Below, piece after piece: positions 1 to 64,000 of a DNA stretch of 64,000 bases. The position numbers and the translations under genes were made by a program. The stretch covers positions 64,001 to 128,000 of the forward strand of contig JBHLQH010000006.1 in the NCBI GenBank assembly GCA_048884965.1, written 5' to 3'. Below the pieces are notes generated by a model. It saw only the letters and a program-made list of their open reading frames with translations, did no database searches and was not told the origin of the DNA. Each line of letters opens with the position of its first letter. Within the stretch, counting starts at the first letter, position 1. Source of the DNA: Candidatus Thorarchaeota archaeon. Lineage in GTDB: Archaea > Asgardarchaeota > Thorarchaeia > Thorarchaeales > Thorarchaeaceae.

Positions 1-723
1 ATACTGAAGATTCCATTTCAACCATCGGTATCGATTTTTTCCAACACAATGGCCTTCTTAAGAATCACTTCGACGCAAGAAAAGAGAGAAGGTTTCTTCC
101 CTGATGCTTGACAACAGAGAAGATCTCTTCTAGCCGGTTAGACGAAATGAGGTCCACCATCTCTTCTATACTCAAGGCTCTTTGATTCTAAGTGCAGGAG
201 TGCACGAGTATCAAGGACTGTATACAGATGTTGCTGAGTGGTTTGGTCCTGATTCCTACCTGGAAGTGTGTAGGACCTCTTCTCAGCTACATACTTGACA
301 CATGTTGTCCCTCTGCATTTTCTTGTTTGTTCCTTAACTGGGATTAACTTTGACACCTCCGAAAATCACTTATTGATTGTGAAATAAGGCAGATTCTTGA
401 TATTCTTTGAGAATTGATAATGTAGATTAGATGCTATCCCTCGCAGTAGCCGAGCTGTCCAACCACGCTACGGTAATTCATCCATTCAGTCTGATCAATA
501 CTCCCCACCAGACATGAATGGAAAAAGTCCTTCATGCTGATGTGAGCAGAATCATCTTTTTCTGCATAATCAACACAATCCTAGTGATAGCCAGATTCCG
601 TATCTTTCCTGTTATAATAGTGCCGACCAACGCCAATTCACATTGCACACTTGGGTGGTTTCATTCACCGAAGTCTTATATCATTACATATCTCCGGAAT
701 CAGGATGCTTAGAGGCTACAAAT

Positions 724-1947
724 ATGAAACGCACGCTATCGATAGTACTACTGCTTTCTTTGTTTCTATGCAACGCAGCTTATCCCGTTGTTGCGGAAAC
801 AAGTCAAGGATTCGGTTGGAGCTATTCTGGGTATAATCGATATCACTTCTATCTTGACTATTGGACCGCAGCGGATGCTTTCGACTTTGGATTCTATGCG
901 GATGTGAATACTACTGGCATTGAGATTCCAGACCCTCTAACAAGCTGGGATATAATGCCTGATATACCAGTAGAGTACAATCTAACCGTGCCTGGAGATG
1001 GCGAATTAGATATCGTCGAAGCAATACTCGGTATATACGCATGGTCAATAGTTGTTCCAATAGGAAATTGGACTCATATGACTAACATTACAGAGAGTAG
1101 AACTCATACACAATTTGGAGAGGGTGTTATCTCTATACAGCCATTTGTGGATGTTGATGATGAGTACTACTGGGGATTCAACTATACATTTTCTAATTCG
1201 CAATATGACTATGAGGTTTATTCCAGATATTTCAAATCGGATGGAGTACTCTCTTCATGGTTGTTCATTGGATATGATGGATCTGATGGAAGTCTATTCG
1301 GTCTCATTGATGTCAGACGTGATGGAACACCACCAACGACGACCTATCCAACAGACATGATCATCGAGTCAGGCTCGGTAGGAAACGAGCTGACATGGAG
1401 TGTATATGATGACAGTTCAGGTTACTATATGGTCTATCTCGATGATGTCAGTTTTCTCAATGGCACTTTGAATGGTGGTGACGTGAATGTCACAATTACT
1501 CTAGACGATCTTGAATTAGGTGTCCATCGATTCAATGCTACCTTCTATGATGCTGGCGGGAACAGTACATTCGACATTGTCTTGGTAGAGGTCGTGGATA
1601 CAACTGCACCGTCGATTGACTCACCTGATGACGTATCATATCAGGAAGGAACTGAAGGTCATACTATTCAATGGAGTCCATCTGATGTCAATCCTCTCAA
1701 CTATGAGATATATCTCGATGGTGTACTCATATTGGAATCTGCTTGGGATGGAGGTCAAATTACCTTCGATATCGATGGATTGACGATGGGTGCATACACA
1801 TACACTATCGTGGTCTATGATGTTAAAGGCCATTCAGTAACTGATGACGTTATTGTTGAAGTGACAATATCGACACTGACCTTAGGCGTTATTGGTGGAG
1901 GAACTATCGTTCTTCTTGGAGTCGCAGTAACGTTGAAGCGAAGATAA
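724..1947 (+). CDS. Secreted/cell-surface protein with two Ig-like repeats and a C-terminal membrane anchor
   Basis: Start moved from the ORF-track 643 to ATG 724 (MKRTLSIVLLLSLFLC, signal peptide). Two similar units (DGTPPTTTYPTDMIIESGSVGNELTW / DTTAPSIDSPDDVSYQEGTEGHTIQW). C-terminal TM helix ending KRR. Confidence 0.75.
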   Translation: MKRTLSIVLLLSLFLCNAAYPVVAETSQGFGWSYSGYNRYHFYLDYWTAADAFDFGFYADVNTTGIEIPDPLTSWDIMPDIPVEYNLTVPGDGELDIVEAILGIYAWSIVVPIGNWTHMTNITESRTHTQFGEGVISIQPFVDVDDEYYWGFNYTFSNSQYDYEVYSRYFKSDGVLSSWLFIGYDGSDGSLFGLIDVRRDGTPPTTTYPTDMIIESGSVGNELTWSVYDDSSGYYMVYLDDVSFLNGTLNGGDVNVTITLDDLELGVHRFNATFYDAGGNSTFDIVLVEVVDTTAPSIDSPDDVSYQEGTEGHTIQWSPSDVNPLNYEIYLDGVLILESAWDGGQITFDIDGLTMGAYTYTIVVYDVKGHSVTDDVIVEVTISTLTLGVIGGGTIVLLGVAVTLKRR

Positions 1948-1975
1948 GTCACTTGATGATTACAAAAAAGCTGGA

Positions 1976-1998
1976 AGGGAGTGTTCGAAGCACTCCCT
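1976..1998. terminator. Hairpin between convergent genes, probable bidirectional terminator
   Basis: AGGGAGTG-ttcgaag-CACTCCCT, 8-bp stem, with an A-tract upstream and a T-rich tract downstream. Confidence 0.55.
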
Positions 1999-2106
1999 AT
2001 CGAGATATTCTTTTCTTCTTCTTATTGTGGATTAAGGAACAAAGAAAGAGCCATAGCGTTGAAATTCAGAGTATATATTCCTTGGTAGTTTGCGGATATG
2101 ATATAC

Positions 2107-3918
2107 CTATGCACCCAATCTATGTCTAGCTCGAAATCTCTCGATTGCTTCAGGACCTGTTCGCCCAAATCGCTGATCCAGTTCTTCCTTTGCTATACGA
2201 ACAATGGTTGGTCTTCCATGAGCACAGTTATGCTTGCCTTCTGTTTCCCATAGTTCAGCAATGAGCCTGCGTGCTTGCTCATGACCTATCTTCTGTCCGG
2301 AACGGATGGCAGCATGACAAGCTGTCACTTTGACAAGCTCATCCATGAACTGCTCAACGGCAACACTCTTCCCAAGATCGAGGATCCTATCAACAAGAGC
2401 TATCAGTTCATCCTCTGTGGCTCTCTTGCCAAGAATTTCAGGAAGCGTGGATACTAGGACTTCGTTCCCCCCAAAGCTCCCGATTGTGTATCCGAGCTTC
2501 TCAAGAGTTTCATCAAGAGCGAGAATCCTTTCTGCTTCATTGAGCCCAAGCTTCAGTACAATAGGCTCAAGTAGCTCTTGAACAACAGCATTGCCTTCAT
2601 TTACTTGATTTCGAAGCTTCTCATAGAGAATACGCTCATGTGCGGCATGCTGGTCTACAAGGACAAGTCCATTTTCAGTGGCAATCACTATGTATACCAT
2701 ACTGACTTGTCCAAGGATATTGAAGATCTTCCCGATTTCCTCTATATCCAATTCAGCGACATTTGATGGGACAGGTTCTACTAACATAGTTTCCTCTAGA
2801 AGTAATGCTCTTCCTTCAGACCTTGCACTCGCTGCATCTGGAAAGATGCTTGCTTCTTTGTTTGCGATCTCCTCAGACTCAACAAGGTCTTCTAGTGATT
2901 CTGAGAGAACTGCTGGTTCCACATTCTTCAATGATTCCTTGATGACTGAGCCAAGGATATCGCGAACTTTCTCGAAATCCTGAATCCGCACCTCTCTCTT
3001 TGTTGGATGCACATTTGCATCTACCTTCTTGACATCTAATTCGATGTCCAATACAAAAATGGGATATCTTCCTTTCATCAATAATGTAGAATATGCGGAT
3101 TCGACCGCCTTACTTAGCATGTAGTCCTCGATTGGTCGTCGTCTTACTGAGAAGAACTCTCTCCCTCGGTTACCTCGTGAAATGGATGGGTCCGCAATGA
3201 ACCCCTTGATGGTGACTCCATTCGTGTAATTGATTTCTATAAGGCTGGCCGCAGTATCAGGTCCCCATAATGCTAGAACGCGATCATGGGCTGATTGGTT
3301 ACTAGGACAATCAAGAATCACATTCCCATCTCTAGAGAACATGAATCCAATATCATTACGAATGATTGCATGCTTCATCACTACATCAAGGACTCTCTGA
3401 CTCTCAATTCTAGGATCCGAGAGGTGTTTCCTCCTAGCTGGGATTCTCTCAAAGAGCTCTCTGACTTCCACCCTTGTTCCTGGAGGTCTTGCTGCATCTG
3501 TAACATCAGGTATCTGACCCGCTCGTGATTTTATTCGTGCACCCATATCCTGGTTTTTATGTCGCGTAATAATTTCCAAATCCGCGACAGCCGCGATACT
3601 TGCAAGGGCTTCCCCTCTGAACCCATAGGTGAGTATCTTGTCGATATCCTCTCGTCGAGAGATCTTGCTTGTAGAATGTCGAATAGTAACGACTGGAGTA
3701 TCTTCCTTCAGGATGCCTTCTCCGTTATCAGAAACTATGATTGACTCAATGCCACCCTTAGCTATTTGAATCTCAATATTGGTTGCGCCTGCATCCAAAG
3801 CATTCTCGATGAGTTCCTTCACGATTGAAGAGGGATTCTCGATTACTTCTCCTGCAGAGATTAACGTCACCAGTGAATCATCGAGAACTTTAATTCTTCC
3901 CATCTGCAGGTCCCTCAT
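2107..3918 (-). CDS. mutL: DNA mismatch repair endonuclease MutL
   Basis: GHKL motifs KELIENALDAGA, DNGEG, GFRGEAL; VDANVHPTK; endonuclease motifs DQHAAHERILYE, ACH, CAHGRP. Start may be 3903 (MGRIKVL). Confidence 0.97.
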   Translation of the reverse strand: MRDLQMGRIKVLDDSLVTLISAGEVIENPSSIVKELIENALDAGATNIEIQIAKGGIESIIVSDNGEGILKEDTPVVTIRHSTSKISRREDIDKILTYGFRGEALASIAAVADLEIITRHKNQDMGARIKSRAGQIPDVTDAARPPGTRVEVRELFERIPARRKHLSDPRIESQRVLDVVMKHAIIRNDIGFMFSRDGNVILDCPSNQSAHDRVLALWGPDTAASLIEINYTNGVTIKGFIADPSISRGNRGREFFSVRRRPIEDYMLSKAVESAYSTLLMKGRYPIFVLDIELDVKKVDANVHPTKREVRIQDFEKVRDILGSVIKESLKNVEPAVLSESLEDLVESEEIANKEASIFPDAASARSEGRALLLEETMLVEPVPSNVAELDIEEIGKIFNILGQVSMVYIVIATENGLVLVDQHAAHERILYEKLRNQVNEGNAVVQELLEPIVLKLGLNEAERILALDETLEKLGYTIGSFGGNEVLVSTLPEILGKRATEDELIALVDRILDLGKSVAVEQFMDELVKVTACHAAIRSGQKIGHEQARRLIAELWETEGKHNCAHGRPTIVRIAKEELDQRFGRTGPEAIERFRARHRLGA

Positions 3919-5510
3919 AGAGTTCCTGAGGAGTAGACAACCTCTCCTCCCATCATGGTCATCTCGATTTCTATCTCGTTTATTCTCTGTGGAGGGGTAG
4001 ACAGAATATCGCTGGAAAGTACGACAAAATCCGCTCGATTACCAACTTTGAGACTGCCAACAGTATTCTCTAAGAACGAAGCGTACGCACTCTCAGTAGT
4101 ATAACACCTCAGGGCTTCTTCGACAGTTATTCGAACATTTGGATTTGGATGTGTCGTAGCCGCATATATCCCGTATAGTGGGCCAAGAGGCATTCCATCT
4201 GATCCAAAGCACATCCTTGCACCATTATCTAGAGCAATTCGAAACATATTCATACTCTCGACTCTTTCAGCATCAAATCTTTGATCATAGAGTCCTCCTT
4301 CCATTTGCCAGTTGGCAACGAAATTTGGTTGCATGGAGAGAATGATGCCAAGGGAAGCAGCTCTTCGTATCTGATCTTCTGATATCATTTCAGCATGCTC
4401 GATCCGATGTCTCTGTGTTTTTACAAGTTCCTTTTCTGTTGGAGGCAGATCCTCGAAGGCGGTAAGGATCATCTCTATCGCTCTATCGCCAATGGCATGT
4501 GTCACAGTCTGAAGTCTGCCATCTATTGCTTTCTTGAGGATTGACAACATCTTCTTCTTTGCTACAAGAAGCATTCCCAAGTTTTCCTTCTGACGATTAT
4601 ATGGCTTGGATACAGCTGCAGTCCCCGCACCGATTGAACCATCAGTGAATATCTTGACTCCCCCGATACGTGTTAGAGGCGTCCCCATTCCTGTTGTTAT
4701 CCCAAGCTTCAAGAGATGATTCATTTGCTCAAGTGGAATATTCACTACGATGCGAGAATAGAGTCTGTCATGATGCTCTACCTCACGAATCTCTCGCAGG
4801 TACCCATCTGCAACATTATCTATTGCTGTCGTGATTCCGAAAGATGCTGCGATCTTTGTTCCCGCAATGACACCGTCCTGTATTTCTTTGGATGTGACAC
4901 GTAGATTATCGTACATACCATCCACGTCTTTCAGAACGCCTGTTGGAGTTCCTTTCTTATCACGCTCAACACCCTCGTGCTTCAAATCGACTCCGATTTT
5001 CTCCAGTCCAATTGTGTTCACTGAGATGAGATGCCCATCAATTCGAATAGCCGCTACGGGTTGCTCCTTGCGAACTTTATCAAGGTCCTTTGATGTTAGA
5101 TAACGTTTCGTTTCCCAGTTGCTCTCATCAAATCCCCAACCAATGACCCAACCCTCAGGGTTCTTATCGTCAGCAAATGACTTCAGCAGATTGACAGTAT
5201 CTTCTGGTGATGTCGCCGAAGTAAGGTCTGCCTGAATAGACCGAATACCTGTACTAGTGAGATGGGTGTGCGCATCTACAAAACCTGGTATGATAGTCTT
5301 TCCGCCTAGATCCATCACTCTCTTAGCTGTTGGTAGGAGGTCCATCACATCATCATTATCCCCAACAGCAATTAGCTTGAAGCTCTTCACAGCTAACGCA
5401 GATGCATTTGGCTTTTCAGGATCCATTGTATGAATGTTGGCATTGACAACAACTAGATCTGCCTCGACCTTCACCTCGATTCCTTCCCCGTTGTATCCTT
5501 CATTACTCAC
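3915..5510 (-). CDS. Amidohydrolase-3 (YtcJ-like) metal-dependent hydrolase
   Basis: PGFVDAHTH, KIFTDGS, HAIGD, RIEHA, FGSD, G-RADFVVL motifs. Confidence 0.9.
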   Translation of the reverse strand: MSNEGYNGEGIEVKVEADLVVVNANIHTMDPEKPNASALAVKSFKLIAVGDNDDVMDLLPTAKRVMDLGGKTIIPGFVDAHTHLTSTGIRSIQADLTSATSPEDTVNLLKSFADDKNPEGWVIGWGFDESNWETKRYLTSKDLDKVRKEQPVAAIRIDGHLISVNTIGLEKIGVDLKHEGVERDKKGTPTGVLKDVDGMYDNLRVTSKEIQDGVIAGTKIAASFGITTAIDNVADGYLREIREVEHHDRLYSRIVVNIPLEQMNHLLKLGITTGMGTPLTRIGGVKIFTDGSIGAGTAAVSKPYNRQKENLGMLLVAKKKMLSILKKAIDGRLQTVTHAIGDRAIEMILTAFEDLPPTEKELVKTQRHRIEHAEMISEDQIRRAASLGIILSMQPNFVANWQMEGGLYDQRFDAERVESMNMFRIALDNGARMCFGSDGMPLGPLYGIYAATTHPNPNVRITVEEALRCYTTESAYASFLENTVGSLKVGNRADFVVLSSDILSTPPQRINEIEIEMTMMGGEVVYSSGTL

Positions 5511-5538
5511 ATATCATTCTTGCTGTAGAAATACCCGC

Positions 5539-6186
5539 CTATTTGCTCTTAACCTTCTCCCAATCCTTGAGGAACTTCTGGATTCCGATATCCGTCAGTG
5601 GATGGTTGACCATCTTGTCAAGGACTTCTGGAGGGATAGTAGCGATATCTGCACCAAGGAGCGCAGCCTCGTAGACATGGATAGGATGACGAATGCTTGC
5701 GACGATGATTTCCGTGGCGTATCCATAGTTTGTGTATATCTCTGCAGTATCCGCAATCAGTTGCATACCAGTCTGCCCAATGTCATCGAGCCTCCCGATG
5801 AAGGGGGACACAAAGGTAGCACCTGCCTTTGCAGCAAGCAATGCTTGGTTAGCGCTGAAGCATAAAGTGACGTTTGTCTTGATTCCCTCGTCTGCCAGCA
5901 CTTTCACTGCCTTCAAACCTTCCCAAGTCAATGGAATCTTGATTGCTGCATTGTCAATCCAGCCATTCAATTCACGTGCTTCTTTTAACATCCCTTCAGC
6001 ATCCTCGGAGATGACCTCTAGGCTGATTGGACCTCTAACGAAAGATGCGATTTCATTGATGACTTCTCTGAAATCACGTCCTTCCTTTGCTACGAGGGAG
6101 GGATTAGTTGTAACTCCATCCACCATTCCTCTCTCATGTGCTTTCCTGATTGCATCAACATTAGCTGTATCTATGAAGAATTTCAT
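5539..6186 (-). CDS. tal: Transaldolase (TalC/FSA small type)
   Basis: [14 protein letters not shown], Schiff-base [25 protein letters not shown]. Confidence 0.93.
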
Positions 6187-6270
6187 ATTGATTTCCTCAG
6201 ACTGTGTTATGACTCTTGGTCAGATGCTGGGGAGTTATATATTACGTTGTCTATCTGGCTGATGCGGCAG

Positions 6271-6927
6271 TCATTTGCATGATTCTCGTAGGTCTCTTAT
6301 TGCTTGAGCAATATCAGTGGCTTTGAAGACCGCTGATCCTGCCACAAAGAAATTCGCTCCCTCTGACCAAAGTTTTCCTATGGTTGCTTTGTCAACACCA
6401 CCATCTACTGCGATATGTACACTAGGTTTGTATTCGTCAAGAATCTCTCTAAGTCGTCTTACCTTTCGTAATGATGACTTGATGAACTTCTGTCCTCCAA
6501 ATCCAGGACAGACACTCATTAGCATGACTGCATCGAGTTTGTCAAGTAGCGGGATTACCCAATCCACTGGTGTCCCGGGATTCAAAGTGATTCCTGCCTT
6601 AACTCCGAGATCAGTGATTAGTTGAAGACTACGATATACATCATATGGAGCTTCGATATGGGGATAGATAAGATCGACTCCTGCTTCAACGAATGCTGGG
6701 ATATATTTGTCAGGATTCGTGATCATGAGGTGGGCATCAAGAGGTACCTTTGTTATTTTCTTCATAACGGATGCGATCATAGGTCCGTATGAGATGTTTG
6801 GTACGAAATGTCCATCCATTATATCCAGATGGAAGTAGTCCGGCTCTCCTTTCTCTGCCTTTTTAATGTCCTCTTCAAGTCTAGCAAAATTCGCAGAAAG
6901 AATCGAAGGTGCGATTATCGGATCCAT
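6271..6927 (-). CDS. rpe: Ribulose-phosphate 3-epimerase
   Basis: IAPSILSANF, HLDIMDGHFVPN, DAHLM, MSVCPGFGGQKF, VDGGV. Start moved to ATG 6927, which has an SD-like GAGGT; the longer ORF runs through the upstream terminator. Confidence 0.95.
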   Translation of the reverse strand: MDPIIAPSILSANFARLEEDIKKAEKGEPDYFHLDIMDGHFVPNISYGPMIASVMKKITKVPLDAHLMITNPDKYIPAFVEAGVDLIYPHIEAPYDVYRSLQLITDLGVKAGITLNPGTPVDWVIPLLDKLDAVMLMSVCPGFGGQKFIKSSLRKVRRLREILDEYKPSVHIAVDGGVDKATIGKLWSEGANFFVAGSAVFKATDIAQAIRDLRESCK

Positions 6928-7020
6928 GTATTGAACCTCTTGGTACACAATCATGTTCCACAGATATGATGTGTTATTTAAGGTTCTCTCAAAGATTGTC
7001 TGAATCCAAAAGAAAAGGAA

Positions 7021-7042
7021 AGGAGCCATTCAATAGGCTCCT
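7021..7042 (-). terminator. Hairpin plus U-tract after the ABC permease
   Basis: AGGAGCC-8nt-GGCTCCT, followed on the minus strand by TTCCTTTTCTTTT. Confidence 0.6.
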
Positions 7043-7048
7043 ATCTGC

Positions 7049-8686
7049 TTAATCCTGTAGCAGCCTACCAACCGTCCTATAAGCAATCCCTACTAACCCA
7101 ATAGCCACTAGGAATTGAACTATTAGACATAGGACATGCCATCCTGTAAGGATCATCGTAAGTCCATATGCGATAAGAGGAACGATACCCACAATTCCGG
7201 CTATTGCTCCAGACATCATAACCATTGCAGTATCCGAAGTCATGTTGATAGCAACCGCTCGTCCTCCACCCCGCTTCCAGTATGTAACTCCTCCAACAAA
7301 GAGACTGATTGCATACCCTGCTGGTATCTGAGCAAGTGGTATCAAGATTAGGAGAGGTGTGAAGAGAGGCTGAGCAGCAATTATGATAGCCATCATCACT
7401 AAGCTAAATATGTAGATAGGGAATGCAATAGCCGTCTTTGCTGTCAAAGTCTTCTTTGTACTCTGAGGGAGGCCTTCCTGTATGGATGCGCCTTGAGAAT
7501 CGAACATCAGGATTGAAACGACAGAGATTCCTGCAAATAGATTGGCGTATTCAGACGCTACTAGAGCAGTCATGCTTCGTACACCTCCACCCCACATCGC
7601 GATCATTGGGTACATCATAAATGCTAGGAAGAGCGGAATTATAAAGACGAATGCAGAACCAACATTTTTCGATGCAAGCTTCAGATCCTTTTTCACAAGT
7701 GCTTTAATTGGACTGCTGACCTCGAGCTTGACTGCACGAAGCAGTCCGACACGACCTTCTGTAGAACCACCGACACTGACTTCTCGGAGCACCGAGCCAG
7801 CACTACGAAATGACCTGATTGCGAGGAAAGTGTAGGCTCCTATAGCAATTGTGCCGATCACGAGAGTTTCTATTCCCAATAGATTTCCATAAGTGGTGAA
7901 TGATGATACGAATCCAAACGAGAAGGGATAGATTAGTGATAGTAACCAATATGCAGCTGGACCGATTGAGGTAGCTACTGAGATTATGATGGCCACAACT
8001 TCGATCATTATATTGCTAATCATATATACACTGAGAAATCCTAGGACCAGACCAAAGGTTGCTGCCAGTCTGATAAATGTCGATGAACGCGATTCATCTG
8101 CTGAATGAGTTTTTTTATGGAACCATTTTGCAAAGCCCAGCAGAGCTCCCATTGATATTCCTACGGTTGCTGTACATCCAATCAATGCAACGAGGGCAGT
8201 TACTGGTCCAAATAAAATCAATGCGAAAACTGGATACATCGTGATAAGCAATACTGCTGGTGCTACAAAAACGCGTGCGAATGAGAGGATCGATAGTTCC
8301 TCAAGTGCAGATTTAGATAGGGGCAAGTTGGCAGGTAAACGCATCGCTCCTGAAACAAAGAATCCTGTGGTCGTAGTTAGATTGAGAAAGAAGAGGATTA
8401 CAAAGCTCATTAAAAGGTAAATCCCATAACCTATAGCCATTCGCACTTCCGGATTCCCAACCTCAGTATCAAAACCAACGACTCCAATTGTGAGTGCCGT
8501 AAGAGTCACCACAAGAAATGCCGAGATTATGACATTGAATCTCGATGAAGATCTGATTTGCTTAGCAATCTTCTCAGGATTCTCTTTAATCCTAGCAAGA
8601 TTTGTTGGATTTGTTTCCAAGAATCCTTTGAACCTGACCTCAGTTGCGATGATACCTGCTAACCGCCATCGCTCTGAGAACTTCAA
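7049..8686 (-). CDS. ABC-2-type exporter permease (multi-TM)
   Basis: About 12 hydrophobic segments; 4-bp overlap with the upstream ABC ATPase gene. Confidence 0.75.
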   Translation of the reverse strand: MKFSERWRLAGIIATEVRFKGFLETNPTNLARIKENPEKIAKQIRSSSRFNVIISAFLVVTLTALTIGVVGFDTEVGNPEVRMAIGYGIYLLMSFVILFFLNLTTTTGFFVSGAMRLPANLPLSKSALEELSILSFARVFVAPAVLLITMYPVFALILFGPVTALVALIGCTATVGISMGALLGFAKWFHKKTHSADESRSSTFIRLAATFGLVLGFLSVYMISNIMIEVVAIIISVATSIGPAAYWLLSLIYPFSFGFVSSFTTYGNLLGIETLVIGTIAIGAYTFLAIRSFRSAGSVLREVSVGGSTEGRVGLLRAVKLEVSSPIKALVKKDLKLASKNVGSAFVFIIPLFLAFMMYPMIAMWGGGVRSMTALVASEYANLFAGISVVSILMFDSQGASIQEGLPQSTKKTLTAKTAIAFPIYIFSLVMMAIIIAAQPLFTPLLILIPLAQIPAGYAISLFVGGVTYWKRGGGRAVAINMTSDTAMVMMSGAIAGIVGIVPLIAYGLTMILTGWHVLCLIVQFLVAIGLVGIAYRTVGRLLQD

Positions 8687-9462
8687 TCTGATAACGCCCT
8701 CCTGAGGGTATCAACACCGATTGTTACATCCTGCTCCTCATCTGTGAGTCGTAGGAAGATATTCTCAAGAGTTTCACTCTCATCCTGTGATTGTGACCGT
8801 AGTTCTGCTAGTGTACCCATTCCAACAAGGATGCCATCATCAATGATAGCTACTCTATCAACTAATCCCTCCGCCACCTCCATGATATGTGTAGAGAGCA
8901 GAACCGCTCCACTATTCTCTACATGGATCTTAATGACATCTTTCATGATCTTAGTTGTGCGAACATCGAGACCTGAGAAAGGCTCATCGAGAATCAGAAG
9001 CTTTGGCGCATGCATCATCGCTGCAATCAACATTGTCTTCTGCTTGTTCCCTTGACTCAGTGTAGCTATCAGGGTATCATAGTATTTCTCAAAATCAAGA
9101 GCTCTGACCATCTCAGATATTCGCTTTGACATCCTTTCATCATCCAGCTCACGAATGCTGGCAATGAAATTGAACAACTCACGCGGAGTGAGCGAATCAT
9201 AGAGCTGTACATCTTCAGGCACATAGCCAACAACTCTCTTTACGCCAATTGGATCTTCCTTCGATGAGATCGAGAACACTTCAGCGCTTCCGCTATCTGC
9301 ATCGAGCAAACCCATTATGACCTTGATTGTTGTAGATTTCCCAGCACCATTGGGCCCTAAGAGAGCGAAAATCTCGCCTTCTCTAACCTCGAAGGATACA
9401 TCGTTTACTGCGACCAGATCGCCATATGACTTGGTCAGATTCTTTACATCAACAGCAGTCAA
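8683..9462 (-). CDS. ABC transporter ATP-binding protein
   Basis: Walker A GPNGAGKST, signature LSQGNKQK, Walker B LILDEP, STH switch. Confidence 0.95.
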   Translation of the reverse strand: MTAVDVKNLTKSYGDLVAVNDVSFEVREGEIFALLGPNGAGKSTTIKVIMGLLDADSGSAEVFSISSKEDPIGVKRVVGYVPEDVQLYDSLTPRELFNFIASIRELDDERMSKRISEMVRALDFEKYYDTLIATLSQGNKQKTMLIAAMMHAPKLLILDEPFSGLDVRTTKIMKDVIKIHVENSGAVLLSTHIMEVAEGLVDRVAIIDDGILVGMGTLAELRSQSQDESETLENIFLRLTDEEQDVTIGVDTLRRALSD

Positions 9463-9715
9463 CTTTCTTAAACCTCATATTTCTGTATCTAATCATGTTA
9501 CTCTGTGTTGCAAAGTGCTTTGCAATCATATAAACCTTGTAACCAGCGCAACATTAAGACATACCCTACTAGGGGCCAAACCGATATTATTCCTTCAACC
9601 TTGACCAAGCTGTCAATGATTGTTGACATGATTATTTCATCTGATTGACACAAATGTTATCTTAGTTCGAAAGGATTCTAATCTTGGTTATGATGGGTAG
9701 CGGAGATGTATTTCC

Positions 9716-10345
9716 TTGAATGACGATGAGCGATACGCAATATATTACGGACTTCTCCTGCAAGGAGGTATATCTTCGATTTTCGGATTCATCGGATTCC
9801 TTCAAGGACAACCCTACGTTTCGGATGAATTGGCTCAGTTGTATTTCACCGTTCCTCTCGCAATTGGATTGACTTCTTTCATACTGGGGATACTCCTTTT
9901 CATCCTCGTGAGGATTAGAGAGGAACCCTTGATTCCTAGATTTCCTAGAGATATCGGAGAGTATCTTCTTGTCTGTGGAATTGGAGGAGAGCTGTATCTA
10001 TCCCTAGCACAGATGACTCCTGAATGGTTCTCATTAGTCCTATATGTTCCAATAGTGGCAGTGTTTCTTTCAAGTTTGATACTCCTACTAAGGGCTGACG
10101 TTTTTCGAATTGTTTCTGGATCTACGGATTATACAAAACTACTTTTCAACATGGGATTAGTCATAATTGTATGTTCTATACTCCTGGATATAGGCTCCAT
10201 TGGAGGATTCATTCTGGGCTTACCCAATCAGACCACCATGACCTTTGCATATCTAAATGGTATTCTATTCCTGACTCTGGGATTTCTTACAAGAATCCAC
10301 AGAGACAGGTATTCCAAGGAGCAGGCTAAGTTACAGCTAGACTAA
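9716..10345 (+). CDS. Hypothetical integral membrane protein (~6 TM)
   Basis: Alternating hydrophobic segments; fills the space between flanking genes; no recognised motif. Confidence 0.6.
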   Translation: MNDDERYAIYYGLLLQGGISSIFGFIGFLQGQPYVSDELAQLYFTVPLAIGLTSFILGILLFILVRIREEPLIPRFPRDIGEYLLVCGIGGELYLSLAQMTPEWFSLVLYVPIVAVFLSSLILLLRADVFRIVSGSTDYTKLLFNMGLVIIVCSILLDIGSIGGFILGLPNQTTMTFAYLNGILFLTLGFLTRIHRDRYSKEQAKLQLD

Positions 10346-10361
10346 CACCTGCATAAGTGAA

Positions 10362-11948
10362 TCAGACTGGAAACCACGTAGACTCAATGAATACCTTTTC
10401 GAATTCCCTTCTATCAACCAGTTCGACATGCGTTATTCCCTTGACTACCTTCTCAGATAGATGACGCATCTCTGACGATAGTAACATCATCTTCGCTCCT
10501 AGGCCTGCTGTATTGCCAACTTGAAATACTGCTTCAATCGGTACCTCTGGAATTAGTCCAATTCGCAGAGCTGCTAGTGGATTGATGTAATTACCAAATG
10601 CTCCAGCAAGTAAAACTCGATCAATTTCATCAATTCTTATTCCATTCATATCTAGAAGGATCTTGACACCACTAAGAATTGCGGCTTTGGCAGTCTGCAC
10701 CTGTCGGATGTCTCTTTGTGAGAAGATAATTTTTCCATATTTCGAACTATCTACAACAATATATGATAATCCTGAAACTGAATCTTGTGTTGTTCTGCTT
10801 GACTCAGATAGTCTGCCATTTCGTGATATTATACCTACCTTCAAGAGCTCTGCAACTAGATCAACTATTCCTGAACCACACAGTCCTCTTGGTATTTCTG
10901 AACCAATAACTGAGATTACTGGTTGATCCTCACGACTAGCAATCGAAACATGCTCGATAGCTCCAAGTTGACCTCTCATCCCATGAGTGATTACCGCTCC
11001 TTCGAATGCTGAGCCAGCTGCTGTTGAACATACAAAGAGATCACCTCTATTTGATAGAACAACCTCACCATTCGTTCCGATGTCAATCGCTATTACAATA
11101 TCTTTGGCGGCATGCAATCTCTCAGCAAGAATTAGGGCAGTGATATCGCTTCCAACATAACCTCCAATGAGTGGGCCAAAGTACATTTTCGAGCGAATCT
11201 TTCTGAATCCAATTCTAGATGAAACCACATTTTGCTTTTCAAGCGATTCAGGTGCATAGGGTGCCACTCCTAATCTAGAAATATCGAGACCTAGAAGGAG
11301 ATGATGCATAACTGTGTTTCCAACAACTGAGATATCTTTTATATCCGGCATCCGAATTCCTTGGTCAATGCACAGTTCCCCCACCATCTTCTCTATGCAT
11401 TCTATTACGACCTTCTGTAGTCTATATCGATTATCTTCCTTAGTTGATGCAAACGCTAATCGCGTGATGATATCCTCGCCATAGAGTACCTGCGGATTCA
11501 ATTCAGAGATTTGATGCATCTGAAGTCCTGTAAATAGGTCCATCAGGTACGTGACTATTGTTGTCGTTCCCAAGTCAATGGCTATTCCATATTTCCCTTC
11601 TCTAGTTTGATCGGAAATCAGATACTCCTCAGCTGATCGACTTTCAGAGAGGATCTTTGGATCAGACCCTACTCCTAGTACCACAATTCGTGTATCCCGC
11701 TCGGCCAAATGTCTGCACGCAAGTCGGATGCCTTGGTCTTTCTCATCAAGTGGCAGAATTCTTTCCTCTTCTTGAGTGATTCGTGGTACAGGTTCGATGT
11801 GAACTCTACATTTTCCACATGTTCCTTTTCCGCCACATTCTGAAGAAATATAGAGTCCCGATTTCCGTATCGCATCAAGATAGGTTGTGTCTGCAATCGC
11901 AAGTACCCTCTGACCTGATGGTTCGATAATGATACGAAACCTATCCAT
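10362..11948 (-). CDS. RACo/AcsV-type ASKHA ATP-dependent corrinoid reductive activator with N-terminal [2Fe-2S]
   Basis: CGGKGTCGKC...LAC ferredoxin domain; IDLGTTT, IDIGTNGE, AAGSAFEG, GLCGSG, LAGAFG. Confidence 0.9.
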   Translation of the reverse strand: MDRFRIIIEPSGQRVLAIADTTYLDAIRKSGLYISSECGGKGTCGKCRVHIEPVPRITQEEERILPLDEKDQGIRLACRHLAERDTRIVVLGVGSDPKILSESRSAEEYLISDQTREGKYGIAIDLGTTTIVTYLMDLFTGLQMHQISELNPQVLYGEDIITRLAFASTKEDNRYRLQKVVIECIEKMVGELCIDQGIRMPDIKDISVVGNTVMHHLLLGLDISRLGVAPYAPESLEKQNVVSSRIGFRKIRSKMYFGPLIGGYVGSDITALILAERLHAAKDIVIAIDIGTNGEVVLSNRGDLFVCSTAAGSAFEGAVITHGMRGQLGAIEHVSIASREDQPVISVIGSEIPRGLCGSGIVDLVAELLKVGIISRNGRLSESSRTTQDSVSGLSYIVVDSSKYGKIIFSQRDIRQVQTAKAAILSGVKILLDMNGIRIDEIDRVLLAGAFGNYINPLAALRIGLIPEVPIEAVFQVGNTAGLGAKMMLLSSEMRHLSEKVVKGITHVELVDRREFEKVFIESTWFPV

Positions 11949-11959
11949 TAGATTCTCAC

Positions 11960-12865
11960 CTAGCTAATCAGGAATCTTGGATGTGGTTTCTCAGGCTGAA
12001 TGCGCTTCTCCATGAGTACTCCTGATAGAGCAACATCGACCATGGCTATTGCTGGATAGATAATCGGTGCGTGCTTTGCTGGTCCAATCAGGATGAAGTC
12101 CGCTCCTAGTGAAGCTGAGAGGACATTAGCTCCGACTAGAGCTGGAGGCTTGGCATCCTTACCGAATTTTGGCACCAGACCATTCCATGTGCTAATTGCA
12201 TTGTGAGCACCATTCCCAACAGGATATCCATACTTGTCCTTCAGGAGCTGCTGTGTCTTGCAGGCAATTCCTAATGTTGGTATGTCAAGTACACCAGTAT
12301 CAATCATGATGTTATCTATTCCCACACTCAGAGACTTCTCAATCAATGAATCCGCAAGTTCAACGCGCCTTGAACAGGAAATCATTGCTTTCGTATTGAA
12401 GGTAAGATGCAATCCATTTTTCAAATTAGCATCCGCAATCACCGTGTATAGATCTTCTTCAGTTGTTGGTGTCAAGGAATTGATGATGACTCTGTCCAAG
12501 AATCCTGCTTCCTTTGCTGTCATTATTCCAGTTGCGTTCACCTCTGCTGAGTCTGAGCCATCAATTAGGAGTGGAAATGCAGTCGAGTCTGCGAGATATC
12601 TGAGATATTCGTCAATCGCAATACAGCTAGTCGCAACAACATCCAGCATTGTTGGGAGGCCAGTTTTGTCTGTCAATTCCGAAAGCATATTGAGTGTCGC
12701 TTCTGTTTGACTCTTGTCAAACTCACCTTTTTCTGAGTTTGTCACAAGCTTGTCTTTTGTATAGAATATCGATGGAATAAGTACAGTGGGATTCAGTCCA
12801 GGGATTCCTCCAATCTTCACGCCACCGATCTCTAGGTTTTTTTGCTTGGTCGAGTAATCAAACAT
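11960..12865 (-). CDS. MtrH-like pterin-dependent methyltransferase
   Basis: IGGVKIGG-PG-NPTVLIPSIFY, G-FDK, PLLIDG, IINS, YGYPVG-GAHNA, GADF-L-GP, terminal HPRF. Start moved to ATG 12865 (SD GGAGAGG). Confidence 0.85.
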   Translation of the reverse strand: MFDYSTKQKNLEIGGVKIGGIPGLNPTVLIPSIFYTKDKLVTNSEKGEFDKSQTEATLNMLSELTDKTGLPTMLDVVATSCIAIDEYLRYLADSTAFPLLIDGSDSAEVNATGIMTAKEAGFLDRVIINSLTPTTEEDLYTVIADANLKNGLHLTFNTKAMISCSRRVELADSLIEKSLSVGIDNIMIDTGVLDIPTLGIACKTQQLLKDKYGYPVGNGAHNAISTWNGLVPKFGKDAKPPALVGANVLSASLGADFILIGPAKHAPIIYPAIAMVDVALSGVLMEKRIQPEKPHPRFLIS

Positions 12866-13033
12866 GAAAGACCTCTCCGAGCCTACATCATTATTGGAGT
12901 TCCTCATAAGAGTAGTTGTTCATTGATATGCTTCAGCGGGAACCCTTTTTTATCATTGAGAGTCCTAGTTTCATTTGAAATGATTAGCGAGGAATAAATA
13001 AAATCAGCGAAACAATAGTAATTCAGTGATTTA

Positions 13034-15631
13034 CTATTCTCTCTTCTTTGCTTCATCTTGAAGTTCTTTCAAGCGAACTAGTGCGTCAATTGGAGTTAAT
13101 CTATCCAAATCCATGTGTCGAATCAACTCAACAATGGGGTCATCAAGTGTGAGTGCTTCAAGACTTGTCTGGACCTTTTCACCATCCGACTCCGAATAGT
13201 CAAGGGTTACGGAATTCTCCTGCTCCAGCTTGAGTAGCATCTCTTTGGCTCGATTGACGACTTGCTCAGGTACTCCAGCAAGAGCAGCTACATGGACACC
13301 ATAACTCCTGTCTGTTCCTCCGTCGACGACCTTATGAAGGAACACAATAGTATCGCCTGTTTCTCTTGCAAGAGTATGAACGTTCTTCACTCCATGGTAC
13401 ATCTTAGCCATATCGGTAAGATGATGGAAGTGTGTCGCAAAGAGGGCACGTGATTTCATCTGAACGATCCTCTCAGCTACAGCCCACGCAAGTGCCATGC
13501 CATCAAACGTTGAGGTTCCTCGTCCAATCTCATCCAAGATCACAAGGCTCCTATTCGTAGCATTGTTCAGGATGTTCGCTGTTTCTATCATCTCAACCAT
13601 GAAAGTGCTTTGTCTTGCCGTCAGGTCGTCGAATGCTCCAACACGCGTGAAAATCCTATCAACTATTCCAATCTCTGCATTCTTTGCAGGAACGAAGGAT
13701 CCCATCTGTGCCATAAGAACGATGAGTGCAGCTTGACGCATGTACGTACTCTTGCCTGCCATATTGGGTCCTGTCACGATGATGAGTGTAGAGCCCCCAT
13801 CGCCTATCTCAAGACTATTAGGGACAAACTCATTGGGTCCCAATATCATCTCAAGTGAAGGATGACGTCCGTCGACGATCTTTATTCTAGTGCTCTCAGT
13901 CAGTCTTGGTCGAGTGTATTTCCTAGTTACAGCTACTTCGGCTAATGAGCAGAGAACATCAATGGTTGCGATAGCTGAGGAATTCGCACGTAGTTGATTG
14001 AGGTTTGCTTGGACTTGCTTTCTAATTCGTTCGAAGATTTCAAACTCCAGCTTGTTGATTCTGTCTTCCCCTGCCAGGACTGCAGCTTCTTTCTCCTTGA
14101 GCTCCGGAGTGATGAATCTTTCAGCGTTGGCTAGTGTTTGCTTTCGCTCGTAATCTTCAGGAACCAGATTGAGATTTGACTTTGTGATTTCAATATAATA
14201 CCCGAAGACCTTGTTGTATCCGACCTTCAATGACTTGATGCCTGTGCGTCGTCTCTCACGTGCCTGAAGTGAAGCAATCCACTTCTTATCATCACTAATT
14301 CCGCCCTTCAGAGCATCTAGCTCCTTCTCGTATCCTTCCTTGATCATTCCTCCATCACGCACAGAAACTGGAGGTTCATCTACAATTGCTTTCTGAAGAT
14401 TGTCAAGTAACACCTGAAGAGGGTCAATGATTCCCTCTGCTTCCTTCAGAATAATCGACTCACATATTGAAAGGGTCTTCTTGACTGATGGTAACCTCAG
14501 GAGTGCATTTCGAAGAGCGACAAGATCTCTTGCATTTCCTGAACCAAATACTATTCGACTGACTATTCTCTCAAGGTCTCCAAGGTTTTTCTGACCGTCT
14601 GAAAGATTTCTTCGCAACAAAGCCGTACGAGCTAGCTCCTCTACTCCATCAAGACGTTCCTCTATCTTTGATATATCCTGCAAAGGTTGAAGCATCCATT
14701 GCCTGAGTTTTCTTTTACCCATGGGTGTGACAGTCTTCGCCATAACCTCAAAGAGTGTCCCTCGTGTACTACCCTCCCGAGCATTTCTTACTAACTCGAG
14801 ATTTCTTTGTGTTGTCGAGTCGACTATCATGTGTGAAGCTGTAGAGTATGTGCTAAGACTCGTTATCGTCGTAACATTGCCTTTGTGCATTTCCTCAATG
14901 TAGGCTAGGATCGATCCCGCGGCACCAACAGCTACTCTCTTCTCCGAGAGTCCAAATCCTTCAAGTGTAGTCACTTTAAGCTCTTTCTTGATTTTGTCTT
15001 CTCCTGCTCGAGCAGAGAAATCAACATCTGATCTATAGGTGAGATGGGCTCCACAAGTTTCTAGATCCTTAACAACTCCACTTTTCTTTCGAAGAGAATC
15101 AGGGATGATTATCTCTGAGGGCTTTAGTCTCGCAATCTCGTTGAGAACGTCATCGTCATTCAGCCTTCCAGCAATCTCAGTAGCCATGAATTCTCCTGTT
15201 GATACATCGACAGCAGCAATCCCGACTACATCTTCATGTTCGACAAGAGCCACCAGATAATTGTTGGAAGTATCCTCGAGCATATTTGATTCAAGGATAG
15301 TTCCTGGTGTAATCACTCGGACGACATCACGCCTGACGAGCCCCTTTGCCTGCGAAGCATCCTCTACTTGATCTGCTAATGCAACATTGTATCCCGCTTG
15401 AAGGAGCTTTGCGATGTATCCATCAACTGCATGATGCGGGACTCCACACATTGGCCATCTATCTATTCCCTCTCCGCGCGATGTCAATATGATATCTAAA
15501 GCCTCACTTGCCTTCTTTGCATCCTCATTGAACATCTCAAAGAAGTCACCAAGTCTGAACATCAGAATGCATTCTGGATATTGCCTCTTCAATTCCAAGT
15601 ACTGGCGTTGCATAGGAGTCTGTTTCTTCAT
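13034..15631 (-). CDS. mutS: DNA mismatch repair protein MutS (MutS1)
   Basis: TPMQRQY, mismatch-binding FRLGDFFEMF, GVPHH, TGPNMAGKST, STFMVEM, DEIGRGTST, SYG. Start moved to ATG 15631. Confidence 0.97.
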   Translation of the reverse strand: MKKQTPMQRQYLELKRQYPECILMFRLGDFFEMFNEDAKKASEALDIILTSRGEGIDRWPMCGVPHHAVDGYIAKLLQAGYNVALADQVEDASQAKGLVRRDVVRVITPGTILESNMLEDTSNNYLVALVEHEDVVGIAAVDVSTGEFMATEIAGRLNDDDVLNEIARLKPSEIIIPDSLRKKSGVVKDLETCGAHLTYRSDVDFSARAGEDKIKKELKVTTLEGFGLSEKRVAVGAAGSILAYIEEMHKGNVTTITSLSTYSTASHMIVDSTTQRNLELVRNAREGSTRGTLFEVMAKTVTPMGKRKLRQWMLQPLQDISKIEERLDGVEELARTALLRRNLSDGQKNLGDLERIVSRIVFGSGNARDLVALRNALLRLPSVKKTLSICESIILKEAEGIIDPLQVLLDNLQKAIVDEPPVSVRDGGMIKEGYEKELDALKGGISDDKKWIASLQARERRRTGIKSLKVGYNKVFGYYIEITKSNLNLVPEDYERKQTLANAERFITPELKEKEAAVLAGEDRINKLEFEIFERIRKQVQANLNQLRANSSAIATIDVLCSLAEVAVTRKYTRPRLTESTRIKIVDGRHPSLEMILGPNEFVPNSLEIGDGGSTLIIVTGPNMAGKSTYMRQAALIVLMAQMGSFVPAKNAEIGIVDRIFTRVGAFDDLTARQSTFMVEMIETANILNNATNRSLVILDEIGRGTSTFDGMALAWAVAERIVQMKSRALFATHFHHLTDMAKMYHGVKNVHTLARETGDTIVFLHKVVDGGTDRSYGVHVAALAGVPEQVVNRAKEMLLKLEQENSVTLDYSESDGEKVQTSLEALTLDDPIVELIRHMDLDRLTPIDALVRLKELQDEAKKRE

Positions 15632-15728
15632 GCTTCTCCCTACACATATCTCTGGACTAGGTGACCCTAATAATCGATTCGCCATTTATGCCTGATGGGC
15701 TGTCATTCAATATGGTCTAGGAATCGGA

Positions 15729-16604
15729 CTACATACCTCTAACTGGCCACATATTGTCCCAGAAATCCTTGGGAGGATGCCCAAGATCATAATCGATTCG
15801 TGTATCATGCAGCACCCTTGAGCAGTAGGGGTCTCCATTAGCAATAGTATGCTCCATCGTCAGCACAATGCTGTCATGATAGTTCCTTGCTGCCTCATAA
15901 TCTCCGTAGCAACACACATAGTACTTGATTTCTGAGTCAGGTAAATCTTCAAGAGAATCGACCCACAGACAATTATCATTTCGATAGGCGTATTTGCCAT
16001 CTGCGATCATACCCTTAATCACAACCCAGTCTGAAGGTTCCTCCTCTGGAGTCATACGCTCCTGGAGAAGAGTTTCAAGATCAACAAAGGGAGGCTCTCG
16101 AGGTGTACGATTATCAATAATATACTGGGTGACGAATCGTTTCCAGAGTTTTATTGCTTCCTTACGCCCCATTATATTGATTAGTGATAGTAAGCTATAG
16201 TAACGTGGATGCAGGAAAGCTTGATGGTAATTCCGGTTAGGAACTTCCATTACAGTATCCCATGACATATCACTTTGTATATTTAGAGTTTGTAGATAGT
16301 AATTCGTGGCGTTCTTCAGCAATGAAGGATATTCTCTTAGATTCTTGGTCATCTTCTCCAATTCACCAAAATCAATGTCTTTTTCTGAGGTCTGATCTGT
16401 ATTCAATAATGCCTGATACTGCGCATCAAGTTCCTCAACGAAGGCAATCAGATAGTCTGGATGATTCTCTAAAAATCCAAGTAGGTAATCCAATCTAGAA
16501 AGAAGAAATTGACGGGCTTGCATTTTCGGATTGATTTCGACAAGCTTGTTCAGAATGTCTTCCTTAAATTCGCCTGACCTATAGAATTTCACATTGTTCA
16601 CCAA
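15729..16604 (-). CDS. L-2-amino-thiazoline-4-carboxylic acid hydrolase-like (ATC hydrolase family) protein
   Basis: C-terminal pattern NCLW...CCYGDY...HTIANGDPYC, typical of this family. Confidence 0.65.
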   Translation of the reverse strand: MVNNVKFYRSGEFKEDILNKLVEINPKMQARQFLLSRLDYLLGFLENHPDYLIAFVEELDAQYQALLNTDQTSEKDIDFGELEKMTKNLREYPSLLKNATNYYLQTLNIQSDMSWDTVMEVPNRNYHQAFLHPRYYSLLSLINIMGRKEAIKLWKRFVTQYIIDNRTPREPPFVDLETLLQERMTPEEEPSDWVVIKGMIADGKYAYRNDNCLWVDSLEDLPDSEIKYYVCCYGDYEAARNYHDSIVLTMEHTIANGDPYCSRVLHDTRIDYDLGHPPKDFWDNMWPVRGM

Positions 16605-16716
16605 ATCCCAATAGACTTTGCATGCCTCTGCTTTACTATAAGTCTTTCAACCAACGTAATCCTCAACTCCTCCTTTGCAGCAAAGATTGATATTCATTCA
16701 ATAGAGAACCAATGAT

Positions 16717-17268
16717 GTGGTTTGGATGAACTGGAGGTTCATACTAGTACTATCAATCTTTTCTGCATCCGTTGTGTTCCCTCTTCAAGTTACTCCTGAA
16801 ACTCAGTTTCTGAATGCATGGATCAACGAAGGGGAATACTACGACCGCTCACTGGGTTCATCAGCAGGTTTGAGAATGTTAGGCAACTTTACCGTGAATA
16901 AAGGTGAATACGTTGAATTCTTCATTTGTGATGACGGCAATCTTAGTGAGTGGCTAGATGGAAATCCCGTTCAAGTGCATGACTACCAAGAAGTCTATAG
17001 CTTCTATTCATTTGATTTTACAGTGCCATATGCTGACACGTGGCATCTGATATTCTCAAACGTGAATTTGACCTCAACAGGTCAGCGACAGATTACTGGA
17101 TATCTTACTATAGAGATTCCCTCATATTCTCTTCCCAGCAGCATGATTGATGAGATCAATAGAATTACCTTGATGTATTATGCATTCATTGTCATAGGAA
17201 TCTCAGTTGCAATTATTGCAGCTGTCTTTGTGTTTAGAAATCGTGAGAAAATGATGGGAAATATGTGA
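16717..17268 (+). CDS. Single-pass membrane protein with a small beta-sandwich (GOLD/p24-like?) ectodomain
   Basis: Signal peptide, beta-rich domain (VEFFICD...FDFTVPYADTWHLIFSN), C-terminal TM and short basic tail. Confidence 0.55.
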   Translation: MVWMNWRFILVLSIFSASVVFPLQVTPETQFLNAWINEGEYYDRSLGSSAGLRMLGNFTVNKGEYVEFFICDDGNLSEWLDGNPVQVHDYQEVYSFYSFDFTVPYADTWHLIFSNVNLTSTGQRQITGYLTIEIPSYSLPSSMIDEINRITLMYYAFIVIGISVAIIAAVFVFRNREKMMGNM

Positions 17269-17338
17269 AAAGAAAGGTATTTGATTAATATCTATTTGTA
17301 GACTAGCTATCTCTTTACAACTTGGTGTTGGCTCCATA

Positions 17339-18532
17339 GTGCAAGCGAAATATGATGTAGTAGTTGTCGGTGCAGGTCCAGCAGGCAGTGTTGCCGCTCA
17401 GAAGGTGGCATCAAGTGGATACAAGACCCTGCTTCTTGATCGCCGCCGAGAAATTGGTGTACCTGTCCAATGTGGAGAATATCTACCTTCGATTCGAGAG
17501 ATGCATGAGATGTTCCCAAAATGCGAGCGGCTACAGAAGTTAGGAAGGATTCCTCGGAGCGTTGTAACAAACAAGACAACTGAGATGCGCCTTTATTCTC
17601 CAAGACTCCATGAGTACGTTTTTCCTCTCGAATCTCGTGTCATTGACCGTGCTCTATTTGACAAGCATCTCGCTACCAAGGCACAAGATGCAGGAGCATA
17701 TCTGAGCACAAACTCGAGGGTGTTAGAGAAGTTCCGTAAAAATAGACTCAAGGTTCGAACCTCAAAAGGAATCGAAGAGGTATCGGGGAAGGTAATCATC
17801 GGTGCCGATGGTCCTCGTTCTACCATCGCACAGTATCTTGGATTTTCCTACAGAAATACGATGAAGGATATCAGTCAATCACTACAATATGTGATTGGAG
17901 ATATTCCTATTGCAATGAAGGAGCCTATGATGTTCTTTGGACATAAGGTAGCGCCTGGTGGTTATGCATGGATCATTCCAAAGACTGATCGTGTTGTCAA
18001 TGTTGGCTTTGGCCTTCGAAACTCCTTCATGCGCCCAGGTACTACTCTGGTGTCATACCTTGACAATCTCATCAGCAATAAGGGGATATTTGGAGGAGCA
18101 TTGAAAGAAGGAAGGATTTTGTCTAGAGTCGGAGCAAGTATCCCAGTAGGTGGTCCTTTGAAACGGACCTACAATGAGAATACCATTTTGATTGGCGATG
18201 CAGCAGGGCATGTCATGGCGTCTAATGGTGGCGGTATCCCTACAGCTCTTGCAGGCGGCTCAATTGCAGGAGAAATAGTGGCTCAACATCTCGAGAATGG
18301 CCTAAGTCTTTCAGCATACGAAACACTCTGGAAACGCGAGTTTGGCACTCAACTATACTCAGCGCTTGCAACTCTGCGGATAGCAGATGTGATGATGAGG
18401 GATGACACTCTGACAGAGATTGCCATGCGTATTTCTGGAGCAAGATTTCTTGAGGATGTCATAAAATGCAGGGTTCCATCGCCGCTATCTTTTGGAACTC
18501 CTTTGTTAGCGTCACTGATGCAGCTGCTTTGA
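17339..18532 (+). CDS. Geranylgeranyl reductase family FAD oxidoreductase (GGR/MenJ-like)
   Basis: VVGAGPAG, PVQCGE, GADG, PGGYAWIIPK, IGDAAG...GGGI. Confidence 0.92.
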   Translation: MQAKYDVVVVGAGPAGSVAAQKVASSGYKTLLLDRRREIGVPVQCGEYLPSIREMHEMFPKCERLQKLGRIPRSVVTNKTTEMRLYSPRLHEYVFPLESRVIDRALFDKHLATKAQDAGAYLSTNSRVLEKFRKNRLKVRTSKGIEEVSGKVIIGADGPRSTIAQYLGFSYRNTMKDISQSLQYVIGDIPIAMKEPMMFFGHKVAPGGYAWIIPKTDRVVNVGFGLRNSFMRPGTTLVSYLDNLISNKGIFGGALKEGRILSRVGASIPVGGPLKRTYNENTILIGDAAGHVMASNGGGIPTALAGGSIAGEIVAQHLENGLSLSAYETLWKREFGTQLYSALATLRIADVMMRDDTLTEIAMRISGARFLEDVIKCRVPSPLSFGTPLLASLMQLL

Positions 18533-18608
18533 ATTCATGCAAGTTAGTCCTATATAGGGATAGGCGGCATAGTACAACTGGACCGATGCAGAAGACTTTG
18601 AATGCGAG

Positions 18609-19730
18609 ATGCCAGAAATGAGCTATTCCTCCAAATTCCTAGAAAGCGGCGATGCAGCCCGTGATTTATTGCTTGAAGCAGGATATGCAAGTGCTGCAGC
18701 CATTGAAGCTGTAACAAAACTAAGTGAGCTATGTATCTATGTTAGTTTGGTGGCAACGGTTGCCGCTGAACATGAAAAAGGTACTCCCTTGCCTGCACAC
18801 TTTGAGTCAGAGGTACATGTCAACCCAATCAAGTTGCGAGGGTCATCAACCATTAATCTAGTTGAAGAACTTGAGAATAGAAATGTACTCGTTCCCCGAG
18901 GGAACAAATATCGGGTGATGCTTAGCAACATGATGAATCGTGTATTCTCTCTAACAGCTAATAATGGACCTGATTCTATAAGAGTCGTTATTTCCAACCT
19001 TCATGATGTTGCAAAGTTTTCCAATGCTTTGGAAACCATCGAGTGGGAGCTTGTCACAGCTATCCATGAAAATGTGGATGTTAAGTATCTAGACATCCCT
19101 TCACTTGAGGCGAACAAGGTCCCAAAGGATCTTCTTGACAATGTGCAATCCATAAATGAGCTTGCTAGGCTGATGAGCGAAAATGAGATTGACTTGAATG
19201 AGTCTTCTGATTACCTCATCAAACATATGACGAAGGGACCTCAGGGATCAACAAATATGGAGATTCTTGAAAGATATCTCACCTCTATTCATACCCTCTC
19301 AAATCAGATCGAGATAGAAGGAAAGGAGAGATGGAAGATTATCCAAGGGGCGACCAAGTATCCAGTGTCGATTCTCAATAGAAGCGGGCCGCCTCTAATT
19401 AAGAGCTCTTGGCATCTAAAACCCGATTTCAGAAATCATCCTCTCATTGAGAAATTTAAGAATCTAATGAATACCAACCTTGAATTCATTATTGGAATCA
19501 TCACTATGTATGATGGATTCATTTCGGATGTGACAGAAAATGTATCTAGACTTCCTCGTGGTACAAGCTTAGTCGATGCCCTGAGAGAAAAGAATCCTGC
19601 ACTTCCCACATCTGGTGATATGGATGAGTGGTGGACTTGCATAGGTAAGCAATCGCTTGGATTGAAAGCTCAGCTAAAGCTACTGAGCAACTTGATTACA
19701 AATGTGGATTCACTTTTCCAGAATGCGTGA
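18609..19730 (+). CDS. Hypothetical soluble protein
   Basis: 373-aa ORF with no overlap with the flanking genes; no motif recognised. Confidence 0.6.
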   Translation: MPEMSYSSKFLESGDAARDLLLEAGYASAAAIEAVTKLSELCIYVSLVATVAAEHEKGTPLPAHFESEVHVNPIKLRGSSTINLVEELENRNVLVPRGNKYRVMLSNMMNRVFSLTANNGPDSIRVVISNLHDVAKFSNALETIEWELVTAIHENVDVKYLDIPSLEANKVPKDLLDNVQSINELARLMSENEIDLNESSDYLIKHMTKGPQGSTNMEILERYLTSIHTLSNQIEIEGKERWKIIQGATKYPVSILNRSGPPLIKSSWHLKPDFRNHPLIEKFKNLMNTNLEFIIGIITMYDGFISDVTENVSRLPRGTSLVDALREKNPALPTSGDMDEWWTCIGKQSLGLKAQLKLLSNLITNVDSLFQNA

Positions 19731-20798
19731 TCAATGAAGTCGCTGAAGCACGAAGTCCGCGATTCTTTCAAGCAATGTTGCAGTTACAAAGTATTGACCT
19801 ACCAACGCGCTCTTTGCCTTGGTCACATACTCCTTTGTTAATTCAATTGCCGTTGATATCGCGTCTGTCTGCTTGATGAGGATAAGCGCTTCAGAAACAT
19901 CTCCTTCAGACAGTGCCTGCAAGCAACTCTCTCTTTCTTTCATTGAAGAGGCTTCAAGAGCATGTACCAGAGGATATGTACACCTCTTCGACAACAGATC
20001 ACTATGGACTGCTTTGCCTGCAATCTCAGTCGAGGAAATGATATTCAAGATATCATCTCGGATCTGAAAGGCAAAGCCCAAGTTCTCGCCAAATATCCCT
20101 AACAGCTTAATTTGATCGTCAGTCCCTTCGCCTATTGTAGCTCCCATAGTTGCAGCAGCTTTGATGAAAGACACAGTCTTTTTGTTTACCATATCGAGAT
20201 AGTTATCCTTGGTCATCACTTCTGGATTGTCTGCTTGCATGAGCATGTCAGCAGCTTCGCCCTCACACATGCGAATACCTCCTTCTGCTATCTGTACCAT
20301 AAGGTCCGCAGTCGCATATTTTCCAATCATCTTCACCGCTTGTGCGACAAGTAGGTCTCCAGCTAGTATTGCCATTTTGTGACCGAACTTCTCATGAGCG
20401 GATTCCACACCTCGTCTTAACGCATCTTCATCTATCACATCATCATGAATTAGGCTTGCAGTCTGTGCGAATTCTGTCGCAACTGCGTATGGAAGGGCTT
20501 TTTCAATATCTCCTCCAACGGCCTCGCAACAAAGGACTACTAAGAGTGATCGTAGTCTCTTACCTCCTGCCTTCAGAAGATGCTTTGCAGTATCATAAAG
20601 AATCTTTGGCTCTCCATCAGTTCCAAGGTATGATTCAATTTCTTGATTGATTCTCTCAAGTCTTCTTTTCACTTTCTCATCCTGAAGTAGGTCGTTAAGA
20701 AAAGTCACTTCCCCATTCTGAATTGTGCTTTCTGGGAATAGACCATATGTATCTGCATCAGCGATAGCGTCTTTCTCGTTCAACACTTCATCCTTCAA
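19731..20798 (-). CDS. Trans-polyprenyl diphosphate synthase, probably medium/long-chain
   Basis: GGKRLR, FARM ASLIHDDVID-RRG, GQ/GE-D region, KT, SARM FQIRDDILN. Ala at position -5 before the FARM. Confidence 0.9.
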   Translation of the reverse strand: MKDEVLNEKDAIADADTYGLFPESTIQNGEVTFLNDLLQDEKVKRRLERINQEIESYLGTDGEPKILYDTAKHLLKAGGKRLRSLLVVLCCEAVGGDIEKALPYAVATEFAQTASLIHDDVIDEDALRRGVESAHEKFGHKMAILAGDLLVAQAVKMIGKYATADLMVQIAEGGIRMCEGEAADMLMQADNPEVMTKDNYLDMVNKKTVSFIKAAATMGATIGEGTDDQIKLLGIFGENLGFAFQIRDDILNIISSTEIAGKAVHSDLLSKRCTYPLVHALEASSMKERESCLQALSEGDVSEALILIKQTDAISTAIELTKEYVTKAKSALVGQYFVTATLLERIADFVLQRLH

Positions 20799-20929
20799 GA
20801 TGTTTGGTAATTCGGGAGATAGAGTATCCCCTATTAAGGAATTCTGAAACCAGAAATATTAGTTTTAGTTTCAGGAAGAGTTTTCTGTGAAACTGACTTT
20901 CGATTCCTATCGAAACAGGAGTCACGACG

Positions 20930-21964
20930 ATGAATAGTGAAGAGAGAGAAGTTAGCAAGCTCAAAGCGTATTTCTTGGAACTACGTGCACCTTTTCTTAC
21001 GGCATCAATTTCACCTGTGTTACTTGGGACGGCAATAGCTTGGGCATTGACAGGTATCTTTCTAATTGATGTGTTTCTCCTGACATTGATCGCAGGCGTA
21101 TGCCTTCACATTGGTGCAAATGTATCAAATGACTACTTCGATCACACCACAGATAATACGGGCTCAGACGACATTAACACGGAGTTCGTTCGGCCCTTTA
21201 CAGGTGGAAGCAGGATGATACAGTTGGGGTATCTCTCACCTAGGGAGGTCTTGATTGAAGCATTCGTTTTCTTCGGTATTGCAGGAGCTATTGGTGTCTA
21301 CCTTGCGTTTACACGAGGATTCCTGATTTTGGTTCTTGGAATCATAGGTGCTGGCTCCGGATTCTTCTATACCGCCCCACCTTTCAGATTTGTAAAGAGG
21401 GGTATTGGAGAAGTCTTCATAGGTCTGAATTTTGGAGTTCTCATGACTTTTGGTTCATACTATGTTCAGGCATTGGATATTGCTTTGGAACCCATTCTTG
21501 CATCGGTGCCCACTGCACTTCTTATTGCAGCTGTCCTGTATATCAATGAGTTTCCTGATTTTATTGCAGATCGGGACTCTGGCAAAAGAACCATTGTTGT
21601 AAGACTTGGACGGGCTAGGGCCGCTAAAGGATATGCATTGATCATCGCCATTACTTTTTCATGGATAGTTATTTGTGTGCTTATGCAACTTATTTCATAT
21701 GAGTCCCTTCTTGCTCTTACACTTCTACCCATTGGATATGTTGGGGTGCGTACTGCCCTAAAAGAATATGAAACGCCTAATCGGATGGTCCCAGCAAATG
21801 CTGCGACCGTGTTACTACACCTCTTGATAACGTTGTATCTCACGTCTGCATACATCTTGAAGGGATTCATGGTGGATTTTCTCATACTCATTGTTGCTGG
21901 AGTCATCATGCTACTAATCTGCTTCACCCAATACAGGACACTTATTCGCCCGCCTCCAGCTTAG
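20930..21964 (+). CDS. menA: 1,4-dihydroxy-2-naphthoate polyprenyltransferase (UbiA superfamily)
   Basis: LRAPFLTAS, NVSNDYFD, GGSR, YTAPP, GIGE, NEFPD-ADRDSGKRTIVVRLG. Confidence 0.88.
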   Translation: MNSEEREVSKLKAYFLELRAPFLTASISPVLLGTAIAWALTGIFLIDVFLLTLIAGVCLHIGANVSNDYFDHTTDNTGSDDINTEFVRPFTGGSRMIQLGYLSPREVLIEAFVFFGIAGAIGVYLAFTRGFLILVLGIIGAGSGFFYTAPPFRFVKRGIGEVFIGLNFGVLMTFGSYYVQALDIALEPILASVPTALLIAAVLYINEFPDFIADRDSGKRTIVVRLGRARAAKGYALIIAITFSWIVICVLMQLISYESLLALTLLPIGYVGVRTALKEYETPNRMVPANAATVLLHLLITLYLTSAYILKGFMVDFLILIVAGVIMLLICFTQYRTLIRPPPA

Positions 21965-22430
21965 AGGACGACTTTTTTGGGCTCATCCATTTTTGAAACT
22001 TGATGCCTTTCCAATAGTGGATGATCTTTGGAACTACTTCAATGGCGACTCTTGAACCCATGGGAAATCCATATCCCAAAAAATCAAGATATTTGCTTAG
22101 ATATCTGTTTAATATAATATCTCCCATTTCGGGTATGCTAATCACCCTAGCCTTCCCTCTGAGAAGAACGCCTCTATTGCCTGCAGGAGAGTCAGGGTCT
22201 CTTTCATCAACGGTTATAGCTATGTTCGGGTTCGTCTTTATGTTCTTTAGCTTCTTGGTCTTCTCATTGGTGATAAGGTAGACCTTCTCTTCCTTCTCAT
22301 CCCAGAGATAGAACATGGTTGTGATATGCGGTTGACAACCTGGTTCTGCTGAAGAAAGATATGCGAAGAAGCCTTCATTCAAAATCCTATGTACTTCATC
22401 GGGGATATTGGGATGCAATGAATGACTCAT
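21942..22430 (-). CDS. Pyridoxamine 5'-phosphate oxidase-like split beta-barrel protein (FMN/F420/heme-binding class)
   Basis: AYLSS...PHITTMFY...KKLKNIKTNPNIAITVD...GVLLRGKA. Start moved to ATG 22430. Confidence 0.85.
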   Translation of the reverse strand: MSHSLHPNIPDEVHRILNEGFFAYLSSAEPGCQPHITTMFYLWDEKEEKVYLITNEKTKKLKNIKTNPNIAITVDERDPDSPAGNRGVLLRGKARVISIPEMGDIILNRYLSKYLDFLGYGFPMGSRVAIEVVPKIIHYWKGIKFQKWMSPKKSSSKLEAGE

Positions 22431-22437
22431 CTTTCTA

Positions 22438-23694
22438 TCACACCCTAAGTGATGTTGGACGGGCTTCACGCCAATAGGTGACGCTCTGAGGTTCCAATCT
22501 CACAAGAACTCTTGAAATCAATGGTTTGCTCTGCCATGCAAGAGGTAGATTCTGTGATTCTTCTTTGTAATATTTCGTATACTTGGGGTATTTTCGTGTG
22601 AACATTGAACGTACTCGTAGCATCGATAAACCATAGAGAAACATCCTAAATACACCAATAGGAGAAATCTCTCCGAGGATGGTTCCAGTTCCTTGCATCA
22701 ATAATGTTCTGTTGTTCATCACATTCTTTCTATCTCGCATGTCGACAAGAACTGCCATCCTATTATTTCTCCTCAGATATCGGTATTTCGCAGACTTCAC
22801 ACTGGTAGCAAAGTAAAGATTCCTTCCGTCATAAACGAAGATGACTGGAGTAGTATGAGGATCTGTTTTTGTACACACGGATGCATACGCGAACTTCTCA
22901 TTGTATAGTATGCTTTCAACATCGGGTGGAAACCATGGAATAGTTTCCATTGCGAGGAAACTAATGACGGATAAGAGGAGAACCCCTCCAAGGAATGCGA
23001 TGATTCCAAGAGTCAATAAAGGAGAGGATGTGGCGATTGGTAATAGTAGTACAGCTGATGCCACCCACAGCAGATTGACCCAATCAATTGACTTCAAAGT
23101 TTGCAATTCTGAATATGCAGTATACTCAAGACCACGTCTTCCTCTTGCTGCTCTGGCCAGACTGATGGAACGCTTGGCTGCAAAGGAAGTCGTTAGGAAT
23201 GAAAGCCACAAACGATATGCGATATCCCAAGTTAGGATTAGGATGAGAAGCACAAGGATTGGGTTTCCATAACCTATGCCAAGAAATCTTGCCAAGATAG
23301 AAGGTTCAAGTATGAATAGATAGAATGAAACTCCAATGAATGCTGCAACACTTCCAGCCAGCTCATATTTCCTATCACATAGGAGTCGATTTTTGTATGA
23401 AGCTAGAACATCAAGCTCTTCTTCGTTGGTGGGGTTCTTTAATCTGCGCAGCCAAGGAATTACGAACAGGCAGCCAGATGACCAAACTACTGTATAGATG
23501 ATGGCAAGTGTGCCAAACACAACTGAATCCAGTGGCATCTGAAAATAGAGGAATGCCAGAATACCGACAGTTTCCACTAGGAGAAGCTGCGCAAGGACCT
23601 GAAAATCTGGACGTAGCCATTTGAAGGGTGGAACGTGCTCCACGATTTCTTCATAGAGCCACTTCTTTTCTTCAAGATCCACATTTTGACACAT
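22438..23694 (-). CDS. Fusion of a ~6-TM membrane domain with a C-terminal PNPOx-like split-barrel domain
   Basis: Residues ~30-250 hydrophobic; C-terminal FAYASV...PHTTPVIFVYDG...SAKYRYLRRNNRMAVLVD is similar to the downstream gene. Confidence 0.75.
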   Translation of the reverse strand: MCQNVDLEEKKWLYEEIVEHVPPFKWLRPDFQVLAQLLLVETVGILAFLYFQMPLDSVVFGTLAIIYTVVWSSGCLFVIPWLRRLKNPTNEEELDVLASYKNRLLCDRKYELAGSVAAFIGVSFYLFILEPSILARFLGIGYGNPILVLLILILTWDIAYRLWLSFLTTSFAAKRSISLARAARGRRGLEYTAYSELQTLKSIDWVNLLWVASAVLLLPIATSSPLLTLGIIAFLGGVLLLSVISFLAMETIPWFPPDVESILYNEKFAYASVCTKTDPHTTPVIFVYDGRNLYFATSVKSAKYRYLRRNNRMAVLVDMRDRKNVMNNRTLLMQGTGTILGEISPIGVFRMFLYGLSMLRVRSMFTRKYPKYTKYYKEESQNLPLAWQSKPLISRVLVRLEPQSVTYWREARPTSLRV

Positions 23695-23743
23695 TAGCAG
23701 ACATATTCCGGATATGCCTTATGTGAGTTGCGAAATGGAGGAA

Positions 23744-24967
23744 TTATTCATAGATTTCTTCGAGACCATCCCATTCGAAACCCATTGCTTGAGCTACTAA
23801 TACGACCAAGTCCTTGGATAACTTGTTTGACCCTGCACCAGGTAATTGATTGTGCATGAAGTCGACACAAGAGGGACAATGTGACGCTACAACATTCGCA
23901 TTCGTAGCCTCGATGTCCTTGACCTTCAGATCGTTGATCTTAACGGCAAAGTCATTGTCTATTGCTCGGAGAACACCGCCTGAACCACAGCAATAGCTGT
24001 TTCCCTTGTTGTGAGGCAACTCCTCAAATACAACTCCAGGTAGATGTTCGAGAACCTTTCTAGGCTCCTCATAGAAGCCTGCGTTTCGACCTGCATCACA
24101 ACCATCATGATAGGTGACTGTCAAACCAAGGGGAGTGGTGAATTCCAACTTGTTGGCATCAAGGAGTTCCAACAGATACTCGGCACCATATACGATATCA
24201 AAGTCGTGCTCGATACCTAGGAACTCATGATACTCATGTGCCCACATCTTGTAGCATCCGGGGCAATTGGTAACAATCCTCTCAACGCCAAGTTCCTTGT
24301 ATTTCTCGATATTGTGAAGCGCGAATTTCCTTGCTGTTTCAAAATCTCCAGTCATGATCATCGGAGCACCGCAGCACCATTCTTCTTCACCAAGTAGAGT
24401 GAAGTCGACTCCTGCTTTGTCATAGATGAGAGTAGATGCTATTGTTCCCTGTATTGATACACCTTTGAAGGAGGAAGCACAGCCCATGAACAATGCTGTC
24501 TTTGCCTCTTTTCCCTGTAGGTCAAGTACCATGTCCTCGTCAGGGTGCCAGTATGACCAACCCTCAATCCTATCCATCTGAGATTGGCCCTGAATATTGT
24601 TAGTCTTCAGGAGAGTGTCCTTTGCCATCTGCAGCTCCTCTGGCCACATTCCTCTCTTTAGGAAATCATGACGCAGAAGCTGGTAGATCTTGACAAATGG
24701 GATGTCTACTTGACAGATCTCCTCACAACCTCCACATAGAGTACAACCAAAGATGGCGTCCCTGAGACCTTCTAGTCCTTGAGATGGTTTGAGTCGTCCC
24801 TGGATTAGATTCCTGGCAATGACCATCTTGCCCTTGCCAGAGTAACTATCACGCCGCTTGACCTTGTATGTCGGACAAGCTCCATTGCCTACTTGGCAGA
24901 AACTGCATTGAGCGCATGTATAAGGGATATCATGGAGTCCATGTGCTTCGAGTGTTGGGAATCGCAT
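23744..24967 (-). CDS. HdrD/GlpC-like Fe-S protein (2x[4Fe-4S] plus two CCG domains), paralog 1
   Basis: CAQCSFC...CP, CTLCGGCEEIC; CCG1 GC..WCCG..NCPGC; CCG2 HDGC..YCCG..HCPSC. Confidence 0.92.
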   Translation of the reverse strand: MRFPTLEAHGLHDIPYTCAQCSFCQVGNGACPTYKVKRRDSYSGKGKMVIARNLIQGRLKPSQGLEGLRDAIFGCTLCGGCEEICQVDIPFVKIYQLLRHDFLKRGMWPEELQMAKDTLLKTNNIQGQSQMDRIEGWSYWHPDEDMVLDLQGKEAKTALFMGCASSFKGVSIQGTIASTLIYDKAGVDFTLLGEEEWCCGAPMIMTGDFETARKFALHNIEKYKELGVERIVTNCPGCYKMWAHEYHEFLGIEHDFDIVYGAEYLLELLDANKLEFTTPLGLTVTYHDGCDAGRNAGFYEEPRKVLEHLPGVVFEELPHNKGNSYCCGSGGVLRAIDNDFAVKINDLKVKDIEATNANVVASHCPSCVDFMHNQLPGAGSNKLSKDLVVLVAQAMGFEWDGLEEIYE

Positions 24968-25072
24968 GTTCGTTACCTCGTCATTCCTGTTGAAATGTCT
25001 ATCGAAAGCATCTTACTGCGTTACACTTCGGAATACAATACTCCACAAATACCTTTCCACACCTTTCATCAC

Positions 25073-25146
25073 TTACATCATGTAAACAAAAAATCGTCCG
25101 AGAGGAAAAAAACTCTCTCTCGCTAGGTTTTTATGTTAGCGAGGTT
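25073..25146. promoter_or_regulatory. Palindromic sites in the divergent promoter between the CCG gene and the FAD-NuoB fusion gene
   Basis: TTACAT-C-ATGTAA at 25073-25085; CTCGCTA-N11-TAGCGAG at 25119-25143. Confidence 0.35.
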
Positions 25147-25194
25147 TCATTCGCTGCGTAAGGGTATCCGGACCAGTATACGGAGACGCCTCTC

Positions 25195-27135
25195 ATGGGA
25201 CTTAAGAAACGACAAATCGAGAAGCTTGCGGAACTCTTCGGAGATCGGCTCATTACTGAGAAGCACGAGTTAGTCATATTCAACACTGATGTTGGCGCCT
25301 TGCCAAAGCAAGTAGGATATATGATGAACAACAAACCTGATGCGGCAGTACAACCATTGACTCCGGAGGAGATTCAAGCTCTCTACGAAATTGCCAATAA
25401 AGAGAAGATACCTCTCGTTCCACGAGGAGCTGGGACAAGTGGGTATGGTGGTGCCATTCCACGAAAAGGTGGAATCATTGTAGACATTCGCAGGATGAAC
25501 AACATCATCGAGGTGGACAAGGAGAACCTGTCTGTTCTGGTAGAACCTGGACTCTCGTGGTCCAACCTACAGTTCGAGTTGAACCGTCAAGACTTGGATC
25601 TGCGATGCTATCCCTCATCAGGATTGGCTGCAACGATTGGAGGTTGGGTCGCTCAGGGTGGCGATGGTATTGGGTCTCTAAAGTATGGCAACATCAATGA
25701 GAATGTCCTTGAGTTTGAGGTCGTCCTACCAGATGGCAAGATAATCAAGAGTCGCGATACAGATCTCTTCTGTGACACTGAGGGAATACTGGGAATTATC
25801 ACCAAGGTCCGTTTGAAGATCAAGCCCCTTATGCCGCTAAAGGTCATCGTAGCAAGCTTCCCTGAGAACTACCAGATGGTTCTCGCAATGGAGAAGATGC
25901 TTGAGGATGGCCCATTACCTTATACTATCAAGTTTGAAGAATCAAAGTACACAGATCTCAAGAAGAAGGTCTGGGATGCTGATGAGCCCTTCCCGTTCCC
26001 CGTGCACCATGGAACAGTCATGGTCGCATACGAGGGAACAGATGAGGAGATTGAGGAAGGATTCGAGGTAGTTCGACATGTGACTGCAGAGTACAATGGT
26101 GTCGTCTACGATGAGCACGTAGCAGCGCACGAATGGCATGATCGATTCTATCCTATGCGTGTAAAGAAGGCTGGTCCTACCCTAGTTGTCGGACAGGCAT
26201 TCGCACCCCTTGAGAACCTTGAGGCTATTCTCTCTGATTTCCAGTTCGAGCAAGCCTCTGCCCAAGCGGGTATCGATGGATATGTGACCTCAAGATCAGG
26301 GGTAACTATCATGGGCTACTTCCTTGAAGACGAACGCAGAATGTTCTTCATGCTCTCCTGGTCACAAAGCTTTGTCATATTCAAGATCGCTCAACGACAT
26401 GGCGGACATCCCCACGGAATAGGGATCTGGTTCGCCAACTATGCGCCACAATACTTTGGCACACGACGACTGGCAAAGATTAGGGCTGCCAAGCTTCAGT
26501 ATGATAAGAATGAGATCTCGAATCCTGGGAAGATATTCGCATACTGGCTTCCCTTCATTCTTCGTATTGGCAAGTATTTCATGTGGATCGGTTATGACCT
26601 CTTCCGGAATGGATGGGGACGAATCGCTCCAGTGCTTTTGAAATGGCTACAGAATGTACCTCCTCTGAAGTGGATGCTCCGCTGGGGTCGTGGCCATAGT
26701 CCATGGCCTGTACAGTTCGGTCTTGGATGTTGTATGATGGACGGTGCGGCAGCTGTTGCCTCACGTTGGGACATTGAACGATTTGGAATGCTTCCACTCT
26801 TCGGTCCACGTCAGGCTGATGTGCTGTGGGTATCAGGGTCTCTGACCAAGAAGATGGCTCCACGACTTCGCAGAATCTATGAGCAGATGCCTGAGCCCAA
26901 GTATGTCATTAGCTTCGGTCAATGCGCCGCAAGTGGTGGCATGTTCTGGGATGGCTATTCTCTGATGACCCCGCCAGACAAGGTAGTGCCCGTTGATGTG
27001 TATCTGCCCGGTTGCCCACCAAAACCTGTAGATTTCGTACGAGCGCATTTGATATTACAAAACAAGATTCGCGCCGGTACAACGCACTGGCAGAGGAAGT
27101 ACGAGAATCAAGATGCAATGGGGATGATGCAATGA
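25195..27135 (+). CDS. nuoB: Fusion of a VAO/PCMH-type FAD-binding oxidoreductase (GlcD/D-LDH-like fold) with complex I subunit NuoB
   Basis: Residues 1-450: PRGAGTSGYGGA, VEPG, YPSS..ATIGGW, TEGILGIIT, NPGK. Residues ~497-630: SPWPVQFGLGCC, RWDIERFG, PRQADV, YEQMPEPKYVISFGQCAASGG, VDVYLPGCPP. One uninterrupted ORF. Confidence 0.92.
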   Translation: MGLKKRQIEKLAELFGDRLITEKHELVIFNTDVGALPKQVGYMMNNKPDAAVQPLTPEEIQALYEIANKEKIPLVPRGAGTSGYGGAIPRKGGIIVDIRRMNNIIEVDKENLSVLVEPGLSWSNLQFELNRQDLDLRCYPSSGLAATIGGWVAQGGDGIGSLKYGNINENVLEFEVVLPDGKIIKSRDTDLFCDTEGILGIITKVRLKIKPLMPLKVIVASFPENYQMVLAMEKMLEDGPLPYTIKFEESKYTDLKKKVWDADEPFPFPVHHGTVMVAYEGTDEEIEEGFEVVRHVTAEYNGVVYDEHVAAHEWHDRFYPMRVKKAGPTLVVGQAFAPLENLEAILSDFQFEQASAQAGIDGYVTSRSGVTIMGYFLEDERRMFFMLSWSQSFVIFKIAQRHGGHPHGIGIWFANYAPQYFGTRRLAKIRAAKLQYDKNEISNPGKIFAYWLPFILRIGKYFMWIGYDLFRNGWGRIAPVLLKWLQNVPPLKWMLRWGRGHSPWPVQFGLGCCMMDGAAAVASRWDIERFGMLPLFGPRQADVLWVSGSLTKKMAPRLRRIYEQMPEPKYVISFGQCAASGGMFWDGYSLMTPPDKVVPVDVYLPGCPPKPVDFVRAHLILQNKIRAGTTHWQRKYENQDAMGMMQ

Positions 27136-27692
27136 GTCGACGGTTGAACGAGGACGCAGACAGGTACTGCATGTTCTGGCTTGGTATCATGATGATGACT
27201 GCCTACTATGCAGAGTTCATCATCAAGCCCACAGTTGGGTTGATTACCTTGGGATTTGGCAACCTCGTACCTCTCCTTGGTGGTCCACTAATCATTGTTG
27301 CCGCATTCTTTGGGTATTTCGCCCCTGAGGCAAGGAGTAGGAGAGAAAAAATGCGAAAGAATACATCTTTGGCTGTAGCGATTTTCGTTGCTCTCATGTA
27401 CATGATTTTCTCATTTGTTGTATATCCTTGGGAGATGGCTGATGTTGTGTGGTATTCATTTTGGGGTATTGGCTCTGCTATCGTAACCGCAGGTGGAGCC
27501 GCGATGATCCGAATAACCACCGCTGATGAAGCATACACACCTGGTATCATGGATGTCAGTAAGCTGCATTACGGACCTCCACCCGCAGAACCTGAGGTCG
27601 AGATCGAAGCTATAACTGCAGAATCTTCTGACGAATCCAAAGAAAAATCTGAAGAGGAAATATCAGTAGCTCCAACTGAAGCTACTGAGTGA
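27132..27692 (+). CDS. Hypothetical ~4-TM membrane protein with acidic tail, translationally coupled to the FAD-NuoB fusion
   Basis: ATG 27132 overlaps the fusion stop (ATGA); four hydrophobic segments and an E-rich C-terminus. Confidence 0.7.
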   Translation: MSRRLNEDADRYCMFWLGIMMMTAYYAEFIIKPTVGLITLGFGNLVPLLGGPLIIVAAFFGYFAPEARSRREKMRKNTSLAVAIFVALMYMIFSFVVYPWEMADVVWYSFWGIGSAIVTAGGAAMIRITTADEAYTPGIMDVSKLHYGPPPAEPEVEIEAITAESSDESKEKSEEEISVAPTEATE

Positions 27693-27699
27693 TTCCCTC

Positions 27700-28065
27700 T
27701 CACTCTAGCAGCCAATTGAATGCTGCGAATGCCAACAACAGTCCAAATGCTATCCATGCGAACAAGATTATTCCTGGAAAGACATCATACATGGAAATAT
27801 CCAAGAAGAAATGAACACCGCCAGTGACGCCACAGATGGCAGTCATAGCAACTCTCGATGTGCGCGTCTTAGTATAGACAAAGAGAAATGCCGATATCAG
27901 TAAAACGATACCACTCATGAATAGGATGAATTGGTAGTATGTACTGAAATGGAATGCCTCAATTGTTGCAGGTGTGGTAAGTATATACCACAAATAGGCT
28001 CCGACAAGACTCATACCTATCAGGAGCGCAAGATAATAGAAGAATCCTCCTTCTTCTCGACTCAA
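27700..28065 (-). CDS. Hypothetical 4-TM membrane protein
   Basis: Four hydrophobic segments; fills the gap between the fusion unit and the nuo operon. Confidence 0.65.
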   Translation of the reverse strand: MSREEGGFFYYLALLIGMSLVGAYLWYILTTPATIEAFHFSTYYQFILFMSGIVLLISAFLFVYTKTRTSRVAMTAICGVTGGVHFFLDISMYDVFPGIILFAWIAFGLLLAFAAFNWLLE

Positions 28066-28418
28066 TGTTATCGGTTCTCCTTTAGTTGTACAACCGACTT
28101 TCTAGGTAGCAACTACAATATTTAACTTCTCCGAGATTCTTGCGAAGCGTTTTTAATACGGCTGTACATTCCGCCCTTCTCAAGTTACAGGTTTACGATA
28201 CACGAAGAATCCAGAGTGTCACTACGTAAACAAGCGTGATGTTTATCACTTGGTTGTATCGTCCTGTTGCTAAGCATTGATGTCAAATGAACACCACGAG
28301 AATGATTGAAGATGGTTCAGGAACAACACTTTTACCTTACCATTTGTCAGGATTGCGTCAGTCTTGTCGAAGCTGACAGACTTCTCGGGTGTCGTGAAAC
28401 AGAGGACGGTATCAGAGC

Positions 28419-28853
28419 ATGAGGTTATTCGTGGACTTCGTACCGGTATTAGTATGGGCACTACTTGCCATTGTGCTTGTAGTTGTGATGCTTTTGGCTT
28501 CATGGGTCTTGCGACCGCATGTTCTCCAGAATTCGGAGAAGCTATCATCATATGAGTGTGGTGAGGATCCAATTGGAGTAGCAAGGATATCTTACCCGTA
28601 CAACTACCTGGTATACACCATTCTATTTGTTGTGATTGATGTGATGGGTGCATTCCTATGGTTGCTGGCGGCATCTACACTAAGACTGGAAGCGATGATA
28701 GTTTGGCAGACTCTGATATTTGTCTTGATCATCATGGGCGGAATAGGTTTCGCGATGAAGCTGTTGCCACAAGCATCTCTCGATGGCAAAGAGACACTCG
28801 AGTTGTATCGTGAAACCAAGAAAGCTCGGGAGGCGACTCAATCCCATCATTAA
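28419..28853 (+). CDS. nuoA: Complex I-like subunit A
   Basis: EKLSSYECGEDP loop and 3 TM helices; FVVIDV. Confidence 0.92.
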   Translation: MRLFVDFVPVLVWALLAIVLVVVMLLASWVLRPHVLQNSEKLSSYECGEDPIGVARISYPYNYLVYTILFVVIDVMGAFLWLLAASTLRLEAMIVWQTLIFVLIIMGGIGFAMKLLPQASLDGKETLELYRETKKAREATQSHH

Positions 28854-28860
28854 GAGGTGA

Positions 28861-29502
28861 ATGATCATGCAAGAATTAGATCCATTCCTCCAACTCTTTG
28901 AGCAAGTAGAATTCTTACTCATTGCAGGCATAGTAATTGTTCTTGGCTACCTTGCACTAGAACACAAGGACATAGTCTACGCTGCTTTCTTCTTTGGTTT
29001 CATGGCAAGTATTGTTGCGGGTTTCTTCTTACTACTTGACGCACCTTACATTGCCGGTATGCAGATTGCTGTTTATACAGGTGGCATCAGTGCATTGATT
29101 ATCTTTGGCGTTCTGCTACTTCCTCGTGCGCAAGACACAAGCCTAGAGATTTTCGCATCTCCCAGTAAACGACGAATCGGTATGCTTGCAGCTGCATTCG
29201 TGATGGCATTCTCTGGTGGCCTTGCGCTTGCATTCCCATGGCCTTCTGTGATACCTGAAGGTATACCGGAGTTCTCTCAGAGCCTACAAGGTCTAGCAGA
29301 ATGGCTTTGGCAAGAACATGGTCTCTATGTGCAGATTATTGCATTGATTATCCTTACTACCCTCGTTGGTTCACTTGCCCTCCTTCAGATGGATAAGGGA
29401 GAGGCATTGAAGGGAGTCACCGCTGAATTCGGGATTGAAGCAGAGCCGGAGCCTGAGACCGATGAATACTCTGATGAAGAAATAAAGGAGGCTTCGAACT
29501 AA
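28861..29502 (+). CDS. nuoJ: Complex I-like subunit J
   Basis: DIVYAA, LDAPYIAGMQIAVYTGGI; 5 TM helices. Confidence 0.9.
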   Translation: MIMQELDPFLQLFEQVEFLLIAGIVIVLGYLALEHKDIVYAAFFFGFMASIVAGFFLLLDAPYIAGMQIAVYTGGISALIIFGVLLLPRAQDTSLEIFASPSKRRIGMLAAAFVMAFSGGLALAFPWPSVIPEGIPEFSQSLQGLAEWLWQEHGLYVQIIALIILTTLVGSLALLQMDKGEALKGVTAEFGIEAEPEPETDEYSDEEIKEASN

Positions 29503-29813
29503 TGGTCCCGCTAACATGGTATCTTGTCGTCGCCTTCATCCTGATTGGTCTTGGAGCGTATGGGATGATGGTCAAGCGGAACCTCATCCGAATTCTGATA
29601 GCTGCTGAGATTATGGGCAATGGCGTTAATGTTGCGCTCGTTTCGTTGGCTGTCTATGGCGGGTACTTCTCATACACCCCACAGGGTCTCATTATGTTGA
29701 TTATCTCGGTAGCGGCTGCTCATACCGCTTTAGCCCTTGTTCTAATGCTAATGTACAACCGTCGCTATGGTACGGTTGACTTAGGAACACCACTACAACA
29801 GGAGGTGTCCTAG
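29502..29813 (+). CDS. nuoK: Complex I-like subunit K
   Basis: IGLGAYG..KRNLIRILIAAEIM; 3 TM helices. Confidence 0.92.
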   Translation: MVPLTWYLVVAFILIGLGAYGMMVKRNLIRILIAAEIMGNGVNVALVSLAVYGGYFSYTPQGLIMLIISVAAAHTALALVLMLMYNRRYGTVDLGTPLQQEVS

Positions 29814-29814
29814 A

Positions 29815-30324
29815 ATGGGTCCGGAAGATCTAGTTCGGAAGTTCAATTCGAAGTTTCCTGAGATAGAAGCCAATGTCCAGGACAGTACTCATGTCGAGTT
29901 CACTGTGCCAAAAGGTAAGATACGTGATCTAGTAAATCTTGTAGATGAGACGTTTCCTATGGTTCTTCCTGAAACAGTCTTTGGTGTTGATCTTGGTGAT
30001 GATAAATATCAGATCAACTATATGTTCTGGTCTAGAGATAGTCGTTTGATAACTCAACTAAGAGTCAATCTGGATGGTCCAACACCATCTGTTGATTCTG
30101 TAAGCGATATCTTCCCAGCATTCGAATGGCATGAGCGTGAAACACATGAGATGTTTGGGATTATGTTCAATGGTCATCCTGACCTTCGACCACTTCTTTT
30201 ACCTGATGAGTTGGTTGGTCAGTACCCACTCCGTAAAAGTTTCCAAACAGATCGAAGTCGAGAAGACGAATCAGGTCTCGTGGTCAAAAAGCCACGCCCT
30301 GATGCTGGAGGTGGCAGTGAATGA
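29815..30324 (+). CDS. nuoC: Complex I-like subunit C
   Basis: SVSDIFPAFEWHERETHEMFGIMFNGHPDLRPLLLP...PLRK. Confidence 0.93.
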   Translation: MGPEDLVRKFNSKFPEIEANVQDSTHVEFTVPKGKIRDLVNLVDETFPMVLPETVFGVDLGDDKYQINYMFWSRDSRLITQLRVNLDGPTPSVDSVSDIFPAFEWHERETHEMFGIMFNGHPDLRPLLLPDELVGQYPLRKSFQTDRSREDESGLVVKKPRPDAGGGSE

Positions 30325-31457
30325 GCCCTGACATTGTTGATGAATCAGTAGATATCTGGTTTGGGCCACAGCATGTATCCGCACATGGATGGGCTGCAAA
30401 ACTCAAGCTAGTTGGCGACTTTATCGTAGAATGCGATCCACATGCAGGATATTTCCACAGGTCTGCAGAGAAGTGTTTGGAGTATCGAAACTTCCGCCAA
30501 GGCTCACTGATCCTTGAGCGACTGTGTATGCTTGAAGCATTCCTTTCCGAATATCCCTACCTTAGTGCAGTCGAGCAAATTGCTGGTCTTGAAGTCCCTG
30601 AACGTGCTAAGGTCATCCGGACCATCATGATGGAGGCGAGCAGGATTCACTCCTTCCAGTTCTGGTGGGGTCAGTTCTCAGCTGAGATGGGATTCTTTGC
30701 TATGACCCTTTGGCCATGGGTGGACCGAGAATACTTCCTGGATGCCTTTGAGGAACTGACTGGTTCCCGTCACGCTCCAAGCTTTGGGACTCCTGGCGGC
30801 GTCAGATTTGACTTTACTGAGAAATCTGTGAAGAAATTGGAGAAAGCAATTGATGTGTTGGAGAGCAATCTGCCAAAGTTCGAGGACATGCTTCTGGGAA
30901 GTCCAATCTTTAGGATGCGAACAGAAGGAGTCGCCCGTTATAGTGGCAAACAGGCGCTTCGATGGGGATTCTCAGGGCCAAACATTAAGGCTTGCGGAAT
31001 ACCCATGGATTTGAGGAAGGATTTCCCTGATCCAAATCTCGCTTACAATATGGCTGATTGGGAAGTTCCTATTGTGGAGAATCCTGAGTATCCCGGTGAA
31101 AGCGATGCATTCGACAGGATGCTCCAGAGATTCAAAGAGGTCAAGACCTCTGTCAGCATCATTAAGCAGCTGTTGCCCCAGGTACCTGAGGGCGAGATCG
31201 TAGATCCAAAGGCTAGAGCAAAAGCCAATCGCCTCCCTGAAGGAGAAGCCTATGGCCGAGTTGAGGGAACTCGTGGAATCATTTCTCTCTGGTTGAAGAC
31301 ACTGGATAAAGCACAGACCCCCTATCGGGCGAAGATACGCGGACCGTGCCTACAATCATACTATTCACTCAAGCATCTGGTACCTAGTGCCAGATTCGCT
31401 GATTTCATTGTAATATTTGGAAGCCTTGATCCATATCCAGGATGGTGGGATAGATGA
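30321..31457 (+). CDS. nuoD: Complex I-like subunit D (no NiFe-binding CxxC pairs)
   Basis: GPQHVSAHG, GYFHRSAEK, ERLCM, VPERA, EGTRG, PYRAKIRGP, C-terminal SLDPYPGWWDR. Confidence 0.92.
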   Translation: MSPDIVDESVDIWFGPQHVSAHGWAAKLKLVGDFIVECDPHAGYFHRSAEKCLEYRNFRQGSLILERLCMLEAFLSEYPYLSAVEQIAGLEVPERAKVIRTIMMEASRIHSFQFWWGQFSAEMGFFAMTLWPWVDREYFLDAFEELTGSRHAPSFGTPGGVRFDFTEKSVKKLEKAIDVLESNLPKFEDMLLGSPIFRMRTEGVARYSGKQALRWGFSGPNIKACGIPMDLRKDFPDPNLAYNMADWEVPIVENPEYPGESDAFDRMLQRFKEVKTSVSIIKQLLPQVPEGEIVDPKARAKANRLPEGEAYGRVEGTRGIISLWLKTLDKAQTPYRAKIRGPCLQSYYSLKHLVPSARFADFIVIFGSLDPYPGWWDR

Positions 31458-32599
31458 TAGGAGGTGCAGTGACATTGCAATTCGAATGGTTCTTTGACTG
31501 GCTTGCTGGAATTCCTACGTGGCTTTTCGATGTTATATATTGGATAATTGACATCATAATGGGAATCATCTTTTGGATAGAGGATCTAGTCAGATTTCTC
31601 TGGATTCTCATTGTCGACAACTTCTTCTTCCTACTCAAGGCAGTCCTATTCCCAGGATTGATTTTCGTTGTAATGGGACTCATCTATTTCGTTTGGTTTA
31701 CACGAAAACTCTGGGGTCGCATTCAGATGCGAAGAGGTCCAATGCACTTGGGTAAGTATGGTGGCGTGCAACTCTTTGCTGATGCTATCAAGCTCATCTC
31801 AAAGGAAACCATTATCCCCACCAACGCTCGAAGATGGATGTACCGCTTCCTTCCTTCGCTACTACTCATAGTCGTACTCATTCCATTTGCATTCATTCCA
31901 TGGGATACGACATGGTTCATCGCTGACCTTTCAGTAAGCCTTGTACTGGTGTTCGCATTCCTTGCTGCAGTGCCTGTCATTGCTCTTCTAGCGGGTTGGA
32001 TTAGTGGTTCGAAGTATTCTCTTATCGGAGGATTTAGGGCCGCCAACAATCAATTCGCTGCGGAGATTCCAATGATCATCTCATCAATCGGACCAGCGAT
32101 GCTTGCAGGATCTCTAAGTGTGATGGGAATTGCACTAGCTCAAAGTTCTGTCTGGTTCATTTTCTTGCTCCCGATTGGATTTGCTACATTCCTTACTGCA
32201 TCCATCGTATCTGTCGGTGTATTCCCCTTTGATGCACCTGTAGCGGACTCTGAGATCATCTTCGGATGGAGAACAGAGTTCTCAGGCATTTACTTCACTT
32301 TGACCTACTTTGCTGAATTCGCTGAGCAGATGCTATATTCAGCTTTGATGGTGACCTTCTTCTTTGGAGGGTTCTATGGTATTCCGTGGCTCCCTGGAGC
32401 AGTGAATTTCATCATCAAGTGGTTGATTATGCTTTTCGTCTTCGTGACTGTGAGTTCTTCATTCCACAGACTGAGGCAGGATCAGATAGTCAAATACTGC
32501 TGGAAGTATCTGATGCCGCTAGCAATACTGAACGTCATATTGGCGATGCTCGCCATCGTCTATGTGCCAGGATTGGCACCACTCTTGATAGGAGGTTAG
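31454..32599 (+). CDS. nuoH: Complex I-like subunit H
   Basis: RKLWGRIQMRRGP, QLFADAIKLISKE, SKYSLIGG-RA, PFD...TEFSG, RLRQDQ. Confidence 0.93.
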   Translation: MIGGAVTLQFEWFFDWLAGIPTWLFDVIYWIIDIIMGIIFWIEDLVRFLWILIVDNFFFLLKAVLFPGLIFVVMGLIYFVWFTRKLWGRIQMRRGPMHLGKYGGVQLFADAIKLISKETIIPTNARRWMYRFLPSLLLIVVLIPFAFIPWDTTWFIADLSVSLVLVFAFLAAVPVIALLAGWISGSKYSLIGGFRAANNQFAAEIPMIISSIGPAMLAGSLSVMGIALAQSSVWFIFLLPIGFATFLTASIVSVGVFPFDAPVADSEIIFGWRTEFSGIYFTLTYFAEFAEQMLYSALMVTFFFGGFYGIPWLPGAVNFIIKWLIMLFVFVTVSSSFHRLRQDQIVKYCWKYLMPLAILNVILAMLAIVYVPGLAPLLIGG

Positions 32600-32603
32600 A
32601 AAG

Positions 32604-33035
32604 ATGGGGTTCCTAACTAATCTGGGTGAAATCTTCACGATTCTGAAACATATCTTTAGACAAATATTCAAGAGACCCTTCACAAGCCTCTATCCATTCG
32701 AGGATAGGATCTATCCCGAGAGGACTCGTGGTCGTCATATCCATGTCAGGCACGCATGTACTGCATGCAGTCAATGCGTGAGAGCATGTCCTGTTGTCGC
32801 TATTACCATCGACAAGGAGGACAAAATGTATGAGAAAGATGCAGCATTATACTTCGATTACACCCGCTGTATCTTCTGTGGGCTTTGTGTTGATGCCTGC
32901 AGATTCGATGCACTCTTCCACACACCTGTCGTTGATCTCTCTGAAGGGGACAGGAATGATCTGCTATATGGCCCTGAGAAGATGAGCACTCTCGACAGAG
33001 AACCACTCAAGTGGAGAGGAAGGAGGTTCAGGTAA
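32604..33035 (+). CDS. nuoI: Complex I-like subunit I (2x[4Fe-4S])
   Basis: TSLYP...RTRGRH, CTACSQCVRACP, CIFCGLCVDAC. Confidence 0.93.
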   Translation: MGFLTNLGEIFTILKHIFRQIFKRPFTSLYPFEDRIYPERTRGRHIHVRHACTACSQCVRACPVVAITIDKEDKMYEKDAALYFDYTRCIFCGLCVDACRFDALFHTPVVDLSEGDRNDLLYGPEKMSTLDREPLKWRGRRFR

Positions 33036-34589
33036 ATGCAGGTGATATTCGAAATCCCATTCATGGCTATTTCGCTAGCCGTGTTGTTCATTGGTGGACT
33101 TCTCATCTACCTCTTGAAAGGTAGACTTGAGAAGAGTGCTGGAAAGATTGCCGTAATCTTCTCTGGTATTGCTGTGGCGTTGATGATTCCACCATTCTAT
33201 CGTGTGATGTTCGAAGAGCATGCATACAACATCGCTGAAGAGACCCTGCACTGGTCGAATATCTTGGGTGCGTTCGGTCTTCGTTTGGATGGGATAGCCT
33301 TTCCAATAACCTTCGCAGTGGTTGTGCTTGGGTTCCTGTCTGTTGTCTATGCCGTAGGATACACCTCCCACGAGCACAACAAGCCAACCTTCTTTGCGAA
33401 TCAGTTGTTCTTCCTTATGGGAATGCAATGGGTAACTCTCGCAACGAACCTTATCGAGTTCTTCATTGCGTGGGAGCTCATGTTGGTTCCTTCATACTTC
33501 CTGATCCTGTTCTGGGGCCTACCCGAGACCCGCAAACGAACTGCGCTTAAGTTCTGGCTATACACTCAGAGCGGTGCAGTCTGTATCCTCATTGGATTTG
33601 GCCTGCTTTACTTCCTAAGTGGAGCGACCTCCTTCGAGCTCGCAGTTATTCAGGGTATGATCGCTTCATACCTTGGAGCTTCAGATCTATTGAAGATCAT
33701 CTTCATTCTGTTGGCAGCTGGATTCTTGGTCAAGATGGCAGTCTTCCCGATTCACTGGTGGCTTCCACCCGTTCATGCTGAAGCACCTACGCCAATCTCA
33801 GTGCTCCTATCAGGTGCAATGATCGAGACCGGTGCCTATGCTCTCGTCCGATTTGGGACTATTACGCTTGGTCCTGCGGCTGCGGATCTTTCAGTCTATG
33901 TAGCGGCTATCGGAGTCATCACCATGTTCTATGGTGGCTTCATGGCGCTAGTGCAGAAGGATATCAAGCGGCTCCTTGCCTACTCATCTGTAAGCCAGAT
34001 GGGCTATGTGCTCTTTGCCCTTGGAGTATTCTCCGTCTATGGAGTATCAGGAGGTCTCTTCCATCTGATCAACCATGCATTCTCCAAGGGACTACTGTTT
34101 ATGGCCGCAGGGACCGTGATGCATCAAACAGGCATACGAAACATCGACAAGTTAGGCGGTCTTTCAAACAAGATGCCTATCACTGCTTTCATGGCTGCCA
34201 TAGGTGCTATGAGTATCGCAGGTAGTCCTCCACTCTCGGGATTCGCGAGTGAATGGATGATGTTCCTTGGTGGATTCCAAGCCGCATCGCCGCCTGGTAC
34301 GGGACTCATCGTGCAACCAACGATGCTCATCCTTTCGATACTTGCTGTTTCAAGCTCAATAATGAGTGCTGGCTATATGTTACGATTCCTGTGGAAGGTC
34401 TTCCTAGGACCAAATCCACAAGACCTCGAAGAGGTACAAGAAGGGCCAAGGTCCATGACAATTCCAATGATTATCCTTGGATTCCTCATCGTGTTCTTCG
34501 GAATCTTCCCTGGCCTAGCGTTAGATATCATCGTGCCCGCAGTGGACGCAATTCCGAACATCATACCCTTCGAATTCCATGCTCCATGA
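33036..34589 (+). CDS. nuoM: Additional NuoM-like antiporter-like subunit (M')
   Basis: LRLDGI, FFIAWELMLVPSYFLI, KMAVFPIHWWLP-VHAEAPTP-SVLLSG, DIKRLLAYSSVSQMG, SGFASE. No NuoL-type C-terminal arm. Confidence 0.82.
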   Translation: MQVIFEIPFMAISLAVLFIGGLLIYLLKGRLEKSAGKIAVIFSGIAVALMIPPFYRVMFEEHAYNIAEETLHWSNILGAFGLRLDGIAFPITFAVVVLGFLSVVYAVGYTSHEHNKPTFFANQLFFLMGMQWVTLATNLIEFFIAWELMLVPSYFLILFWGLPETRKRTALKFWLYTQSGAVCILIGFGLLYFLSGATSFELAVIQGMIASYLGASDLLKIIFILLAAGFLVKMAVFPIHWWLPPVHAEAPTPISVLLSGAMIETGAYALVRFGTITLGPAAADLSVYVAAIGVITMFYGGFMALVQKDIKRLLAYSSVSQMGYVLFALGVFSVYGVSGGLFHLINHAFSKGLLFMAAGTVMHQTGIRNIDKLGGLSNKMPITAFMAAIGAMSIAGSPPLSGFASEWMMFLGGFQAASPPGTGLIVQPTMLILSILAVSSSIMSAGYMLRFLWKVFLGPNPQDLEEVQEGPRSMTIPMIILGFLIVFFGIFPGLALDIIVPAVDAIPNIIPFEFHAP

Positions 34590-34600
34590 GGTGATCAAAG

Positions 34601-36904
34601 ATGCTATTCGGTTTACCCTACTATCTAATCCTCGTAATCCCCTTAGCAGGTTCATTGTTGGTTCCAGTCATTGGCAAGTTCAATGAGAAACTCAGAGACT
34701 GGACCCCAGCCATCTTCATGGGCATAGCAATGATCCTGAGCTGGTCACTTCTCACAGAGGTCAACAATCCGACTACTGCTACTTCGTGGGTTTGGATTGA
34801 CTATCTTGGACTGAACTTCGAGGTACTGCTTGATCCACTTTCGGTCATTATGGCTGTGCTTGCGAGCACATTGTGTTTCCTCATCTATGTCTACTCAACA
34901 GAGTACATGGCTCATGAGGGTGACCGTGATAGGTTCTTCTTCCTCATGCTTGCATTCGGTGGTGGCATGCTCACTCTCGTGCTGAGCAACAACCTGCTGA
35001 TAGCGTTCATTGGGTGGGAGATTATGGGCTTCTGTTCCTATGGCTTGATTGGCTTCTGGAATGACAAACGCAACGCTCCTGAGGTCGAGCCTGACCCAAT
35101 CGTGTACAAGAACCCTCTCCTCCAATTCGAGACCGAGGGGCAGTACAACACGCACTCCGGTACCAAGGCGTTCATCGTCACTCGTATCGGTGATGCATTC
35201 ATGTTGGGTGGAATACTCCTCCTCTTCGCGTTCACTGGTACCTTCTCATTCTCTGAGATGGCTGCTGATGCACAGGGCTGGTGGGCCACAATGGCAGGAA
35301 TTGGAATGCTCGTTCCAACCTTCTTGCTTATCTTCATGGGCGCTATCGGAAAGTCTGGACAGGCGCCTTTACAGGTGTGGTTACCGGAGGCCATGGCAGG
35401 TCCGACGTCGGTGTCCGCCCTCATCCACGCTGCAACAATGGTAAAGGCTGGTATCTACATAACAGCTAGATTCCTCCTGACAATGGTCGCAGCTGCTGAA
35501 GAATCCGGAGGTGAAGCTCCCGAACATCTATTCGCTGCCCTTCAACTTCCCGGTGTAGAGGCTATCACATTATTCTTCATCATAGTAGCAGTGATTGGTG
35601 CAATCACGGCTCTCATGACAGCTACAATGGGTCTTGTTTCTAATGAGCTAAAGCAGATTCTTGCATTTTCAACCCTGAGTCAGCTAGGATACATGATGCT
35701 TGGACTTGGCACGGCGGGTCTGATTTACTTCTATGGACACCACTTTGAGGAAGCATTCTTATCTAGCGTTCTGCATGTAATCTCCCATGGGGCCTTCAAG
35801 GCACTTCTCTTCTTGGCTTCAGGTGGCGTCATCCATGCTGTGCATACCAAGTATGTCACAAAGATGGGTGGACTTGGCAAGTACATGAAGAAGACTTTGG
35901 TGGTCATGTGGATTGGTGTTCTTGCTCTGGCTGGTATTTGGCCTCTCTCTGGTTTTTGGTCAAAGGATGGTATAATCGAATGGGCATACGATCTTATGAT
36001 TGTTGAATCCGAGATGCTTGCACATGGAACCACCCTATTCCCTGTAGGTTGGATTGTGTTTCTCTTCGCAATTCTTGCTGCTGCATGTACGATTTTCTAC
36101 AGCATTAGGATGATGGGTTTGACATTCTATGGCCCAAGCGAATACGACAAAGAGGGACATGATTCAACTCATTCATCGGGACATGATTCATCATATCCAG
36201 AGGAAATCGATACTCTACGCGAGGACGATGAATCAAATGAACACCATGCTGACGATCATCATGCAACACCACATGATCCAGGTCTCGCCATGATGATTCC
36301 ACTGTATATCCTAGCGACGTTCACGATAGTGGCAATGTTTGTTTATCCCTTCATTGAGAACATAATATTGGGAACGGAACATGGGTTTACATATTTCGCA
36401 GTCGATGTTTTCTTGTATAAGATAACTGTTGGTTATGTACCCTTTTGGATAACTATTGGAGCACTACTACTAGGTGGAATTCCAGGTTTTCTATGGTACA
36501 TCAAAGGAGCTGATAGTCCTAATACCTTCGTGCCCGAAACCGGTATCCGCAGGAAGATCTACAACTTCCTCCGTCATCGCTGGTACATCAACGAGTTCTA
36601 CTATTGGGTGCTCAACAAGTTCCTGAACTTTGCTGAATGGTGGAGAGTAAGGATTGACAACAACATCATCGATGGTATCGACTTCAAGTCTGCTGACACT
36701 GCGAAGGGCATCTCCAGACGTGTGCGCTGGTTCGATGATCACATCGTAGACGGTTTCGCAGAAGGTGTTTCTACCTATAGTGTTGGAGCATCAGAATCTG
36801 GACAGGCGATACAATCAGGACGAATCAATGACTATGTATCAGTGATCATCTTCGGATTTGGCTTGATGATTCTTGTGATACTCATAACCTTGGGGGTGAT
36901 CTAA
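34601..36904 (+). CDS. nuoL: Complex I-like subunit L with insertions and an extended transverse helix
   Basis: LDPLS, GWEIMG-CSY-LIGFW, KAFIVTRIGD, GKSGQ-PL-VWLPEAMAGPT-VSALIHAATMV, GFWSKD, QSGRINDY. Confidence 0.95.
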   Translation: MLFGLPYYLILVIPLAGSLLVPVIGKFNEKLRDWTPAIFMGIAMILSWSLLTEVNNPTTATSWVWIDYLGLNFEVLLDPLSVIMAVLASTLCFLIYVYSTEYMAHEGDRDRFFFLMLAFGGGMLTLVLSNNLLIAFIGWEIMGFCSYGLIGFWNDKRNAPEVEPDPIVYKNPLLQFETEGQYNTHSGTKAFIVTRIGDAFMLGGILLLFAFTGTFSFSEMAADAQGWWATMAGIGMLVPTFLLIFMGAIGKSGQAPLQVWLPEAMAGPTSVSALIHAATMVKAGIYITARFLLTMVAAAEESGGEAPEHLFAALQLPGVEAITLFFIIVAVIGAITALMTATMGLVSNELKQILAFSTLSQLGYMMLGLGTAGLIYFYGHHFEEAFLSSVLHVISHGAFKALLFLASGGVIHAVHTKYVTKMGGLGKYMKKTLVVMWIGVLALAGIWPLSGFWSKDGIIEWAYDLMIVESEMLAHGTTLFPVGWIVFLFAILAAACTIFYSIRMMGLTFYGPSEYDKEGHDSTHSSGHDSSYPEEIDTLREDDESNEHHADDHHATPHDPGLAMMIPLYILATFTIVAMFVYPFIENIILGTEHGFTYFAVDVFLYKITVGYVPFWITIGALLLGGIPGFLWYIKGADSPNTFVPETGIRRKIYNFLRHRWYINEFYYWVLNKFLNFAEWWRVRIDNNIIDGIDFKSADTAKGISRRVRWFDDHIVDGFAEGVSTYSVGASESGQAIQSGRINDYVSVIIFGFGLMILVILITLGVI

Positions 36905-36905
36905 G

Positions 36906-38462
36906 ATGCAAGTAGACATCGCACAAGCAATCGCATCCATCCTGCCACTAGGTATCTTGCCATTCATGCTGTTCCTACCATTACTTGCAGCATTCGTAGT
37001 ACTCATCCTAGGCGCAAAGCCTGCGAGAATGATCACTCTATTGATCGCACTTGCAGAGATGGGTCTCGCGATAGTACTCGGTCTTGCAATTGATCCCGCA
37101 GTACAACTTGATGATCCCACTGGTGGAGTATTCGGTTGGCAATATACCATTGCCCCACTGACGACTGCTGAGGACGCTCCGCTTCTTCAGATCCTTCTTG
37201 GAGTGGACGGTCTCTCGGTGGTTATGATTATCCTGTCGAACCTTGTCGTGCTCATCGCTGCTATCAGCTCAAATCACATCAAGGAGTCCAAGTCAATGTA
37301 CTACTCCTTCTTCCTGATGCTTCAGTCAGGTCTCCTAGGAGTGTTCATGTCTATTGACCTCTTTAGCTTCTTTGTATTCTGGGAGCTTGTGCTAATTCCG
37401 ATGTTCTTCATCATCGGGAAGTGGGGCGAGGAAGGTGCACAGCACGCAGCCGTCAAGTTCGTCATCTACACACATCTTGGCTCAGCTGTTATGGCGATAT
37501 CGTTCTTTGTCCTGTTCTTCATGGCACCTACGCCGACCTTCAATATGGTAGAACTAAGAGGTATGGGACTCTCACCGGACATCCAGATTGGATTCGCGCT
37601 TGCAGTATTCATGGGTGCAGGTGTGAAGCTTCCTGTCTTCCCCTTGCACAACTGGCTACCGTGGGCGCATGTGAAGGCACCAACACCCGGCTCAGTCATC
37701 TTGGCGGGTATCCTTCTAAAGATGGGTGGCTATGCTTTCATAAGGCTAGGTCTCTGGATGGTTCCTGAAGGCTTTGCCAGATTGAGTATTCCGCTCGCAT
37801 TGCTAGCAGTCTTCACATGTATCTACGCAGCGTTCACTGCTATGGCACAGACTGACATGAAGTCCATGGTGGCGTACACATCCATCAATCACATGGCATG
37901 GGTGTTGCTTGGTGTTGCGGTCGCATCTGTTGGTATCAACAGTGCTGACCCAGTATTGCAGGGAGCTGCAAACATTGCCATTCAAGGGTCGATCTTCATG
38001 ATGTTCTCTCATGGTACTATCATCTCTGTAATGTTTATCATGGCCGGGCAGCTCAAATACGCTGCTGGTACACGTGAGATTCCGAACATCCGGGGTCTGC
38101 TCTCACGAGCACCAAAGATGGCTTCAGTCTTTATTCTCGCATCATTGGCTGCATTTGGACTGCCAGGATTCAGTGGGTTTATCGCTGAAGCGTTGACTCT
38201 GTTCGGTGCAGTGACAATCTACATCTGGGCTGGCCTCATCGGCTTCGGCATCTTTGTCACAGTTGGCTATCTTCTTTGGACGCTCAACAGGATGGTCTTC
38301 AGTGATCCTGACCCCGATAAAGAGATTAACGAGGCTCCATGGAGTGACCTCATCGCTCCTATCCTGATGATGATACCAGTCATACTGCTTGGTATCTGGC
38401 CTGATTTGATCTTAGACTTCACGAGAAGTGTTGTCCTCTTCATGCTAGGAGGTGCTCCCTAG
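36906..38462 (+). CDS. nuoM: Complex I-like subunit M
   Basis: [68 protein letters not shown]. Confidence 0.94.
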   Translation: [518 protein letters not shown]

Positions 38463-39962
38463 ATGCTACAAGCAAATGCTATTCTTGATTTCATCGAAAT
38501 ACTATTGACTCCATTGAGGGACATCCTTGTACAGCTTCCAGCTGAGTGGTATGGTTCCTTACCTGTCCTGACATTGATTGGATTCTCCATAATTGTGTTG
38601 ATCATTGGACTCAGATTCAATCCATTGATCATAAGCATCATTGGAGTCATTGTAGCAATGCTTGAAGTAGCCGCAATGGACCCTCTTGTCTATGGGTCTT
38701 CATTCGGAGGCCTCTTCGTTAGAGATGCCTTCGCTGACTTCTTCATCTATCTAATCCTGATAGTTGCGATCCTGGTGATGCTATCTGCAACTCAGTATGG
38801 TGGTGATAAGGGTCCTTACAACTTCCTATTCCTCATCTCCTTTGCTGGAGCGATCTGGGTTGTCATGGCTACTGACCTCATCGCTTTGTTCTTGGCATGG
38901 GAACTGATGAGCACACCAACCTACATACTTGTAGCTCTAGGACCTGACAGACTTGCACTTGATGGCGCGACCAAGTATTTTGTCATGGGCTTGGTTTCAA
39001 CCATGTTCATGCTCTTTGGTATCGCACTCGTCTTTGGCGTGTGCGGCACTACAGTTCTGACTGAGGTGGGTGTACATGTAGCAGCGATTTGGGCTGCTCC
39101 TGCGACATTAACCACGCAGGCATATACACTCCTCTTGTCCATGGTCCTCTTCATCATCGCCTTCGGATTCAAGGTAGGTATCTTCCCAGGTTGGATGTGG
39201 GTACCTGATACCTATGCTACAGCTGATGGGAGCGTGACCGCATATCTGGCTGGTGCGACAAAGAAGACTGGAGTTAGTGCATTAGCCCGAATACTGATGG
39301 TTGGTTTCATCGTTGCTCGATTGGAGTGGTACTGGCTCATCATCATTGTTGCCATGCTTACGATGGTGATAGGGAACTTCCTTGCATTAGCACAGAAGGA
39401 TATCATGAGAATGCTTGCCTTTTCGAGTATTGCTATGATGGGCTATGTATTCGTAGGGTTTGCCGTTGACACAGCTATAGGACTATCATCAGCCTTCTTC
39501 CTAGCATTCGTTCATGCTATCATGAAAGCAGGAGCATTCATCCTCATCTTTGCGATGTCCATTCGTTTGCAAAAGAGGATTACCTATGAAGAACTAAATG
39601 GGCTTAGTCAACGATATCCAATTGCTGCAGGGTTCCTTGGGATCATCGTCATCTCGTTGATGGGTATACCCTTCACTGCAGGATTCACACCGAAGTTCCT
39701 GCTATTCCTCAGCACTGCAGAGGTAGGCCTATGGTGGCTTGGACTGTTTGCTTTCCTGAATGTGACATTCTCACTTGGCTACTACTTCCGAGTTATACGA
39801 GCGATGTATCTCAGGCCAGCTAGTGATACCAGCACCTTCACTTTGCCTAAGATCCCAATGATCATTGGTGGAGTGTGTGCACTCTCAATGCTTGTACTAT
39901 TTTGGTTCCCAGGACCTATCATAGAGCTAGCGAATGCAGCTGCCGCTCTACTAGTACCATAG
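38463..39962 (+). CDS. nuoN: Complex I-like subunit N
   Basis: DLIALFLAWELMS-P-YIL, KYFVMG, GFKVG-FP--MWVPDTY, RMLAFSSI, GIPFTAGF-PKF, YYFRVI. Confidence 0.93.
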   Translation: MLQANAILDFIEILLTPLRDILVQLPAEWYGSLPVLTLIGFSIIVLIIGLRFNPLIISIIGVIVAMLEVAAMDPLVYGSSFGGLFVRDAFADFFIYLILIVAILVMLSATQYGGDKGPYNFLFLISFAGAIWVVMATDLIALFLAWELMSTPTYILVALGPDRLALDGATKYFVMGLVSTMFMLFGIALVFGVCGTTVLTEVGVHVAAIWAAPATLTTQAYTLLLSMVLFIIAFGFKVGIFPGWMWVPDTYATADGSVTAYLAGATKKTGVSALARILMVGFIVARLEWYWLIIIVAMLTMVIGNFLALAQKDIMRMLAFSSIAMMGYVFVGFAVDTAIGLSSAFFLAFVHAIMKAGAFILIFAMSIRLQKRITYEELNGLSQRYPIAAGFLGIIVISLMGIPFTAGFTPKFLLFLSTAEVGLWWLGLFAFLNVTFSLGYYFRVIRAMYLRPASDTSTFTLPKIPMIIGGVCALSMLVLFWFPGPIIELANAAAALLVP

Positions 39963-39973
39963 GATATGTCTGA

Positions 39974-40010
39974 AATGGGGCAAAAATGCCCCATTCATTT
40001 TCCTTTTCTA
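39974..40010 (+). terminator. Hairpin plus T-tract ending the nuo operon
   Basis: AATGGGGCA-aaaa-TGCCCCATT (perfect 9-bp stem) followed by CATTTTCCTTTTC. Confidence 0.7.
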
Positions 40011-40274
40011 ACATCTTTTTTGGTTTCATTCTGTTTGTATCCAAATGTAAGAGAAAGCGGTTTTTAGTTACTTTTCGTAATATATTAATTAGATATCTAT
40101 ACATATACACAGAATTCTGGAGGGATGTGTTAAATGTCGAAATCATTTATTTGTACATATTTACGAATATCGCAAATTATGAGCACCTTCACAATAATTA
40201 ACAAACATCTTTAAATGTAACCTTGTTGCGAAGTTACAATTGTAAATCCGGGAAGAACATGGAGAATCAAAAAC

Positions 40275-41666
40275 ATGGTATACTATACTGATTCGCCAAG
40301 AATGAACAAGCGGATGGTGTCAGGTTATTACCTGTTCCTCTGTTTGATTGGTTTCGCCGTTCTTCTAGGACCAACCGGTGCCGGCATTACGATAAATATT
40401 ATCGGAAATGGCGGACGTGATCAGCACGAGATTTCGAGTCCTATGGCAGGAGATGACCCAAGTGACTGTTCAGGCTGTCACTCAAATGAGTACAATAACT
40501 GGAGTACAACTCCTCATGCTACTCATGTGACTGTGGTAAACTCCACACACTATGCGATAGGTTCTCGCAATGTTTCCATGACTCTCTTTAACAGCAGCTG
40601 TGCAGCGTGTCACACATCTGGATACAATGCATCAGCTCCTGCAAGTGAACGGTTTGATGCGTTGGGTGTGAACTGCTTTGCATGTCACAACACAACAGCT
40701 CCATACGTGGACTATAGTGGTGAAGCGTGTGCTCCCTGTCATACAGGAAGCAATCCCGCTCATCCCTACCAGTATGCACCGTGGGAGAACTCAGCTCATG
40801 CGAACTCTCTGACTGACCTCAGAACAAGTAGCCACGCAGGCTCCTCATGTATGCACTGCATGTCAACAGAAGGCTTCATTGACCAAGACGCTGATTTAGA
40901 CGTCGAAGGTGAATACAATGCAGTTTCCTGTCCAGCATGTCACTCCGTGCATGGTGAGTGGTCCGGCGATGGTCCATACATGATCAGAGCCGAAAATGCA
41001 AGCGAACTATGTGGTAACTGCCACACTGGTTCAAGGCATGGCTCATATGATACCTGGATTGGTGGTTCACACAATCTTGCAGGTCTCACATGTATTGACT
41101 GTCACGGCTATGATCTGACAAACACCTCTGACACAGACACTTACTTCTTGAATCATACATTTGTCGTTAAGCCAGATCTTGCATGTGGCCAACCCGACAA
41201 TGGATGTCACGAAGACAATCTTGAGTGGGCTCTAGCACAGCTTGAGACAATTCAGGATGCTTTCGATGCTCTTGTCGAGGAGATTCAGACAGAAGCAGAT
41301 GATCTAGAAGAAATCATTCTAGCTTACAATGCTACTGAGGGTGCTGATTACGAACTAGTAGGTGAGGTAATGGATGTCATTGACGATGTCAGTGGTGTAA
41401 TTACCGCAATGAATGGAGACGGTTCATCAGGATTCCATGATCGTGTTGGTATCTTGGATACACTAAATGGAGCGTATCTTGACCTACTGAATGCCAAGGC
41501 CTACTTCTACGAGAACACACCAGCTGAAACTGTAACTGTCACAGTTACTGAAACCGTAACAGTTCCAGCTCCAAGCGGTATGGACACTCTCGTTCTTGCA
41601 GGTGGTGCAGTTGGCGGTATCGTCATCGGTTTGATCCTAGGACTGCTAGTCGGAAGACGACGCTAA
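40275..41666 (+). CDS. Membrane-anchored extracytoplasmic multiheme cytochrome c (7 CxxCH, 1 CX6CH, 1 CxxCM)
   Basis: Signal/TM segment; CSGCH, CAACH, CFACH, CAPCH, CMHCM, CPACH, CGNCH, CIDCH, CGQPDNGCH; acidic helical region, TV-rich stalk, C-terminal TM ending RRR. Confidence 0.92.
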   Translation: MVYYTDSPRMNKRMVSGYYLFLCLIGFAVLLGPTGAGITINIIGNGGRDQHEISSPMAGDDPSDCSGCHSNEYNNWSTTPHATHVTVVNSTHYAIGSRNVSMTLFNSSCAACHTSGYNASAPASERFDALGVNCFACHNTTAPYVDYSGEACAPCHTGSNPAHPYQYAPWENSAHANSLTDLRTSSHAGSSCMHCMSTEGFIDQDADLDVEGEYNAVSCPACHSVHGEWSGDGPYMIRAENASELCGNCHTGSRHGSYDTWIGGSHNLAGLTCIDCHGYDLTNTSDTDTYFLNHTFVVKPDLACGQPDNGCHEDNLEWALAQLETIQDAFDALVEEIQTEADDLEEIILAYNATEGADYELVGEVMDVIDDVSGVITAMNGDGSSGFHDRVGILDTLNGAYLDLLNAKAYFYENTPAETVTVTVTETVTVPAPSGMDTLVLAGGAVGGIVIGLILGLLVGRRR

Positions 41667-41698
41667 AGGCGATAAACTGGAGAAACTAATGTAAAGGC

Positions 41699-41730
41699 GG
41701 GATGTCTAACATCCCTCCGTATCTTTTTTT
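41699..41730 (+). terminator. Hairpin plus T7 tract after the multiheme cytochrome gene
   Basis: GGGATGT-cta-ACATCCC followed by TTTTTTT. Confidence 0.6.
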
Positions 41731-41839
41731 CTCCCAAAGAGTTCTCCAGTGAATATTGGGTTCTGTCCTATGGGCTTCTATTAGTTTCCGGAATTTTTTA
41801 CCGATATTATATGAACCCGAGAAAGGTGATCTTTCCATA

Positions 41840-44035
41840 ATGATAAGTAAACGAACAATAATTGCATTGACTATATTTACACTAATGTTGGGGACTTTTT
41901 GTCCTCCCTTAGAATATAAGCAAACGAACAAAACTTCAATGTATCCACAAAGCAATTTCACCACATCTGAAGAGTACAACATAAGCAGCTATATTGATTT
42001 CTCGACCGCAGCTCTCAACATCATTTTAGATGTTCTGATTAGATGGGATGATGGTAGCGTGTTTCACTCAGGTGATTACAAGTGGGAAATGATCGACTAC
42101 GCTCCAAGCTTAGCAGATTTTTATTGGACTATCTCCGCGCTTTCAAGAATGTACTGGGTTTCTGTTGAGGAAGGATCTGCAAATGATACGATTTCCATTC
42201 TTGTTAGTCGTATAGCTACAAAAATGGTCTTCTTGCTTCTAGATCCTGACTATCCTGGTTTTGGTGTCAATACATACTCTGTACTAGAGGCCCGTACATC
42301 AAAGCGACCCGGAGTTCAAGCATATGCATATGAAGCCCTGAGGCTTGCTGAGGCTGTAAATAGTACTTTGGATTTCTCAGCTGAGCAACAGAGTGCAATT
42401 ACATGTCTTACGGATATGCTCTATGATGAAGTGAACGGTGGGTTCTACTTCTTCACTCTGCAGAATGGTTCTATCAACGTACCCCCAGAGTTTGATGAAG
42501 TGTATCCCAACGATGGGAAACGACTTGACCATCTTGCTCTTGGGGCATTGGCATTGTATGACGCTTCAGTTGAAACATCGAACACTACACTACTAAATAT
42601 GGCGGACGAAGCAATCTCTTTCATGATGAAGCACATGAAGCAGACAATCCAAACTGACTATTTTGGATTGAAATTGGCCGTCACTGCCAATGGCAGTGAA
42701 GTAATCGTGAATGAAGGTGAACGACCCGCTAATGTGGTTGTATCAGATATTAATGCGATTGCTCTTGGTGCATTACTAAAGGCATATACAACCACTGGCA
42801 ACTCAACGTATCTAGATTTTGCTAAGGAAACCTTCAATGCCCTACTACAGAAAAATTGGGATACAGTACATGGAGGTTGGTTTGCAGAAACTCTGAATGG
42901 AGAGCCTTTCGATCCTCTTGATGACGAGGACGTGAAGTTCTACAAATATACAGAAATCCAGTTTCAGATGACCCGATTCTTATCCGACCTTTATGAGTTG
43001 ACCGATAACACATTCTACGTTAGACTCGTGATTGATACCCTCGAGCTCGTCATCTCTCATCTATGGGATAAGTCACATGGAGGTTTTGTTCAGAATGGGA
43101 ATCAGGAATGGGACGTTTTTAGTGATGAGTGGGAAATACATTACACCTCAGTTCAATGTCAAGCCATTTTAAGTCTGGAAAAGCTTTGGTCCTATGGTCT
43201 TCCGATAATATCCTATGTCAGAATCAATCCTTCTTCTCCTAGACCATTTGATGAGATTCTCATAACTGCACTTGTCCAAGATCCCGATGGTATTGATGAT
43301 GTATATGTCAATTACACCATTTCTTTTGGTTCAGTCACGACTTCAGGGATATTGGAGCTGGATCCAAATCCTGAAGCTGGCGGAGTTTTCAATAGTACAC
43401 TTGGATATCTCAATGACACGACACAGGTCAATTTCTATGTATATGCGAATGATACGACGGGTGCATCCTTTGTAGCGGGATCGTACTATTTCATTGTACG
43501 TGAGGATATATGGGAACCCGCTATTGTGTTGAGACAAATCTATCCAGAGGAGGTAGCTGCAGGTGACGAAGTAATTCTTGAGTTCGGCACCTATGAGTTC
43601 CCATTACATAGTGCTTTGTTATATTGTACACTCTTCTGGAAGGTGAATAATGGCGCATTCACAGAATTGAATATGACCCACGTTGGGTTTGAAGAGGATT
43701 ACCTTGTATGGATAGCTAACCTCGGTCGGTTTCGACCTGGTGATGTAATATCATATTACTGTATAGCGCTTGATGAATCAGGAAATATAGGTATTAGTGC
43801 ATACTACAGACTAACAATCAATAATCCTGCTTCGTATATTTCCCCTATAACCTCATGGCAATTCTTTGCAATAGTAGGATCTCTATCACTTCCAGGATTC
43901 GGTTTTGCATATGTTTGGACTCGTAGAAAGCACTCGAATGAACAACAGAGAATTTTGAAGAAGGAAGCTCGGAAACGTGGTAGGCGTGCTAGGGGGAAAA
44001 GCAGATCTCGATCGAGGTCACAAGGAGGCGAATAA
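41840..44035 (+). CDS. Large secreted, C-terminally anchored protein (alpha/alpha-barrel-like repeats plus Ig-like domains)
   Basis: Start moved to ATG 41840 (SD AGGTGA). Repeated helix-turn motifs LYDEVNGGFY / NWDTVHGGWF / LWDKSHGGFV, as in AGE/GH76/YyaL-type barrels; two beta-sandwich segments; TM and Arg-rich tail; abuts ccmF (TAA-ATG). Confidence 0.6.
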   Translation: MISKRTIIALTIFTLMLGTFCPPLEYKQTNKTSMYPQSNFTTSEEYNISSYIDFSTAALNIILDVLIRWDDGSVFHSGDYKWEMIDYAPSLADFYWTISALSRMYWVSVEEGSANDTISILVSRIATKMVFLLLDPDYPGFGVNTYSVLEARTSKRPGVQAYAYEALRLAEAVNSTLDFSAEQQSAITCLTDMLYDEVNGGFYFFTLQNGSINVPPEFDEVYPNDGKRLDHLALGALALYDASVETSNTTLLNMADEAISFMMKHMKQTIQTDYFGLKLAVTANGSEVIVNEGERPANVVVSDINAIALGALLKAYTTTGNSTYLDFAKETFNALLQKNWDTVHGGWFAETLNGEPFDPLDDEDVKFYKYTEIQFQMTRFLSDLYELTDNTFYVRLVIDTLELVISHLWDKSHGGFVQNGNQEWDVFSDEWEIHYTSVQCQAILSLEKLWSYGLPIISYVRINPSSPRPFDEILITALVQDPDGIDDVYVNYTISFGSVTTSGILELDPNPEAGGVFNSTLGYLNDTTQVNFYVYANDTTGASFVAGSYYFIVREDIWEPAIVLRQIYPEEVAAGDEVILEFGTYEFPLHSALLYCTLFWKVNNGAFTELNMTHVGFEEDYLVWIANLGRFRPGDVISYYCIALDESGNIGISAYYRLTINNPASYISPITSWQFFAIVGSLSLPGFGFAYVWTRRKHSNEQQRILKKEARKRGRRARGKSRSRSRSQGGE

Positions 44036-46117
44036 ATGGATATAGGAACAATTCTATTAATCGTCACAGTCATTATTGGACTGGTTGATGTCTTTGTATT
44101 ACTTGTGGGCCCTCGACTGAGGGACTATGAAAGCATATCATATGGAATGAGCATCGTTGGATGGCTTACTTCCGTAGGCGCAGTATTGTGGATGCTAGTA
44201 CTTCTCTATACGAACCAGTTTCAATATGAGTATGTATGGCAGGTCACATCCAGTGATTCTGATTTCTTCTTGAAGCTCTCTGGGCTTTGGGCTGGGCAAT
44301 CAGGTTCACTAATATTCTGGACATTCTTGTCTTTCACGTTGTACTTCTTCTACCGAGTTGTTACGAATGGATATGAAGACGATGTGATTGTCTATAGGGC
44401 ATCAATCCTTATGGTCATTCAAGCTGTGCTTATCGCGATAAACACCATCTTATCTGATCCATTCAGATTGATACCAGGCAATCCTCCTACAGAAGGTCTT
44501 GGACTGAATCCACTTCTACGTACCTTTTGGAACGTCATTCATCCTCCTTTGGTCTTTATTGCTTATGCGCTAATACTCGTGCCTTTTGCAATCAAGCTAG
44601 CTGGATACACTGTGCGTTCTGAAGATAGGAATACGGATCAAATTCCAGTGCTCCAATCAATTTCGAGTTACCTGACATTGCTGTCTTGGATCTTTCTATC
44701 AATCGGGATTGTCATTGGTGGATACTGGGCTTACATAGTACTTGGTTGGGGTGGATACTGGGCGTGGGATCCTGTTGAAACCACTTCTCTTATTCCTTGG
44801 CTCCTCCTGACCGCCTATTACCATGCAAAACCGATTCTTCGAAAGAATGATGTCCTTCGGGATTCATTCCTTGTGTTTGCGTACATCTGTGTTCTATTTG
44901 CTACATGGGTCACTCGGAGCGGTGTGCTGAGCTCGGTACACGGATTTGAAATGACTATAGTCAGTTGGACTATGCTTGCAACAGTAGCTGGCAACTTCAT
45001 TATCGCCTCTCTGATCACGGTGTGGTCAGGCTATCGCGATATGGATGATGAAGAGGAACAACAGAATGAGGATGAAGGATTCTCGTTGAGACGTCTTGTC
45101 TATCCTTCAAATATGCGGAATCTCTCAATTCAAATAGCACTGGTAGGTATTCTTGTAATCACTGCTGTGTCTGTGATTGGAGTCCTATTGCCTGCGATAT
45201 TGAATCTACAAATCATATTATCGGGAGGTGTCTTAGATGAGATGCTCTCGATTGGACCTGAATTCTTTTGGCTTGGATTCTACGGAGGTTCCTTCTTCCT
45301 TTTGACATCCGCATTCTACTGCATGGATACCTCTCTGGTTACAACAAAAATCAGAAACATCCTTCTTCTTCTCTTGATTGCAGTCGGAGGAATCCTCGGA
45401 GTGGCGTCACTTCAATTAGGTCTTGCATTACCAACCAGCTTCTGGATTCCTAATCTCTTAGTACCTCTAGCTCTTGGTGCAGTCGCCTATATCATTGTAG
45501 TATTTGCTCGAACGATGGCAGGAAAGGAGAAAGGCGTTTTCACTATGCGAAAGATGGGTCGTGTGATGTTGCACCTTGGAATGGTCATGCTAGTACTTGG
45601 TGTTCTCATGAGTGAGAATGTTGTTTATGAATCCAATTATGGATTCATGGAGGATGACATGGCTCAAGTTGCTGATGGCATCTGGGTTCAAGTATCTGAG
45701 ATCAATATTCTATACTGGAATGGGCCGACGGATTTTGAGATTCGTGTAACTGTATCCGTGATAGAGGGGAATGCCTTAGTGGGTATTGGGATAACCTCGA
45801 TCAAGGGTTATCCGCAATGGGGATCTGTAGCGCATAATGTATATCTGCATTCGGGAATCCTTCGTGATGTATTCATTGCTGTGACAGGATTCTCTCAAGT
45901 GCTTCCTGGACAATATACTGTATCACTACACATCAAGGTACTACCTATCGTATCTTTCGTCTGGGGAGGTTCTTTCTTCATGGTCGCAGCGATGCTTCCC
46001 ATGGTAGGCATAGAGTTCTCTGGACTTAGGCGAGCCATGAAAGGAAAGGCACAAGATCTCTATGGCGATGATGAGCAGGTAGAGAATGATGAGATTGTAG
46101 ACGAACCAGTTAATTAA
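44036..46117 (+). CDS. ccmF: Cytochrome c heme lyase CcmF
   Basis: LWAGQSGSL, GLGLNPLL, IHPP, WGGYWAWDPVE, TRSGVL-SVHGF, HLG. Confidence 0.95.
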   Translation: MDIGTILLIVTVIIGLVDVFVLLVGPRLRDYESISYGMSIVGWLTSVGAVLWMLVLLYTNQFQYEYVWQVTSSDSDFFLKLSGLWAGQSGSLIFWTFLSFTLYFFYRVVTNGYEDDVIVYRASILMVIQAVLIAINTILSDPFRLIPGNPPTEGLGLNPLLRTFWNVIHPPLVFIAYALILVPFAIKLAGYTVRSEDRNTDQIPVLQSISSYLTLLSWIFLSIGIVIGGYWAYIVLGWGGYWAWDPVETTSLIPWLLLTAYYHAKPILRKNDVLRDSFLVFAYICVLFATWVTRSGVLSSVHGFEMTIVSWTMLATVAGNFIIASLITVWSGYRDMDDEEEQQNEDEGFSLRRLVYPSNMRNLSIQIALVGILVITAVSVIGVLLPAILNLQIILSGGVLDEMLSIGPEFFWLGFYGGSFFLLTSAFYCMDTSLVTTKIRNILLLLLIAVGGILGVASLQLGLALPTSFWIPNLLVPLALGAVAYIIVVFARTMAGKEKGVFTMRKMGRVMLHLGMVMLVLGVLMSENVVYESNYGFMEDDMAQVADGIWVQVSEINILYWNGPTDFEIRVTVSVIEGNALVGIGITSIKGYPQWGSVAHNVYLHSGILRDVFIAVTGFSQVLPGQYTVSLHIKVLPIVSFVWGGSFFMVAAMLPMVGIEFSGLRRAMKGKAQDLYGDDEQVENDEIVDEPVN

Positions 46118-46126
46118 TCGTAAAAA

Positions 46127-46164
46127 GGGATGATGTCGAAATTAGACATTATCCCCCCTTTTTT
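46127..46164 (+). terminator. Hairpin plus T-tract after ccmF
   Basis: GGGATGATGTC-gaaatta-GACATTATCCC (11 bp, one G:U) followed by CCCTTTTTT. Confidence 0.65.
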
Positions 46165-46293
46165 GTCCATTTGTGAAAATTACTTACGATTCTTTATTTT
46201 ATCCCCTATTTTTGGTTACGCGCTGTACGCAAACCCAACATTCAAGTGTGGGTTTGCTTAATTTTTTTTCAGCTAGAATCGAGGCTGAACTGA

Positions 46294-46917
46294 ATGGTTG
46301 ACATCCTAGGCATCTCTGGAAGTCCTCGCGCTGGAGGAAATACAACAATTCTCGTACAAAGAGCTCTTGACTCTGCGCAAGAAGCAGGAGCTAAGGTGAA
46401 GCTGGTCGAGCTGGGTGACAAGAGAATTGAGGTGTGTGATCACATTGGAAAATGCTATGAGATTGGAGAATGTATCATCGAGGATGACTTGAATAACATC
46501 GCATTGGCAATGTCAAAGGCGGATGGTATCGTATTTGGAAGTCCTGCCTACACCGCATCTGTACCAGGACTTATGAAGAACCTTCTAGATCGTACTGGAA
46601 GATTCGTCAATCTCAGAGGAAAAGTTGGAGCTCCTCTTGTCGTTGGACGACGGTCTGGGATGACCATGGTTGTTCTTGAGCTCATGTTCTTTATGTATGT
46701 AAAAGAGATGATTATTGCCGGAACGCCTAACTGGCCTGTTGGCTTCTCATTACACCCTGGTGATGTGCTTGGTGATACAGAAGCCATGAAAGCTGCAGAA
46801 TATGCTGGTGCGCGAATGACCGAGCTTGCCATGAAATTGAAAGAGAATCCTGTATCTTGGAAGCATGATTTGCCACATGGTGAATACAGACCTGGATTTG
46901 GCGATGATTGGAGATAG
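46294..46917 (+). CDS. Flavodoxin-like / iron-sulfur flavoprotein (Isf) family protein
   Basis: GISGSPRAGGNT, Cys cluster CDHIGKCYEIGEC, ADGIVFGSPAY, MKNLLDR. Confidence 0.85.
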   Translation: MVDILGISGSPRAGGNTTILVQRALDSAQEAGAKVKLVELGDKRIEVCDHIGKCYEIGECIIEDDLNNIALAMSKADGIVFGSPAYTASVPGLMKNLLDRTGRFVNLRGKVGAPLVVGRRSGMTMVVLELMFFMYVKEMIIAGTPNWPVGFSLHPGDVLGDTEAMKAAEYAGARMTELAMKLKENPVSWKHDLPHGEYRPGFGDDWR

Positions 46918-46966
46918 CTGAAAAAAGTAGATTGGGTCTGGTCTTAGGACCATGACCCTTATGATT

Positions 46967-47368
46967 CTAAGTTGTTGTAGTTGAGTTTGCTTCATACTTG
47001 CTTGGACATTGAGCAAGTATCTCATCTGCAATAATGAGACTTGAAGATTGCAGTTCTCCGATGGCGACCAATTCCTGATCCTCTTGAAGATTCGGTACTT
47101 CCCCTGTGACCAATACAGTGATTGTATATTGTTCACCATACATCTGAAGCGTCACATTGGATGATGTGATCGTCAACGAGCCTGATAGGTATTTTCCTTT
47201 GACCTGAATTCGCTGACTCATGTAAGCATCAGGATTCTGTACTACAGAATCAACACTCAGGTATGGATCAACGAATAGATCCATCATGCTGAAAGCTAAG
47301 AAACCTACAGAAACGATGACAATTACAGTGATGACCATCGCTCTAGTCTTTGGCTTCATTAAGCTCAC
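46967..47368 (-). CDS. ccmE: Heme chaperone CcmE, Cys-type (CxxxY)
   Basis: N-terminal TM, OB-fold-like strands, ADEILAQCPSKY. Confidence 0.92.
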   Translation of the reverse strand: MSLMKPKTRAMVITVIVIVSVGFLAFSMMDLFVDPYLSVDSVVQNPDAYMSQRIQVKGKYLSGSLTITSSNVTLQMYGEQYTITVLVTGEVPNLQEDQELVAIGELQSSSLIIADEILAQCPSKYEANSTTTT

Positions 47369-47502
47369 TCCTGCTCCTGCGTATTAACAAGTCGTCGTAC
47401 AGCATTCTCTACCTTCATCATCTTCATCATTAGATAGAAGAGAAAAATGAGAATACATCCCCAAAGTATGAGTGCGACAGTGAATAGTTCTGGTTGTTGC
47501 AT
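47365..47502 (-). CDS. Small single-TM protein, CcmD-like (absent from the ORF track)
   Basis: Hand-translated MQQPELFTVALILWGCILIFLFYLMMKMMKVENAVRRLVNTQEQE (45 aa). One base separates it from the ccmC stop, and its stop overlaps the ccmE start (GTGA). Confidence 0.75.
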   Translation of the reverse strand: MQQPELFTVALILWGCILIFLFYLMMKMMKVENAVRRLVNTQEQE

Positions 47503-47503
47503 T

Positions 47504-48175
47504 TTACCAACTCCTAGTCATTCGATATTCCATAAGCTTCTCTGCAGTAGAATCTACCCTATAGGTCAGATCAAGCAATACAAAGTAGACAAGTATGATT
47601 GCCACCATAGCTACCATCAATGTTATTCCATGCTCGAATCCCATTTGCAGTCCTCCGGGAGTGATCACGATTGGATGCAATGTATTCCAGATATGGATAG
47701 ACAGATAGCTAAGTACTACTGCTGGGAATGCCACTATACTAAATATAGACCCATATTGCGCTCGCACCTCGCGGTCATTCACAGAGGCTCGATAGACAAG
47801 CAGACATGCATATGCAATCCAAAGGATTAGTGTAGTTGTCTCTCGCGGATCCCAATTCCATGGAACACCCCAGGTGACTTCAGCCCACTGCATTCCACTT
47901 AGCAAAGTGATGGTCGTGAAAAGCAATCCCAACTTGATTGATGCCCCGCCAAGCACATCATATCTGATATCTTGTTTCCATAGGTACATGACACCGCAAA
48001 ATAGAGTTATTCCAAAGGCCATGTAGGCGGTCAAAGCGGGTGCAACATGCTGGAAGAAAATCCTGATAGATTCACCAAGCGTTGCCTCGGGAGGTGCATA
48101 GATCCAAGTCATATAGATGTACAGCACACCGATTGCTGCTGTGATGATGTACAGGATTATTCGAAGTAGTTTCAC
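47504..48175 (-). CDS. ccmC: Heme delivery protein CcmC
   Basis: IFFQHV, WGVPWNWDPRETT (WWD domain), WNTLHP. Confidence 0.93.
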   Translation of the reverse strand: MKLLRIILYIITAAIGVLYIYMTWIYAPPEATLGESIRIFFQHVAPALTAYMAFGITLFCGVMYLWKQDIRYDVLGGASIKLGLLFTTITLLSGMQWAEVTWGVPWNWDPRETTTLILWIAYACLLVYRASVNDREVRAQYGSIFSIVAFPAVVLSYLSIHIWNTLHPIVITPGGLQMGFEHGITLMVAMVAIILVYFVLLDLTYRVDSTAEKLMEYRMTRSW

Positions 48176-48244
48176 AAAGTCACTTCCCTTTGAATGTCCA
48201 AGTTGGATTAGCTACAAATATGAAGCTTTCGCTCAAATATCATT

Positions 48245-48919
48245 TCATGATGTGAGCGCGTAATGAAAGATAGCCGCCGATATGGTTACCATTGCAAAGA
48301 GATGAACGGCCAAGAGTTGCAATAGGTAACTAAGTGCGATGATTCCCGGTCCCATAACTAATCCTCTTGTCAATTCTACAAGTAAAATTAGAGCAGAGGT
48401 TGCAGTTGGAAAATAGACCAAGGGGAATATGGTCGCCTTGGACTCAGATGGCATGGTAAGCGCTGAAGCCATTGAGCCCACTGCAGCCAGATCAAGAGTA
48501 CCAATGATGAAAGTAGCAAAGAATAGGGGGTCTGTGATATTGAATGAGAATCCGAACAGAACCATCATCATGGGGATAAGGAAAACCTCAACGGCACCCA
48601 TGATGAAGAATCCATAGATGACCTTTCCTAGATACACTGACCAAGCAGGAATTGGAGCAATTGATATGCCTCTCAAGGTTCCTGTTTCCACCTCTGATAG
48701 AAAGACTGGAGCGAAACCAAACATGCCTGTGAGAAATATGATGACCCAGACCATCGCGCTACCTATCTCAGGATCAACATCGCCTCCCATTCCAAAGGCG
48801 AGAGCAAGGACTGCTATGAGTGCGAAGAGGAACATGGCAAATATCTCGAATGGTTTTCTGAATTGCGTGAGAATGTCTTTCCTTGCAATGGTAAATGCCG
48901 CTCCTAATGCTGATGTCAT
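48245..48919 (-). CDS. ccmB: CcmB permease
   Basis: RKD..., F--EVETGTL-G----P...YLGK, 6 TM helices; position between ccmA and ccmC. Confidence 0.88.
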   Translation of the reverse strand: MTSALGAAFTIARKDILTQFRKPFEIFAMFLFALIAVLALAFGMGGDVDPEIGSAMVWVIIFLTGMFGFAPVFLSEVETGTLRGISIAPIPAWSVYLGKVIYGFFIMGAVEVFLIPMMMVLFGFSFNITDPLFFATFIIGTLDLAAVGSMASALTMPSESKATIFPLVYFPTATSALILLVELTRGLVMGPGIIALSYLLQLLAVHLFAMVTISAAIFHYALTS

Positions 48920-48928
48920 TTCTTCACC

Positions 48929-49609
48929 TCACAGTTTCCCGTCGAATTCAGAGATATCTCCCTGCCCCACAATCTCACCTTTTCGTAAGGTGATAAAGGA
49001 GTCACTAATCTTCGTCCCAAGTGCGATATTGTGAGTAGTAAGAATCGCGGTCTTATGAGATCGAGCTTGACCAAGGTATCCCGAAAAAATCTCAGTTGAC
49101 TCTATGTCGAGACCTGCATATGGTTCATCCAATAGTAGTAGATCTGGATTATGTAAGACGGTCCTGATTATATCAAATCTCTTTCTCAATCCAGTGGACA
49201 GGTTCTTCGTTGGCTCATCCAACCAACTTCTTACTCCAAATTGTGACGACAATTCCTCTGCCCTTTGCTCTATACTAATAGATTCCATTCCATAGAGTTT
49301 TCCGAAGAAATGCAAGTTCTCTCTTCCTGAGAGTTCCGGGTAGAGAAGAGGTTTGTCCCCAATGAGACCTAATCTACTTCGAATACTAATGGGATCATCC
49401 TCCGGATCGTGACCAAAGATTTTGATCATTCCTCCGTGAGGTCTGAGGAGGGTCGCGATGATACGCATGAGCGTGGTCTTTCCAGCACCGTTTGCTCCAA
49501 AAAGAGCGAGTATCCCTCCTTCTTTGATATCAAATGTGATCTTCTTAAGGGCAGTGCGGTAACCATACCGTCTGGTAAGGTCTTTCGCCTCAACGATTTT
49601 TACGCTCAT
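48929..49609 (-). CDS. ccmA: CcmA ABC ATPase
   Basis: GANGAGKTT, LSTG, LLLDEPY-GLD, TTH; directly upstream of ccmB. Confidence 0.88.
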   Translation of the reverse strand: MSVKIVEAKDLTRRYGYRTALKKITFDIKEGGILALFGANGAGKTTLMRIIATLLRPHGGMIKIFGHDPEDDPISIRSRLGLIGDKPLLYPELSGRENLHFFGKLYGMESISIEQRAEELSSQFGVRSWLDEPTKNLSTGLRKRFDIIRTVLHNPDLLLLDEPYAGLDIESTEIFSGYLGQARSHKTAILTTHNIALGTKISDSFITLRKGEIVGQGDISEFDGKL

Positions 49610-49690
49610 TATATCACCTTGAGTTCAAAATGATTTGGCAATCAGGTTTTCTTTTTAGTGTGACGGGTGGCCCATTTTGGGCCACATACA

Positions 49691-51430
49691 CTAGTGGAAT
49701 ATCTTTCTTCCGAGCCTTAAGAAAGGCCTTCCCATCGTTAGCATGAATGTAATGGGAACATAGTTTATTACTTCTAAGGCTGCCACACCGATTACAAGTC
49801 CAAGACCAAATCCAATGATAGCTCCTGCAAGATCTGTGACTGCAAGCCAACCAAGTCCATACGCTCCAAGGATGCCACTGAACCAAAGTCCTGCAAGCCA
49901 AAGCACAATTGGCACAGCTATACCTGCCACTAGCATGACAAGATAGTTGAACCTCATAGAGAGCTGCAACGGACCTGGGAATACCTTGTTGGGATTCATG
50001 ACCATCTTTGGATCCGTCTTCTTCTTCAGACGAGCCATTCCAGCATAGTCTGTCTTACCATAGAAGTTCCTTGAGTGTGCGACATTCCACATTCCTATGG
50101 AGTACGCTCTTCCTTTGTCCTTTAGTCCCAGTTCGATGAAGTCAAGAGACCTGTACCATCCCATCAAGAATGATATCTTCTTTCTCTCGTCATCCAAGAA
50201 CCAAGCTAGGACAGCGACTTCTCCTTGATCGGTAACAGCACCTTCCAGTGCATACTGCTCACCCTTGAAGTGCTTATCCACTCGTTCAATGAAGGATTGC
50301 ATATTCTTCAAAGGCACGTATACCTCTGAAGGAGCTAGGCTTGGTCCCAAACGTTTTATCCGCATAGGATAGAACCTTTCTGACCACTCATGTTGAGCGG
50401 CTTCCTGAGATTCAATCTGACCGAAGTTATCCTTGATGATTTTTCTAAAGATAATCTCTTCAGATTCAAGTTCTTGTGGTGGGCCTTCGAAAGCACACAA
50501 GAAGACCCAAGGATATGTGGAGTGTGTAGCCATATCGACATCAGTCAGCATATGATTGAAGCCTTCAGTGATGAAATGCAAATAGAATGGATGCGTTTCA
50601 TCCATCAGATCCTGCATCGCCCATATCATCTGCTCTTTGGTTCGAAATGATGCAACGAATGGTTTGATTTCGTAGAGGGGCATTACTTTTAGGACCACCT
50701 TCGTGATGACCCCCAAAGTTCCGTTACTATCAACGAAGAATGAAGTAAGATCTAGATTCTTTTCGCCAATCTCACTAAGTGCCCAAACGTACTCATCAGC
50801 ATCAGGGAAATACCTGTAATCCTGCTTGACATATTCTTCGATGAATTCATCAGGTGGATTACTTGTCCGAATAATCCTTCCATCCGGTAGAACTACTTCC
50901 AAGTCAACAACTTGGTCTCTCACTCCACCGTATTTAGTGCTTCCAATTCCAGTTCCTCCTGCGGCTACCCATCCTCCAACTGTGCTCGATGGAGCACTGG
51001 AAGGATAGGCTTTCACAGTGAGTCCTTGATCTTCTAAGTCTTCTAGGAGCTTTCCCCAGATGATGCCTGCTCCAACCTCGATAGTCATGTTGTCCATGTC
51101 AATGTTGTAAATCTCGTTCATTCTGGTCATTTCAATAGCTACACCAGCTTTGGTTGGGAGCGCACCACCATATCCGCTCGTTCCATGTCCTCGCGGGATT
51201 ACAGGTATCTTGTTTTTCAGACAATATTTGAGCAAGTTCGATACAATCTCTGAACTCATTGGCTGTGCAACTGCATCAACCTTTGTCTTCAGGATATCAT
51301 TAACTAGGCCAGGAAGGGCTCCAACATCATGTGAGTAGAGCTTTCTCATATACTCCTCTGAAGAGAAGAAATCCTCTCCTACTATATCTGCTAGTTCTTG
51401 GAGTTGTTTCTGTCGTAACATCCTTCTCAC
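49691..51430 (-). CDS. VAO/PCMH FAD-binding oxidoreductase, paralog 2, with C-terminal TM anchor
   Basis: PRGHGTSGYGGA, YPSSAPSSTVGGW, GTLGVIT, W-ERFYPMRIKRLGP, MNPNKVF, then 2 hydrophobic helices. Confidence 0.9.
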   Translation of the reverse strand: MRRMLRQKQLQELADIVGEDFFSSEEYMRKLYSHDVGALPGLVNDILKTKVDAVAQPMSSEIVSNLLKYCLKNKIPVIPRGHGTSGYGGALPTKAGVAIEMTRMNEIYNIDMDNMTIEVGAGIIWGKLLEDLEDQGLTVKAYPSSAPSSTVGGWVAAGGTGIGSTKYGGVRDQVVDLEVVLPDGRIIRTSNPPDEFIEEYVKQDYRYFPDADEYVWALSEIGEKNLDLTSFFVDSNGTLGVITKVVLKVMPLYEIKPFVASFRTKEQMIWAMQDLMDETHPFYLHFITEGFNHMLTDVDMATHSTYPWVFLCAFEGPPQELESEEIIFRKIIKDNFGQIESQEAAQHEWSERFYPMRIKRLGPSLAPSEVYVPLKNMQSFIERVDKHFKGEQYALEGAVTDQGEVAVLAWFLDDERKKISFLMGWYRSLDFIELGLKDKGRAYSIGMWNVAHSRNFYGKTDYAGMARLKKKTDPKMVMNPNKVFPGPLQLSMRFNYLVMLVAGIAVPIVLWLAGLWFSGILGAYGLGWLAVTDLAGAIIGFGLGLVIGVAALEVINYVPITFMLTMGRPFLRLGRKIFH

Positions 51431-52615
51431 CTATCCTAACCTTAGTGCCTCTGCGACGATCTGAGTGAGGTCTTTGAACTCGATCTCTGATTTGCTTTGT
51501 TCAATCCCATCCATGAATGACATCATGCATGATGGGCATTCACTAACAAGAGCCGAGGCTCCAGTCTTTTCTGCAGCTTTAATTCTACGGGCTGAAACTC
51601 GAACTGACATCAATGGATTCGTACCCTTGAGGAGTCCTCCACCGCCGCAGCAATCAGCCTTGTTCCTGGTATGCTTCATCTCTCGCAATTCAAGTCCGGG
51701 AATGGCATTTAGTATCTCACGTGATTCATCGTAGATATCTTGATGCCGTCCAAGCTCGCAAGGGTCATGCCATGTGACGACATGTTGGTAATCCTGGGTG
51801 AACTTCAGCTTTCCTTCTCGAAGCATCCTGGCAAGGAATTGAGAGAATGGAAGGAACTCAATGCCCTTGGTAGATTCTTCTCCAAGGAGATGAGGATACT
51901 CCTCATTGAATGCTCGGTGACATCCCGGACAGTTGAAGATGACCGTCTTGACACCTAGCTCTCTCAATTTGTCAAGGTGATGCTGAGCAAGTTCCTTGGC
52001 CTTGGCCCATTCACCACCAACAAAGTATGGATTTCCACAACAGTACTCATCTTCTCCGAGTATTGTGTAATCGATTCCTAGATGTTCCATTATCTTTGCT
52101 GTATTTTCCCCTATTGGAGCAAGTGTACCTTTGAAGGAGATATTGCAGCCTGCGAAATAGGCAACTTCGGCTTTCTGCCCAATCTTATCTTCGACTAAAT
52201 CGTCAACCATGTCTGTCCAGAGAGTTCGATCCTCTTGGTCAAGGTCCATGATGTTCTTACTACCTTGAATTGAGTTGTCAAGGAATTTGACGATCTCAGG
52301 CCAGTGGCCCACTTCATTGATCTCCTGTCTTATTTTCTGCCAGAAAGTAAGTAGAGGTATATTGGTCTGGCATATCTCTTGACAGGCACCGCATAAGGTA
52401 CATTTGAAGATTCTATCTGCAAAGTCCTCTGGAATAGGTTCATTTTTCAATATGAGTTCCCGAAGCTGATAGAGCTTGCCTCGAGGGGACTGTGAATCCC
52501 ATAGCGTATCATTATACGCTGGGCAAACGAATGTACAGAACCCACATCTTGCGCATACAAGCGGCTCTACATCAAGAGCTGCCTTCCGTAGTTTTTCGAA
52601 TGTCTTGGTTCCCAT
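51431..52615 (-). CDS. HdrD/GlpC-like Fe-S protein (CCG), paralog 2
   Basis: CARCGFCTFVCP, CTLCGACQEIC; YCCG/NCPGC; HDPC/DCCG/ECPSC. Confidence 0.92.
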   Translation of the reverse strand: MGTKTFEKLRKAALDVEPLVCARCGFCTFVCPAYNDTLWDSQSPRGKLYQLRELILKNEPIPEDFADRIFKCTLCGACQEICQTNIPLLTFWQKIRQEINEVGHWPEIVKFLDNSIQGSKNIMDLDQEDRTLWTDMVDDLVEDKIGQKAEVAYFAGCNISFKGTLAPIGENTAKIMEHLGIDYTILGEDEYCCGNPYFVGGEWAKAKELAQHHLDKLRELGVKTVIFNCPGCHRAFNEEYPHLLGEESTKGIEFLPFSQFLARMLREGKLKFTQDYQHVVTWHDPCELGRHQDIYDESREILNAIPGLELREMKHTRNKADCCGGGGLLKGTNPLMSVRVSARRIKAAEKTGASALVSECPSCMMSFMDGIEQSKSEIEFKDLTQIVAEALRLG

Positions 52616-52628
52616 TGTAATCCTCCTC

Positions 52629-53126
52629 TTATGGCCATGGAAGTCCTAACCAATCAAGTATTGGCTCCAAGATTGATGTATTGTAAACTGCTATACCACC
52701 CATTGCACCCATCAGGATCATGAGTGCGCCACCGACTACAACTAGAATTCCGTAGATGAGGAACCCTGATGTAGTATCCCAGACCTTATCACCTAGTTTT
52801 GCTCGTACGATGACTAGAAAAACATAGATTTGAGTAGTGATGGCTGAAAAGAGGATCTTGAATCTCATGTAGGGGTCGAGAACTAGTGCTTCTACTGGCC
52901 AATCAAGAAAGCCTGTGAACATCGCTGCTACCAGTCCAAGCAAACCAATGATATTTCCCCAGAAGATAAAGACATCAAACTCATGAAAGATTCTTGACAT
53001 CCTTGTCCCAGGGGTCTTGATGGCCTCTCTGAATACAAGTCTAAATAATAGATTGAAAAGACCTAGCGCTGCACAAGCTGCTAGAATTCCTGTGTGGAAG
53101 TGAACGAAAACCGGATGTAATGCCAT
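52629..53126 (-). CDS. DUF2231-like 4-TM membrane protein (possible b-heme binder)
   Basis: N-terminal LHPVFVHFH and TGFLDW motifs; 4 TM helices. Confidence 0.65.
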   Translation of the reverse strand: MALHPVFVHFHTGILAACAALGLFNLLFRLVFREAIKTPGTRMSRIFHEFDVFIFWGNIIGLLGLVAAMFTGFLDWPVEALVLDPYMRFKILFSAITTQIYVFLVIVRAKLGDKVWDTTSGFLIYGILVVVGGALMILMGAMGGIAVYNTSILEPILDWLGLPWP

Positions 53127-53136
53127 TTCTTGTCAC

Positions 53137-53754
53137 CTACCTCTGCGTCCTCTTGCACATCACGACACCAAAGATCACTAGCATGACTGCGACTATTGGA
53201 TTAAGCGTGTACATCAAGAATGTCCAAAGCTCTACTCGTTCCTGCTCAGGATCCACTGTGGTTGTAGTAGTAGTTGATGTAGGGGGAGTAAATGTTGTAT
53301 CAGTATTCTCCTCTACGGTGATACTGACCTCTACACTAGCGGAAAGTTGCTCTCCTGCTGCAACCCAAACCTTGATTGTGAAGGTGCCAGCTGCAAGAGG
53401 TGTAATCGATATCTCTGCGCTGATCTCGCCCGGATTTGAGTCGTCATCACCAGTACCGTCATCTTCTACCTGTGTAAGTGAGAACAAGAACTGATCATTG
53501 TCAGCCCAAGCGCTTACAATCTTCAGGTCGGCAACTCCGTTTCCTCCATCAAAAATGAGGGTAAATGGAACGCCTACTGTTGCATCTACTGTTCCTGTCG
53601 CATTCGATGAAAGCGTCAGGACACTTTGATTTGTGTGACAGTCACCGCACTCAGTGTTGCTTGTTGGAAAGCCGAGTGCCTGTGTTCCGCCAGCCACAAT
53701 GATTGCTAGAAAGCAAGTTACAAGTAACAACTTTTTCGCAAGCTTTGGTTTCAA
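53137..53754 (-). CDS. Membrane-anchored monoheme c-type protein with beta-sandwich domain
   Basis: Signal peptide, CGDCH just after the cleavage region, beta-rich domain, Thr-rich stalk, C-terminal TM. Confidence 0.75.
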   Translation of the reverse strand: MKPKLAKKLLLVTCFLAIIVAGGTQALGFPTSNTECGDCHTNQSVLTLSSNATGTVDATVGVPFTLIFDGGNGVADLKIVSAWADNDQFLFSLTQVEDDGTGDDDSNPGEISAEISITPLAAGTFTIKVWVAAGEQLSASVEVSITVEENTDTTFTPPTSTTTTTTVDPEQERVELWTFLMYTLNPIVAVMLVIFGVVMCKRTQR

Positions 53755-53881
53755 ATTGGGAACTCCTTTTCTTTCTAAACAATGTTAACCTCACAAAATA
53801 GTGAGCGATAACTCAGTTTTGTTTTCAGCTGGAAATTATATTTGGGTATTTTAGTGTGTTGGTACAGAAATGTTTTTGCTA

Positions 53882-55591
53882 CTACCTTCTAAAAAGGTGT
53901 CTGATTATTCGTAAAGCTGGAATACCGATCCGCAATGCTTGTCGGAGTGTCAATGATTTCATGAAGATAAACCCGAAAACGCCTCCAACCAATGAGATGA
54001 GGAATGCTGGAGGTATATTGGAATCTCCTGACCAAAGTAGTATATCGAGGAATTCGAAGCCTGGAATTATTGGTGCAACTATTTGGGCCGCGATTGCAGC
54101 CAAGTATCCAAGAATGAACCCGAGACTAAGTGATTTGTTTTTGGCTACAACTCTTCCACCAAAGACCTTCAAAGGATTCATCAGGTTCCTTGGGTCGATT
54201 TGAGACTTGATTTTCTTTAAAGCTGCTTTTTGCTTTTTCCCATAGAATTCATCTGCATAGGGTACATTCCATAGGGCGACAGCGTAAGGCAAGCCATCGA
54301 ATTTTGCTGCGGTTGATGCCACATCAAAGGACCTATGCCATCCAAGGGTGTATGAGAGTTTCTTCCTTTCATCATCCAGAATCCATACAAGGAATGAAGT
54401 TGTTTTGTCATTGCTAACGGTGCCCTCTATCGCAATGGCCTCCATTCCTATCGAGTCGACTATCTTCTTATGGAGCCCAGGAAGCTGATTAATGGGAATA
54501 ATAACCTCTGCAGGTACCAAGCTAGGTCCCAGCGTTTTGATACGGAGAGGATAGAGTCTTTCATCCCAATGGTACTGAGCCCGCTTTTCACCTGTTATCC
54601 CACCCTTATGAGCTTCGACGATTCTCTTTACCATATCAAGGTCCTCATCTATCTGATAGAATGTATCAAGGAATGCACATGTAAGAATGAATTTGCCATA
54701 CTCATCGATAGAGCTCCTGGGAGAAAACCTTTTTGTTGTATATGTATCGGTAATAAAACGCATATAGTATGGCTGGGTTTCTTTGCTGAGGTCTATGATT
54801 GCACATGTGAGACTTTCTATATCATCGAATATGCATACCACTGTTCTAAGTACTAATTTTGGAATCACTCTTAGAGTGATACGAGTAATGATACCAAATG
54901 TGCCAAACAATCCGAGAAAGAGGTCCATTGGCTCAGGTTTCTCATCTTCGGGCAGTTTTTGAAGTACCTCTTGAAGGTACTTGTTCCCTTGGTCTGCAAT
55001 ATTCTCAAGGCCATCGTTTTCTCTTAATGCGAACTCTCCGAGTCTCACTAGCATACCATTGGGAATGACTCCTTCTATGCCTGCAACTTGGGTTCTAATA
55101 TCCCCATATCTCGCTGATCCAATACCCACACCTCCACTGGCTGCAAAACCTCCAATCGTTGCAGCTGAAGCGCTTGAGGGATAGACCGGAAGAGTAAGCC
55201 CAATTTGCTCCAAGAAAACCAAGAGTTCTTTCCATGTCATCCCAGCTTCGACTGTGACAAGCATTCTATACTCATCGATATGAACGAATTTCGACATATG
55301 CAATGTGCTTATGCAAATTCCACCATGAGTTGGTAGAGCGCCTCCCCATCCGGATGTTCCACTTCCTCGGGGTACTATAGGAATTCTATGTTCAAAGGCG
55401 TATTTGACAAGTTTCGTAAGTGAGCTGATTGTTTGCGGTTGAGTGATAATCTTGAATTGATTGTCAATAATCTGGAATGCCAAGCTCGGAAGAGCTGCGA
55501 TGTCACGTGAATACAGCCTTGTTGTTTCCTCTTGGACTGATACATTATCAGCTCCGACAATGTCTTCGATATTTTGGAGGTGTGCTTTCAT
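53882..55591 (-). CDS. VAO/PCMH FAD-binding oxidoreductase, paralog 3, with C-terminal TM anchor
   Basis: PRGSGTSGWGGA, YPSSASAATIGGF, GTFGIIT, WDERLYPLRIKTLGP, MNPLKVF, then hydrophobic helices. Confidence 0.9.
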   Translation of the reverse strand: MKAHLQNIEDIVGADNVSVQEETTRLYSRDIAALPSLAFQIIDNQFKIITQPQTISSLTKLVKYAFEHRIPIVPRGSGTSGWGGALPTHGGICISTLHMSKFVHIDEYRMLVTVEAGMTWKELLVFLEQIGLTLPVYPSSASAATIGGFAASGGVGIGSARYGDIRTQVAGIEGVIPNGMLVRLGEFALRENDGLENIADQGNKYLQEVLQKLPEDEKPEPMDLFLGLFGTFGIITRITLRVIPKLVLRTVVCIFDDIESLTCAIIDLSKETQPYYMRFITDTYTTKRFSPRSSIDEYGKFILTCAFLDTFYQIDEDLDMVKRIVEAHKGGITGEKRAQYHWDERLYPLRIKTLGPSLVPAEVIIPINQLPGLHKKIVDSIGMEAIAIEGTVSNDKTTSFLVWILDDERKKLSYTLGWHRSFDVASTAAKFDGLPYAVALWNVPYADEFYGKKQKAALKKIKSQIDPRNLMNPLKVFGGRVVAKNKSLSLGFILGYLAAIAAQIVAPIIPGFEFLDILLWSGDSNIPPAFLISLVGGVFGFIFMKSLTLRQALRIGIPALRIIRHLFRR

Positions 55592-56784
55592 TTCTCCTCC
55601 CCCATCTTCTTTTCTTCCAAGGATTCAGCGACTAGCTCAGTAATGTCTTGCACTTGGAGAGAATAATGCATTGTTTGCGTCGCGGTATCTAGAGCTTGAA
55701 CACATCTTGGGCATTCAGTAACTAATCTTGAGGCTGGAGTAACTGATGCATCCCTGAGACGCATCTCTGCAATCTGGGATGATAGGAAGGGGTCTGCAAT
55801 ATTTAACATCCCGTGCCATCCGCAGCATCTGGTTTCTTTCCCAGAATGAGCCATCTCTACTTTATAGACCCCTGGTATCCGATCAATTATTTCTCTTGGT
55901 TGATTATGAATGTTTAACCTTCGAGCTGATATACAAGGATCATGATATGTTACAGTAACCATCGGCTGTTCTCTCAATCTCAGCAAGTTCTTCTCTATCA
56001 ACGATCGGATGAATTGTGATGAGGTCAATAATTTGAATTTGTTAGTAATTGGTTCGCCGAGAATACCAGAGTATGTATTGTACCAAGTACTAATGCATGA
56101 TGGACAGCTGAACACGACCTTTTCTATTCCAAGCTCTTCCAGGAGTGAGATGTTCTTTTCTGCTATGAGCGGAGCATTCTCTCTATCTCCACCCCATAAT
56201 AATGGAGCACCACAGCATCCTTCCCTCTTCCCTAGTAATGTATAATCCACCCCCGAATGCTCCAAAATCTTGACCATAGAACGAGCAATCCCTCCCAGTT
56301 GTGGTTTAAGAGAAACATCACATCCAAGTAGGTATGCTGTTTTTGATGGAGCTTCTATTCGTGAAGACACATCGATCTCAAAATTATCAGTCCATTCCAT
56401 TCGTGCCACAGAGCCCATTGCAAAGGGGTCTCCATATTTAACAACGGATTCACAAGCGAATTTGACTGAAGGAGGAATCATTCCTCTTTCCCACGCTTCA
56501 GCTCTAGCGAATTCCCAGAATCTATCCAAGCTTAGGCTTGTAGTGCATACATGTGAGCAATACTCGCAGAGGGAGCACATGAAGAGCTTCCTCACATACT
56601 CCTCATCAAGGTCTGCCTTTCCCTCCATGATATCCTTGGTCACTTGGATTCTTCCTCGAGGACCGTAGGATTCCCACTTCAATTGGCGAAAAGTGGGGCA
56701 CACCATCGTGCAGTTGCCACATGATGCACAGATATACGGATCCTCTCCATGACCCATGGCATCAATAATTCTAAGCCGTGACAT
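55588..56784 (-). CDS. HdrD/GlpC-like Fe-S protein (CCG), paralog 3
   Basis: CASCGNCTMVCP, CSLCEYCSHVC; GCCG/SCPSC; HDPC/RCCG/ECPRC. Confidence 0.92.
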   Translation of the reverse strand: MSRLRIIDAMGHGEDPYICASCGNCTMVCPTFRQLKWESYGPRGRIQVTKDIMEGKADLDEEYVRKLFMCSLCEYCSHVCTTSLSLDRFWEFARAEAWERGMIPPSVKFACESVVKYGDPFAMGSVARMEWTDNFEIDVSSRIEAPSKTAYLLGCDVSLKPQLGGIARSMVKILEHSGVDYTLLGKREGCCGAPLLWGGDRENAPLIAEKNISLLEELGIEKVVFSCPSCISTWYNTYSGILGEPITNKFKLLTSSQFIRSLIEKNLLRLREQPMVTVTYHDPCISARRLNIHNQPREIIDRIPGVYKVEMAHSGKETRCCGWHGMLNIADPFLSSQIAEMRLRDASVTPASRLVTECPRCVQALDTATQTMHYSLQVQDITELVAESLEEKKMGEEK

Positions 56785-56827
56785 ATCTGAACCTCAAAGT
56801 ATCTGACAAAATTCCAAATAGAAGAGT

Positions 56828-56860
56828 GATGTCAGCGGCAGAATATTTGTCGCTGACATT
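56828..56860 (-). terminator. Intra-operon hairpin (terminator or stabiliser)
   Basis: ATGTCAGCG...CGCTGACAT 9-bp perfect core, extendable; T-rich sequence follows on the minus strand. Confidence 0.5.
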
Positions 56861-56876
56861 CTTAGTGTTTTGGTCT

Positions 56877-58211
56877 TCAGGCAAAATCATGTGTCATCTC
56901 TTGAGCACATGCTATGCCAGACTTTGATGCTGCCTCCATCGAGGCATAATACTTGCCGCAGTTTGCAAAAGAACCAGCAACATATAGTCCTTCGATACCC
57001 GTTCTATTAGTTCTCAACCGCTGATCCATAATTCCTGGTGGTTGTGATAGAACAGATCGCCATATCTTCCAGCTCTTTTTCCAAGTGACCTTCTCTTCTA
57101 TCCCTGGCACGAGTTCCTTAAGCTCCTCCAAGATAGCTGCTGTAGCTTCTTCATTCTCCATCTTCAAGAGTTCCTTATCAATGGATGTTACTGTTAGAAG
57201 GGATTCACCGATTGGTGCCAACACCCCTGAAACGCGTTTCGCCTCAGCAATGATGTGTATCTTCTTTCCAGGAATGAAACCGCCAACATTGAAATCCAAC
57301 ACTCTGGCAGAAAGTCCAAAGTATGCAACTACGGACGGTCTGTAGCTGAATTTTCTAACAGCGGTTGTAAAGTCATTTGGTAGTTGGTTCATATCAACGA
57401 AGTTTGGCAGGAGATCTATCGGTGTCGTTACGACTGCAGCATCGGTTTCGACATAGTGCTCTTTACCATCCTGAGTGTATTCGATTCCCTTGACTTTTTC
57501 ATCTTCGATGACGATCTTTTTCACATCGCAATTGACCTTTGGCTCGATTGCGAAATTCCTTGCCTGGAGCATGAGAGTATATGGAACGCTACCAAGTCCG
57601 CCTCTTTCAGGATACATCGCTTTGAACCCGTCTTCGTATGCGAATCTGAGCTGTTCGGAATAGAGATATTGTCCAGCAGATACCTCTGCGGGGTCCATGA
57701 ATGTAACGGTACGAATGAGCGGGTCGTAGAAATTAGAGAGAATATCCTCAGGTATCTTCTCTTCTGCATATTCAGCAAATGTCATCTTATCGAGATCGAG
57801 AAAATCAGCTTCTGTTCTTTTTAGATTCTCTTTGACAAGATCCCCCAGTTTCTTTCTATCTCCCAGACCTAGGAGATTGAATCGAGCTTGATCGATAATT
57901 GATTGAGTGAGTAAATATCGCTCTCCACCTTTGAGCCATACCGCACCCTCTCCGACCGTAGTCATTCGTACTCCACTCCGTTCAAGGATTGGAATTAATG
58001 ACTTGAAACCTCCAACAAAGAAGTGCAAGCCTTGGTCAAAGACATACCCAGATTCGGTAAAGGATCTGGCTCTGCCACCTACAGTAGATTCCTTCTCAAG
58101 GATCTGGCATCGCGCTTTCAAGCCCTTCAGTTCTAGGGCACAGGAGAAGCCTGCGATACCGGCTCCAACTATTACAACTCTTGTTCCTTTTTTCTCACTC
58201 ATTCGTGACAC
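56877..58211 (-). CDS. FAD-dependent oxidoreductase, amine-oxidase / protoporphyrinogen-oxidase / phytoene-desaturase superfamily
   Basis: IVGAGIAG, LEKESTVGGRARS...GYVFDQGLHFF, GLYVAGS...SMEAA--SG. Confidence 0.85.
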   Translation of the reverse strand: MSRMSEKKGTRVVIVGAGIAGFSCALELKGLKARCQILEKESTVGGRARSFTESGYVFDQGLHFFVGGFKSLIPILERSGVRMTTVGEGAVWLKGGERYLLTQSIIDQARFNLLGLGDRKKLGDLVKENLKRTEADFLDLDKMTFAEYAEEKIPEDILSNFYDPLIRTVTFMDPAEVSAGQYLYSEQLRFAYEDGFKAMYPERGGLGSVPYTLMLQARNFAIEPKVNCDVKKIVIEDEKVKGIEYTQDGKEHYVETDAAVVTTPIDLLPNFVDMNQLPNDFTTAVRKFSYRPSVVAYFGLSARVLDFNVGGFIPGKKIHIIAEAKRVSGVLAPIGESLLTVTSIDKELLKMENEEATAAILEELKELVPGIEEKVTWKKSWKIWRSVLSQPPGIMDQRLRTNRTGIEGLYVAGSFANCGKYYASMEAASKSGIACAQEMTHDFA

Positions 58212-58239
58212 CTCATTCTCAGAATTTCCATTAATCTAT

Positions 58240-59376
58240 TCACTCCTCAACCAATGAAGATTGTGCTAGATCAAGGATCAGCTCATCAAGCTGGATGACC
58301 TCAAGGTCAGTTCCTCGAGCACAATAGCTCAAGTTCTTGAAGCATGAAACACAGGTCGTGATTAGCCCATCAACTCCTAGTTCTACTGCCTCAGCTACTC
58401 TCTTCTTCCCTATAGACTCAGAAAGATCTGGGTCTATAACGCTTACAAAACCCCCGCAGCAATTTGAGTTCTCGCGGTTGTTAGCCATCTCGACAAACTC
58501 AAGACCGGGGATGGCTGTGATAATGTCTCTTGGTGCTTGGTATATCCCAAGGGCCCTGCCAAGGTGGCACGAATCATGGAAGGTATATCTTCCTTCCATA
58601 CCCTTGAAAGTTAGGACACCATTCTTTGCCATGTCTGCAAGGACTTCCACAGTATGATGTATCTTGATATCAAAGTCCTTTATCACATGTGAATAATGTT
58701 CTGCTAACGTTCCAAAACATCCTCCACATCCAGTGATGATATGATCTACACCTGCCTTCTTGAACATTGCGTAATTCTTCTTGATGATGGCTTCGAATCC
58801 TTCATCATCTCCAGCCCAATAGTTCATTAGTCCACAGCAAACCTCACTTGGAACATAGCCCACGTTCACCTTCAGCTTCTTCATCATATCAGCTACCATC
58901 TCTGGCTGGTCTGGATACCAATAAGAGCCCATGCATCCAGAGAAGATAGCGGTATTCGATTCCTCTGGAAGTTCAAGATCCTCTGCCCAAACGGTCCGTT
59001 CCTCAGCCTCGTACCCAACGAATGGTGTGCCTTCCTTTGCTAGCCAATCGAGGACTTTGGTCAATCCTTCAGATCGAACTCCACCGGTGTTTATCATTGC
59101 TGCCTTAGCATCATGCCAATACGTTGTTACTGGAACCCCCGCTGGGCAAACAGCTTCACACCTTCTGCAATCTGCGCAATAGAGTCTTTCAAGAAGCTCC
59201 TGTGGTGGTTTTGTTAGCATCTTCTCACCATAGGCTCTAAGGGCTCGCAGCTTACCCCCGGGGCTATCAAGCTCTGAGCCAAGTTCTCTATACATTGGAC
59301 AAAAGTCTCGGCAATAGTTACAAGAACCACATGCTCTGAGAACATCCATATTCAAATCTACTTTCACTTCTTTCAC
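58240..59376 (-). CDS. HdrD/GlpC-like Fe-S protein (CCG), paralog 4
   Basis: CGSCNYCRDFCP, CADCRRCEAVCP; VCCG/GCGGC; HDSC/NCCG/TCVSC. Confidence 0.92.
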   Translation of the reverse strand: MKEVKVDLNMDVLRACGSCNYCRDFCPMYRELGSELDSPGGKLRALRAYGEKMLTKPPQELLERLYCADCRRCEAVCPAGVPVTTYWHDAKAAMINTGGVRSEGLTKVLDWLAKEGTPFVGYEAEERTVWAEDLELPEESNTAIFSGCMGSYWYPDQPEMVADMMKKLKVNVGYVPSEVCCGLMNYWAGDDEGFEAIIKKNYAMFKKAGVDHIITGCGGCFGTLAEHYSHVIKDFDIKIHHTVEVLADMAKNGVLTFKGMEGRYTFHDSCHLGRALGIYQAPRDIITAIPGLEFVEMANNRENSNCCGGFVSVIDPDLSESIGKKRVAEAVELGVDGLITTCVSCFKNLSYCARGTDLEVIQLDELILDLAQSSLVEE

Positions 59377-60854
59377 CTCGCAAGAAACTTGGCAAGTCTT
59401 CTAAATGCAGTTGCCAAACCAAACAAGACATTGATTCTACCGTATGATGTCATACAAGATGTAATCCTGTCTGGGTTCATGATATTACTTGGATCCATAG
59501 TTCCCTTCGCTTGCTTCATTTGCTCGAATCTATCACGATATGCTTTCTTCATGTATATCGAATTCTGAAGTCCGATGGTGTATGGACCGCCTCCATATTT
59601 GATTGCCCTCTTCATCATTTTATGGAGTATTCCCTTACTCGATATGAACTCGAGATATCTATCTGGATTGAGCATGGTCAAGAGTTCCAAACGCATCATG
59701 GACCCATAACCAAGCATCCCATACCAGAGAAGAGGATTCTTGTGAGTCTTTTTGGTCTTCTCATATGCAGTTAGGATATCAAAGACCCTATCTACCTCGA
59801 CCCAAAGCTCTTGGAACATTAGTGTATGAGTATGCTCCTTTGGATTGAATTCACAATCATATCGGAGTTCCCATTCTTTTGCGGCATAGTCCTCTCCTAC
59901 TGATGCTCCACCGCTAGTTGAGATTATATCAAAGATTTCTGCCACAGGAGCAGTATAAGCATCCTCTGCGTATGTCACTGTCATTACGTATCGTCCTTTT
60001 TCAAGAGGATTGCTATAGCTCTGGAATTTACTATCAGCTATTTTGAGGTACAATGGTTTTGCCTCAAGCTTTGCGATCTGACTCATTGCATTGCATACCT
60101 GTTCAAGATAAGCAAAACCAAAACTCATTGTTCTCAGATTCGCTGGTTTTGGTCTGATTCTCAGCTTGGCTTCTACGATGACGCCAAGTATACCATAGGA
60201 CCCATTGTAGAGACCCAATTCGGGTCCTTGGATAGTCTGCATTCGACCATCGGGTTGAATAACCTTTACTTCTTCTAGGTTCTCCAGAAGCGTGCCATAA
60301 TAGGGTGTTCCTACTCCTGCTTTTCCACCACATCCTATCCACCCACCGATTACTGCAGATTTTGCACTGGTTGGGTAGATACCAAGCTCAAGCCCTTTCT
60401 TGTCAAGCTCAGTTTCGAGTTGCATGAAAGTGACTCCCGGCTCAACGCGGACATACATATCATTGGAGTCGTCAGATATCTCCAAGATGGCATTGAGTCG
60501 CTTCATATCAAGTGAAATGCCACCTCTTGAGGGACTAGAGGAACCAAGACAGCTTGAAGCTCCTCCTCTGGGAATTACTGGTAGCTTGTGTGAGCTAGCA
60601 ATTGCGATGATATCCTTAACTTGATCAATATCGGTTACACGGACGACATAGTCTGCAAGGTATCTTCTCTTCCATCTATAATGAAATTGCGGCAAAGCAG
60701 ATGGGTCGCCGCTGTAGACAATCCTTTCCAGCTCCATATCTGAAGCATTCTTTTCTCCAACGACTCCAACCAGTTTCTTGAGTACATCATCGCCTTCTTG
60801 AATGGCTTCTACCACAACAACTGGTTCATCAGCTTTAGTTTCTGTTTCTGTCAT
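59373..60854 (-). CDS. VAO/PCMH FAD-binding oxidoreductase, paralog 4 (most divergent)
   Basis: PRGGASSCLG, VEPGVT, YPTSAKSAVIGGW, GSYGILGVI, DP-NIMNP; short amphipathic C-terminal tail. Confidence 0.88.
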   Translation of the reverse strand: MTETETKADEPVVVVEAIQEGDDVLKKLVGVVGEKNASDMELERIVYSGDPSALPQFHYRWKRRYLADYVVRVTDIDQVKDIIAIASSHKLPVIPRGGASSCLGSSSPSRGGISLDMKRLNAILEISDDSNDMYVRVEPGVTFMQLETELDKKGLELGIYPTSAKSAVIGGWIGCGGKAGVGTPYYGTLLENLEEVKVIQPDGRMQTIQGPELGLYNGSYGILGVIVEAKLRIRPKPANLRTMSFGFAYLEQVCNAMSQIAKLEAKPLYLKIADSKFQSYSNPLEKGRYVMTVTYAEDAYTAPVAEIFDIISTSGGASVGEDYAAKEWELRYDCEFNPKEHTHTLMFQELWVEVDRVFDILTAYEKTKKTHKNPLLWYGMLGYGSMMRLELLTMLNPDRYLEFISSKGILHKMMKRAIKYGGGPYTIGLQNSIYMKKAYRDRFEQMKQAKGTMDPSNIMNPDRITSCMTSYGRINVLFGLATAFRRLAKFLAR

Positions 60855-60855
60855 G

Positions 60856-62082
60856 TTATCCCATCCTGAAGTATAATCCTAGGTACATCCCTGTAAATCC
60901 AAGAATAGTCCATAATACGACCGCCGGTAGTCCGAGGTTACACGTCTTCCATCCGCCTAGATGAGTAATGAATGCAAGAGTTCCTAGAATCATGCTGATG
61001 ATGCCAAGCCAAATGTGCCATGAATGCACGAACATGATGATGTTACCTGGATTGATAAGGTACTGAATGTCCATTGCAGTGAACACTGATGGGTCCTCGA
61101 AGAAGAGCCAGCATACATTGATCGATGTAAGTATGTAGGCCAATCCTAGCATGATACCATGTGCTCTAGTGTACTTCTCTTCATCATAGTACTCTAATGC
61201 AGTTCCGAGGTAGGCGAGCACAAGTGCTGGAGCTCCTAGTAGCCAACCATAATGAAGCTGTGGTGTTGGTTCTGGTGGAGGTATTGGAATATCTCCCACT
61301 CTGTAATCCAACTCCCAAGACACTGTTTCTTCTCCGGTATCATCACCCGCCACAACTCGATAGATGACATATGTATCATCAGGTTGGCCTGGTATCTCTC
61401 CGGAGTATAGTCCTGCATCAAGAGTCATTGAAACGTTTGTCCATGACGAGCCATTATTTACGGTATATTGTAATCGAACATATGATATCGTTGCAGTTTC
61501 GGAGGTAACATTTACCACTACTAGAACAGGTTCATTATTCAGAGGAATCGAAGGTGTTCCATTAATCATGTTGATCGATGGCCCAGGTCCTGCTGGTAAT
61601 GAAACAGTTACCGTAATGTCTGTATTGATTGAGAGTGGTGTGTGCTGAGCTCCATATACTCGAAGGGTGTATGTCCCTGGAGCGGTAGGAGCAGTGATTG
61701 TGTAATTCACTTCCACTGCATCAGTAGCTGCATTCGTGTCTAATGGATCGCCATCCTCGACTCTTCCCTCCGCGTCCAATGATGCATAATCAAATTGATT
61801 ATTATCAACTAAGGATGATGGGAACTTCACTACGAGGGTGTTCTCTCCGCTTTCTCCTGTTACACTGATTACAACGCTAAATTGTTCTCCTATTTCCACG
61901 GTAACAGAGTTGGGGGATGCTGAGATACTCATTGACCCTGGACTATCATGGCATCCAGAGGCATCGCACGCCCCAGTTTGTCCTGGAAATCCCAAGACGG
62001 TTGTTGACGCTAGGAATAGGACCGCTGTTGCAATCGCGACGATTATTGCAATCCTAAATTGTTTCTTCACATCGGTCACCAA
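60856..62082 (-). CDS. Monoheme-c (CX4CH) / Ig-like ectodomain fused to a His-containing multi-TM domain
   Basis: Signal peptide, CDASGCH, two beta-sandwich domains, Pro-rich linker, then ~4 TM helices with His at LHY, AHG, HSWH and THL. Confidence 0.7.
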   Translation of the reverse strand: MVTDVKKQFRIAIIVAIATAVLFLASTTVLGFPGQTGACDASGCHDSPGSMSISASPNSVTVEIGEQFSVVISVTGESGENTLVVKFPSSLVDNNQFDYASLDAEGRVEDGDPLDTNAATDAVEVNYTITAPTAPGTYTLRVYGAQHTPLSINTDITVTVSLPAGPGPSINMINGTPSIPLNNEPVLVVVNVTSETATISYVRLQYTVNNGSSWTNVSMTLDAGLYSGEIPGQPDDTYVIYRVVAGDDTGEETVSWELDYRVGDIPIPPPEPTPQLHYGWLLGAPALVLAYLGTALEYYDEEKYTRAHGIMLGLAYILTSINVCWLFFEDPSVFTAMDIQYLINPGNIIMFVHSWHIWLGIISMILGTLAFITHLGGWKTCNLGLPAVVLWTILGFTGMYLGLYFRMG

Positions 62083-62170
62083 AGGCGAAGGTTGTGGTTA
62101 CAAGTCGTGAGATTATCGGCCTTAAAATATTACCGATAATAAGCTCAGAAATAAATTTGCACTAGCTAAC

Positions 62171-62196
62171 TTACGTTGAGTAATATTAGCGAGGTT
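62171..62196. promoter_or_regulatory. Candidate operator motifs upstream of the 62082 operon
   Basis: TTAC-N5-GTAA at 62171-62183 and TTAGCGAGGTT at 62186-62196; both also occur in the 25.0-25.2 kb divergent promoter. Confidence 0.35.
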
Positions 62197-62285
62197 AAAA
62201 GGGATTTTTTGTAACTATTCTCAATATTCGCATTCTGTTTAGCAATCTATTGATTGAGGGGTGATAGATAACCAAGCCACATTTT

Positions 62286-63674
62286 TCAGGAATAACACCG
62301 CAATACGTTAGCTAAGGCTCTTCCAGCTCTTTGAGGTTCTGTAAAGACAGGAATTCCTCCATCCTCTAATTCCTTGGCTCCTGGTGGTCTTCGAGTTACC
62401 GGGGAGCTTAGCACACTGACTACAAGCTTGGGATATTTTCTCGCTGTTTCGATAATTGATCGTACTGGCATTCCTCCACCAATACCTTCCAAATAATTTG
62501 GAGCAAAGACAGTCATTATTGCATCAAATTCCTTCTGTTTAGCTATAATTTCGAAGGATTTTGCAAAAATGTCAGGATCTGCCCAACCTTGAGCAAGAAG
62601 ATCTATTGGATTTCTTATTGGAACCTGAACAGGCATCCCAAGCAATCCCTGAATTTGATCTTGAGCCTCTTGTGGAGGTTGTGGAAGATGGATAGAATTC
62701 TCTTCTAAGGTCTGAGCCGCAATCAGAGCTACACCAAGGGTATGTGTGACGATAGCGACACTACGACCGTGTGGTTTTGCCTTAGTCATCGATAGAATCT
62801 TGGCAGTATCCATCATCTCCTCTACACTCTCTACCTCAATCCCTTTTGCTTGCTTTATAGCTCCCGAATAGACTTCAGCTCTTCCAGCTAAACTTCCTGT
62901 ATGACTGTAGGCCGCTTCTCTTGAAACTGGAGTTTTTCCAACCTTAAAGGCTATGACTGGCTTTCTTTGTGTGATTTCTTTGATGGATTCATATAGTTCT
63001 CTGCCACTCTCAATCCCCTCGATGAAAACGCATATGACTTGTGTCTTGTCATCATCCTTGAAGTATCTGAGTAAATCGTGGAATTCTATATTCACTCGAT
63101 TTCCTACACTCACAAACTTGGAGATTCCCACGTTGGTATCTCCAGCAGCATAGAGCATCAGACCGCAAACGCCCCCACTTTGACTAATGATGGAAACTGT
63201 GCCTTTCTTCTGAGCGATTGGTTGCGGAAAGAAAGTAGCGTTCAAGTCAAGGGGGATATTTCCTGCTCCCAAGCAGTTTGGACCAATAACTGCTATGTGA
63301 TTACTATCAGCAATGCGTCGAATTTCATCTTGAGCCGCTTCTCCTGCTTCTCCTAGTTCCTTAAACCCTGCCGCAAAGATGATTGCTGCTCGAATTCCAG
63401 ATGCTGCGCATTCATTCATTGCATCAGAAACAGATGGTCCTCCCACACATATGAGAGCTAAATCAATTACATCCTCTATTGCTGATAAGGAGGGATAACA
63501 TGGTAGTTTTCCTATACTCTTTAATCTCGGGTTTATAGGATAGATTTTGCCATTGAATGAGTCAAGTGCAAGCAAGGCAAGTGCACCAAGTCTATCGGGT
63601 TTGTCTGATGCTCCAATTACTGCAATTGTACTTGGATTAAACAAATGACGAAGCGACTCTCCTTTCCAAGACAA
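62286..63674 (-). CDS. acdA: Acetate/acyl-CoA ligase (ADP-forming) alpha-type subunit
   Basis: LFNPSTIAVIGAS, IGPNCLG, ISQSGG, SVGN, phospho-His motif SHTGSLAG, NPIDL. Confidence 0.88.
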   Translation of the reverse strand: MSWKGESLRHLFNPSTIAVIGASDKPDRLGALALLALDSFNGKIYPINPRLKSIGKLPCYPSLSAIEDVIDLALICVGGPSVSDAMNECAASGIRAAIIFAAGFKELGEAGEAAQDEIRRIADSNHIAVIGPNCLGAGNIPLDLNATFFPQPIAQKKGTVSIISQSGGVCGLMLYAAGDTNVGISKFVSVGNRVNIEFHDLLRYFKDDDKTQVICVFIEGIESGRELYESIKEITQRKPVIAFKVGKTPVSREAAYSHTGSLAGRAEVYSGAIKQAKGIEVESVEEMMDTAKILSMTKAKPHGRSVAIVTHTLGVALIAAQTLEENSIHLPQPPQEAQDQIQGLLGMPVQVPIRNPIDLLAQGWADPDIFAKSFEIIAKQKEFDAIMTVFAPNYLEGIGGGMPVRSIIETARKYPKLVVSVLSSPVTRRPPGAKELEDGGIPVFTEPQRAGRALANVLRCYS

Positions 63675-63735
63675 TAGCTATACCTCACTCCTAGAAATGA
63701 GAGCCGCAGAATATGATTGTATCGAACAGATACCA

Positions 63736-63999
63736 TCATTCTATGTAGGACGTCTTACTAGCAAGACTTCTCAGGATTTCCTCTGCCTTATCACGAATCT
63801 TAGCTATTCTCTCACCATCGATATGTCCCTTGTAATAATTCAGTGTGATAGTTAGCTTGTTTCCTGCTGTCGCAACGCCCAGAACTAACTCCATCTTCAG
63901 TCCGGATGATGGTGTGAAGAATACTCTCTCGACTTGTAGCTCCGACTCGCCATCAGGTATTCCTAACACGCCAAGGTTCGTACTTATCAGATCTGGAAA
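63736..63999 (-). CDS. C-terminal fragment of a condensation/alcohol-acyltransferase-like protein (runs off the window)
   Basis: Frame is open to the window edge (FPDLISTNLGVLG...). STNLG and LGVAT-GNKLTITLNY resemble the C-terminus of PapA5/AATase-type acyltransferases. Confidence 0.5.
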   Translation of the reverse strand, partial: FPDLISTNLGVLGIPDGESELQVERVFFTPSSGLKMELVLGVATAGNKLTITLNYYKGHIDGERIAKIRDKAEEILRSLASKTSYIE

Positions 64000-64000
64000 G

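Follow-up and report, generated by a model that had tools for sequence, protein, structure and literature searches.

A headless Nuo complex working with menaquinone and Dld-HdrD pairs has been proposed for Sif- and Jordarchaeia (Sun et al. 2021, PMC9723677). Related proposals describe a headless Fpo-like complex with HdrD and an Fpo-HdrD-GlcD assembly, with one Bathyarchaeia family carrying an extra fpoM (PMC8407382; 10.1101/2022.08.18.504445). 2M complex I is described as having an extra NuoM and an insertion of ~26 aa in the NuoL transverse helix (PMC7117926; 10.1101/2021.11.15.468770), and the main text of a survey of archaeal gene fusions lists FqoBC and FqoBCD fusions only (PMC11237513).

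We analyzed a window of 64,000 nucleotides from Candidatus Thorarchaeota that encodes a complex of this kind. Judged by the available text on the Sif- and Jordarchaeia Nuo, the two share the absence of NuoEFG, a ferredoxin as likely donor, menaquinone as presumed acceptor and many FAD/CCG pairs; the same comparison sets the Thorarchaeia locus apart by a FAD::NuoB fusion, a fourth antiporter, c-type cytochromes and gathering in a supercluster, and by FAD enzymes that lack the D-LDH metal ligands. No published description of the fusion or the supercluster was found in a literature covered in part, and an earlier account is possible. The supercluster and its OcwA-like branch thus appear undescribed, whereas the route from headless Nuo to menaquinone and the Dld-HdrD pairs had already been proposed for other Asgard archaea (PMC9723677).

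Two nested tiers of redox genes

The span from position 17339 to 62082 holds 41 genes, ~36 of which have redox or cofactor functions (Table 1). Every gene listed in the preliminary description was found where it had been placed, including two monoheme proteins, four FAD/CCG pairs (the fusion being one of them) and a ccmA-E block directly behind a FAD/CCG operon, with ccmA starting 81 bp past it. The gene set is also linked in genera other than that of the source genome, which argues against a chance arrangement; the compared genomes are kin rather than independent, so that the clustering partly reflects inheritance. A foreign island was ruled out, since the GC content of the locus (0.452) is close to the genome-wide value (0.441) and mutS flanks it in most relatives, pointing to an ancestral locus. 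A promoter scan of the locus with the sigma-70 consensus, which is unsuited to archaea, gave hits at chance level.

Table 1. Features of the redox locus, with positions numbered along the window.
Feature	Position	Strand	Remarks
GGR-family reductase, candidate quinone side-chain reductase	17339..18532	+	TIGR02032 above cut-off; core tier
373-aa protein	18609..19730	+	patchy in relatives
Polyprenyl diphosphate synthase	19731..20798	-	Ala/Ser before first DDxxD in 14/14 relatives checked: long-chain type
menA, DHNA prenyltransferase family	20930..21964	+	TIGR00751 108.8 bits (cut-off 102.15)
PNPOx-like flavin-binding protein and DUF7530-PNPOx membrane protein	21942..23694	-	downstream of CCG_a
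CCG_a	23744..24967	-	2x[4Fe-4S] and two CCG domains, HdrD/GlcF/GlpC-like; divergent from fusion; core tier
FAD::NuoB fusion	25195..27135	+	one 646-aa frame; NuoB model above cut-off
Two small membrane proteins	27132..28065	186 aa (+), 121 aa (-)	conserved between fusion and nuoA
nuoA, J, K, C, D, H, I	28419..33035	+	NuoD without NiFe CxxC motifs
nuoM', L, M, N	33036..39962	+	four antiporter-like subunits; NuoL transverse helix lengthened
OcwA-like cytochrome	40275..41666	+	nine heme sites: 7 CxxCH, CxxCM, CX6CH; accessory tier
759-aa alpha/alpha-barrel-like exported protein	41756..44035	+	between multiheme and ccmF in clustered loci read
ccmF	44036..46117	+	
Flavodoxin-fold FMN reductase family protein	46294..46917	+	
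ccmA, B, C, D, E	46967..49609	-	order along forward strand E, D, C, B, A
ccmD	47365-47502	-	45-aa ORF, named from position and shape only
Module b	49691..53754	-	monoheme exported protein 53137-53754; 4-TM DUF2231-like 52629-53126; CCG_b; membrane-anchored FAD_b
Module c	53882..58211	-	CCG_c; membrane-anchored FAD_c; flavin amine-oxidase/HpnE-like oxidoreductase 56877-58211
Module d	58240..62082	-	FAD_d, CCG_d; monoheme + Ig-like + 4-helix membrane domain with four conserved His 60856-62082

Comparison across 86 genomes of the family revealed that the span is two nested tiers rather than one chain. The core tier, made of the GGR, prenyl synthase, menA, CCG protein, FAD::NuoB fusion and headless four-antiporter complex, occurs in 12 of 16 genera. 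The accessory tier (OcwA-like cytochrome, ccmABCDEF, monoheme/4-TM proteins and extra FAD/CCG pairs) is present in 5 of these 12, and its multiheme, ccmF (37 of 86 genomes), four-His anchor and FAD_b genes share an identical set of genera. Its genes are reshuffled, yet 14 genomes from 4 genera keep them no more than 40 kb away from the fusion. In the other seven pump genera, nine genomes of 91-98% completeness included, neither ccmF, the multiheme nor the accessory FAD/CCG genes were found, which does not support the cytochromes as the obligatory end of the chain that they had first been taken for. The accessory tier did not form a clean clade on the pump tree, whose deep nodes are weak: genus g8, without the tier, groups with g1 at 92% support.

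A flavoprotein fused to NuoB in a headless pump

The fusion consists of an FAD-linked oxidoreductase of the VAO/PCMH fold (aa 1-450) joined to NuoB (aa ~497-630) through three amphipathic helices; the four N2 cysteines of the NuoB part are intact in 46 of 46 fusion clusters. An assembly artefact was dismissed because a single frame covers both domains in 56 genomes. As the preliminary description had asked, we looked for a stand-alone NuoB and for NuoEFG: the fusion is the sole NuoB of the source genome, where the remaining matches are group 3b hydrogenase subunits, and NuoF (PF01512) had no match in this 95.7% complete assembly. The FAD domain aligned with D-LDH/GlcD structures (7QH2 LctD, mouse LDHD) at TM 0.80-0.84, depending on the target, and shares with them the fold, the FAD motifs and a CCG partner. 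In contrast to these enzymes, the His/His/Glu metal-site motifs (GDGNxH, EHG) are present in none of 46 fusion homologs and none of 12 paralogs in the genome. The domain also scores below the glcD cut-off, and a D-lactate dehydrogenase label was rejected on the missing metal ligands. CCG_a lies close to the fusion in every locus read and has TfrB as its best-scoring model. The NuoB part of the AlphaFold model is poor (pLDDT mostly <55), and the FAD-N2 distance is not readable from it.

In the preliminary description, the fused flavoenzyme was a new input head that passes electrons from a substrate through FAD and CCG to NuoI/N2 and quinone, with pumping and with cytochromes last. Such a head would agree with the near-invariant length of the fusion, its intact N2 ligands, the FAD+CCG fusions of ~900 aa found in other microbes and the missing nuoF, but the energetics fall short: translocation of ~5 H+ per 2 electrons needs ~375 mV at a motive force of 150 mV, more than 2-hydroxyacids offer. 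Textbook potentials give ~115 mV from lactate to menaquinone. Furthermore, the same pump operon occurs in a sister lineage alongside a NuoB that stands alone, and the linker corresponds to an amphipathic tail that belongs to the flavoprotein itself and is found in an unfused ortholog too, which suggests a membrane tether. With the D-LDH ligands missing as well, we regard a substrate-fed head on N2 as improbable, and as less likely than a ferredoxin-driven pump to quinone.

The pump itself comprises all subunits of the complex I core (NuoA, B, C, D, H, I, J, K, L, M and N), as do the Fpo-HdrD complexes with their 11 core subunits, and a CCG protein and a GlcD-like flavoprotein are proposed partners in both. 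The Fpo-HdrD-GlcD association was inferred from co-occurrence, whereas here NuoB and the flavoprotein share a single polypeptide and the locus also links menA/prenyl genes. The antiporters M', L, M and N retain the key Glu/Lys, save for Lys265->Glu in M'. Two genes score above the TIGR01972 cut-off for NuoM, likewise in 12 relatives, and the NuoL helix spans 77 aa in 9 of 9 Thorarchaeia genomes and in the sister lineage versus 48 in E. coli, with an internal repeat 26 aa apart. A second NuoM and a lengthened NuoL helix also mark 2M complex I, reportedly due to Chadwick et al. (2018), and the raised H+/electron stoichiometry attributed to that type may hold here too. Unlike 2M complex I, the complex is archaeal, its genes run A-J-K-C-D-H-I-M'-L-M-N, and nuoB lies outside the operon and is fused. 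Neither Rnf, Nqr, a group 4 hydrogenase nor Mrp was found in the source genome, leaving this as the only complex I-family pump detected; no bd oxidase was found either.

The lack of any other pump bears on a reverse mode, in which FAD/CCG enzymes oxidize organics of modest potential and reduce quinone, ion motive force drives the 2M complex backwards so that ferredoxin is reduced, and part of the quinol is spent through the cytochromes or on fumarate. In one proposal, 2M complexes draw on quinol to generate reductant of low potential (10.1101/2021.11.15.468770), the quinone-reducing LdhH and GlpC are among the close models of the CCG proteins, and the genome holds 12 FAD/CCG-type flavoproteins. 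However, nothing among Rnf, group 4 hydrogenase, Mrp and bd oxidase was found to pay for such a reversal, and seven pump genera lack the cytochrome exit, making this mode unlikely.

An unlinked gene adds a further candidate input, as the claim that fpoF is missing proved right for the span only. Its FpoF-like product (357 aa, two ferredoxin motifs and an FrhB domain) could dock on NuoI and make the complex an F420H2:quinone oxidoreductase of the Fqo type, with the fusion incidental. The FpoF model is matched over most of its length, but at 152 bits against a cut-off of 475; the gene occurs in all 16 genera, including the four pump-less ones, and the ~265 mV from F420H2 to menaquinone is short for five ions. 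We consider this highly improbable.

Candidate quinone site, quinone supply and possible cytochrome exit

NuoD lacks the NiFe motifs of group 4 hydrogenases (RLCMLE and DPYPG replace RxCxxC and DPCxxC) and retains both quinone-loop histidines. At the positions of T. thermophilus His38, Tyr87 and Asp139 it has H22, Met70 and Glu122, with Met in all Thorarchaeia rows. Among solved structures it comes closest to MbsL, from the sulfane sulfur reductase MBS of Pyrococcus furiosus (6U8Y), which likewise has no NiFe site and keeps the first Cys of the old motif; MBS differs in that the complex here has NuoA/J/K, four NuoL/M/N-type subunits and the second loop His, and is without the C-terminal MbsL Cys. 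The loss of the quinone-binding Tyr87 and the likeness to MbsL weigh against a quinone-reducing pump. Along with the retained first Cys, they would suit a quinone-independent enzyme of the Fpo-HdrD/MBS type, in which N2 electrons pass straight either to CCG_a or to a disulfide or polysulfide, the role of the fusion is to hold an HdrD/GlcD unit at the pump, and menA belongs with other enzymes. The TfrB score of CCG_a, the TfrAB genes of the genome and the Fpo-HdrD and Fpo-HdrD-GlcD complexes proposed in other archaea (PMC8407382; 10.1101/2022.08.18.504445) fit this scheme. We nevertheless hold it to be rather unlikely, given that menA, prenyl synthase and GGR adjoin the fusion in most genera read, that the second loop His missing in MbsL is kept while its C-terminal Cys is not, and that the sister clade has Ser for the first Cys.

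The genes for quinone synthesis are themselves incomplete. Both menA and menG score above cut-off in the source genome, a second polyprenyl synthase copy lies elsewhere, and the GGR adjoins the prenyl synthase and menA in most relatives. No match to PF02621 (mqn) and no menD above cut-off were found in any of 86 genomes, and menB is below cut-off in the source genome. The ring is thus probably scavenged, a quinone is not assured, and the 'complete' chain of the preliminary description is not supported as worded, the more so as no NrfD-type quinol dehydrogenase is present. The occurrence of menA in 63 of 86 genomes and 15 of 16 genera, pump-less ones included, also weighs against a quinone-reducing pump. 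Linkage of menA, CCG_a and FAD without the pump in one genus (g2) points the other way, as do GlpABC-like genes elsewhere in the source genome. GlpABC is quinone-linked in characterized cases.

For the accessory tier, the closest solved relative of the multiheme is OcwA of Thermincola potens (6I5B, E 6e-11; PMC6703420), with which it shares nine heme positions, the c554-like and NrfA-like halves and C-terminal helices. It could be a surface cytochrome. It departs from OcwA in a longer spacer at site 9 and in hydrophobic helices at both termini, and two of its heme sites are non-canonical in the source genome. Site 5 aligns with an OcwA motif and reads CxxCM, CxxCQ or CxxCH among relatives, and CxxCM was hence discarded as a conserved new catalytic ligand. 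A system I cytochrome c maturation set, ccmABC(D)EF, accompanies it. In the 4-helix domain of module d, four His are conserved in 16-17 of 17 rows; its profile matches are DUF2231/DUF420/NrfD-like models, and a fold search returned generic four-helix bundles only, which together with the missing NrfD weighs against the reading preferred below. Matches of a profile search with the monoheme/4-TM alignment were swamped by Ig-like repeats.

Proposed electron flow and its possible meaning for Thorarchaeia

Our preferred reading, held tentatively at somewhat short of an even chance, is a two-tier anaerobic respiratory locus in which a ferredoxin-driven pump delivers electrons to quinone and cytochromes are an optional exit. 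Reduced ferredoxin from the oxidation of organic matter would dock on NuoI, and electrons would run through N6a/N6b and then N2 before reaching a naphthoquinone whose ring is scavenged and whose prenylated form is the product of menA, menG, the prenyl synthase and GGR, while the four antiporter subunits would pump ~5 ions per 2 electrons. The fused FAD domain and CCG_a may form a GlcDF/HdrD-like unit tethered to the membrane next to the quinone site, exchanging electrons at the quinone level, most simply as a cytoplasmic sink, a direction suggested by energetics and gene distribution rather than by a known substrate; that substrate would be other than a standard D-2-hydroxyacid. The five genera with the accessory tier could have an exit to an outside acceptor such as Fe(III), humics or a partner cell, built from additional FAD/CCG enzymes (with monoheme heads and 4-helix anchors of a heme-b-like type), the OcwA-like putative surface cytochrome and Ccm.

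The ferredoxin-driven pump is favored by the fused sole NuoB, the missing nuoF, the restriction of the fusion and source-type NuoD to the same 12 genera, the retained loop His and acid at the Asp139 position, the antiporter residues and the long NuoL span. In genera without the pump, a group 4 NiFe enzyme takes its place, which suggests the same ferredoxin-oxidizing role. The co-occurrence of the accessory genes in exactly five genera and their OcwA relative argue for the optional exit. It is possible, though doubtful, that a subset of Thorarchaeia respires through extracellular electron transfer, with a five-ion ferredoxin:quinone pump, a covalently attached flavoenzyme, a neighbor-derived ring, transmembrane heme modules and an OcwA-like surface cytochrome reaching minerals, humics or partner cells.

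Thorarchaeia, which rank with the most widespread Asgard archaea, are regarded as hydrogen-trading organoheterotrophs and usually called fermenters. If the reading is true, energy conservation in most genera would rest on a pump of the quinone type, which often replaces one that evolves hydrogen; these genera would depend on a quinone ring supplied by the community, and some could pass electrons outside the cell. Cultivation could then be attempted with DHNA as a supplement and Fe(III), AQDS or an electrode as acceptor. The fusion may also lend genetic support, at the sequence level, to the proposed Fpo-HdrD-GlcD association, and it offers one soluble domain for assay. Taken together, these features would bear on models of Asgard-bacterial syntrophy.

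Conservation of the locus and of its fused pump

Every redox and cofactor gene that the preliminary description had listed for positions 17339-62082 of the window is present, and such genes make up about 36 of the 41 in this span. The window corresponds to G000:C6:64001-128000 (G000 is the source genome, 4.09 Mb, 95.7% complete, 7.2% contaminated), and the respiratory locus in it is real and conserved. Since its GC content (0.452) is near that of the genome (0.441) and mutS lies at its GGR end in most relatives, we regard it as resident. Named homologs of the FAD::NuoB fusion and of NuoD come mostly from Ca. Thorarchaeota.

The pump operon runs nuoA-J-K-C-D-H-I-M'-L-M-N, with nuoB absent; a whole-genome search located the sole NuoB of G000 as the C-terminal domain of a 646-aa FAD protein, two further weak matches being group 3b hydrogenase subunits. 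Neither nuoF nor a stand-alone nuoB was found in this 95.7% complete genome, nor were Rnf/Nqr, bd oxidase, NrfD, Mrp or a group 4 hydrogenase. NuoD is devoid of NiFe motifs; it retains both His of the quinone loop and, with Glu, an acid at the Asp139 position, but Met replaces Tyr87. Its best solved match is MbsL. A quinone-free, HdrD/MBS-like coupling appears unlikely. The charged axis is kept in all four antiporter subunits, except for Lys265 to Glu in M'. Measured from landmark to landmark, NuoL has a transverse helix of 77 residues in nine Thor genomes as well as in the sister lineage, where E. coli has 48, and the longer helix contains a repeat at a spacing of 26 residues; these features agree with the published 2M complex I signature.

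A single open frame crosses the FAD and NuoB domains in 56 of 86 family genomes, and all 46 sequence clusters (74-100% identity, nearly all 646 aa) carry the N2 ligands. Fusion and pump-type NuoD are common to the same 12 of 16 genera. Neither was seen in genera g4, g7 and g12; in g2, where no pump-type NuoD was found, an unfused 498-aa FAD ortholog adjoins menA and the CCG protein CCG_a. A true group 4 hydrogenase is present in all four (one genome read per genus). In G399, one genome from another Asgard family, the genes again run J-K-C-D-H-I-M'-L-M-N, and NuoB, which shares the local motifs, stands alone. The pump thus occurs without the fusion (G399) and the FAD/CCG_a/menA unit without the pump (g2); the fusion joined pump and unit. 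Its linker, three amphipathic helices, also occurs in the unfused ortholog. The FAD domain shares the fold of LctD/LDHD but not their metal-site motifs.

A cytochrome tier in five genera

The closest solved relative of the multiheme protein is 6I5B (E 6e-11), the nine-heme surface reductase OcwA (PMC6703420); relatives vary in the spacer of the ninth site and the ligand of the fifth. In the 408-aa protein, a heme motif and an Ig-like domain are joined to four helices that share four conserved His and may bind heme b. Multiheme (35/86 family genomes), ccmF (37/86), 4-His domain (37/86) and FAD_b (39/86) are restricted to the same five genera, all pump-bearing.

Gene order varies between G000 and its relatives G020, G051/G068 and G084, yet the set remains together. 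Fusion and ccmF co-occur in 32 genomes and share a contig in 14 of these, from four genera and always within 40 kb; elsewhere they lie on separate contigs of mostly fragmented assemblies. However, the multiheme gene of single-contig G045 lies 670 kb off, with FAD/CCG modules still adjacent, and seven pump-bearing genera showed no accessory-tier gene, so in these the core must run without c-type cytochromes. G045, rated 86% complete, also has monoheme genes; ccmF was not found with the query used.

Features at the locus and elsewhere (L, locus read; C, contig; G399, sister-lineage genome)
Feature	Position	Remark
FAD::NuoB fusion	window 25195-27135 (+)	
408-aa protein	window 60856-62082	
mutL-like, mutS-like genes	window 2107-3918, 13034-15685	read by eye
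2Fe-2S/ASKHA corrinoid-activation-like, then MtrH-like methyltransferase gene	window 10362-12907 (-)	read by eye
Epimerase/GH88-like barrel protein	window 41756-44035	tightly linked to multiheme and ccmF
ADP-forming acetate-CoA ligase alpha-like gene	window 62286-63674 (-)	also after nuoN or unfused FAD gene in several relatives
Long-stalk monoheme proteins, 770-1481 aa	L006:4952-8944, L007:14003-16315, L039:358-4803, L054:6257-9931, G000:C2:39037-41370	between CCG_a and fusion in several genera
Stand-alone four-His membrane proteins, 125-137 aa	L004:13848-14225, L006:15952-16341, L035:18410-18817, L053:3268-3681	head a fifth FAD/CCG pair in relatives
Group 3b (sulfhydrogenase-type) operons	G000:C6:138334-142315, C3:137182-141199	first, 10 kb past window
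FpoF-like gene, stand-alone	L001:958-2031 (G000:C13:67786-68859)	near mtd-like gene
G399 nuoB	L044:1949-2509	beside hypD-like gene
Second, orphan NuoD	L031:12991-14094 (G399:C31)	
GlpABC-like genes	L058 (G000:C21)	alongside a sugar-kinase gene and a further FAD/CCG pair
TfrAB	L059 (G000:C35)	adjoins fumarate hydratase-like genes

Quinone supply and prior proposals

The quinone chain, previously described as complete, shows no ring pathway: menD and mqnA/D were found in 0/86 family genomes, and menB-like matches in G000 score below cut-off. menA and an unlinked menG both score above model cut-offs, and the linked prenyl synthase, like a second copy, has small residues at chain-length positions. 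Prenylation of scavenged naphthoate is the simplest inference; a head group of another kind is possible.

For Sif- and Jordarchaeia, a headless Nuo that works with menaquinone, together with Dld-HdrD pairs, has already been proposed; for Bathyarchaeia, a headless Fpo that has HdrD and one more M subunit; and for Methanomethylicia, an Fpo-HdrD-GlcD complex. A large Asgard complex I survey covers hydrogenase-type complexes, not the Thorarchaeia fused pump, and our search of literature outside paywalls found no account of the fusion or supercluster, nor of any OcwA-like cytochrome from Thorarchaeia. New here are the nested two-tier distribution, the family-wide lack of the ring pathway, the sister complex whose NuoB is free, and the assignment of the multiheme as OcwA-like.

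Direction of electron flow

At 150 mV, a pump that moves five ions for every two electrons requires ~375 mV. Potentials are about -450 to -500 mV for ferredoxin, -340 for F420, -190 for lactate and -74 for menaquinone; given this requirement, ferredoxin suits the pump, but 2-hydroxyacids fall short, and the substrate-fed head of the preliminary description is improbable. Reverse transport through the pump, the alternative direction, is unlikely though not far-fetched. While fpoF was noted as missing from the locus, an FpoF-like gene does exist outside the window; its presence in all 16 genera argues against FpoF as the input module, a most improbable reading. The pump seems to replace a ferredoxin-oxidising hydrogenase. 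Based on the potentials, this stand-in role and a core operating without c-type cytochromes, we tentatively prefer a model in which electrons would pass from ferredoxin to quinone through the pump, the tethered FAD/CCG_a unit would work at the quinone level, probably as a sink, and the cytochrome tier would provide an optional route outward.

Follow-up and report, generated by a model that had tools for sequence, protein, structure and literature searches.

The window, i.e., the whole stretch of 64,000 nucleotides that was analysed, contains a single complex I gene cluster that encodes two M-class subunits besides L and N. We consider it probable that this cluster is best explained as one complex I-like enzyme without NuoEFG, i.e., a forward pump with a membrane arm of four antiporter subunits. 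Phylogeny, gene order and helix length assign it to the archaeal M'-L-M-N lineage of 2M complexes, which it represents in Thorarchaeia and which is also found in Thaumarchaeota and Nitrososphaerales. That is, the four-pump design is already known, and the operon described here is an added member of this lineage. Its genes, together with one feature of NuoL, are located as follows.

28419..28853, + strand: nuoA (PF00507), which opens the membrane/connecting operon
28861..29813, + strand: nuoJ and nuoK (profile matches)
29815..30324, + strand: nuoC (profile match)
30321..31457, + strand: nuoD (profile match), without NiFe CxxC pairs
31454..32599, + strand: nuoH (profile match)
32604..33035, + strand: nuoI (profile match), with two 4Fe-4S motifs
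33036..34589, + strand: nuoM', 517 aa, archaeal-type M subunit with a 14-TM antiporter fold (PF00361, TIGR01972)
34601..36904, + strand: nuoL, 767 aa, archaeal type with a lengthened lateral helix (PF00361, TIGR01974)
36581..36820, + strand: lateral helix HL of NuoL, Trp661 to Gln738, i.e., 77 residues
36906..38462, + strand: nuoM (second M), 518 aa, canonical type (PF00361, TIGR01972)
38463..39962, + strand: nuoN, 499 aa (PF00361, TIGR01770)

The resulting gene order from 28419 to 39962 is nuoA-J-K-C-D-H-I-M'-L-M-N. The core subunits A, B, C, D, H, I, J and K are all encoded, with NuoB fused and located 3 kb upstream. A preliminary description of this DNA had reported two distinct NuoM-like genes that flank nuoL in a tightly coupled operon. 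This observation stands: the coordinates given there are exact, the four reading frames nuoM', nuoL, nuoM and nuoN are intact and adjoining, and the intergenic gaps amount to 0 (I-M'), 11 (M'-L), 1 (L-M) and 0 (M-N) nt, with a purine-rich SD-like stretch ahead of each start codon. A promoter scan with a sigma-70 model, which is unsuited to archaea, gave results at chance level. In profile searches, all four proteins match PF00361. Their best NCBIfam models are TIGR01972 (NuoM) for M' (315 bits, cut-off 264) as well as for the second M (399 bits), TIGR01974 for L (424 bits, cut-off 408) and TIGR01770 for N (268 bits, under the 333 cut-off). M' and the second M are only 30% identical and thus cannot stem from a duplication in the assembly or from recent copying. 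In a second sample from the same study, contigs span the I-M'-L and L(end)-M-N junctions. An apparent 71-nt skip at 36596-36668 depends on a divergent contig that matches over just 22 letters on one side and has loosely fitting ends; it was taken as another organism.

The archaeal host named in the preliminary description is supported by the close homologues of M', which bear the name Thorarchaeota. The assembly that contains the window comprises 4.1 Mb and is 96% complete. It holds four PF00361 genes, all of them within the nuoM'-L-M-N operon, and neither MnhE (the Mrp E-type subunit) nor NuoF was found by a search of this genome; the operon itself is without NuoEFG. Given only four antiporter genes and no MnhE, no Mrp or Mbh module is left to which M' could belong. 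An M' orthologue is present in 23 of the 36 same-family genomes searched, and every Thorarchaeia locus fetched (20/20) as well as three other Asgard genomes retain the order M'-L-M-N. Across the Thorarchaeia loci, M' has the highest mean identity (73%, compared to 70, 67 and 59% for L, M and N, respectively).

A ~26-residue insertion in the lateral helix of NuoL is the hallmark of 2M complexes (10.1101/2021.11.15.468770). Here, a D..IIDG motif is doubled 26 codons apart (36653, 36731), and this 26-residue repeat accounts for a helix of 77 residues instead of the 48-55 of most three-pump complexes. The predicted NuoL structure shows an unbroken helix from 661 to 727, although at low pLDDT. The helix spans 76-78 residues in all measured M'-L-M-N operons with one exception (105) and 81 in four Chloroflexi (Chloroflexota) L-M-M-N operons, compared to 48-55 in E. 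coli, Bacillus, ten Chloroflexi and seven archaeal M'-L-N operons. Long helices are also observed in loci that have at most three antiporter genes (L123, 77; L158, 82; L207, 81; L196, 79; also L069 and L127). The spans of 69 and 70 obtained for L047 and L069 result from a pattern that is anchored late, and the alignment shows both helices to be long. A long helix is thus no proof of a built-in fourth subunit, which rules out helix length as a sufficient pump counter; it is a necessary but insufficient sign of a fourth pump. In the arm proposed here, the helix would strap four subunits and be longer by one subunit-width, i.e., 26 residues or ~39 A. Taken with the four subunits and the lack of a separate Mrp/Mbh module, the additional 26 residues agree with the earlier assignment to the 2M type.

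With regard to ancestry, the second M nests within canonical NuoM. Together with its counterparts from all other sampled M'-L-M-N operons, it forms one clade (support of 99 and 98 under two models, where all supports are SH-aLRT only). The partners in this clade include loci from marine, subsurface and hot-spring settings. Their close homologues carry the names Thaumarchaeota or Nitrososphaerales, and the thaumarchaeal identity of these loci rests on such source names. One 91% homologue cluster is labelled Dehalococcoidia, which is probably a mis-bin. The comparison trees are without Nitrospira sequences. Joining the Asgard or the thaumarchaeal second M alone to bacterial NuoM is rejected (AU p=0.0014 and 0.0017), as is a grouping of the second M with the extra M of Chloroflexi (AU p=2e-4). 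A recent M duplication in Thorarchaeia or Asgard archaea is ruled out by the 30% identity and by AU p < 1e-60, and the AU test likewise rejects a grouping of Asgard M' with MrpD (p=2e-6). One AU test set also parted Thorarchaeia from its kin and is therefore weak; our conclusions rest on the other set, and none of them draws on the unpublished genome G088.

For M', a single clade of Thorarchaeia and thaumarchaeal sequences is compatible with the data (AU p=0.16), while the best trees place the Thorarchaeia M' with the M of Asgard hydrogenase arms and not directly with thaumarchaeal M' (95, one model). The M' class is broad and archaeal. It includes the middle subunit of Asgard/Bathyarchaeia group-4 hydrogenase arms, to which M' is up to 46% identical, as well as the sole M of three-pump M'-L-N operons. 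Since both kinds of complexes share it, M' is the constant partner of L. The preliminary description had taken M' for the extra subunit. This has to be revised, i.e., judged from the trees, three- and four-pump relatives differ in the second M (36906), which has been gained or lost, and not in M'. In the tree, some of the three-pump loci branch from within the four-pump ones, which suggests a loss of the second M in the former. The arm would be a mosaic of an archaeal L+M' pair, as found in the Asgard/Bathyarchaeia group-4 hydrogenase arms, and a canonical-type NuoM and NuoN.

The second M shows the canonical charged axis (E160, K241, K272, H329, E428), and so does nuoN (E147, K237, K268, K411). 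M' keeps Glu147 (TM5), Lys233 (TM7) and Glu406 (TM12) and has an extra Lys351 on TM11, but the TM8 Lys is replaced by Glu264 (codon 33825), as in all Thorarchaeia copies. At this TM8 site, M' types that serve as the sole M of M'-L-N complexes carry Gly or Ser. These types are thus also without the TM8 Lys, such that Glu264 alone marks no dead channel. The M' model shows a 14-helix NuoM-like fold (pLDDT 90, TM 0.91 to mycobacterial NuoM). A two-chain prediction of M' with M scored 0.40 (best control 0.00), with at least 93% contact agreement between runs and a partner pLDDT of at least 80. It is graded as weak support: the mark applied is passed by 58/80 solved and 2/110 mismatched pairs, yet at scores of 0.60 or under by only 7/80 solved pairs and by both mismatches. 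The M'+M score may furthermore mirror a resemblance to the solved L-M and M-N interfaces.

Upstream of the operon, the following genes are located.

20930..21964, + strand: menA-like prenyltransferase; most relatives also have it near the NuoB fusion
23744..24967, - strand: HdrD/GlcF-like protein with 2x4Fe-4S and a pair of CCG domains, transcribed away from the fusion gene
25195..27135, + strand: FAD protein (GlcD/D-LDH fold) fused to NuoB, with all four N2 cysteines present
27132..27692, + strand: small membrane protein without known family, conserved directly after the fusion gene (its longest reading frame begins at 27012)

The fused NuoB is the sole Nuo-type NuoB of the genome. The fusion frame is open, with 614-719 codons, in all 24 Thorarchaeia genomes that have such a NuoB, and the flavoenzyme-NuoB fusion is specific to Thorarchaeia, as are the Glu at TM8 of M' and the Met at the quinone Tyr position of NuoD. 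The flavoenzyme part has lost the metal-binding Glu/His pattern of LctD/D-LDH (PHGIG for EHGIG). The divergent HdrD-like CCG protein scores best with TfrB. The menA-like gene scores above the TIGR00751 cut-off and is located at most 6.5 kb from the NuoB fusion in 16/22 genomes. MenD and MqnA, i.e., menaquinone ring synthesis, were not found by a search of the genome, such that the ring would need salvage or another route. NuoD lacks the CxxC ligand pairs of NiFe while both His of the quinone loop are kept. In place of RxDY it has RLCM, i.e., the quinone Tyr is replaced by Met and one hydrogenase/MbxL-type Cys is present. An acidic residue is retained at the Asp139 position and the second MbxL Cys is absent (DPY). 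The closest solved chain is MbxL of MBS (6u8y_L, E 5e-61). A search of the genome found neither COX1 (terminal oxidase) nor NrfD, and CdhA is present. Downstream of the operon, there are a cytochrome c with seven CxxCH and ccm genes. Several paralogous pairs of GlcD and CCG proteins are encoded, too.

We propose that a low-potential donor, ferredoxin, would give electrons at NuoI, and that N2, bound by the fused NuoB, would hand them on to a menaquinone-like carrier, with ~5 rather than 4 H+ moved per 2 electrons. Based on textbook potentials and 150 mV, electron transfer from ferredoxin to menaquinone affords 5.0 H+/2e-, compared to 3.3 from NADH and 1.5 from lactate. This favours a forward ferredoxin:quinone pump. 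The parts of this reading differ in strength. M', L, M and N are very probably co-assembled in one arm, and L-M'-M-N is its likely order. On balance, we expect the fourth subunit to move an extra proton. The forward direction from ferredoxin to quinone is adopted only tentatively. Points against the overall reading are the long helices of operons with fewer pump genes, the TM8 Glu of M', the loss of the quinone Tyr in NuoD with the sulfane-sulfur reductase subunit MbxL as nearest solved chain, and the genome searches without a hit for MenD, MqnA, COX1 or NrfD. To our knowledge, there is no 2M complex with a solved structure or measured stoichiometry.

Competing explanations concern, on the one hand, the direction and the redox partners. 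The four-pump arm might run in reverse, i.e., from quinol to ferredoxin, driven by ~5 inward ions and feeding the Wood-Ljungdahl pathway. We regard this as possible but doubtful, and the same applies to a quinol supply by the fused flavoenzyme together with the HdrD/GlcF-like protein or, alternatively, by the paralogous pairs. For the 2M complex of Nitrospira, reverse transport has been proposed (PMC6606698), and it would suit the presence of CdhA, the GlcD+CCG pairs that could fill the quinone pool and the D-lactate-dehydrogenase fold of the fused head, as such donors are unable to push five protons forward. However, another source of pmf is then needed, where the genome search gave no terminal oxidase or NrfD-type reductase, and the flavoenzyme is without the LctD/D-LDH metal-binding pattern. 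An unlikely variant has a non-quinone acceptor, that is, ferredoxin would reduce a disulfide or polysulfide via the HdrD-like partner or an MBS-like NuoD site. The head-less Fpo with HdrD of Methanomassiliicoccales is a model for such a ferredoxin-to-disulfide route. The exchange of Tyr for Met along with the MbxL-type Cys in NuoD, its best PDB match (6u8y_L), the TfrB-like score of the CCG protein and the missing MenD and MqnA hits fit this variant. They are set against the lack of the second MbxL cysteine (DPY), the retained quinone-loop His and acidic residue, the link of the menA-like gene to the NuoB fusion, and an energy span from ferredoxin to heterodisulfide that affords only ~4 H+ at 150 mV (textbook potentials). 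There is a limited chance that the known 2M arm carries a functionally new respiratory machine, in which a covalently attached flavoenzyme works with an HdrD-like protein, the acceptor pocket is remodelled and the fourth channel has its charge reversed. Such a machine could, with a similarly limited chance, couple an as yet unknown redox pair (with a non-quinone acceptor, or in reverse from quinol to ferredoxin) to five or more ions. On this reading, the archaeal 2M lineage would also preserve the joining of a hydrogenase-type L+M' half to a bacterial-type M in the TACK/Asgard ancestor.

On the other hand, the arm itself can be read differently. M and M' could alternate in two three-pump forms, or M' could be a spacer or Na+ conduit, such that no extra proton is moved. 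The change of the TM8 Lys to Glu in every Thorarchaeia M' and the long helices next to three pump genes elsewhere speak for this idea. We consider it quite unlikely, given that M' types with Gly or Ser at TM8 are the sole M of M'-L-N complexes, that a 77-residue helix misfits a single M, and that L and N are single and the genes translationally coupled. It is very unlikely that the fourth subunit was gained in Asgard archaea apart from all described 2M clades. The preliminary description had called the complex possibly independent. This holds with respect to the Chloroflexi L-M-M-N type only, according to the trees; towards the thaumarchaeal 2M it fails. While the placement of the Thorarchaeia M' with the hydrogenase-arm M of Asgard archaea (95 under one model) and the insertion of C-D-H-I between K and M' would fit a separate origin, the second M forms one clade across Asgard archaea and Thaumarchaeota, M'-L-M-N order and helix length (77-78) are common to both, and a single M' clade fits the data (p=0.16). 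In terms of the phylogeny that had been suggested as a check, the second M thus groups with the thaumarchaeal second M and not with the extra M of Chloroflexi, and M' does not group with MrpD. The latter, together with the lack of an MnhE hit, also answers the concern raised there that M' might group with an Mrp/Mbh module. It is highly improbable that M' belongs to an Mrp or Mbh module that assembles on its own. Its top PDB sequence matches are indeed MrpA, MBS MbxH' (second best) and MbhH, but MrpD as sister is rejected (p=2e-6), the genome search found neither MnhE nor a further antiporter gene, and at TM12, M' carries the Glu of NuoM instead of the Lys seen in MrpA/D.

The preferred reading, i.e., a four-pump member of the archaeal 2M lineage, extends this design to anaerobic Asgard archaea and implies membrane electron transport for many Thorarchaeia, given M' orthologues in 23/36 same-family genomes. 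Furthermore, close three-pump (M'-L-N, helix 51-52) and four-pump relatives (M'-L-M-N, helix 77-78) form a natural test pair for the question of whether one more antiporter subunit also means one more proton, which is relevant to how coupling works in complex I.

2M complex I was reportedly described by Chadwick et al. in 2018 (ISME J 12:2668), and the clade labels used here are second-hand from citing papers. The literature searched, with partial coverage, gave no description of a Thorarchaeia 2M complex or of the NuoB fusion. Restricting 2M complexes to some bacteria, as in the preliminary description, is outdated by published archaeal cases, namely in heterotrophic marine Thaumarchaeota ('clade 2'; Aylward and Santoro 2020, PMC7300363) and in Nitrososphaerales and Ca. 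Angelarchaeales (PMC9038741). We infer that the marine M'-L-M-N loci of our trees match the former. The Thorarchaeia complex resembles archaeal 2M complexes in having two M subunits and no NuoEFG, and the loci with Thaumarchaeota or Nitrososphaerales names also in that they have the M'-L-M-N order, a helix spanning 78 residues and a second M of the same clade. It differs from the thaumarchaeal 2M in its order A-J-K-C-D-H-I-M'-L-M-N, outside of which NuoB is encoded as a fusion to a flavoenzyme, in Glu instead of Gly at TM8 of M', and in its anaerobic host, for which no COX1 was found.

The bacterial counterparts are the nuoL-M-M-N type of Chloroflexi (PMC7117926) and Nitrospira's clade 3 (PMC6606698). 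The former likewise has a fourth antiporter subunit and a longer NuoL helix, with a span of 81 in four Chloroflexota loci, whereas its gene order differs and both its M copies are bacterial NuoM. In the Asgard papers searched, the arms are described as shorter, of hydrogenase type and with three or fewer antiporters. The group-4 [NiFe]-hydrogenase arms of Asgard archaea and Bathyarchaeia with full HL helix (PMC11291895; 10.1101/2024.07.04.601786) are similar in that their L and middle subunit are related to L and M' of Thorarchaeia. In contrast, they show three antiporters, a helix of 50-52 and NiFe CxxC ligands, which the Thorarchaeia NuoD is without. Finally, the MBS sulfane-sulfur reductase of Pyrococcus (PDB 6U8Y) provides the best solved match for NuoD, and both share the RxC motif. 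Unlike MBS, the Thorarchaeia complex has neither Mrp-type Na+ module genes nor the second MbxL Cys, and it carries true NuoL/M/N subunits with a lateral helix.

The features of the window considered here, in addition to the four antiporter-like subunit genes M', L, M and N, are:
17339-21964, cluster of a geranylgeranyl reductase, a polyprenyl synthase and a menA-like gene
25195-27135, flavoprotein of GlcD/D-LDH fold fused to NuoB
30321-31457, NuoD, with RLCM replacing RxDY and with DPY at the C-terminal motif
33825-33827, codon of the TM8 Lys (charged-axis residue) to Glu change in M'
40275-49609, multiheme cytochrome c with a membrane anchor and 7 CxxCH motifs, then ccmF and ccmE/C/B/A-like genes
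49691-60854, three more pairs of GlcD-like and CCG (HdrD/GlcF-like) genes

The NuoB fusion is a long frame present in all Thorarchaeia genomes having this NuoB (24/24), and its flavoprotein part lacks the metal-binding Glu/His pattern. Both NuoD motifs, RLCM and DPY, are near-invariant among Thorarchaeia. With regard to gene neighbourhood, linkage of menA to the fusion is seen in most relatives, even though no gene for ring synthesis was found. On the downstream side, the run of multiheme cytochrome c and ccm genes directly adjoins nuoN. Two of the three further GlcD-like/CCG pairs carry hydrophobic C-terminal tails. In one thorarchaeial genome (G011), M'-L-M-N is present, yet the flavoprotein (L043:14225-15628) is only 467 aa long, and the NuoB query used here did not find a NuoB.

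Other loci differ in antiporter gene number and in the length of the lateral helix of NuoL (77 residues in the window). At L057:5876-8176 (G047), the helix spans 105 residues and is thus longer by two units, yet the operon contains no more than four antiporter genes. L214 (10001 region) and L135 each hold five antiporter-like genes per cluster; the helix of L214 spans 132 residues, with near-identical tandem units. A long helix (79) also occurs in a stand-alone pair of L and M' genes (L127:7845-11500) from a genome labelled Promethearchaeota. At L069:3522-9830 (G051), a long-helix L is separated from M and N, which come next, by an ORF of 273 aa that is unrelated and lies on the other strand; a fourth subunit may have been lost or displaced here. 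Many Thorarchaeia genomes carry a second, K-L-M-N-like cluster with three antiporters and a short helix (L063-L065, L068), which was not found in the window's genome.

Among solved chains, MbxL of the Pyrococcus sulfane-sulfur reductase MBS is closest to the window's NuoD. The TM8 Glu of M' is common to several Asgard hydrogenase-arm M subunits, whereas thaumarchaeal M' has Gly at this site. In contrast to the flavoprotein-fused NuoB of Thorarchaeia, NuoB is unfused in other Asgard 2M loci.

What the first reader, a model, noticed from the sequence alone, without database searches (positions are those of the whole stretch)
36581..36820. NuoL transverse helix lengthened by a 26-residue internal repeat, matching a fourth antiporter subunit
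Seen: the segment from WYINE to QSG is 80 aa and contains the motif twice, DNNIIDG (36656) and DDHIVDG (36734), exactly 26 codons apart; Q of QSG lies a further 26 codons on. Recalled: standard NuoL has one such motif and roughly 50-55 aa over this span, and 2M complexes carry an insertion of about this size to span the extra subunit. This independently suggests that M' is a real structural member of the arm and that the extension arose by tandem duplication.
Basis: partly seen in the sequence, partly recalled or inferred. Interest (0 to 1): 0.82.

Follow-up and report, generated by a model that had tools for sequence, protein, structure and literature searches.

The report
Four-pump complex I, lengthened NuoL strap
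In this Thor-type Asgard archaeon, the long side helix of subunit NuoL, which straps the ion-pump subunits of a complex I-like enzyme together, is one 26-residue module longer than usual, which fits the fourth pump gene in the operon; this "2M" design is already known, so this is a clear new example and not a new kind of machine.

Summary
NuoL (34601-36904, 767 aa) carries DNNIIDG (aa 686-692) and DDHIVDG (aa 712-718) exactly 26 residues apart. The span from the WYIN anchor to the QSG anchor is 81 aa, against 54-56 in NuoL of three-pump operons of the same phylum and 51-52 in E. coli.

AlphaFold2 predicts the extra piece as helix: 72 continuous helical residues, against 49 in a three-pump paralogue folded the same way.

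A profile of the ordinary one-module helix matches all 45 distinct Thor orthologues twice and reuses about 26 profile positions. It never does so in ordinary NuoL. This supports a module duplication. The window sequence alone is not significant; the signal is old.

All 36 Thor-type loci with enough upstream DNA have the extra NuoM-type gene M' next to nuoL.

Caveats:
- In other lineages helix length does not always track the number of pump genes.
- M' is not a recent copy of M (30% identity). M' is the Asgard-type NuoM, and M and N look bacterial-type.

The 26-residue insertion in 2M complex I is published. This scan has also reported the same feature on other Thor genomes and related ones. 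Verdict: real, correctly read, a new member of a known kind.

The parts
33036..34589 (+). nuoM' : extra NuoM-type antiporter-like subunit (517 aa), directly upstream of nuoL
   Evidence: PF00361, E 8.9e-70. It has the TM5 Glu, TM7 Lys and TM12 Glu of E. coli NuoM (E144, K234, E407), but Glu at K265 and Gln at H322. It groups with the NuoM of Asgard three-pump operons.
34601..36904 (+). nuoL (767 aa), distal antiporter-like subunit carrying the lateral helix HL and TM16
   Evidence: PF00361 + PF00662. PDB phmmer: NdhF, Nqo12 and NuoL at E 1e-54 to 1e-73. AF2 model pLDDT 86.7. E. coli NuoL Z 44.9.
36545..36793 (+). lateral helix HL, aa 649-731 (helices 649-658 and 660-731)
   Evidence: DSSP on the AF2 model. 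pLDDT is 76-92 up to aa 720, then falls. The control three-pump NuoL L053 has 586-592 plus 597-645.
36578..36613 (+). N-terminal cap of HL with the conserved RWYIN anchor (aa 660-671)
   Evidence: Near-invariant in 87 aligned NuoLs. Used as the start of the span measure.
36614..36691 (+). HL module 1 (aa 672-697; register arbitrary), holds motif DNNIIDG at 36656-36676
   Evidence: Matched by HMM positions about 31-56 of the one-module profile. Aligns with the single motif of cyanobacterial NdhF1. Aligns with the E. coli D563-N566 kink, where HL touches NuoM (PMC3274701).
36692..36769 (+). HL module 2 (aa 698-723), holds motif DDHIVDG at 36734-36754; the piece that ordinary NuoL lacks
   Evidence: Second hit of the same HMM positions (i-Evalue 0.019 here; median 2.7e-4 over 45 orthologues). 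Aligns in register with the single FD..(I/V)DG motif, QxG and TM16 of chloroplast and cyanobacterial NdhF. MAFFT places the 26-27-aa gap of three-pump NuoLs here.
36770..36820 (+). C-terminal cap of HL ending in QSG (aa 724-740)
   Evidence: G740 is invariant in 87 NuoLs. The model gives a low-confidence coil at 732-741.
36824..36889 (+). TM16, the far anchor of the strap (aa 742-763)
   Evidence: Helix 742-763 in the AF2 model.
36906..38462 (+). nuoM (518 aa), second NuoM-type subunit
   Evidence: PF00361. All six key residues match E. coli NuoM. Groups with E. coli and Chloroflexi NuoM, SH-aLRT 100.
38463..39962 (+). nuoN (499 aa)
   Evidence: PF00361. TM12 Lys as in NuoN. Groups with E. coli and Chloroflexi NuoN.

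Best explanation
The window encodes a complex I-like enzyme of a Thorarchaeota-type Asgard archaeon. Its membrane arm has four antiporter-like subunits: N, M, M' and L. NuoL is the distal subunit. Its C-terminal lateral helix HL runs back along the cytoplasmic face of the neighbouring pump subunits and is pinned at the far end by TM16. It acts as a strap that holds the arm together.

In this lineage HL has two copies of a roughly 26-residue module where ordinary NuoL has one. That is about 23-26 more helical residues, or roughly 35-39 A, about the width of one antiporter-like subunit. TM16 can therefore still reach its docking place beyond the additional NuoM-type subunit.

Each module carries a D-x-x-(I/V)-(I/V)-D-G motif. 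This motif lies at the position where, in E. coli, the helix kinks and touches NuoM. Each of the two M-type subunits therefore probably gets its own contact. The second module most likely arose by an old duplication of the first, before Thor- and Heimdall-type operons of this kind diverged.

Shown here: the extra 26 aa, its predicted helicity, the double match to a one-module profile, and the strict co-occurrence with M' in this operon family.

Inferred: that M' is assembled next to L (arm order N-M-M'-L), the motif-to-subunit contacts, and any extra ion pumped per cycle.
For: Span 81 aa against 54-56 (three-pump Asgard) and 51-52 (E. coli).

AF2: helix 660-731 with both motifs inside, TM16 at 742-763. 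Control L053: helix 597-645, TM16 at 650-670.

Duplication:
- Offset-26 peak in the orthologue profile, reached by 2 of 1000 shuffles.
- The one-module HMM hits 45 of 45 Thor C-termini twice and 0 of 16 ordinary ones twice. It hits three-module helices three times and skips about 25 positions in short helices.
- Plain tandem repeats in other lengthened helices: L063 z 5.7, L132 z 6.3, L067 z 11, L179 z 16.6, L183 z 31.

Co-occurrence:
- M' is directly upstream in 36 of 36 loci, and M and N are downstream in 37 of 37.
- Only four PF00361 genes exist in this genome, all in this operon.
- Table of modules against pump genes, first sample of 58 rows: 3 rows at (0,2), 16 at (1,3) and 35 at (2,4).
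- Operons with five pump genes have three modules.

M' and M are both NuoM-type, with the TM12 Glu.

Motif 1 corresponds to E. coli D563-N566, which is the HL-NuoM contact according to PMC3274701.

A 26-aa HL insertion is the published mark of 2M complexes (PMC9040806, PMC6606698).
Against: - No structure of the assembled arm was or could be predicted, so the place of M' and the contacts are inference.
- The window's own sequence shows no significant internal repeat (z 1.4).
- Independent evolutionary contrasts are few: 3-4 for long against standard and 2 for short. All go in the expected direction, but they are too few for a test.
- Helix length and pump number disagree elsewhere in the phylum. 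L067 has 2 modules and 3 pump genes. L179 and genome G104 have 3 modules and only 3 PF00361 genes in a 96%-complete one-contig genome. The L051 type has 3 modules and 4 pump genes.
- 26 residues is 7.2 helical turns, so on a rigid straight helix the two motifs would face about 80 degrees apart. Known HLs are kinked, and the model cannot settle this.
- pLDDT falls below 60 from aa 721 to 741.
Confidence: 0.8

Rival explanations
1. The second module was not made by a tandem duplication in place. It was grafted by recombination with a second, bacterial-type nuoL, so that the distal end of HL and TM16 came in together with the bacterial-type M and N. The two motifs would then be copies from two genes.
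For: The operon looks chimeric. The M' and NuoL cores group with Asgard three-pump subunits. M and N group with E. coli and Chloroflexi NuoM and NuoN at SH-aLRT 100. Module 2, QSG and TM16 align in register with the bacterial or plastid-type FD..(I/V)DG..G motif. Five residues after the QxG glycine stands Tyr, as in E. coli, NdhF and L067. Asgard three-pump NuoLs have Asn there. Module 1 resembles the Asgard-type motif more.
Against: In the sister-type operon L063 the repeat similarity extends over 39 residues at offset 26 and runs across the module borders, as expected of duplication in place. Plain duplications in place are frequent in this helix in other lineages. Bacterial sampling in the trees is thin (E. 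coli, Chloroflexi, L067), the trees are quick searches, and the root is unknown. The segments are too short for a tree of their own.
Confidence: 0.2
2. The extra module has nothing to do with M'. It is a surplus or differently used stretch of helix, as in lineages that have long helices but only three pump genes. In that case M' may work elsewhere or not be part of this arm.
For: Long helices without extra pump genes exist in the same phylum (L067; L179 with G104, 3 PF00361 genes in a 96%-complete genome). They are also reported for Ca. Manganitrophaceae Complex_I_1 and _2 (PMC9040806).
Against: In this operon family the two features never separate (36 of 36). M' is translationally packed between nuoI and nuoL: there is no gap before it and an 11-nt gap after it. 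It keeps the NuoM charge set except K265 and H322. The genome has no other PF00361 complex that M' could serve. Across the Asgard-type operons, 0, 1, 2 and 3 modules go with 2, 3, 4 and 5 pump genes.
Confidence: 0.1
3. The two motifs are convergent. An unrelated 26-aa insertion acquired a similar D..(I/V)(I/V)DG docking motif under selection.
For: The single-sequence similarity is confined to the 7-residue motif. There is no DNA repeat.
Against: The profile match of the second copy covers about 26 to 50 positions, not only the motif. It is significant in 40 of 45 orthologues (i-Evalue below 0.01). Related operons keep longer repeat similarity (L063).
Confidence: 0.05

Closest known systems
NuoL of '2M' complex I (Chadwick, Hemp, Fischer & Orphan 2018, ISME J 12:2668; read only through citing papers PMC9040806, PMC6606698, PMC7117926 and bioRxiv 10.1101/2021.05.03.442362)
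   Same: A second NuoM-type subunit in the cassette, together with an insertion of about 26 aa in the amphipathic helix HL of NuoL. No nuoEFG in the cluster. The Chloroflexi 2M operons fetched here (order L-M-M-N) have spans of 83-84 aa.
   Different: The gene order is I-M'-L-M-N, with the extra gene upstream of nuoL. The NuoL core groups with Asgard NuoL and apart from Chloroflexi 2M NuoL (SH-aLRT 98), which points to an independent origin. The two M-type subunits have different ancestry. I found no held paper that names Thorarchaeota as a 2M lineage. I could not read the 2018 paper, so I cannot say whether its archaeal clade includes them or whether it noted a duplication.
E. coli NuoL / T. 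thermophilus Nqo12 (3RKO, 7Z7S, 4HE8)
   Same: Same fold (Z 44-45). Same layout of TM15, HL and TM16. HL works as a strap, not a piston (PMC3274701). Motif 1 lies at the E. coli D563-N566 kink that contacts NuoM.
   Different: One module more (81 aa against 51-52). Extra loops at aa 152-178 and aa 523-553.
MrpD2 of Complex_I_3 and NuoL of Complex_I_1/2 of Ca. Manganitrophaceae (Yu et al. 2022, PMC9040806)
   Same: A conserved 26-aa insertion in HL, read as room for an added pump subunit. A hybrid origin of the cassette was proposed there, as the trees suggest here.
   Different: That case is bacterial, and the strap-bearing subunit is MrpD-like. Some of those NuoLs carry the insertion without an extra pump.
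Three-pump and two-pump complex I-like operons of Asgard archaea (short arms noted in bioRxiv 10.1101/2024.07.04.601786)
   Same: Same NuoL family and same anchors. The helix is built from the same module.
   Different: They have one module (54-56 aa, three pump genes) or none (28-29 aa, two pump genes).

Membership tests
NuoL / ND5 / Nqo12 (distal antiporter-like subunit of complex I) | Proton_antipo_M core with the Proton_antipo_N N-terminal domain | tested here: met
   PF00361 E 4e-55 and PF00662 E 4e-13. PDB NuoL, NdhF and Nqo12 at E 1e-54 to 1e-73.
NuoL / ND5 / Nqo12 (distal antiporter-like subunit of complex I) | C-terminal extension: TM15, long lateral helix, TM16 | tested here: met
   AF2 model: helices 612-635, 649-731 and 742-763. 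Structural match to E. coli, Thermus and Mycobacterium NuoL, Z 44-45.
2M complex I | Two NuoM-type subunits in one nuo cassette | tested here: met
   M' and M both carry Glu at the E. coli NuoM E407 position (NuoN has Lys there), and also the TM5 Glu and TM7 Lys. Both fall in the NuoM part of the subunit tree.
2M complex I | Insertion of about 26 aa in the NuoL lateral helix | tested here: met
   81 aa against 54-56 and 51-52. Predicted helical.
2M complex I | All four antiporter-like subunits assembled in one arm; higher ion/electron ratio | not testable with these tools
   Only single chains could be folded. No biochemical data.
2M complex I | Membership in one of the published 2M clades | tested here: inconclusive
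   The NuoL core is separate from Chloroflexi 2M NuoL. Other published clades (Nitrospira, ammonia-oxidising archaea) were not sampled, and the 2018 paper is not held.

The most novel reading that the evidence does not exclude
The NuoL strap is a modular ruler. It consists of an N-cap, n copies of a 25-28-residue docking module, a C-cap and TM16. Asgard archaea have repeatedly lengthened or shortened it by tandem duplication or deletion of one module as pump subunits were gained or lost. The series runs 0, 1, 2, 3 modules with 2, 3, 4, 5 pump genes. The window's enzyme is the 2-module, 4-pump step, and it was built as a chimera of an Asgard-type L-M pair and a bacterial-type M-N pair. If so, module number and motif type would predict the arm's subunit order.
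Probability: 0.4. Interest if true: 0.65.

Novelty: new member of a known kind. Interest (0 to 1): 0.45.

Why it matters
This adds Thor-type Asgard archaea to the organisms that carry a four-pump complex I, and it does so through an origin separate from the bacterial (Chloroflexi) 2M enzymes sampled here. A four-pump arm would change the ion-to-electron ratio. That matters for energy budgets of Asgard archaea living near thermodynamic limits, or for running the enzyme in reverse.

The profile test gives a simple way to count strap modules. In this operon family the count agrees with the number of pump genes. The same survey also shows that the count is not a safe predictor on its own, because several lineages have surplus modules.

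Tried and rejected
- A DNA-level repeat between the two modules was sought. Only trivial 10-12-nt matches turned up.
- The single-sequence repeat statistic for the window was not significant. I therefore relied on orthologue profiles.
- A PDB search with module 1 alone returned no NuoL, only a chance hit at E 1.1.
- A profile self-similarity test on Chloroflexi 2M helices and on ordinary one-module helices was not significant. I therefore dropped the idea that the ordinary helix already shows an internal repeat.
- Independent-contrast tests of helix length against pump number gave too few contrasts.
- Chadwick et al. 2018 is not held, by DOI or by PMC id. It is known here only through citing papers.
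The gene context of the 3- and 4-module proteins from the representative library could not be read, so I surveyed Asgard genomes instead.
- A strict rule 'modules = pump genes minus 2' was considered and rejected as universal, because of L067, L179/G104, the L051 type and L183.

Full report
**What is there.** The finding lies in the C-terminal part of a 767-aa ORF (34601-36904, + strand). The ORF belongs to a tightly packed operon: nuoA 28419, J 28861, K 29502, C 29815, D 30321, H 31454, I 32604, M' 33036, L 34601, M 36906, N 38463. Pfam names every product. M', L, M and N are all Proton_antipo_M proteins. They are the only four PF00361 genes in the 4.09-Mb genome. Close relatives found in public genomes are titled Candidatus Thorarchaeota or Promethearchaeota, so this is an Asgard archaeon.

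**The observation.** Translation of 36581-36820 gives the segment exactly as described. DNNIIDG starts at aa 686, DDHIVDG at aa 712 and QSG at aa 738, with 26 codons between each.

I measured the span from the conserved RWYIN-type anchor to the QTG-type anchor just before TM16:
- 81 aa in the window.
- 81-82 aa in every Thor orthologue.
- 54-56 aa in NuoL of three-pump operons of the same phylum. This includes the second, ordinary complex that some Thor genomes also carry.
- 51-52 aa in E. coli NuoL.

MAFFT places a 26-27-aa gap in the three-pump proteins opposite the second motif.

**Helix or loop.** I folded NuoL with AlphaFold2 on an 87-sequence alignment (pLDDT 86.7, pTM 0.84). The model has helices 649-658 and 660-731, with both motifs inside. 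A low-confidence linker follows at 732-741, then TM16 at 742-763. A three-pump NuoL from a Thor genome (L053) folded the same way has 597-645 and TM16 at 650-670. The main helix is therefore 72 residues against 49. The extension is predicted as helix, about 35-39 A at 1.5 A per residue. The model superposes on E. coli NuoL (7z7s_L, Z 44.9) over model residues 1-683 and chain residues 1-562.

**Duplication.**
- The window sequence alone is weak: offset 26 is the best self-match, but z is 1.4.
- On a profile of 37 distinct orthologues, offset 26 scores 27.3 against a shuffled maximum of 14.9 +/- 3.0. Two of 1000 shuffles reach it.
- A stronger test uses an HMM of the ordinary helix plus TM16, built from 16 three-pump Asgard NuoLs (83 positions). 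It matches all 45 distinct Thor C-termini in two pieces, positions 1-56 and about 23-32 to 83. About 26 positions are therefore used twice. The median i-Evalue of the second piece is 2.7e-4.
- None of the 16 ordinary sequences gives two pieces. The L051 type gives three. Short helices skip about 25 positions.
- In the PDB search, the single motif of cyanobacterial NdhF1 aligned with copy 1. Those of chloroplast NdhF and Mycobacterium NuoL aligned with copy 2.
- Other lengthened helices keep plain tandem repeats at offsets 25-27: L063 z 5.7, L132/L158 z 6-7, L067 z 11, L175 z 9, L179 z 16.6, L183 z 31.
- There is no DNA-level repeat in the window. The event is old.

**What the motif is.** By sequence and by structure, E. 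coli D563-P564-L565-N566 corresponds to window aa 685-688, the start of motif 1. Belevich et al. (PMC3274701) describe this as the kink where the helix contacts NuoM. Their mutagenesis argues for a stabilising strap and against a piston. A second copy 26 residues on would offer a like contact to a second M-type subunit. This step is inference.

**Co-occurrence.** Of 48 distinct Thor-type nuoL loci, 36 have at least 1.6 kb of upstream DNA, and all 36 have M' directly upstream. All 37 with enough downstream DNA have M and N. The same operon and the same span occur in a Heimdallarchaeota record (L128), in G025 (L063) and in G053 (L182).

In the first sample of 58 NuoLs the table of modules against pump genes was:
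- (0,2) three times
- (1,3) sixteen times
- (2,4) thirty-five times
- (2,3) twice
- (3,4) once
- one locus with 2 modules and an unknown number of pump genes

On a NuoL tree built without the helix columns there are only 3-4 plus 2 independent contrasts. All go the expected way, but they are too few for a test.

A scan of 400 genomes of the phylum with the helix profile, followed by 40 fetched loci, added three things:
- More two-pump operons with 28-29-aa spans.
- A family in which the four pump genes are dispersed and the span is 83 aa.
- Operons with five consecutive PF00361 genes and a 109-aa span (L162, L166-168, L172).

In a library of 1.84 billion representative proteins, the spans of the best 150 hits fall into classes near 29, 55, 82, 110 and 140 aa.

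**Exceptions.**
- L067 has two modules and three pump genes.
- The L179 type has a 108-aa span of three plain repeats, but only L, M and N. Its relative G104, a 96%-complete genome in one contig, has only three PF00361 genes.
- The L051 type has three modules and four pump genes.
- L183 has a recent duplication and only two pump genes in the locus.

So the strap length is suggestive and not diagnostic. Yu et al. also noted this for Ca. Manganitrophaceae (PMC9040806).

**Ancestry.** M' and M are 30% identical. Both have the NuoM-specific Glu on TM12. In a tree of 74 M/N-type subunits, M' groups with the NuoM of Asgard three-pump operons. M groups with E. coli and Chloroflexi NuoM (SH-aLRT 100), and N with E. 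coli and Chloroflexi NuoN (100). The NuoL core groups with Asgard NuoL and apart from Chloroflexi 2M NuoL (98). The four-pump state here is therefore independent of the Chloroflexi one. It looks like a chimera and not like a fresh nuoM duplication. These are quick trees with thin bacterial sampling and no root. This leaves open a rival origin for module 2: recombination with a bacterial-type nuoL.

**Comparison with what is known.** 2M complex I, with a second NuoM and a lengthened NuoL, was described by Chadwick et al. 2018. I could read that paper only through citing papers. They state the following:
- A 26-amino-acid insertion in HL (PMC9040806).
- The Chloroflexi order nuoL-M-M-N (PMC7117926).
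- A duplicated M in ammonia-oxidising archaea and Angelarchaeales (bioRxiv 10.1101/2021.05.03.442362).

No held paper links Thorarchaeota to this design. A recent Asgard preprint discusses only shorter arms.

Earlier notes of this scan report the same feature in another Thor-type genome. They also report five-pump operons and surplus-module cases in other genomes. My tests here agree with them.

**Verdict.** The feature is a new member of a known kind.

Noticed in passing
window 25195-27135 (+), 23744-24967 (-): There is no stand-alone nuoB. The only NuoB domain near the operon is the C-terminus (aa 513-617) of a 646-aa protein whose N-terminal part is a GlcD-like FAD oxidase (FAD_binding_4 + FAD-oxidase_C). 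An HdrD/GlcF-like protein (Fer4 + CCG) lies next to it on the other strand. Earlier notes of this scan have already followed this up.
   Followed up: partly
window 33036-34589 (M') versus 36906-39962 (M, N): The arm looks chimeric. M' and the NuoL core are Asgard-type, while M and N group with E. coli and Chloroflexi NuoM and NuoN (SH-aLRT 100). M' has Glu at the E. coli NuoM K265 position and Gln at H322, as do some Asgard three-pump NuoMs. M has the full E. coli pattern.
   Followed up: partly
window 36167-36259 (NuoL aa 523-553) and 35054-35134 (aa 152-178): NuoL has two extra loops relative to E. coli NuoL. One is a loop rich in His, Asp and Glu, with pLDDT below 50, before TM15. The other is a roughly 27-aa loop after TM5. 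Together with the helix module they explain the 767-aa length.
   Followed up: no
L166:957-9086, L167, L168, L162, L172 (genomes G140, G139, G137, G141, G336): These Asgard operons have five consecutive PF00361 genes (order K-M'-M'-L-M-N) and a 109-aa, three-module NuoL helix. Pfam was confirmed for L166. In the held literature five pump subunits are reported only for Ca. Manganitrophaceae (PMC9040806). Earlier notes of this scan report the same.
   Followed up: partly
L179:2691-4955 (G115) and genome G104: This NuoL has a 108-aa helix span made of three plain 26-aa repeats (z 16.6), but the operon is H-I-J-K-L-M-N. A 96%-complete relative in one contig has only three PF00361 genes. What lies under the surplus modules is unknown.
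   Followed up: partly
L183:4150-6234 (G215): A very recent, almost exact 25-aa tandem duplication in the NuoL helix (z 31), in a locus with only two antiporter-like genes.
   Followed up: no
L067:5742-6563 (-), between nuoL and nuoM of G039: A 273-aa gene on the opposite strand, rich in Lys and Glu, interrupts a bacterial-type nuo operon. Its NuoL has a clear 27-aa duplicated module, but only three pump genes are found.
   Followed up: no
window 40275-46117: Downstream of nuoN lie a multihaem cytochrome c (c554/NrfB-like Pfam hits) and a CcsA/ResC-like cytochrome c assembly protein.
   Followed up: no
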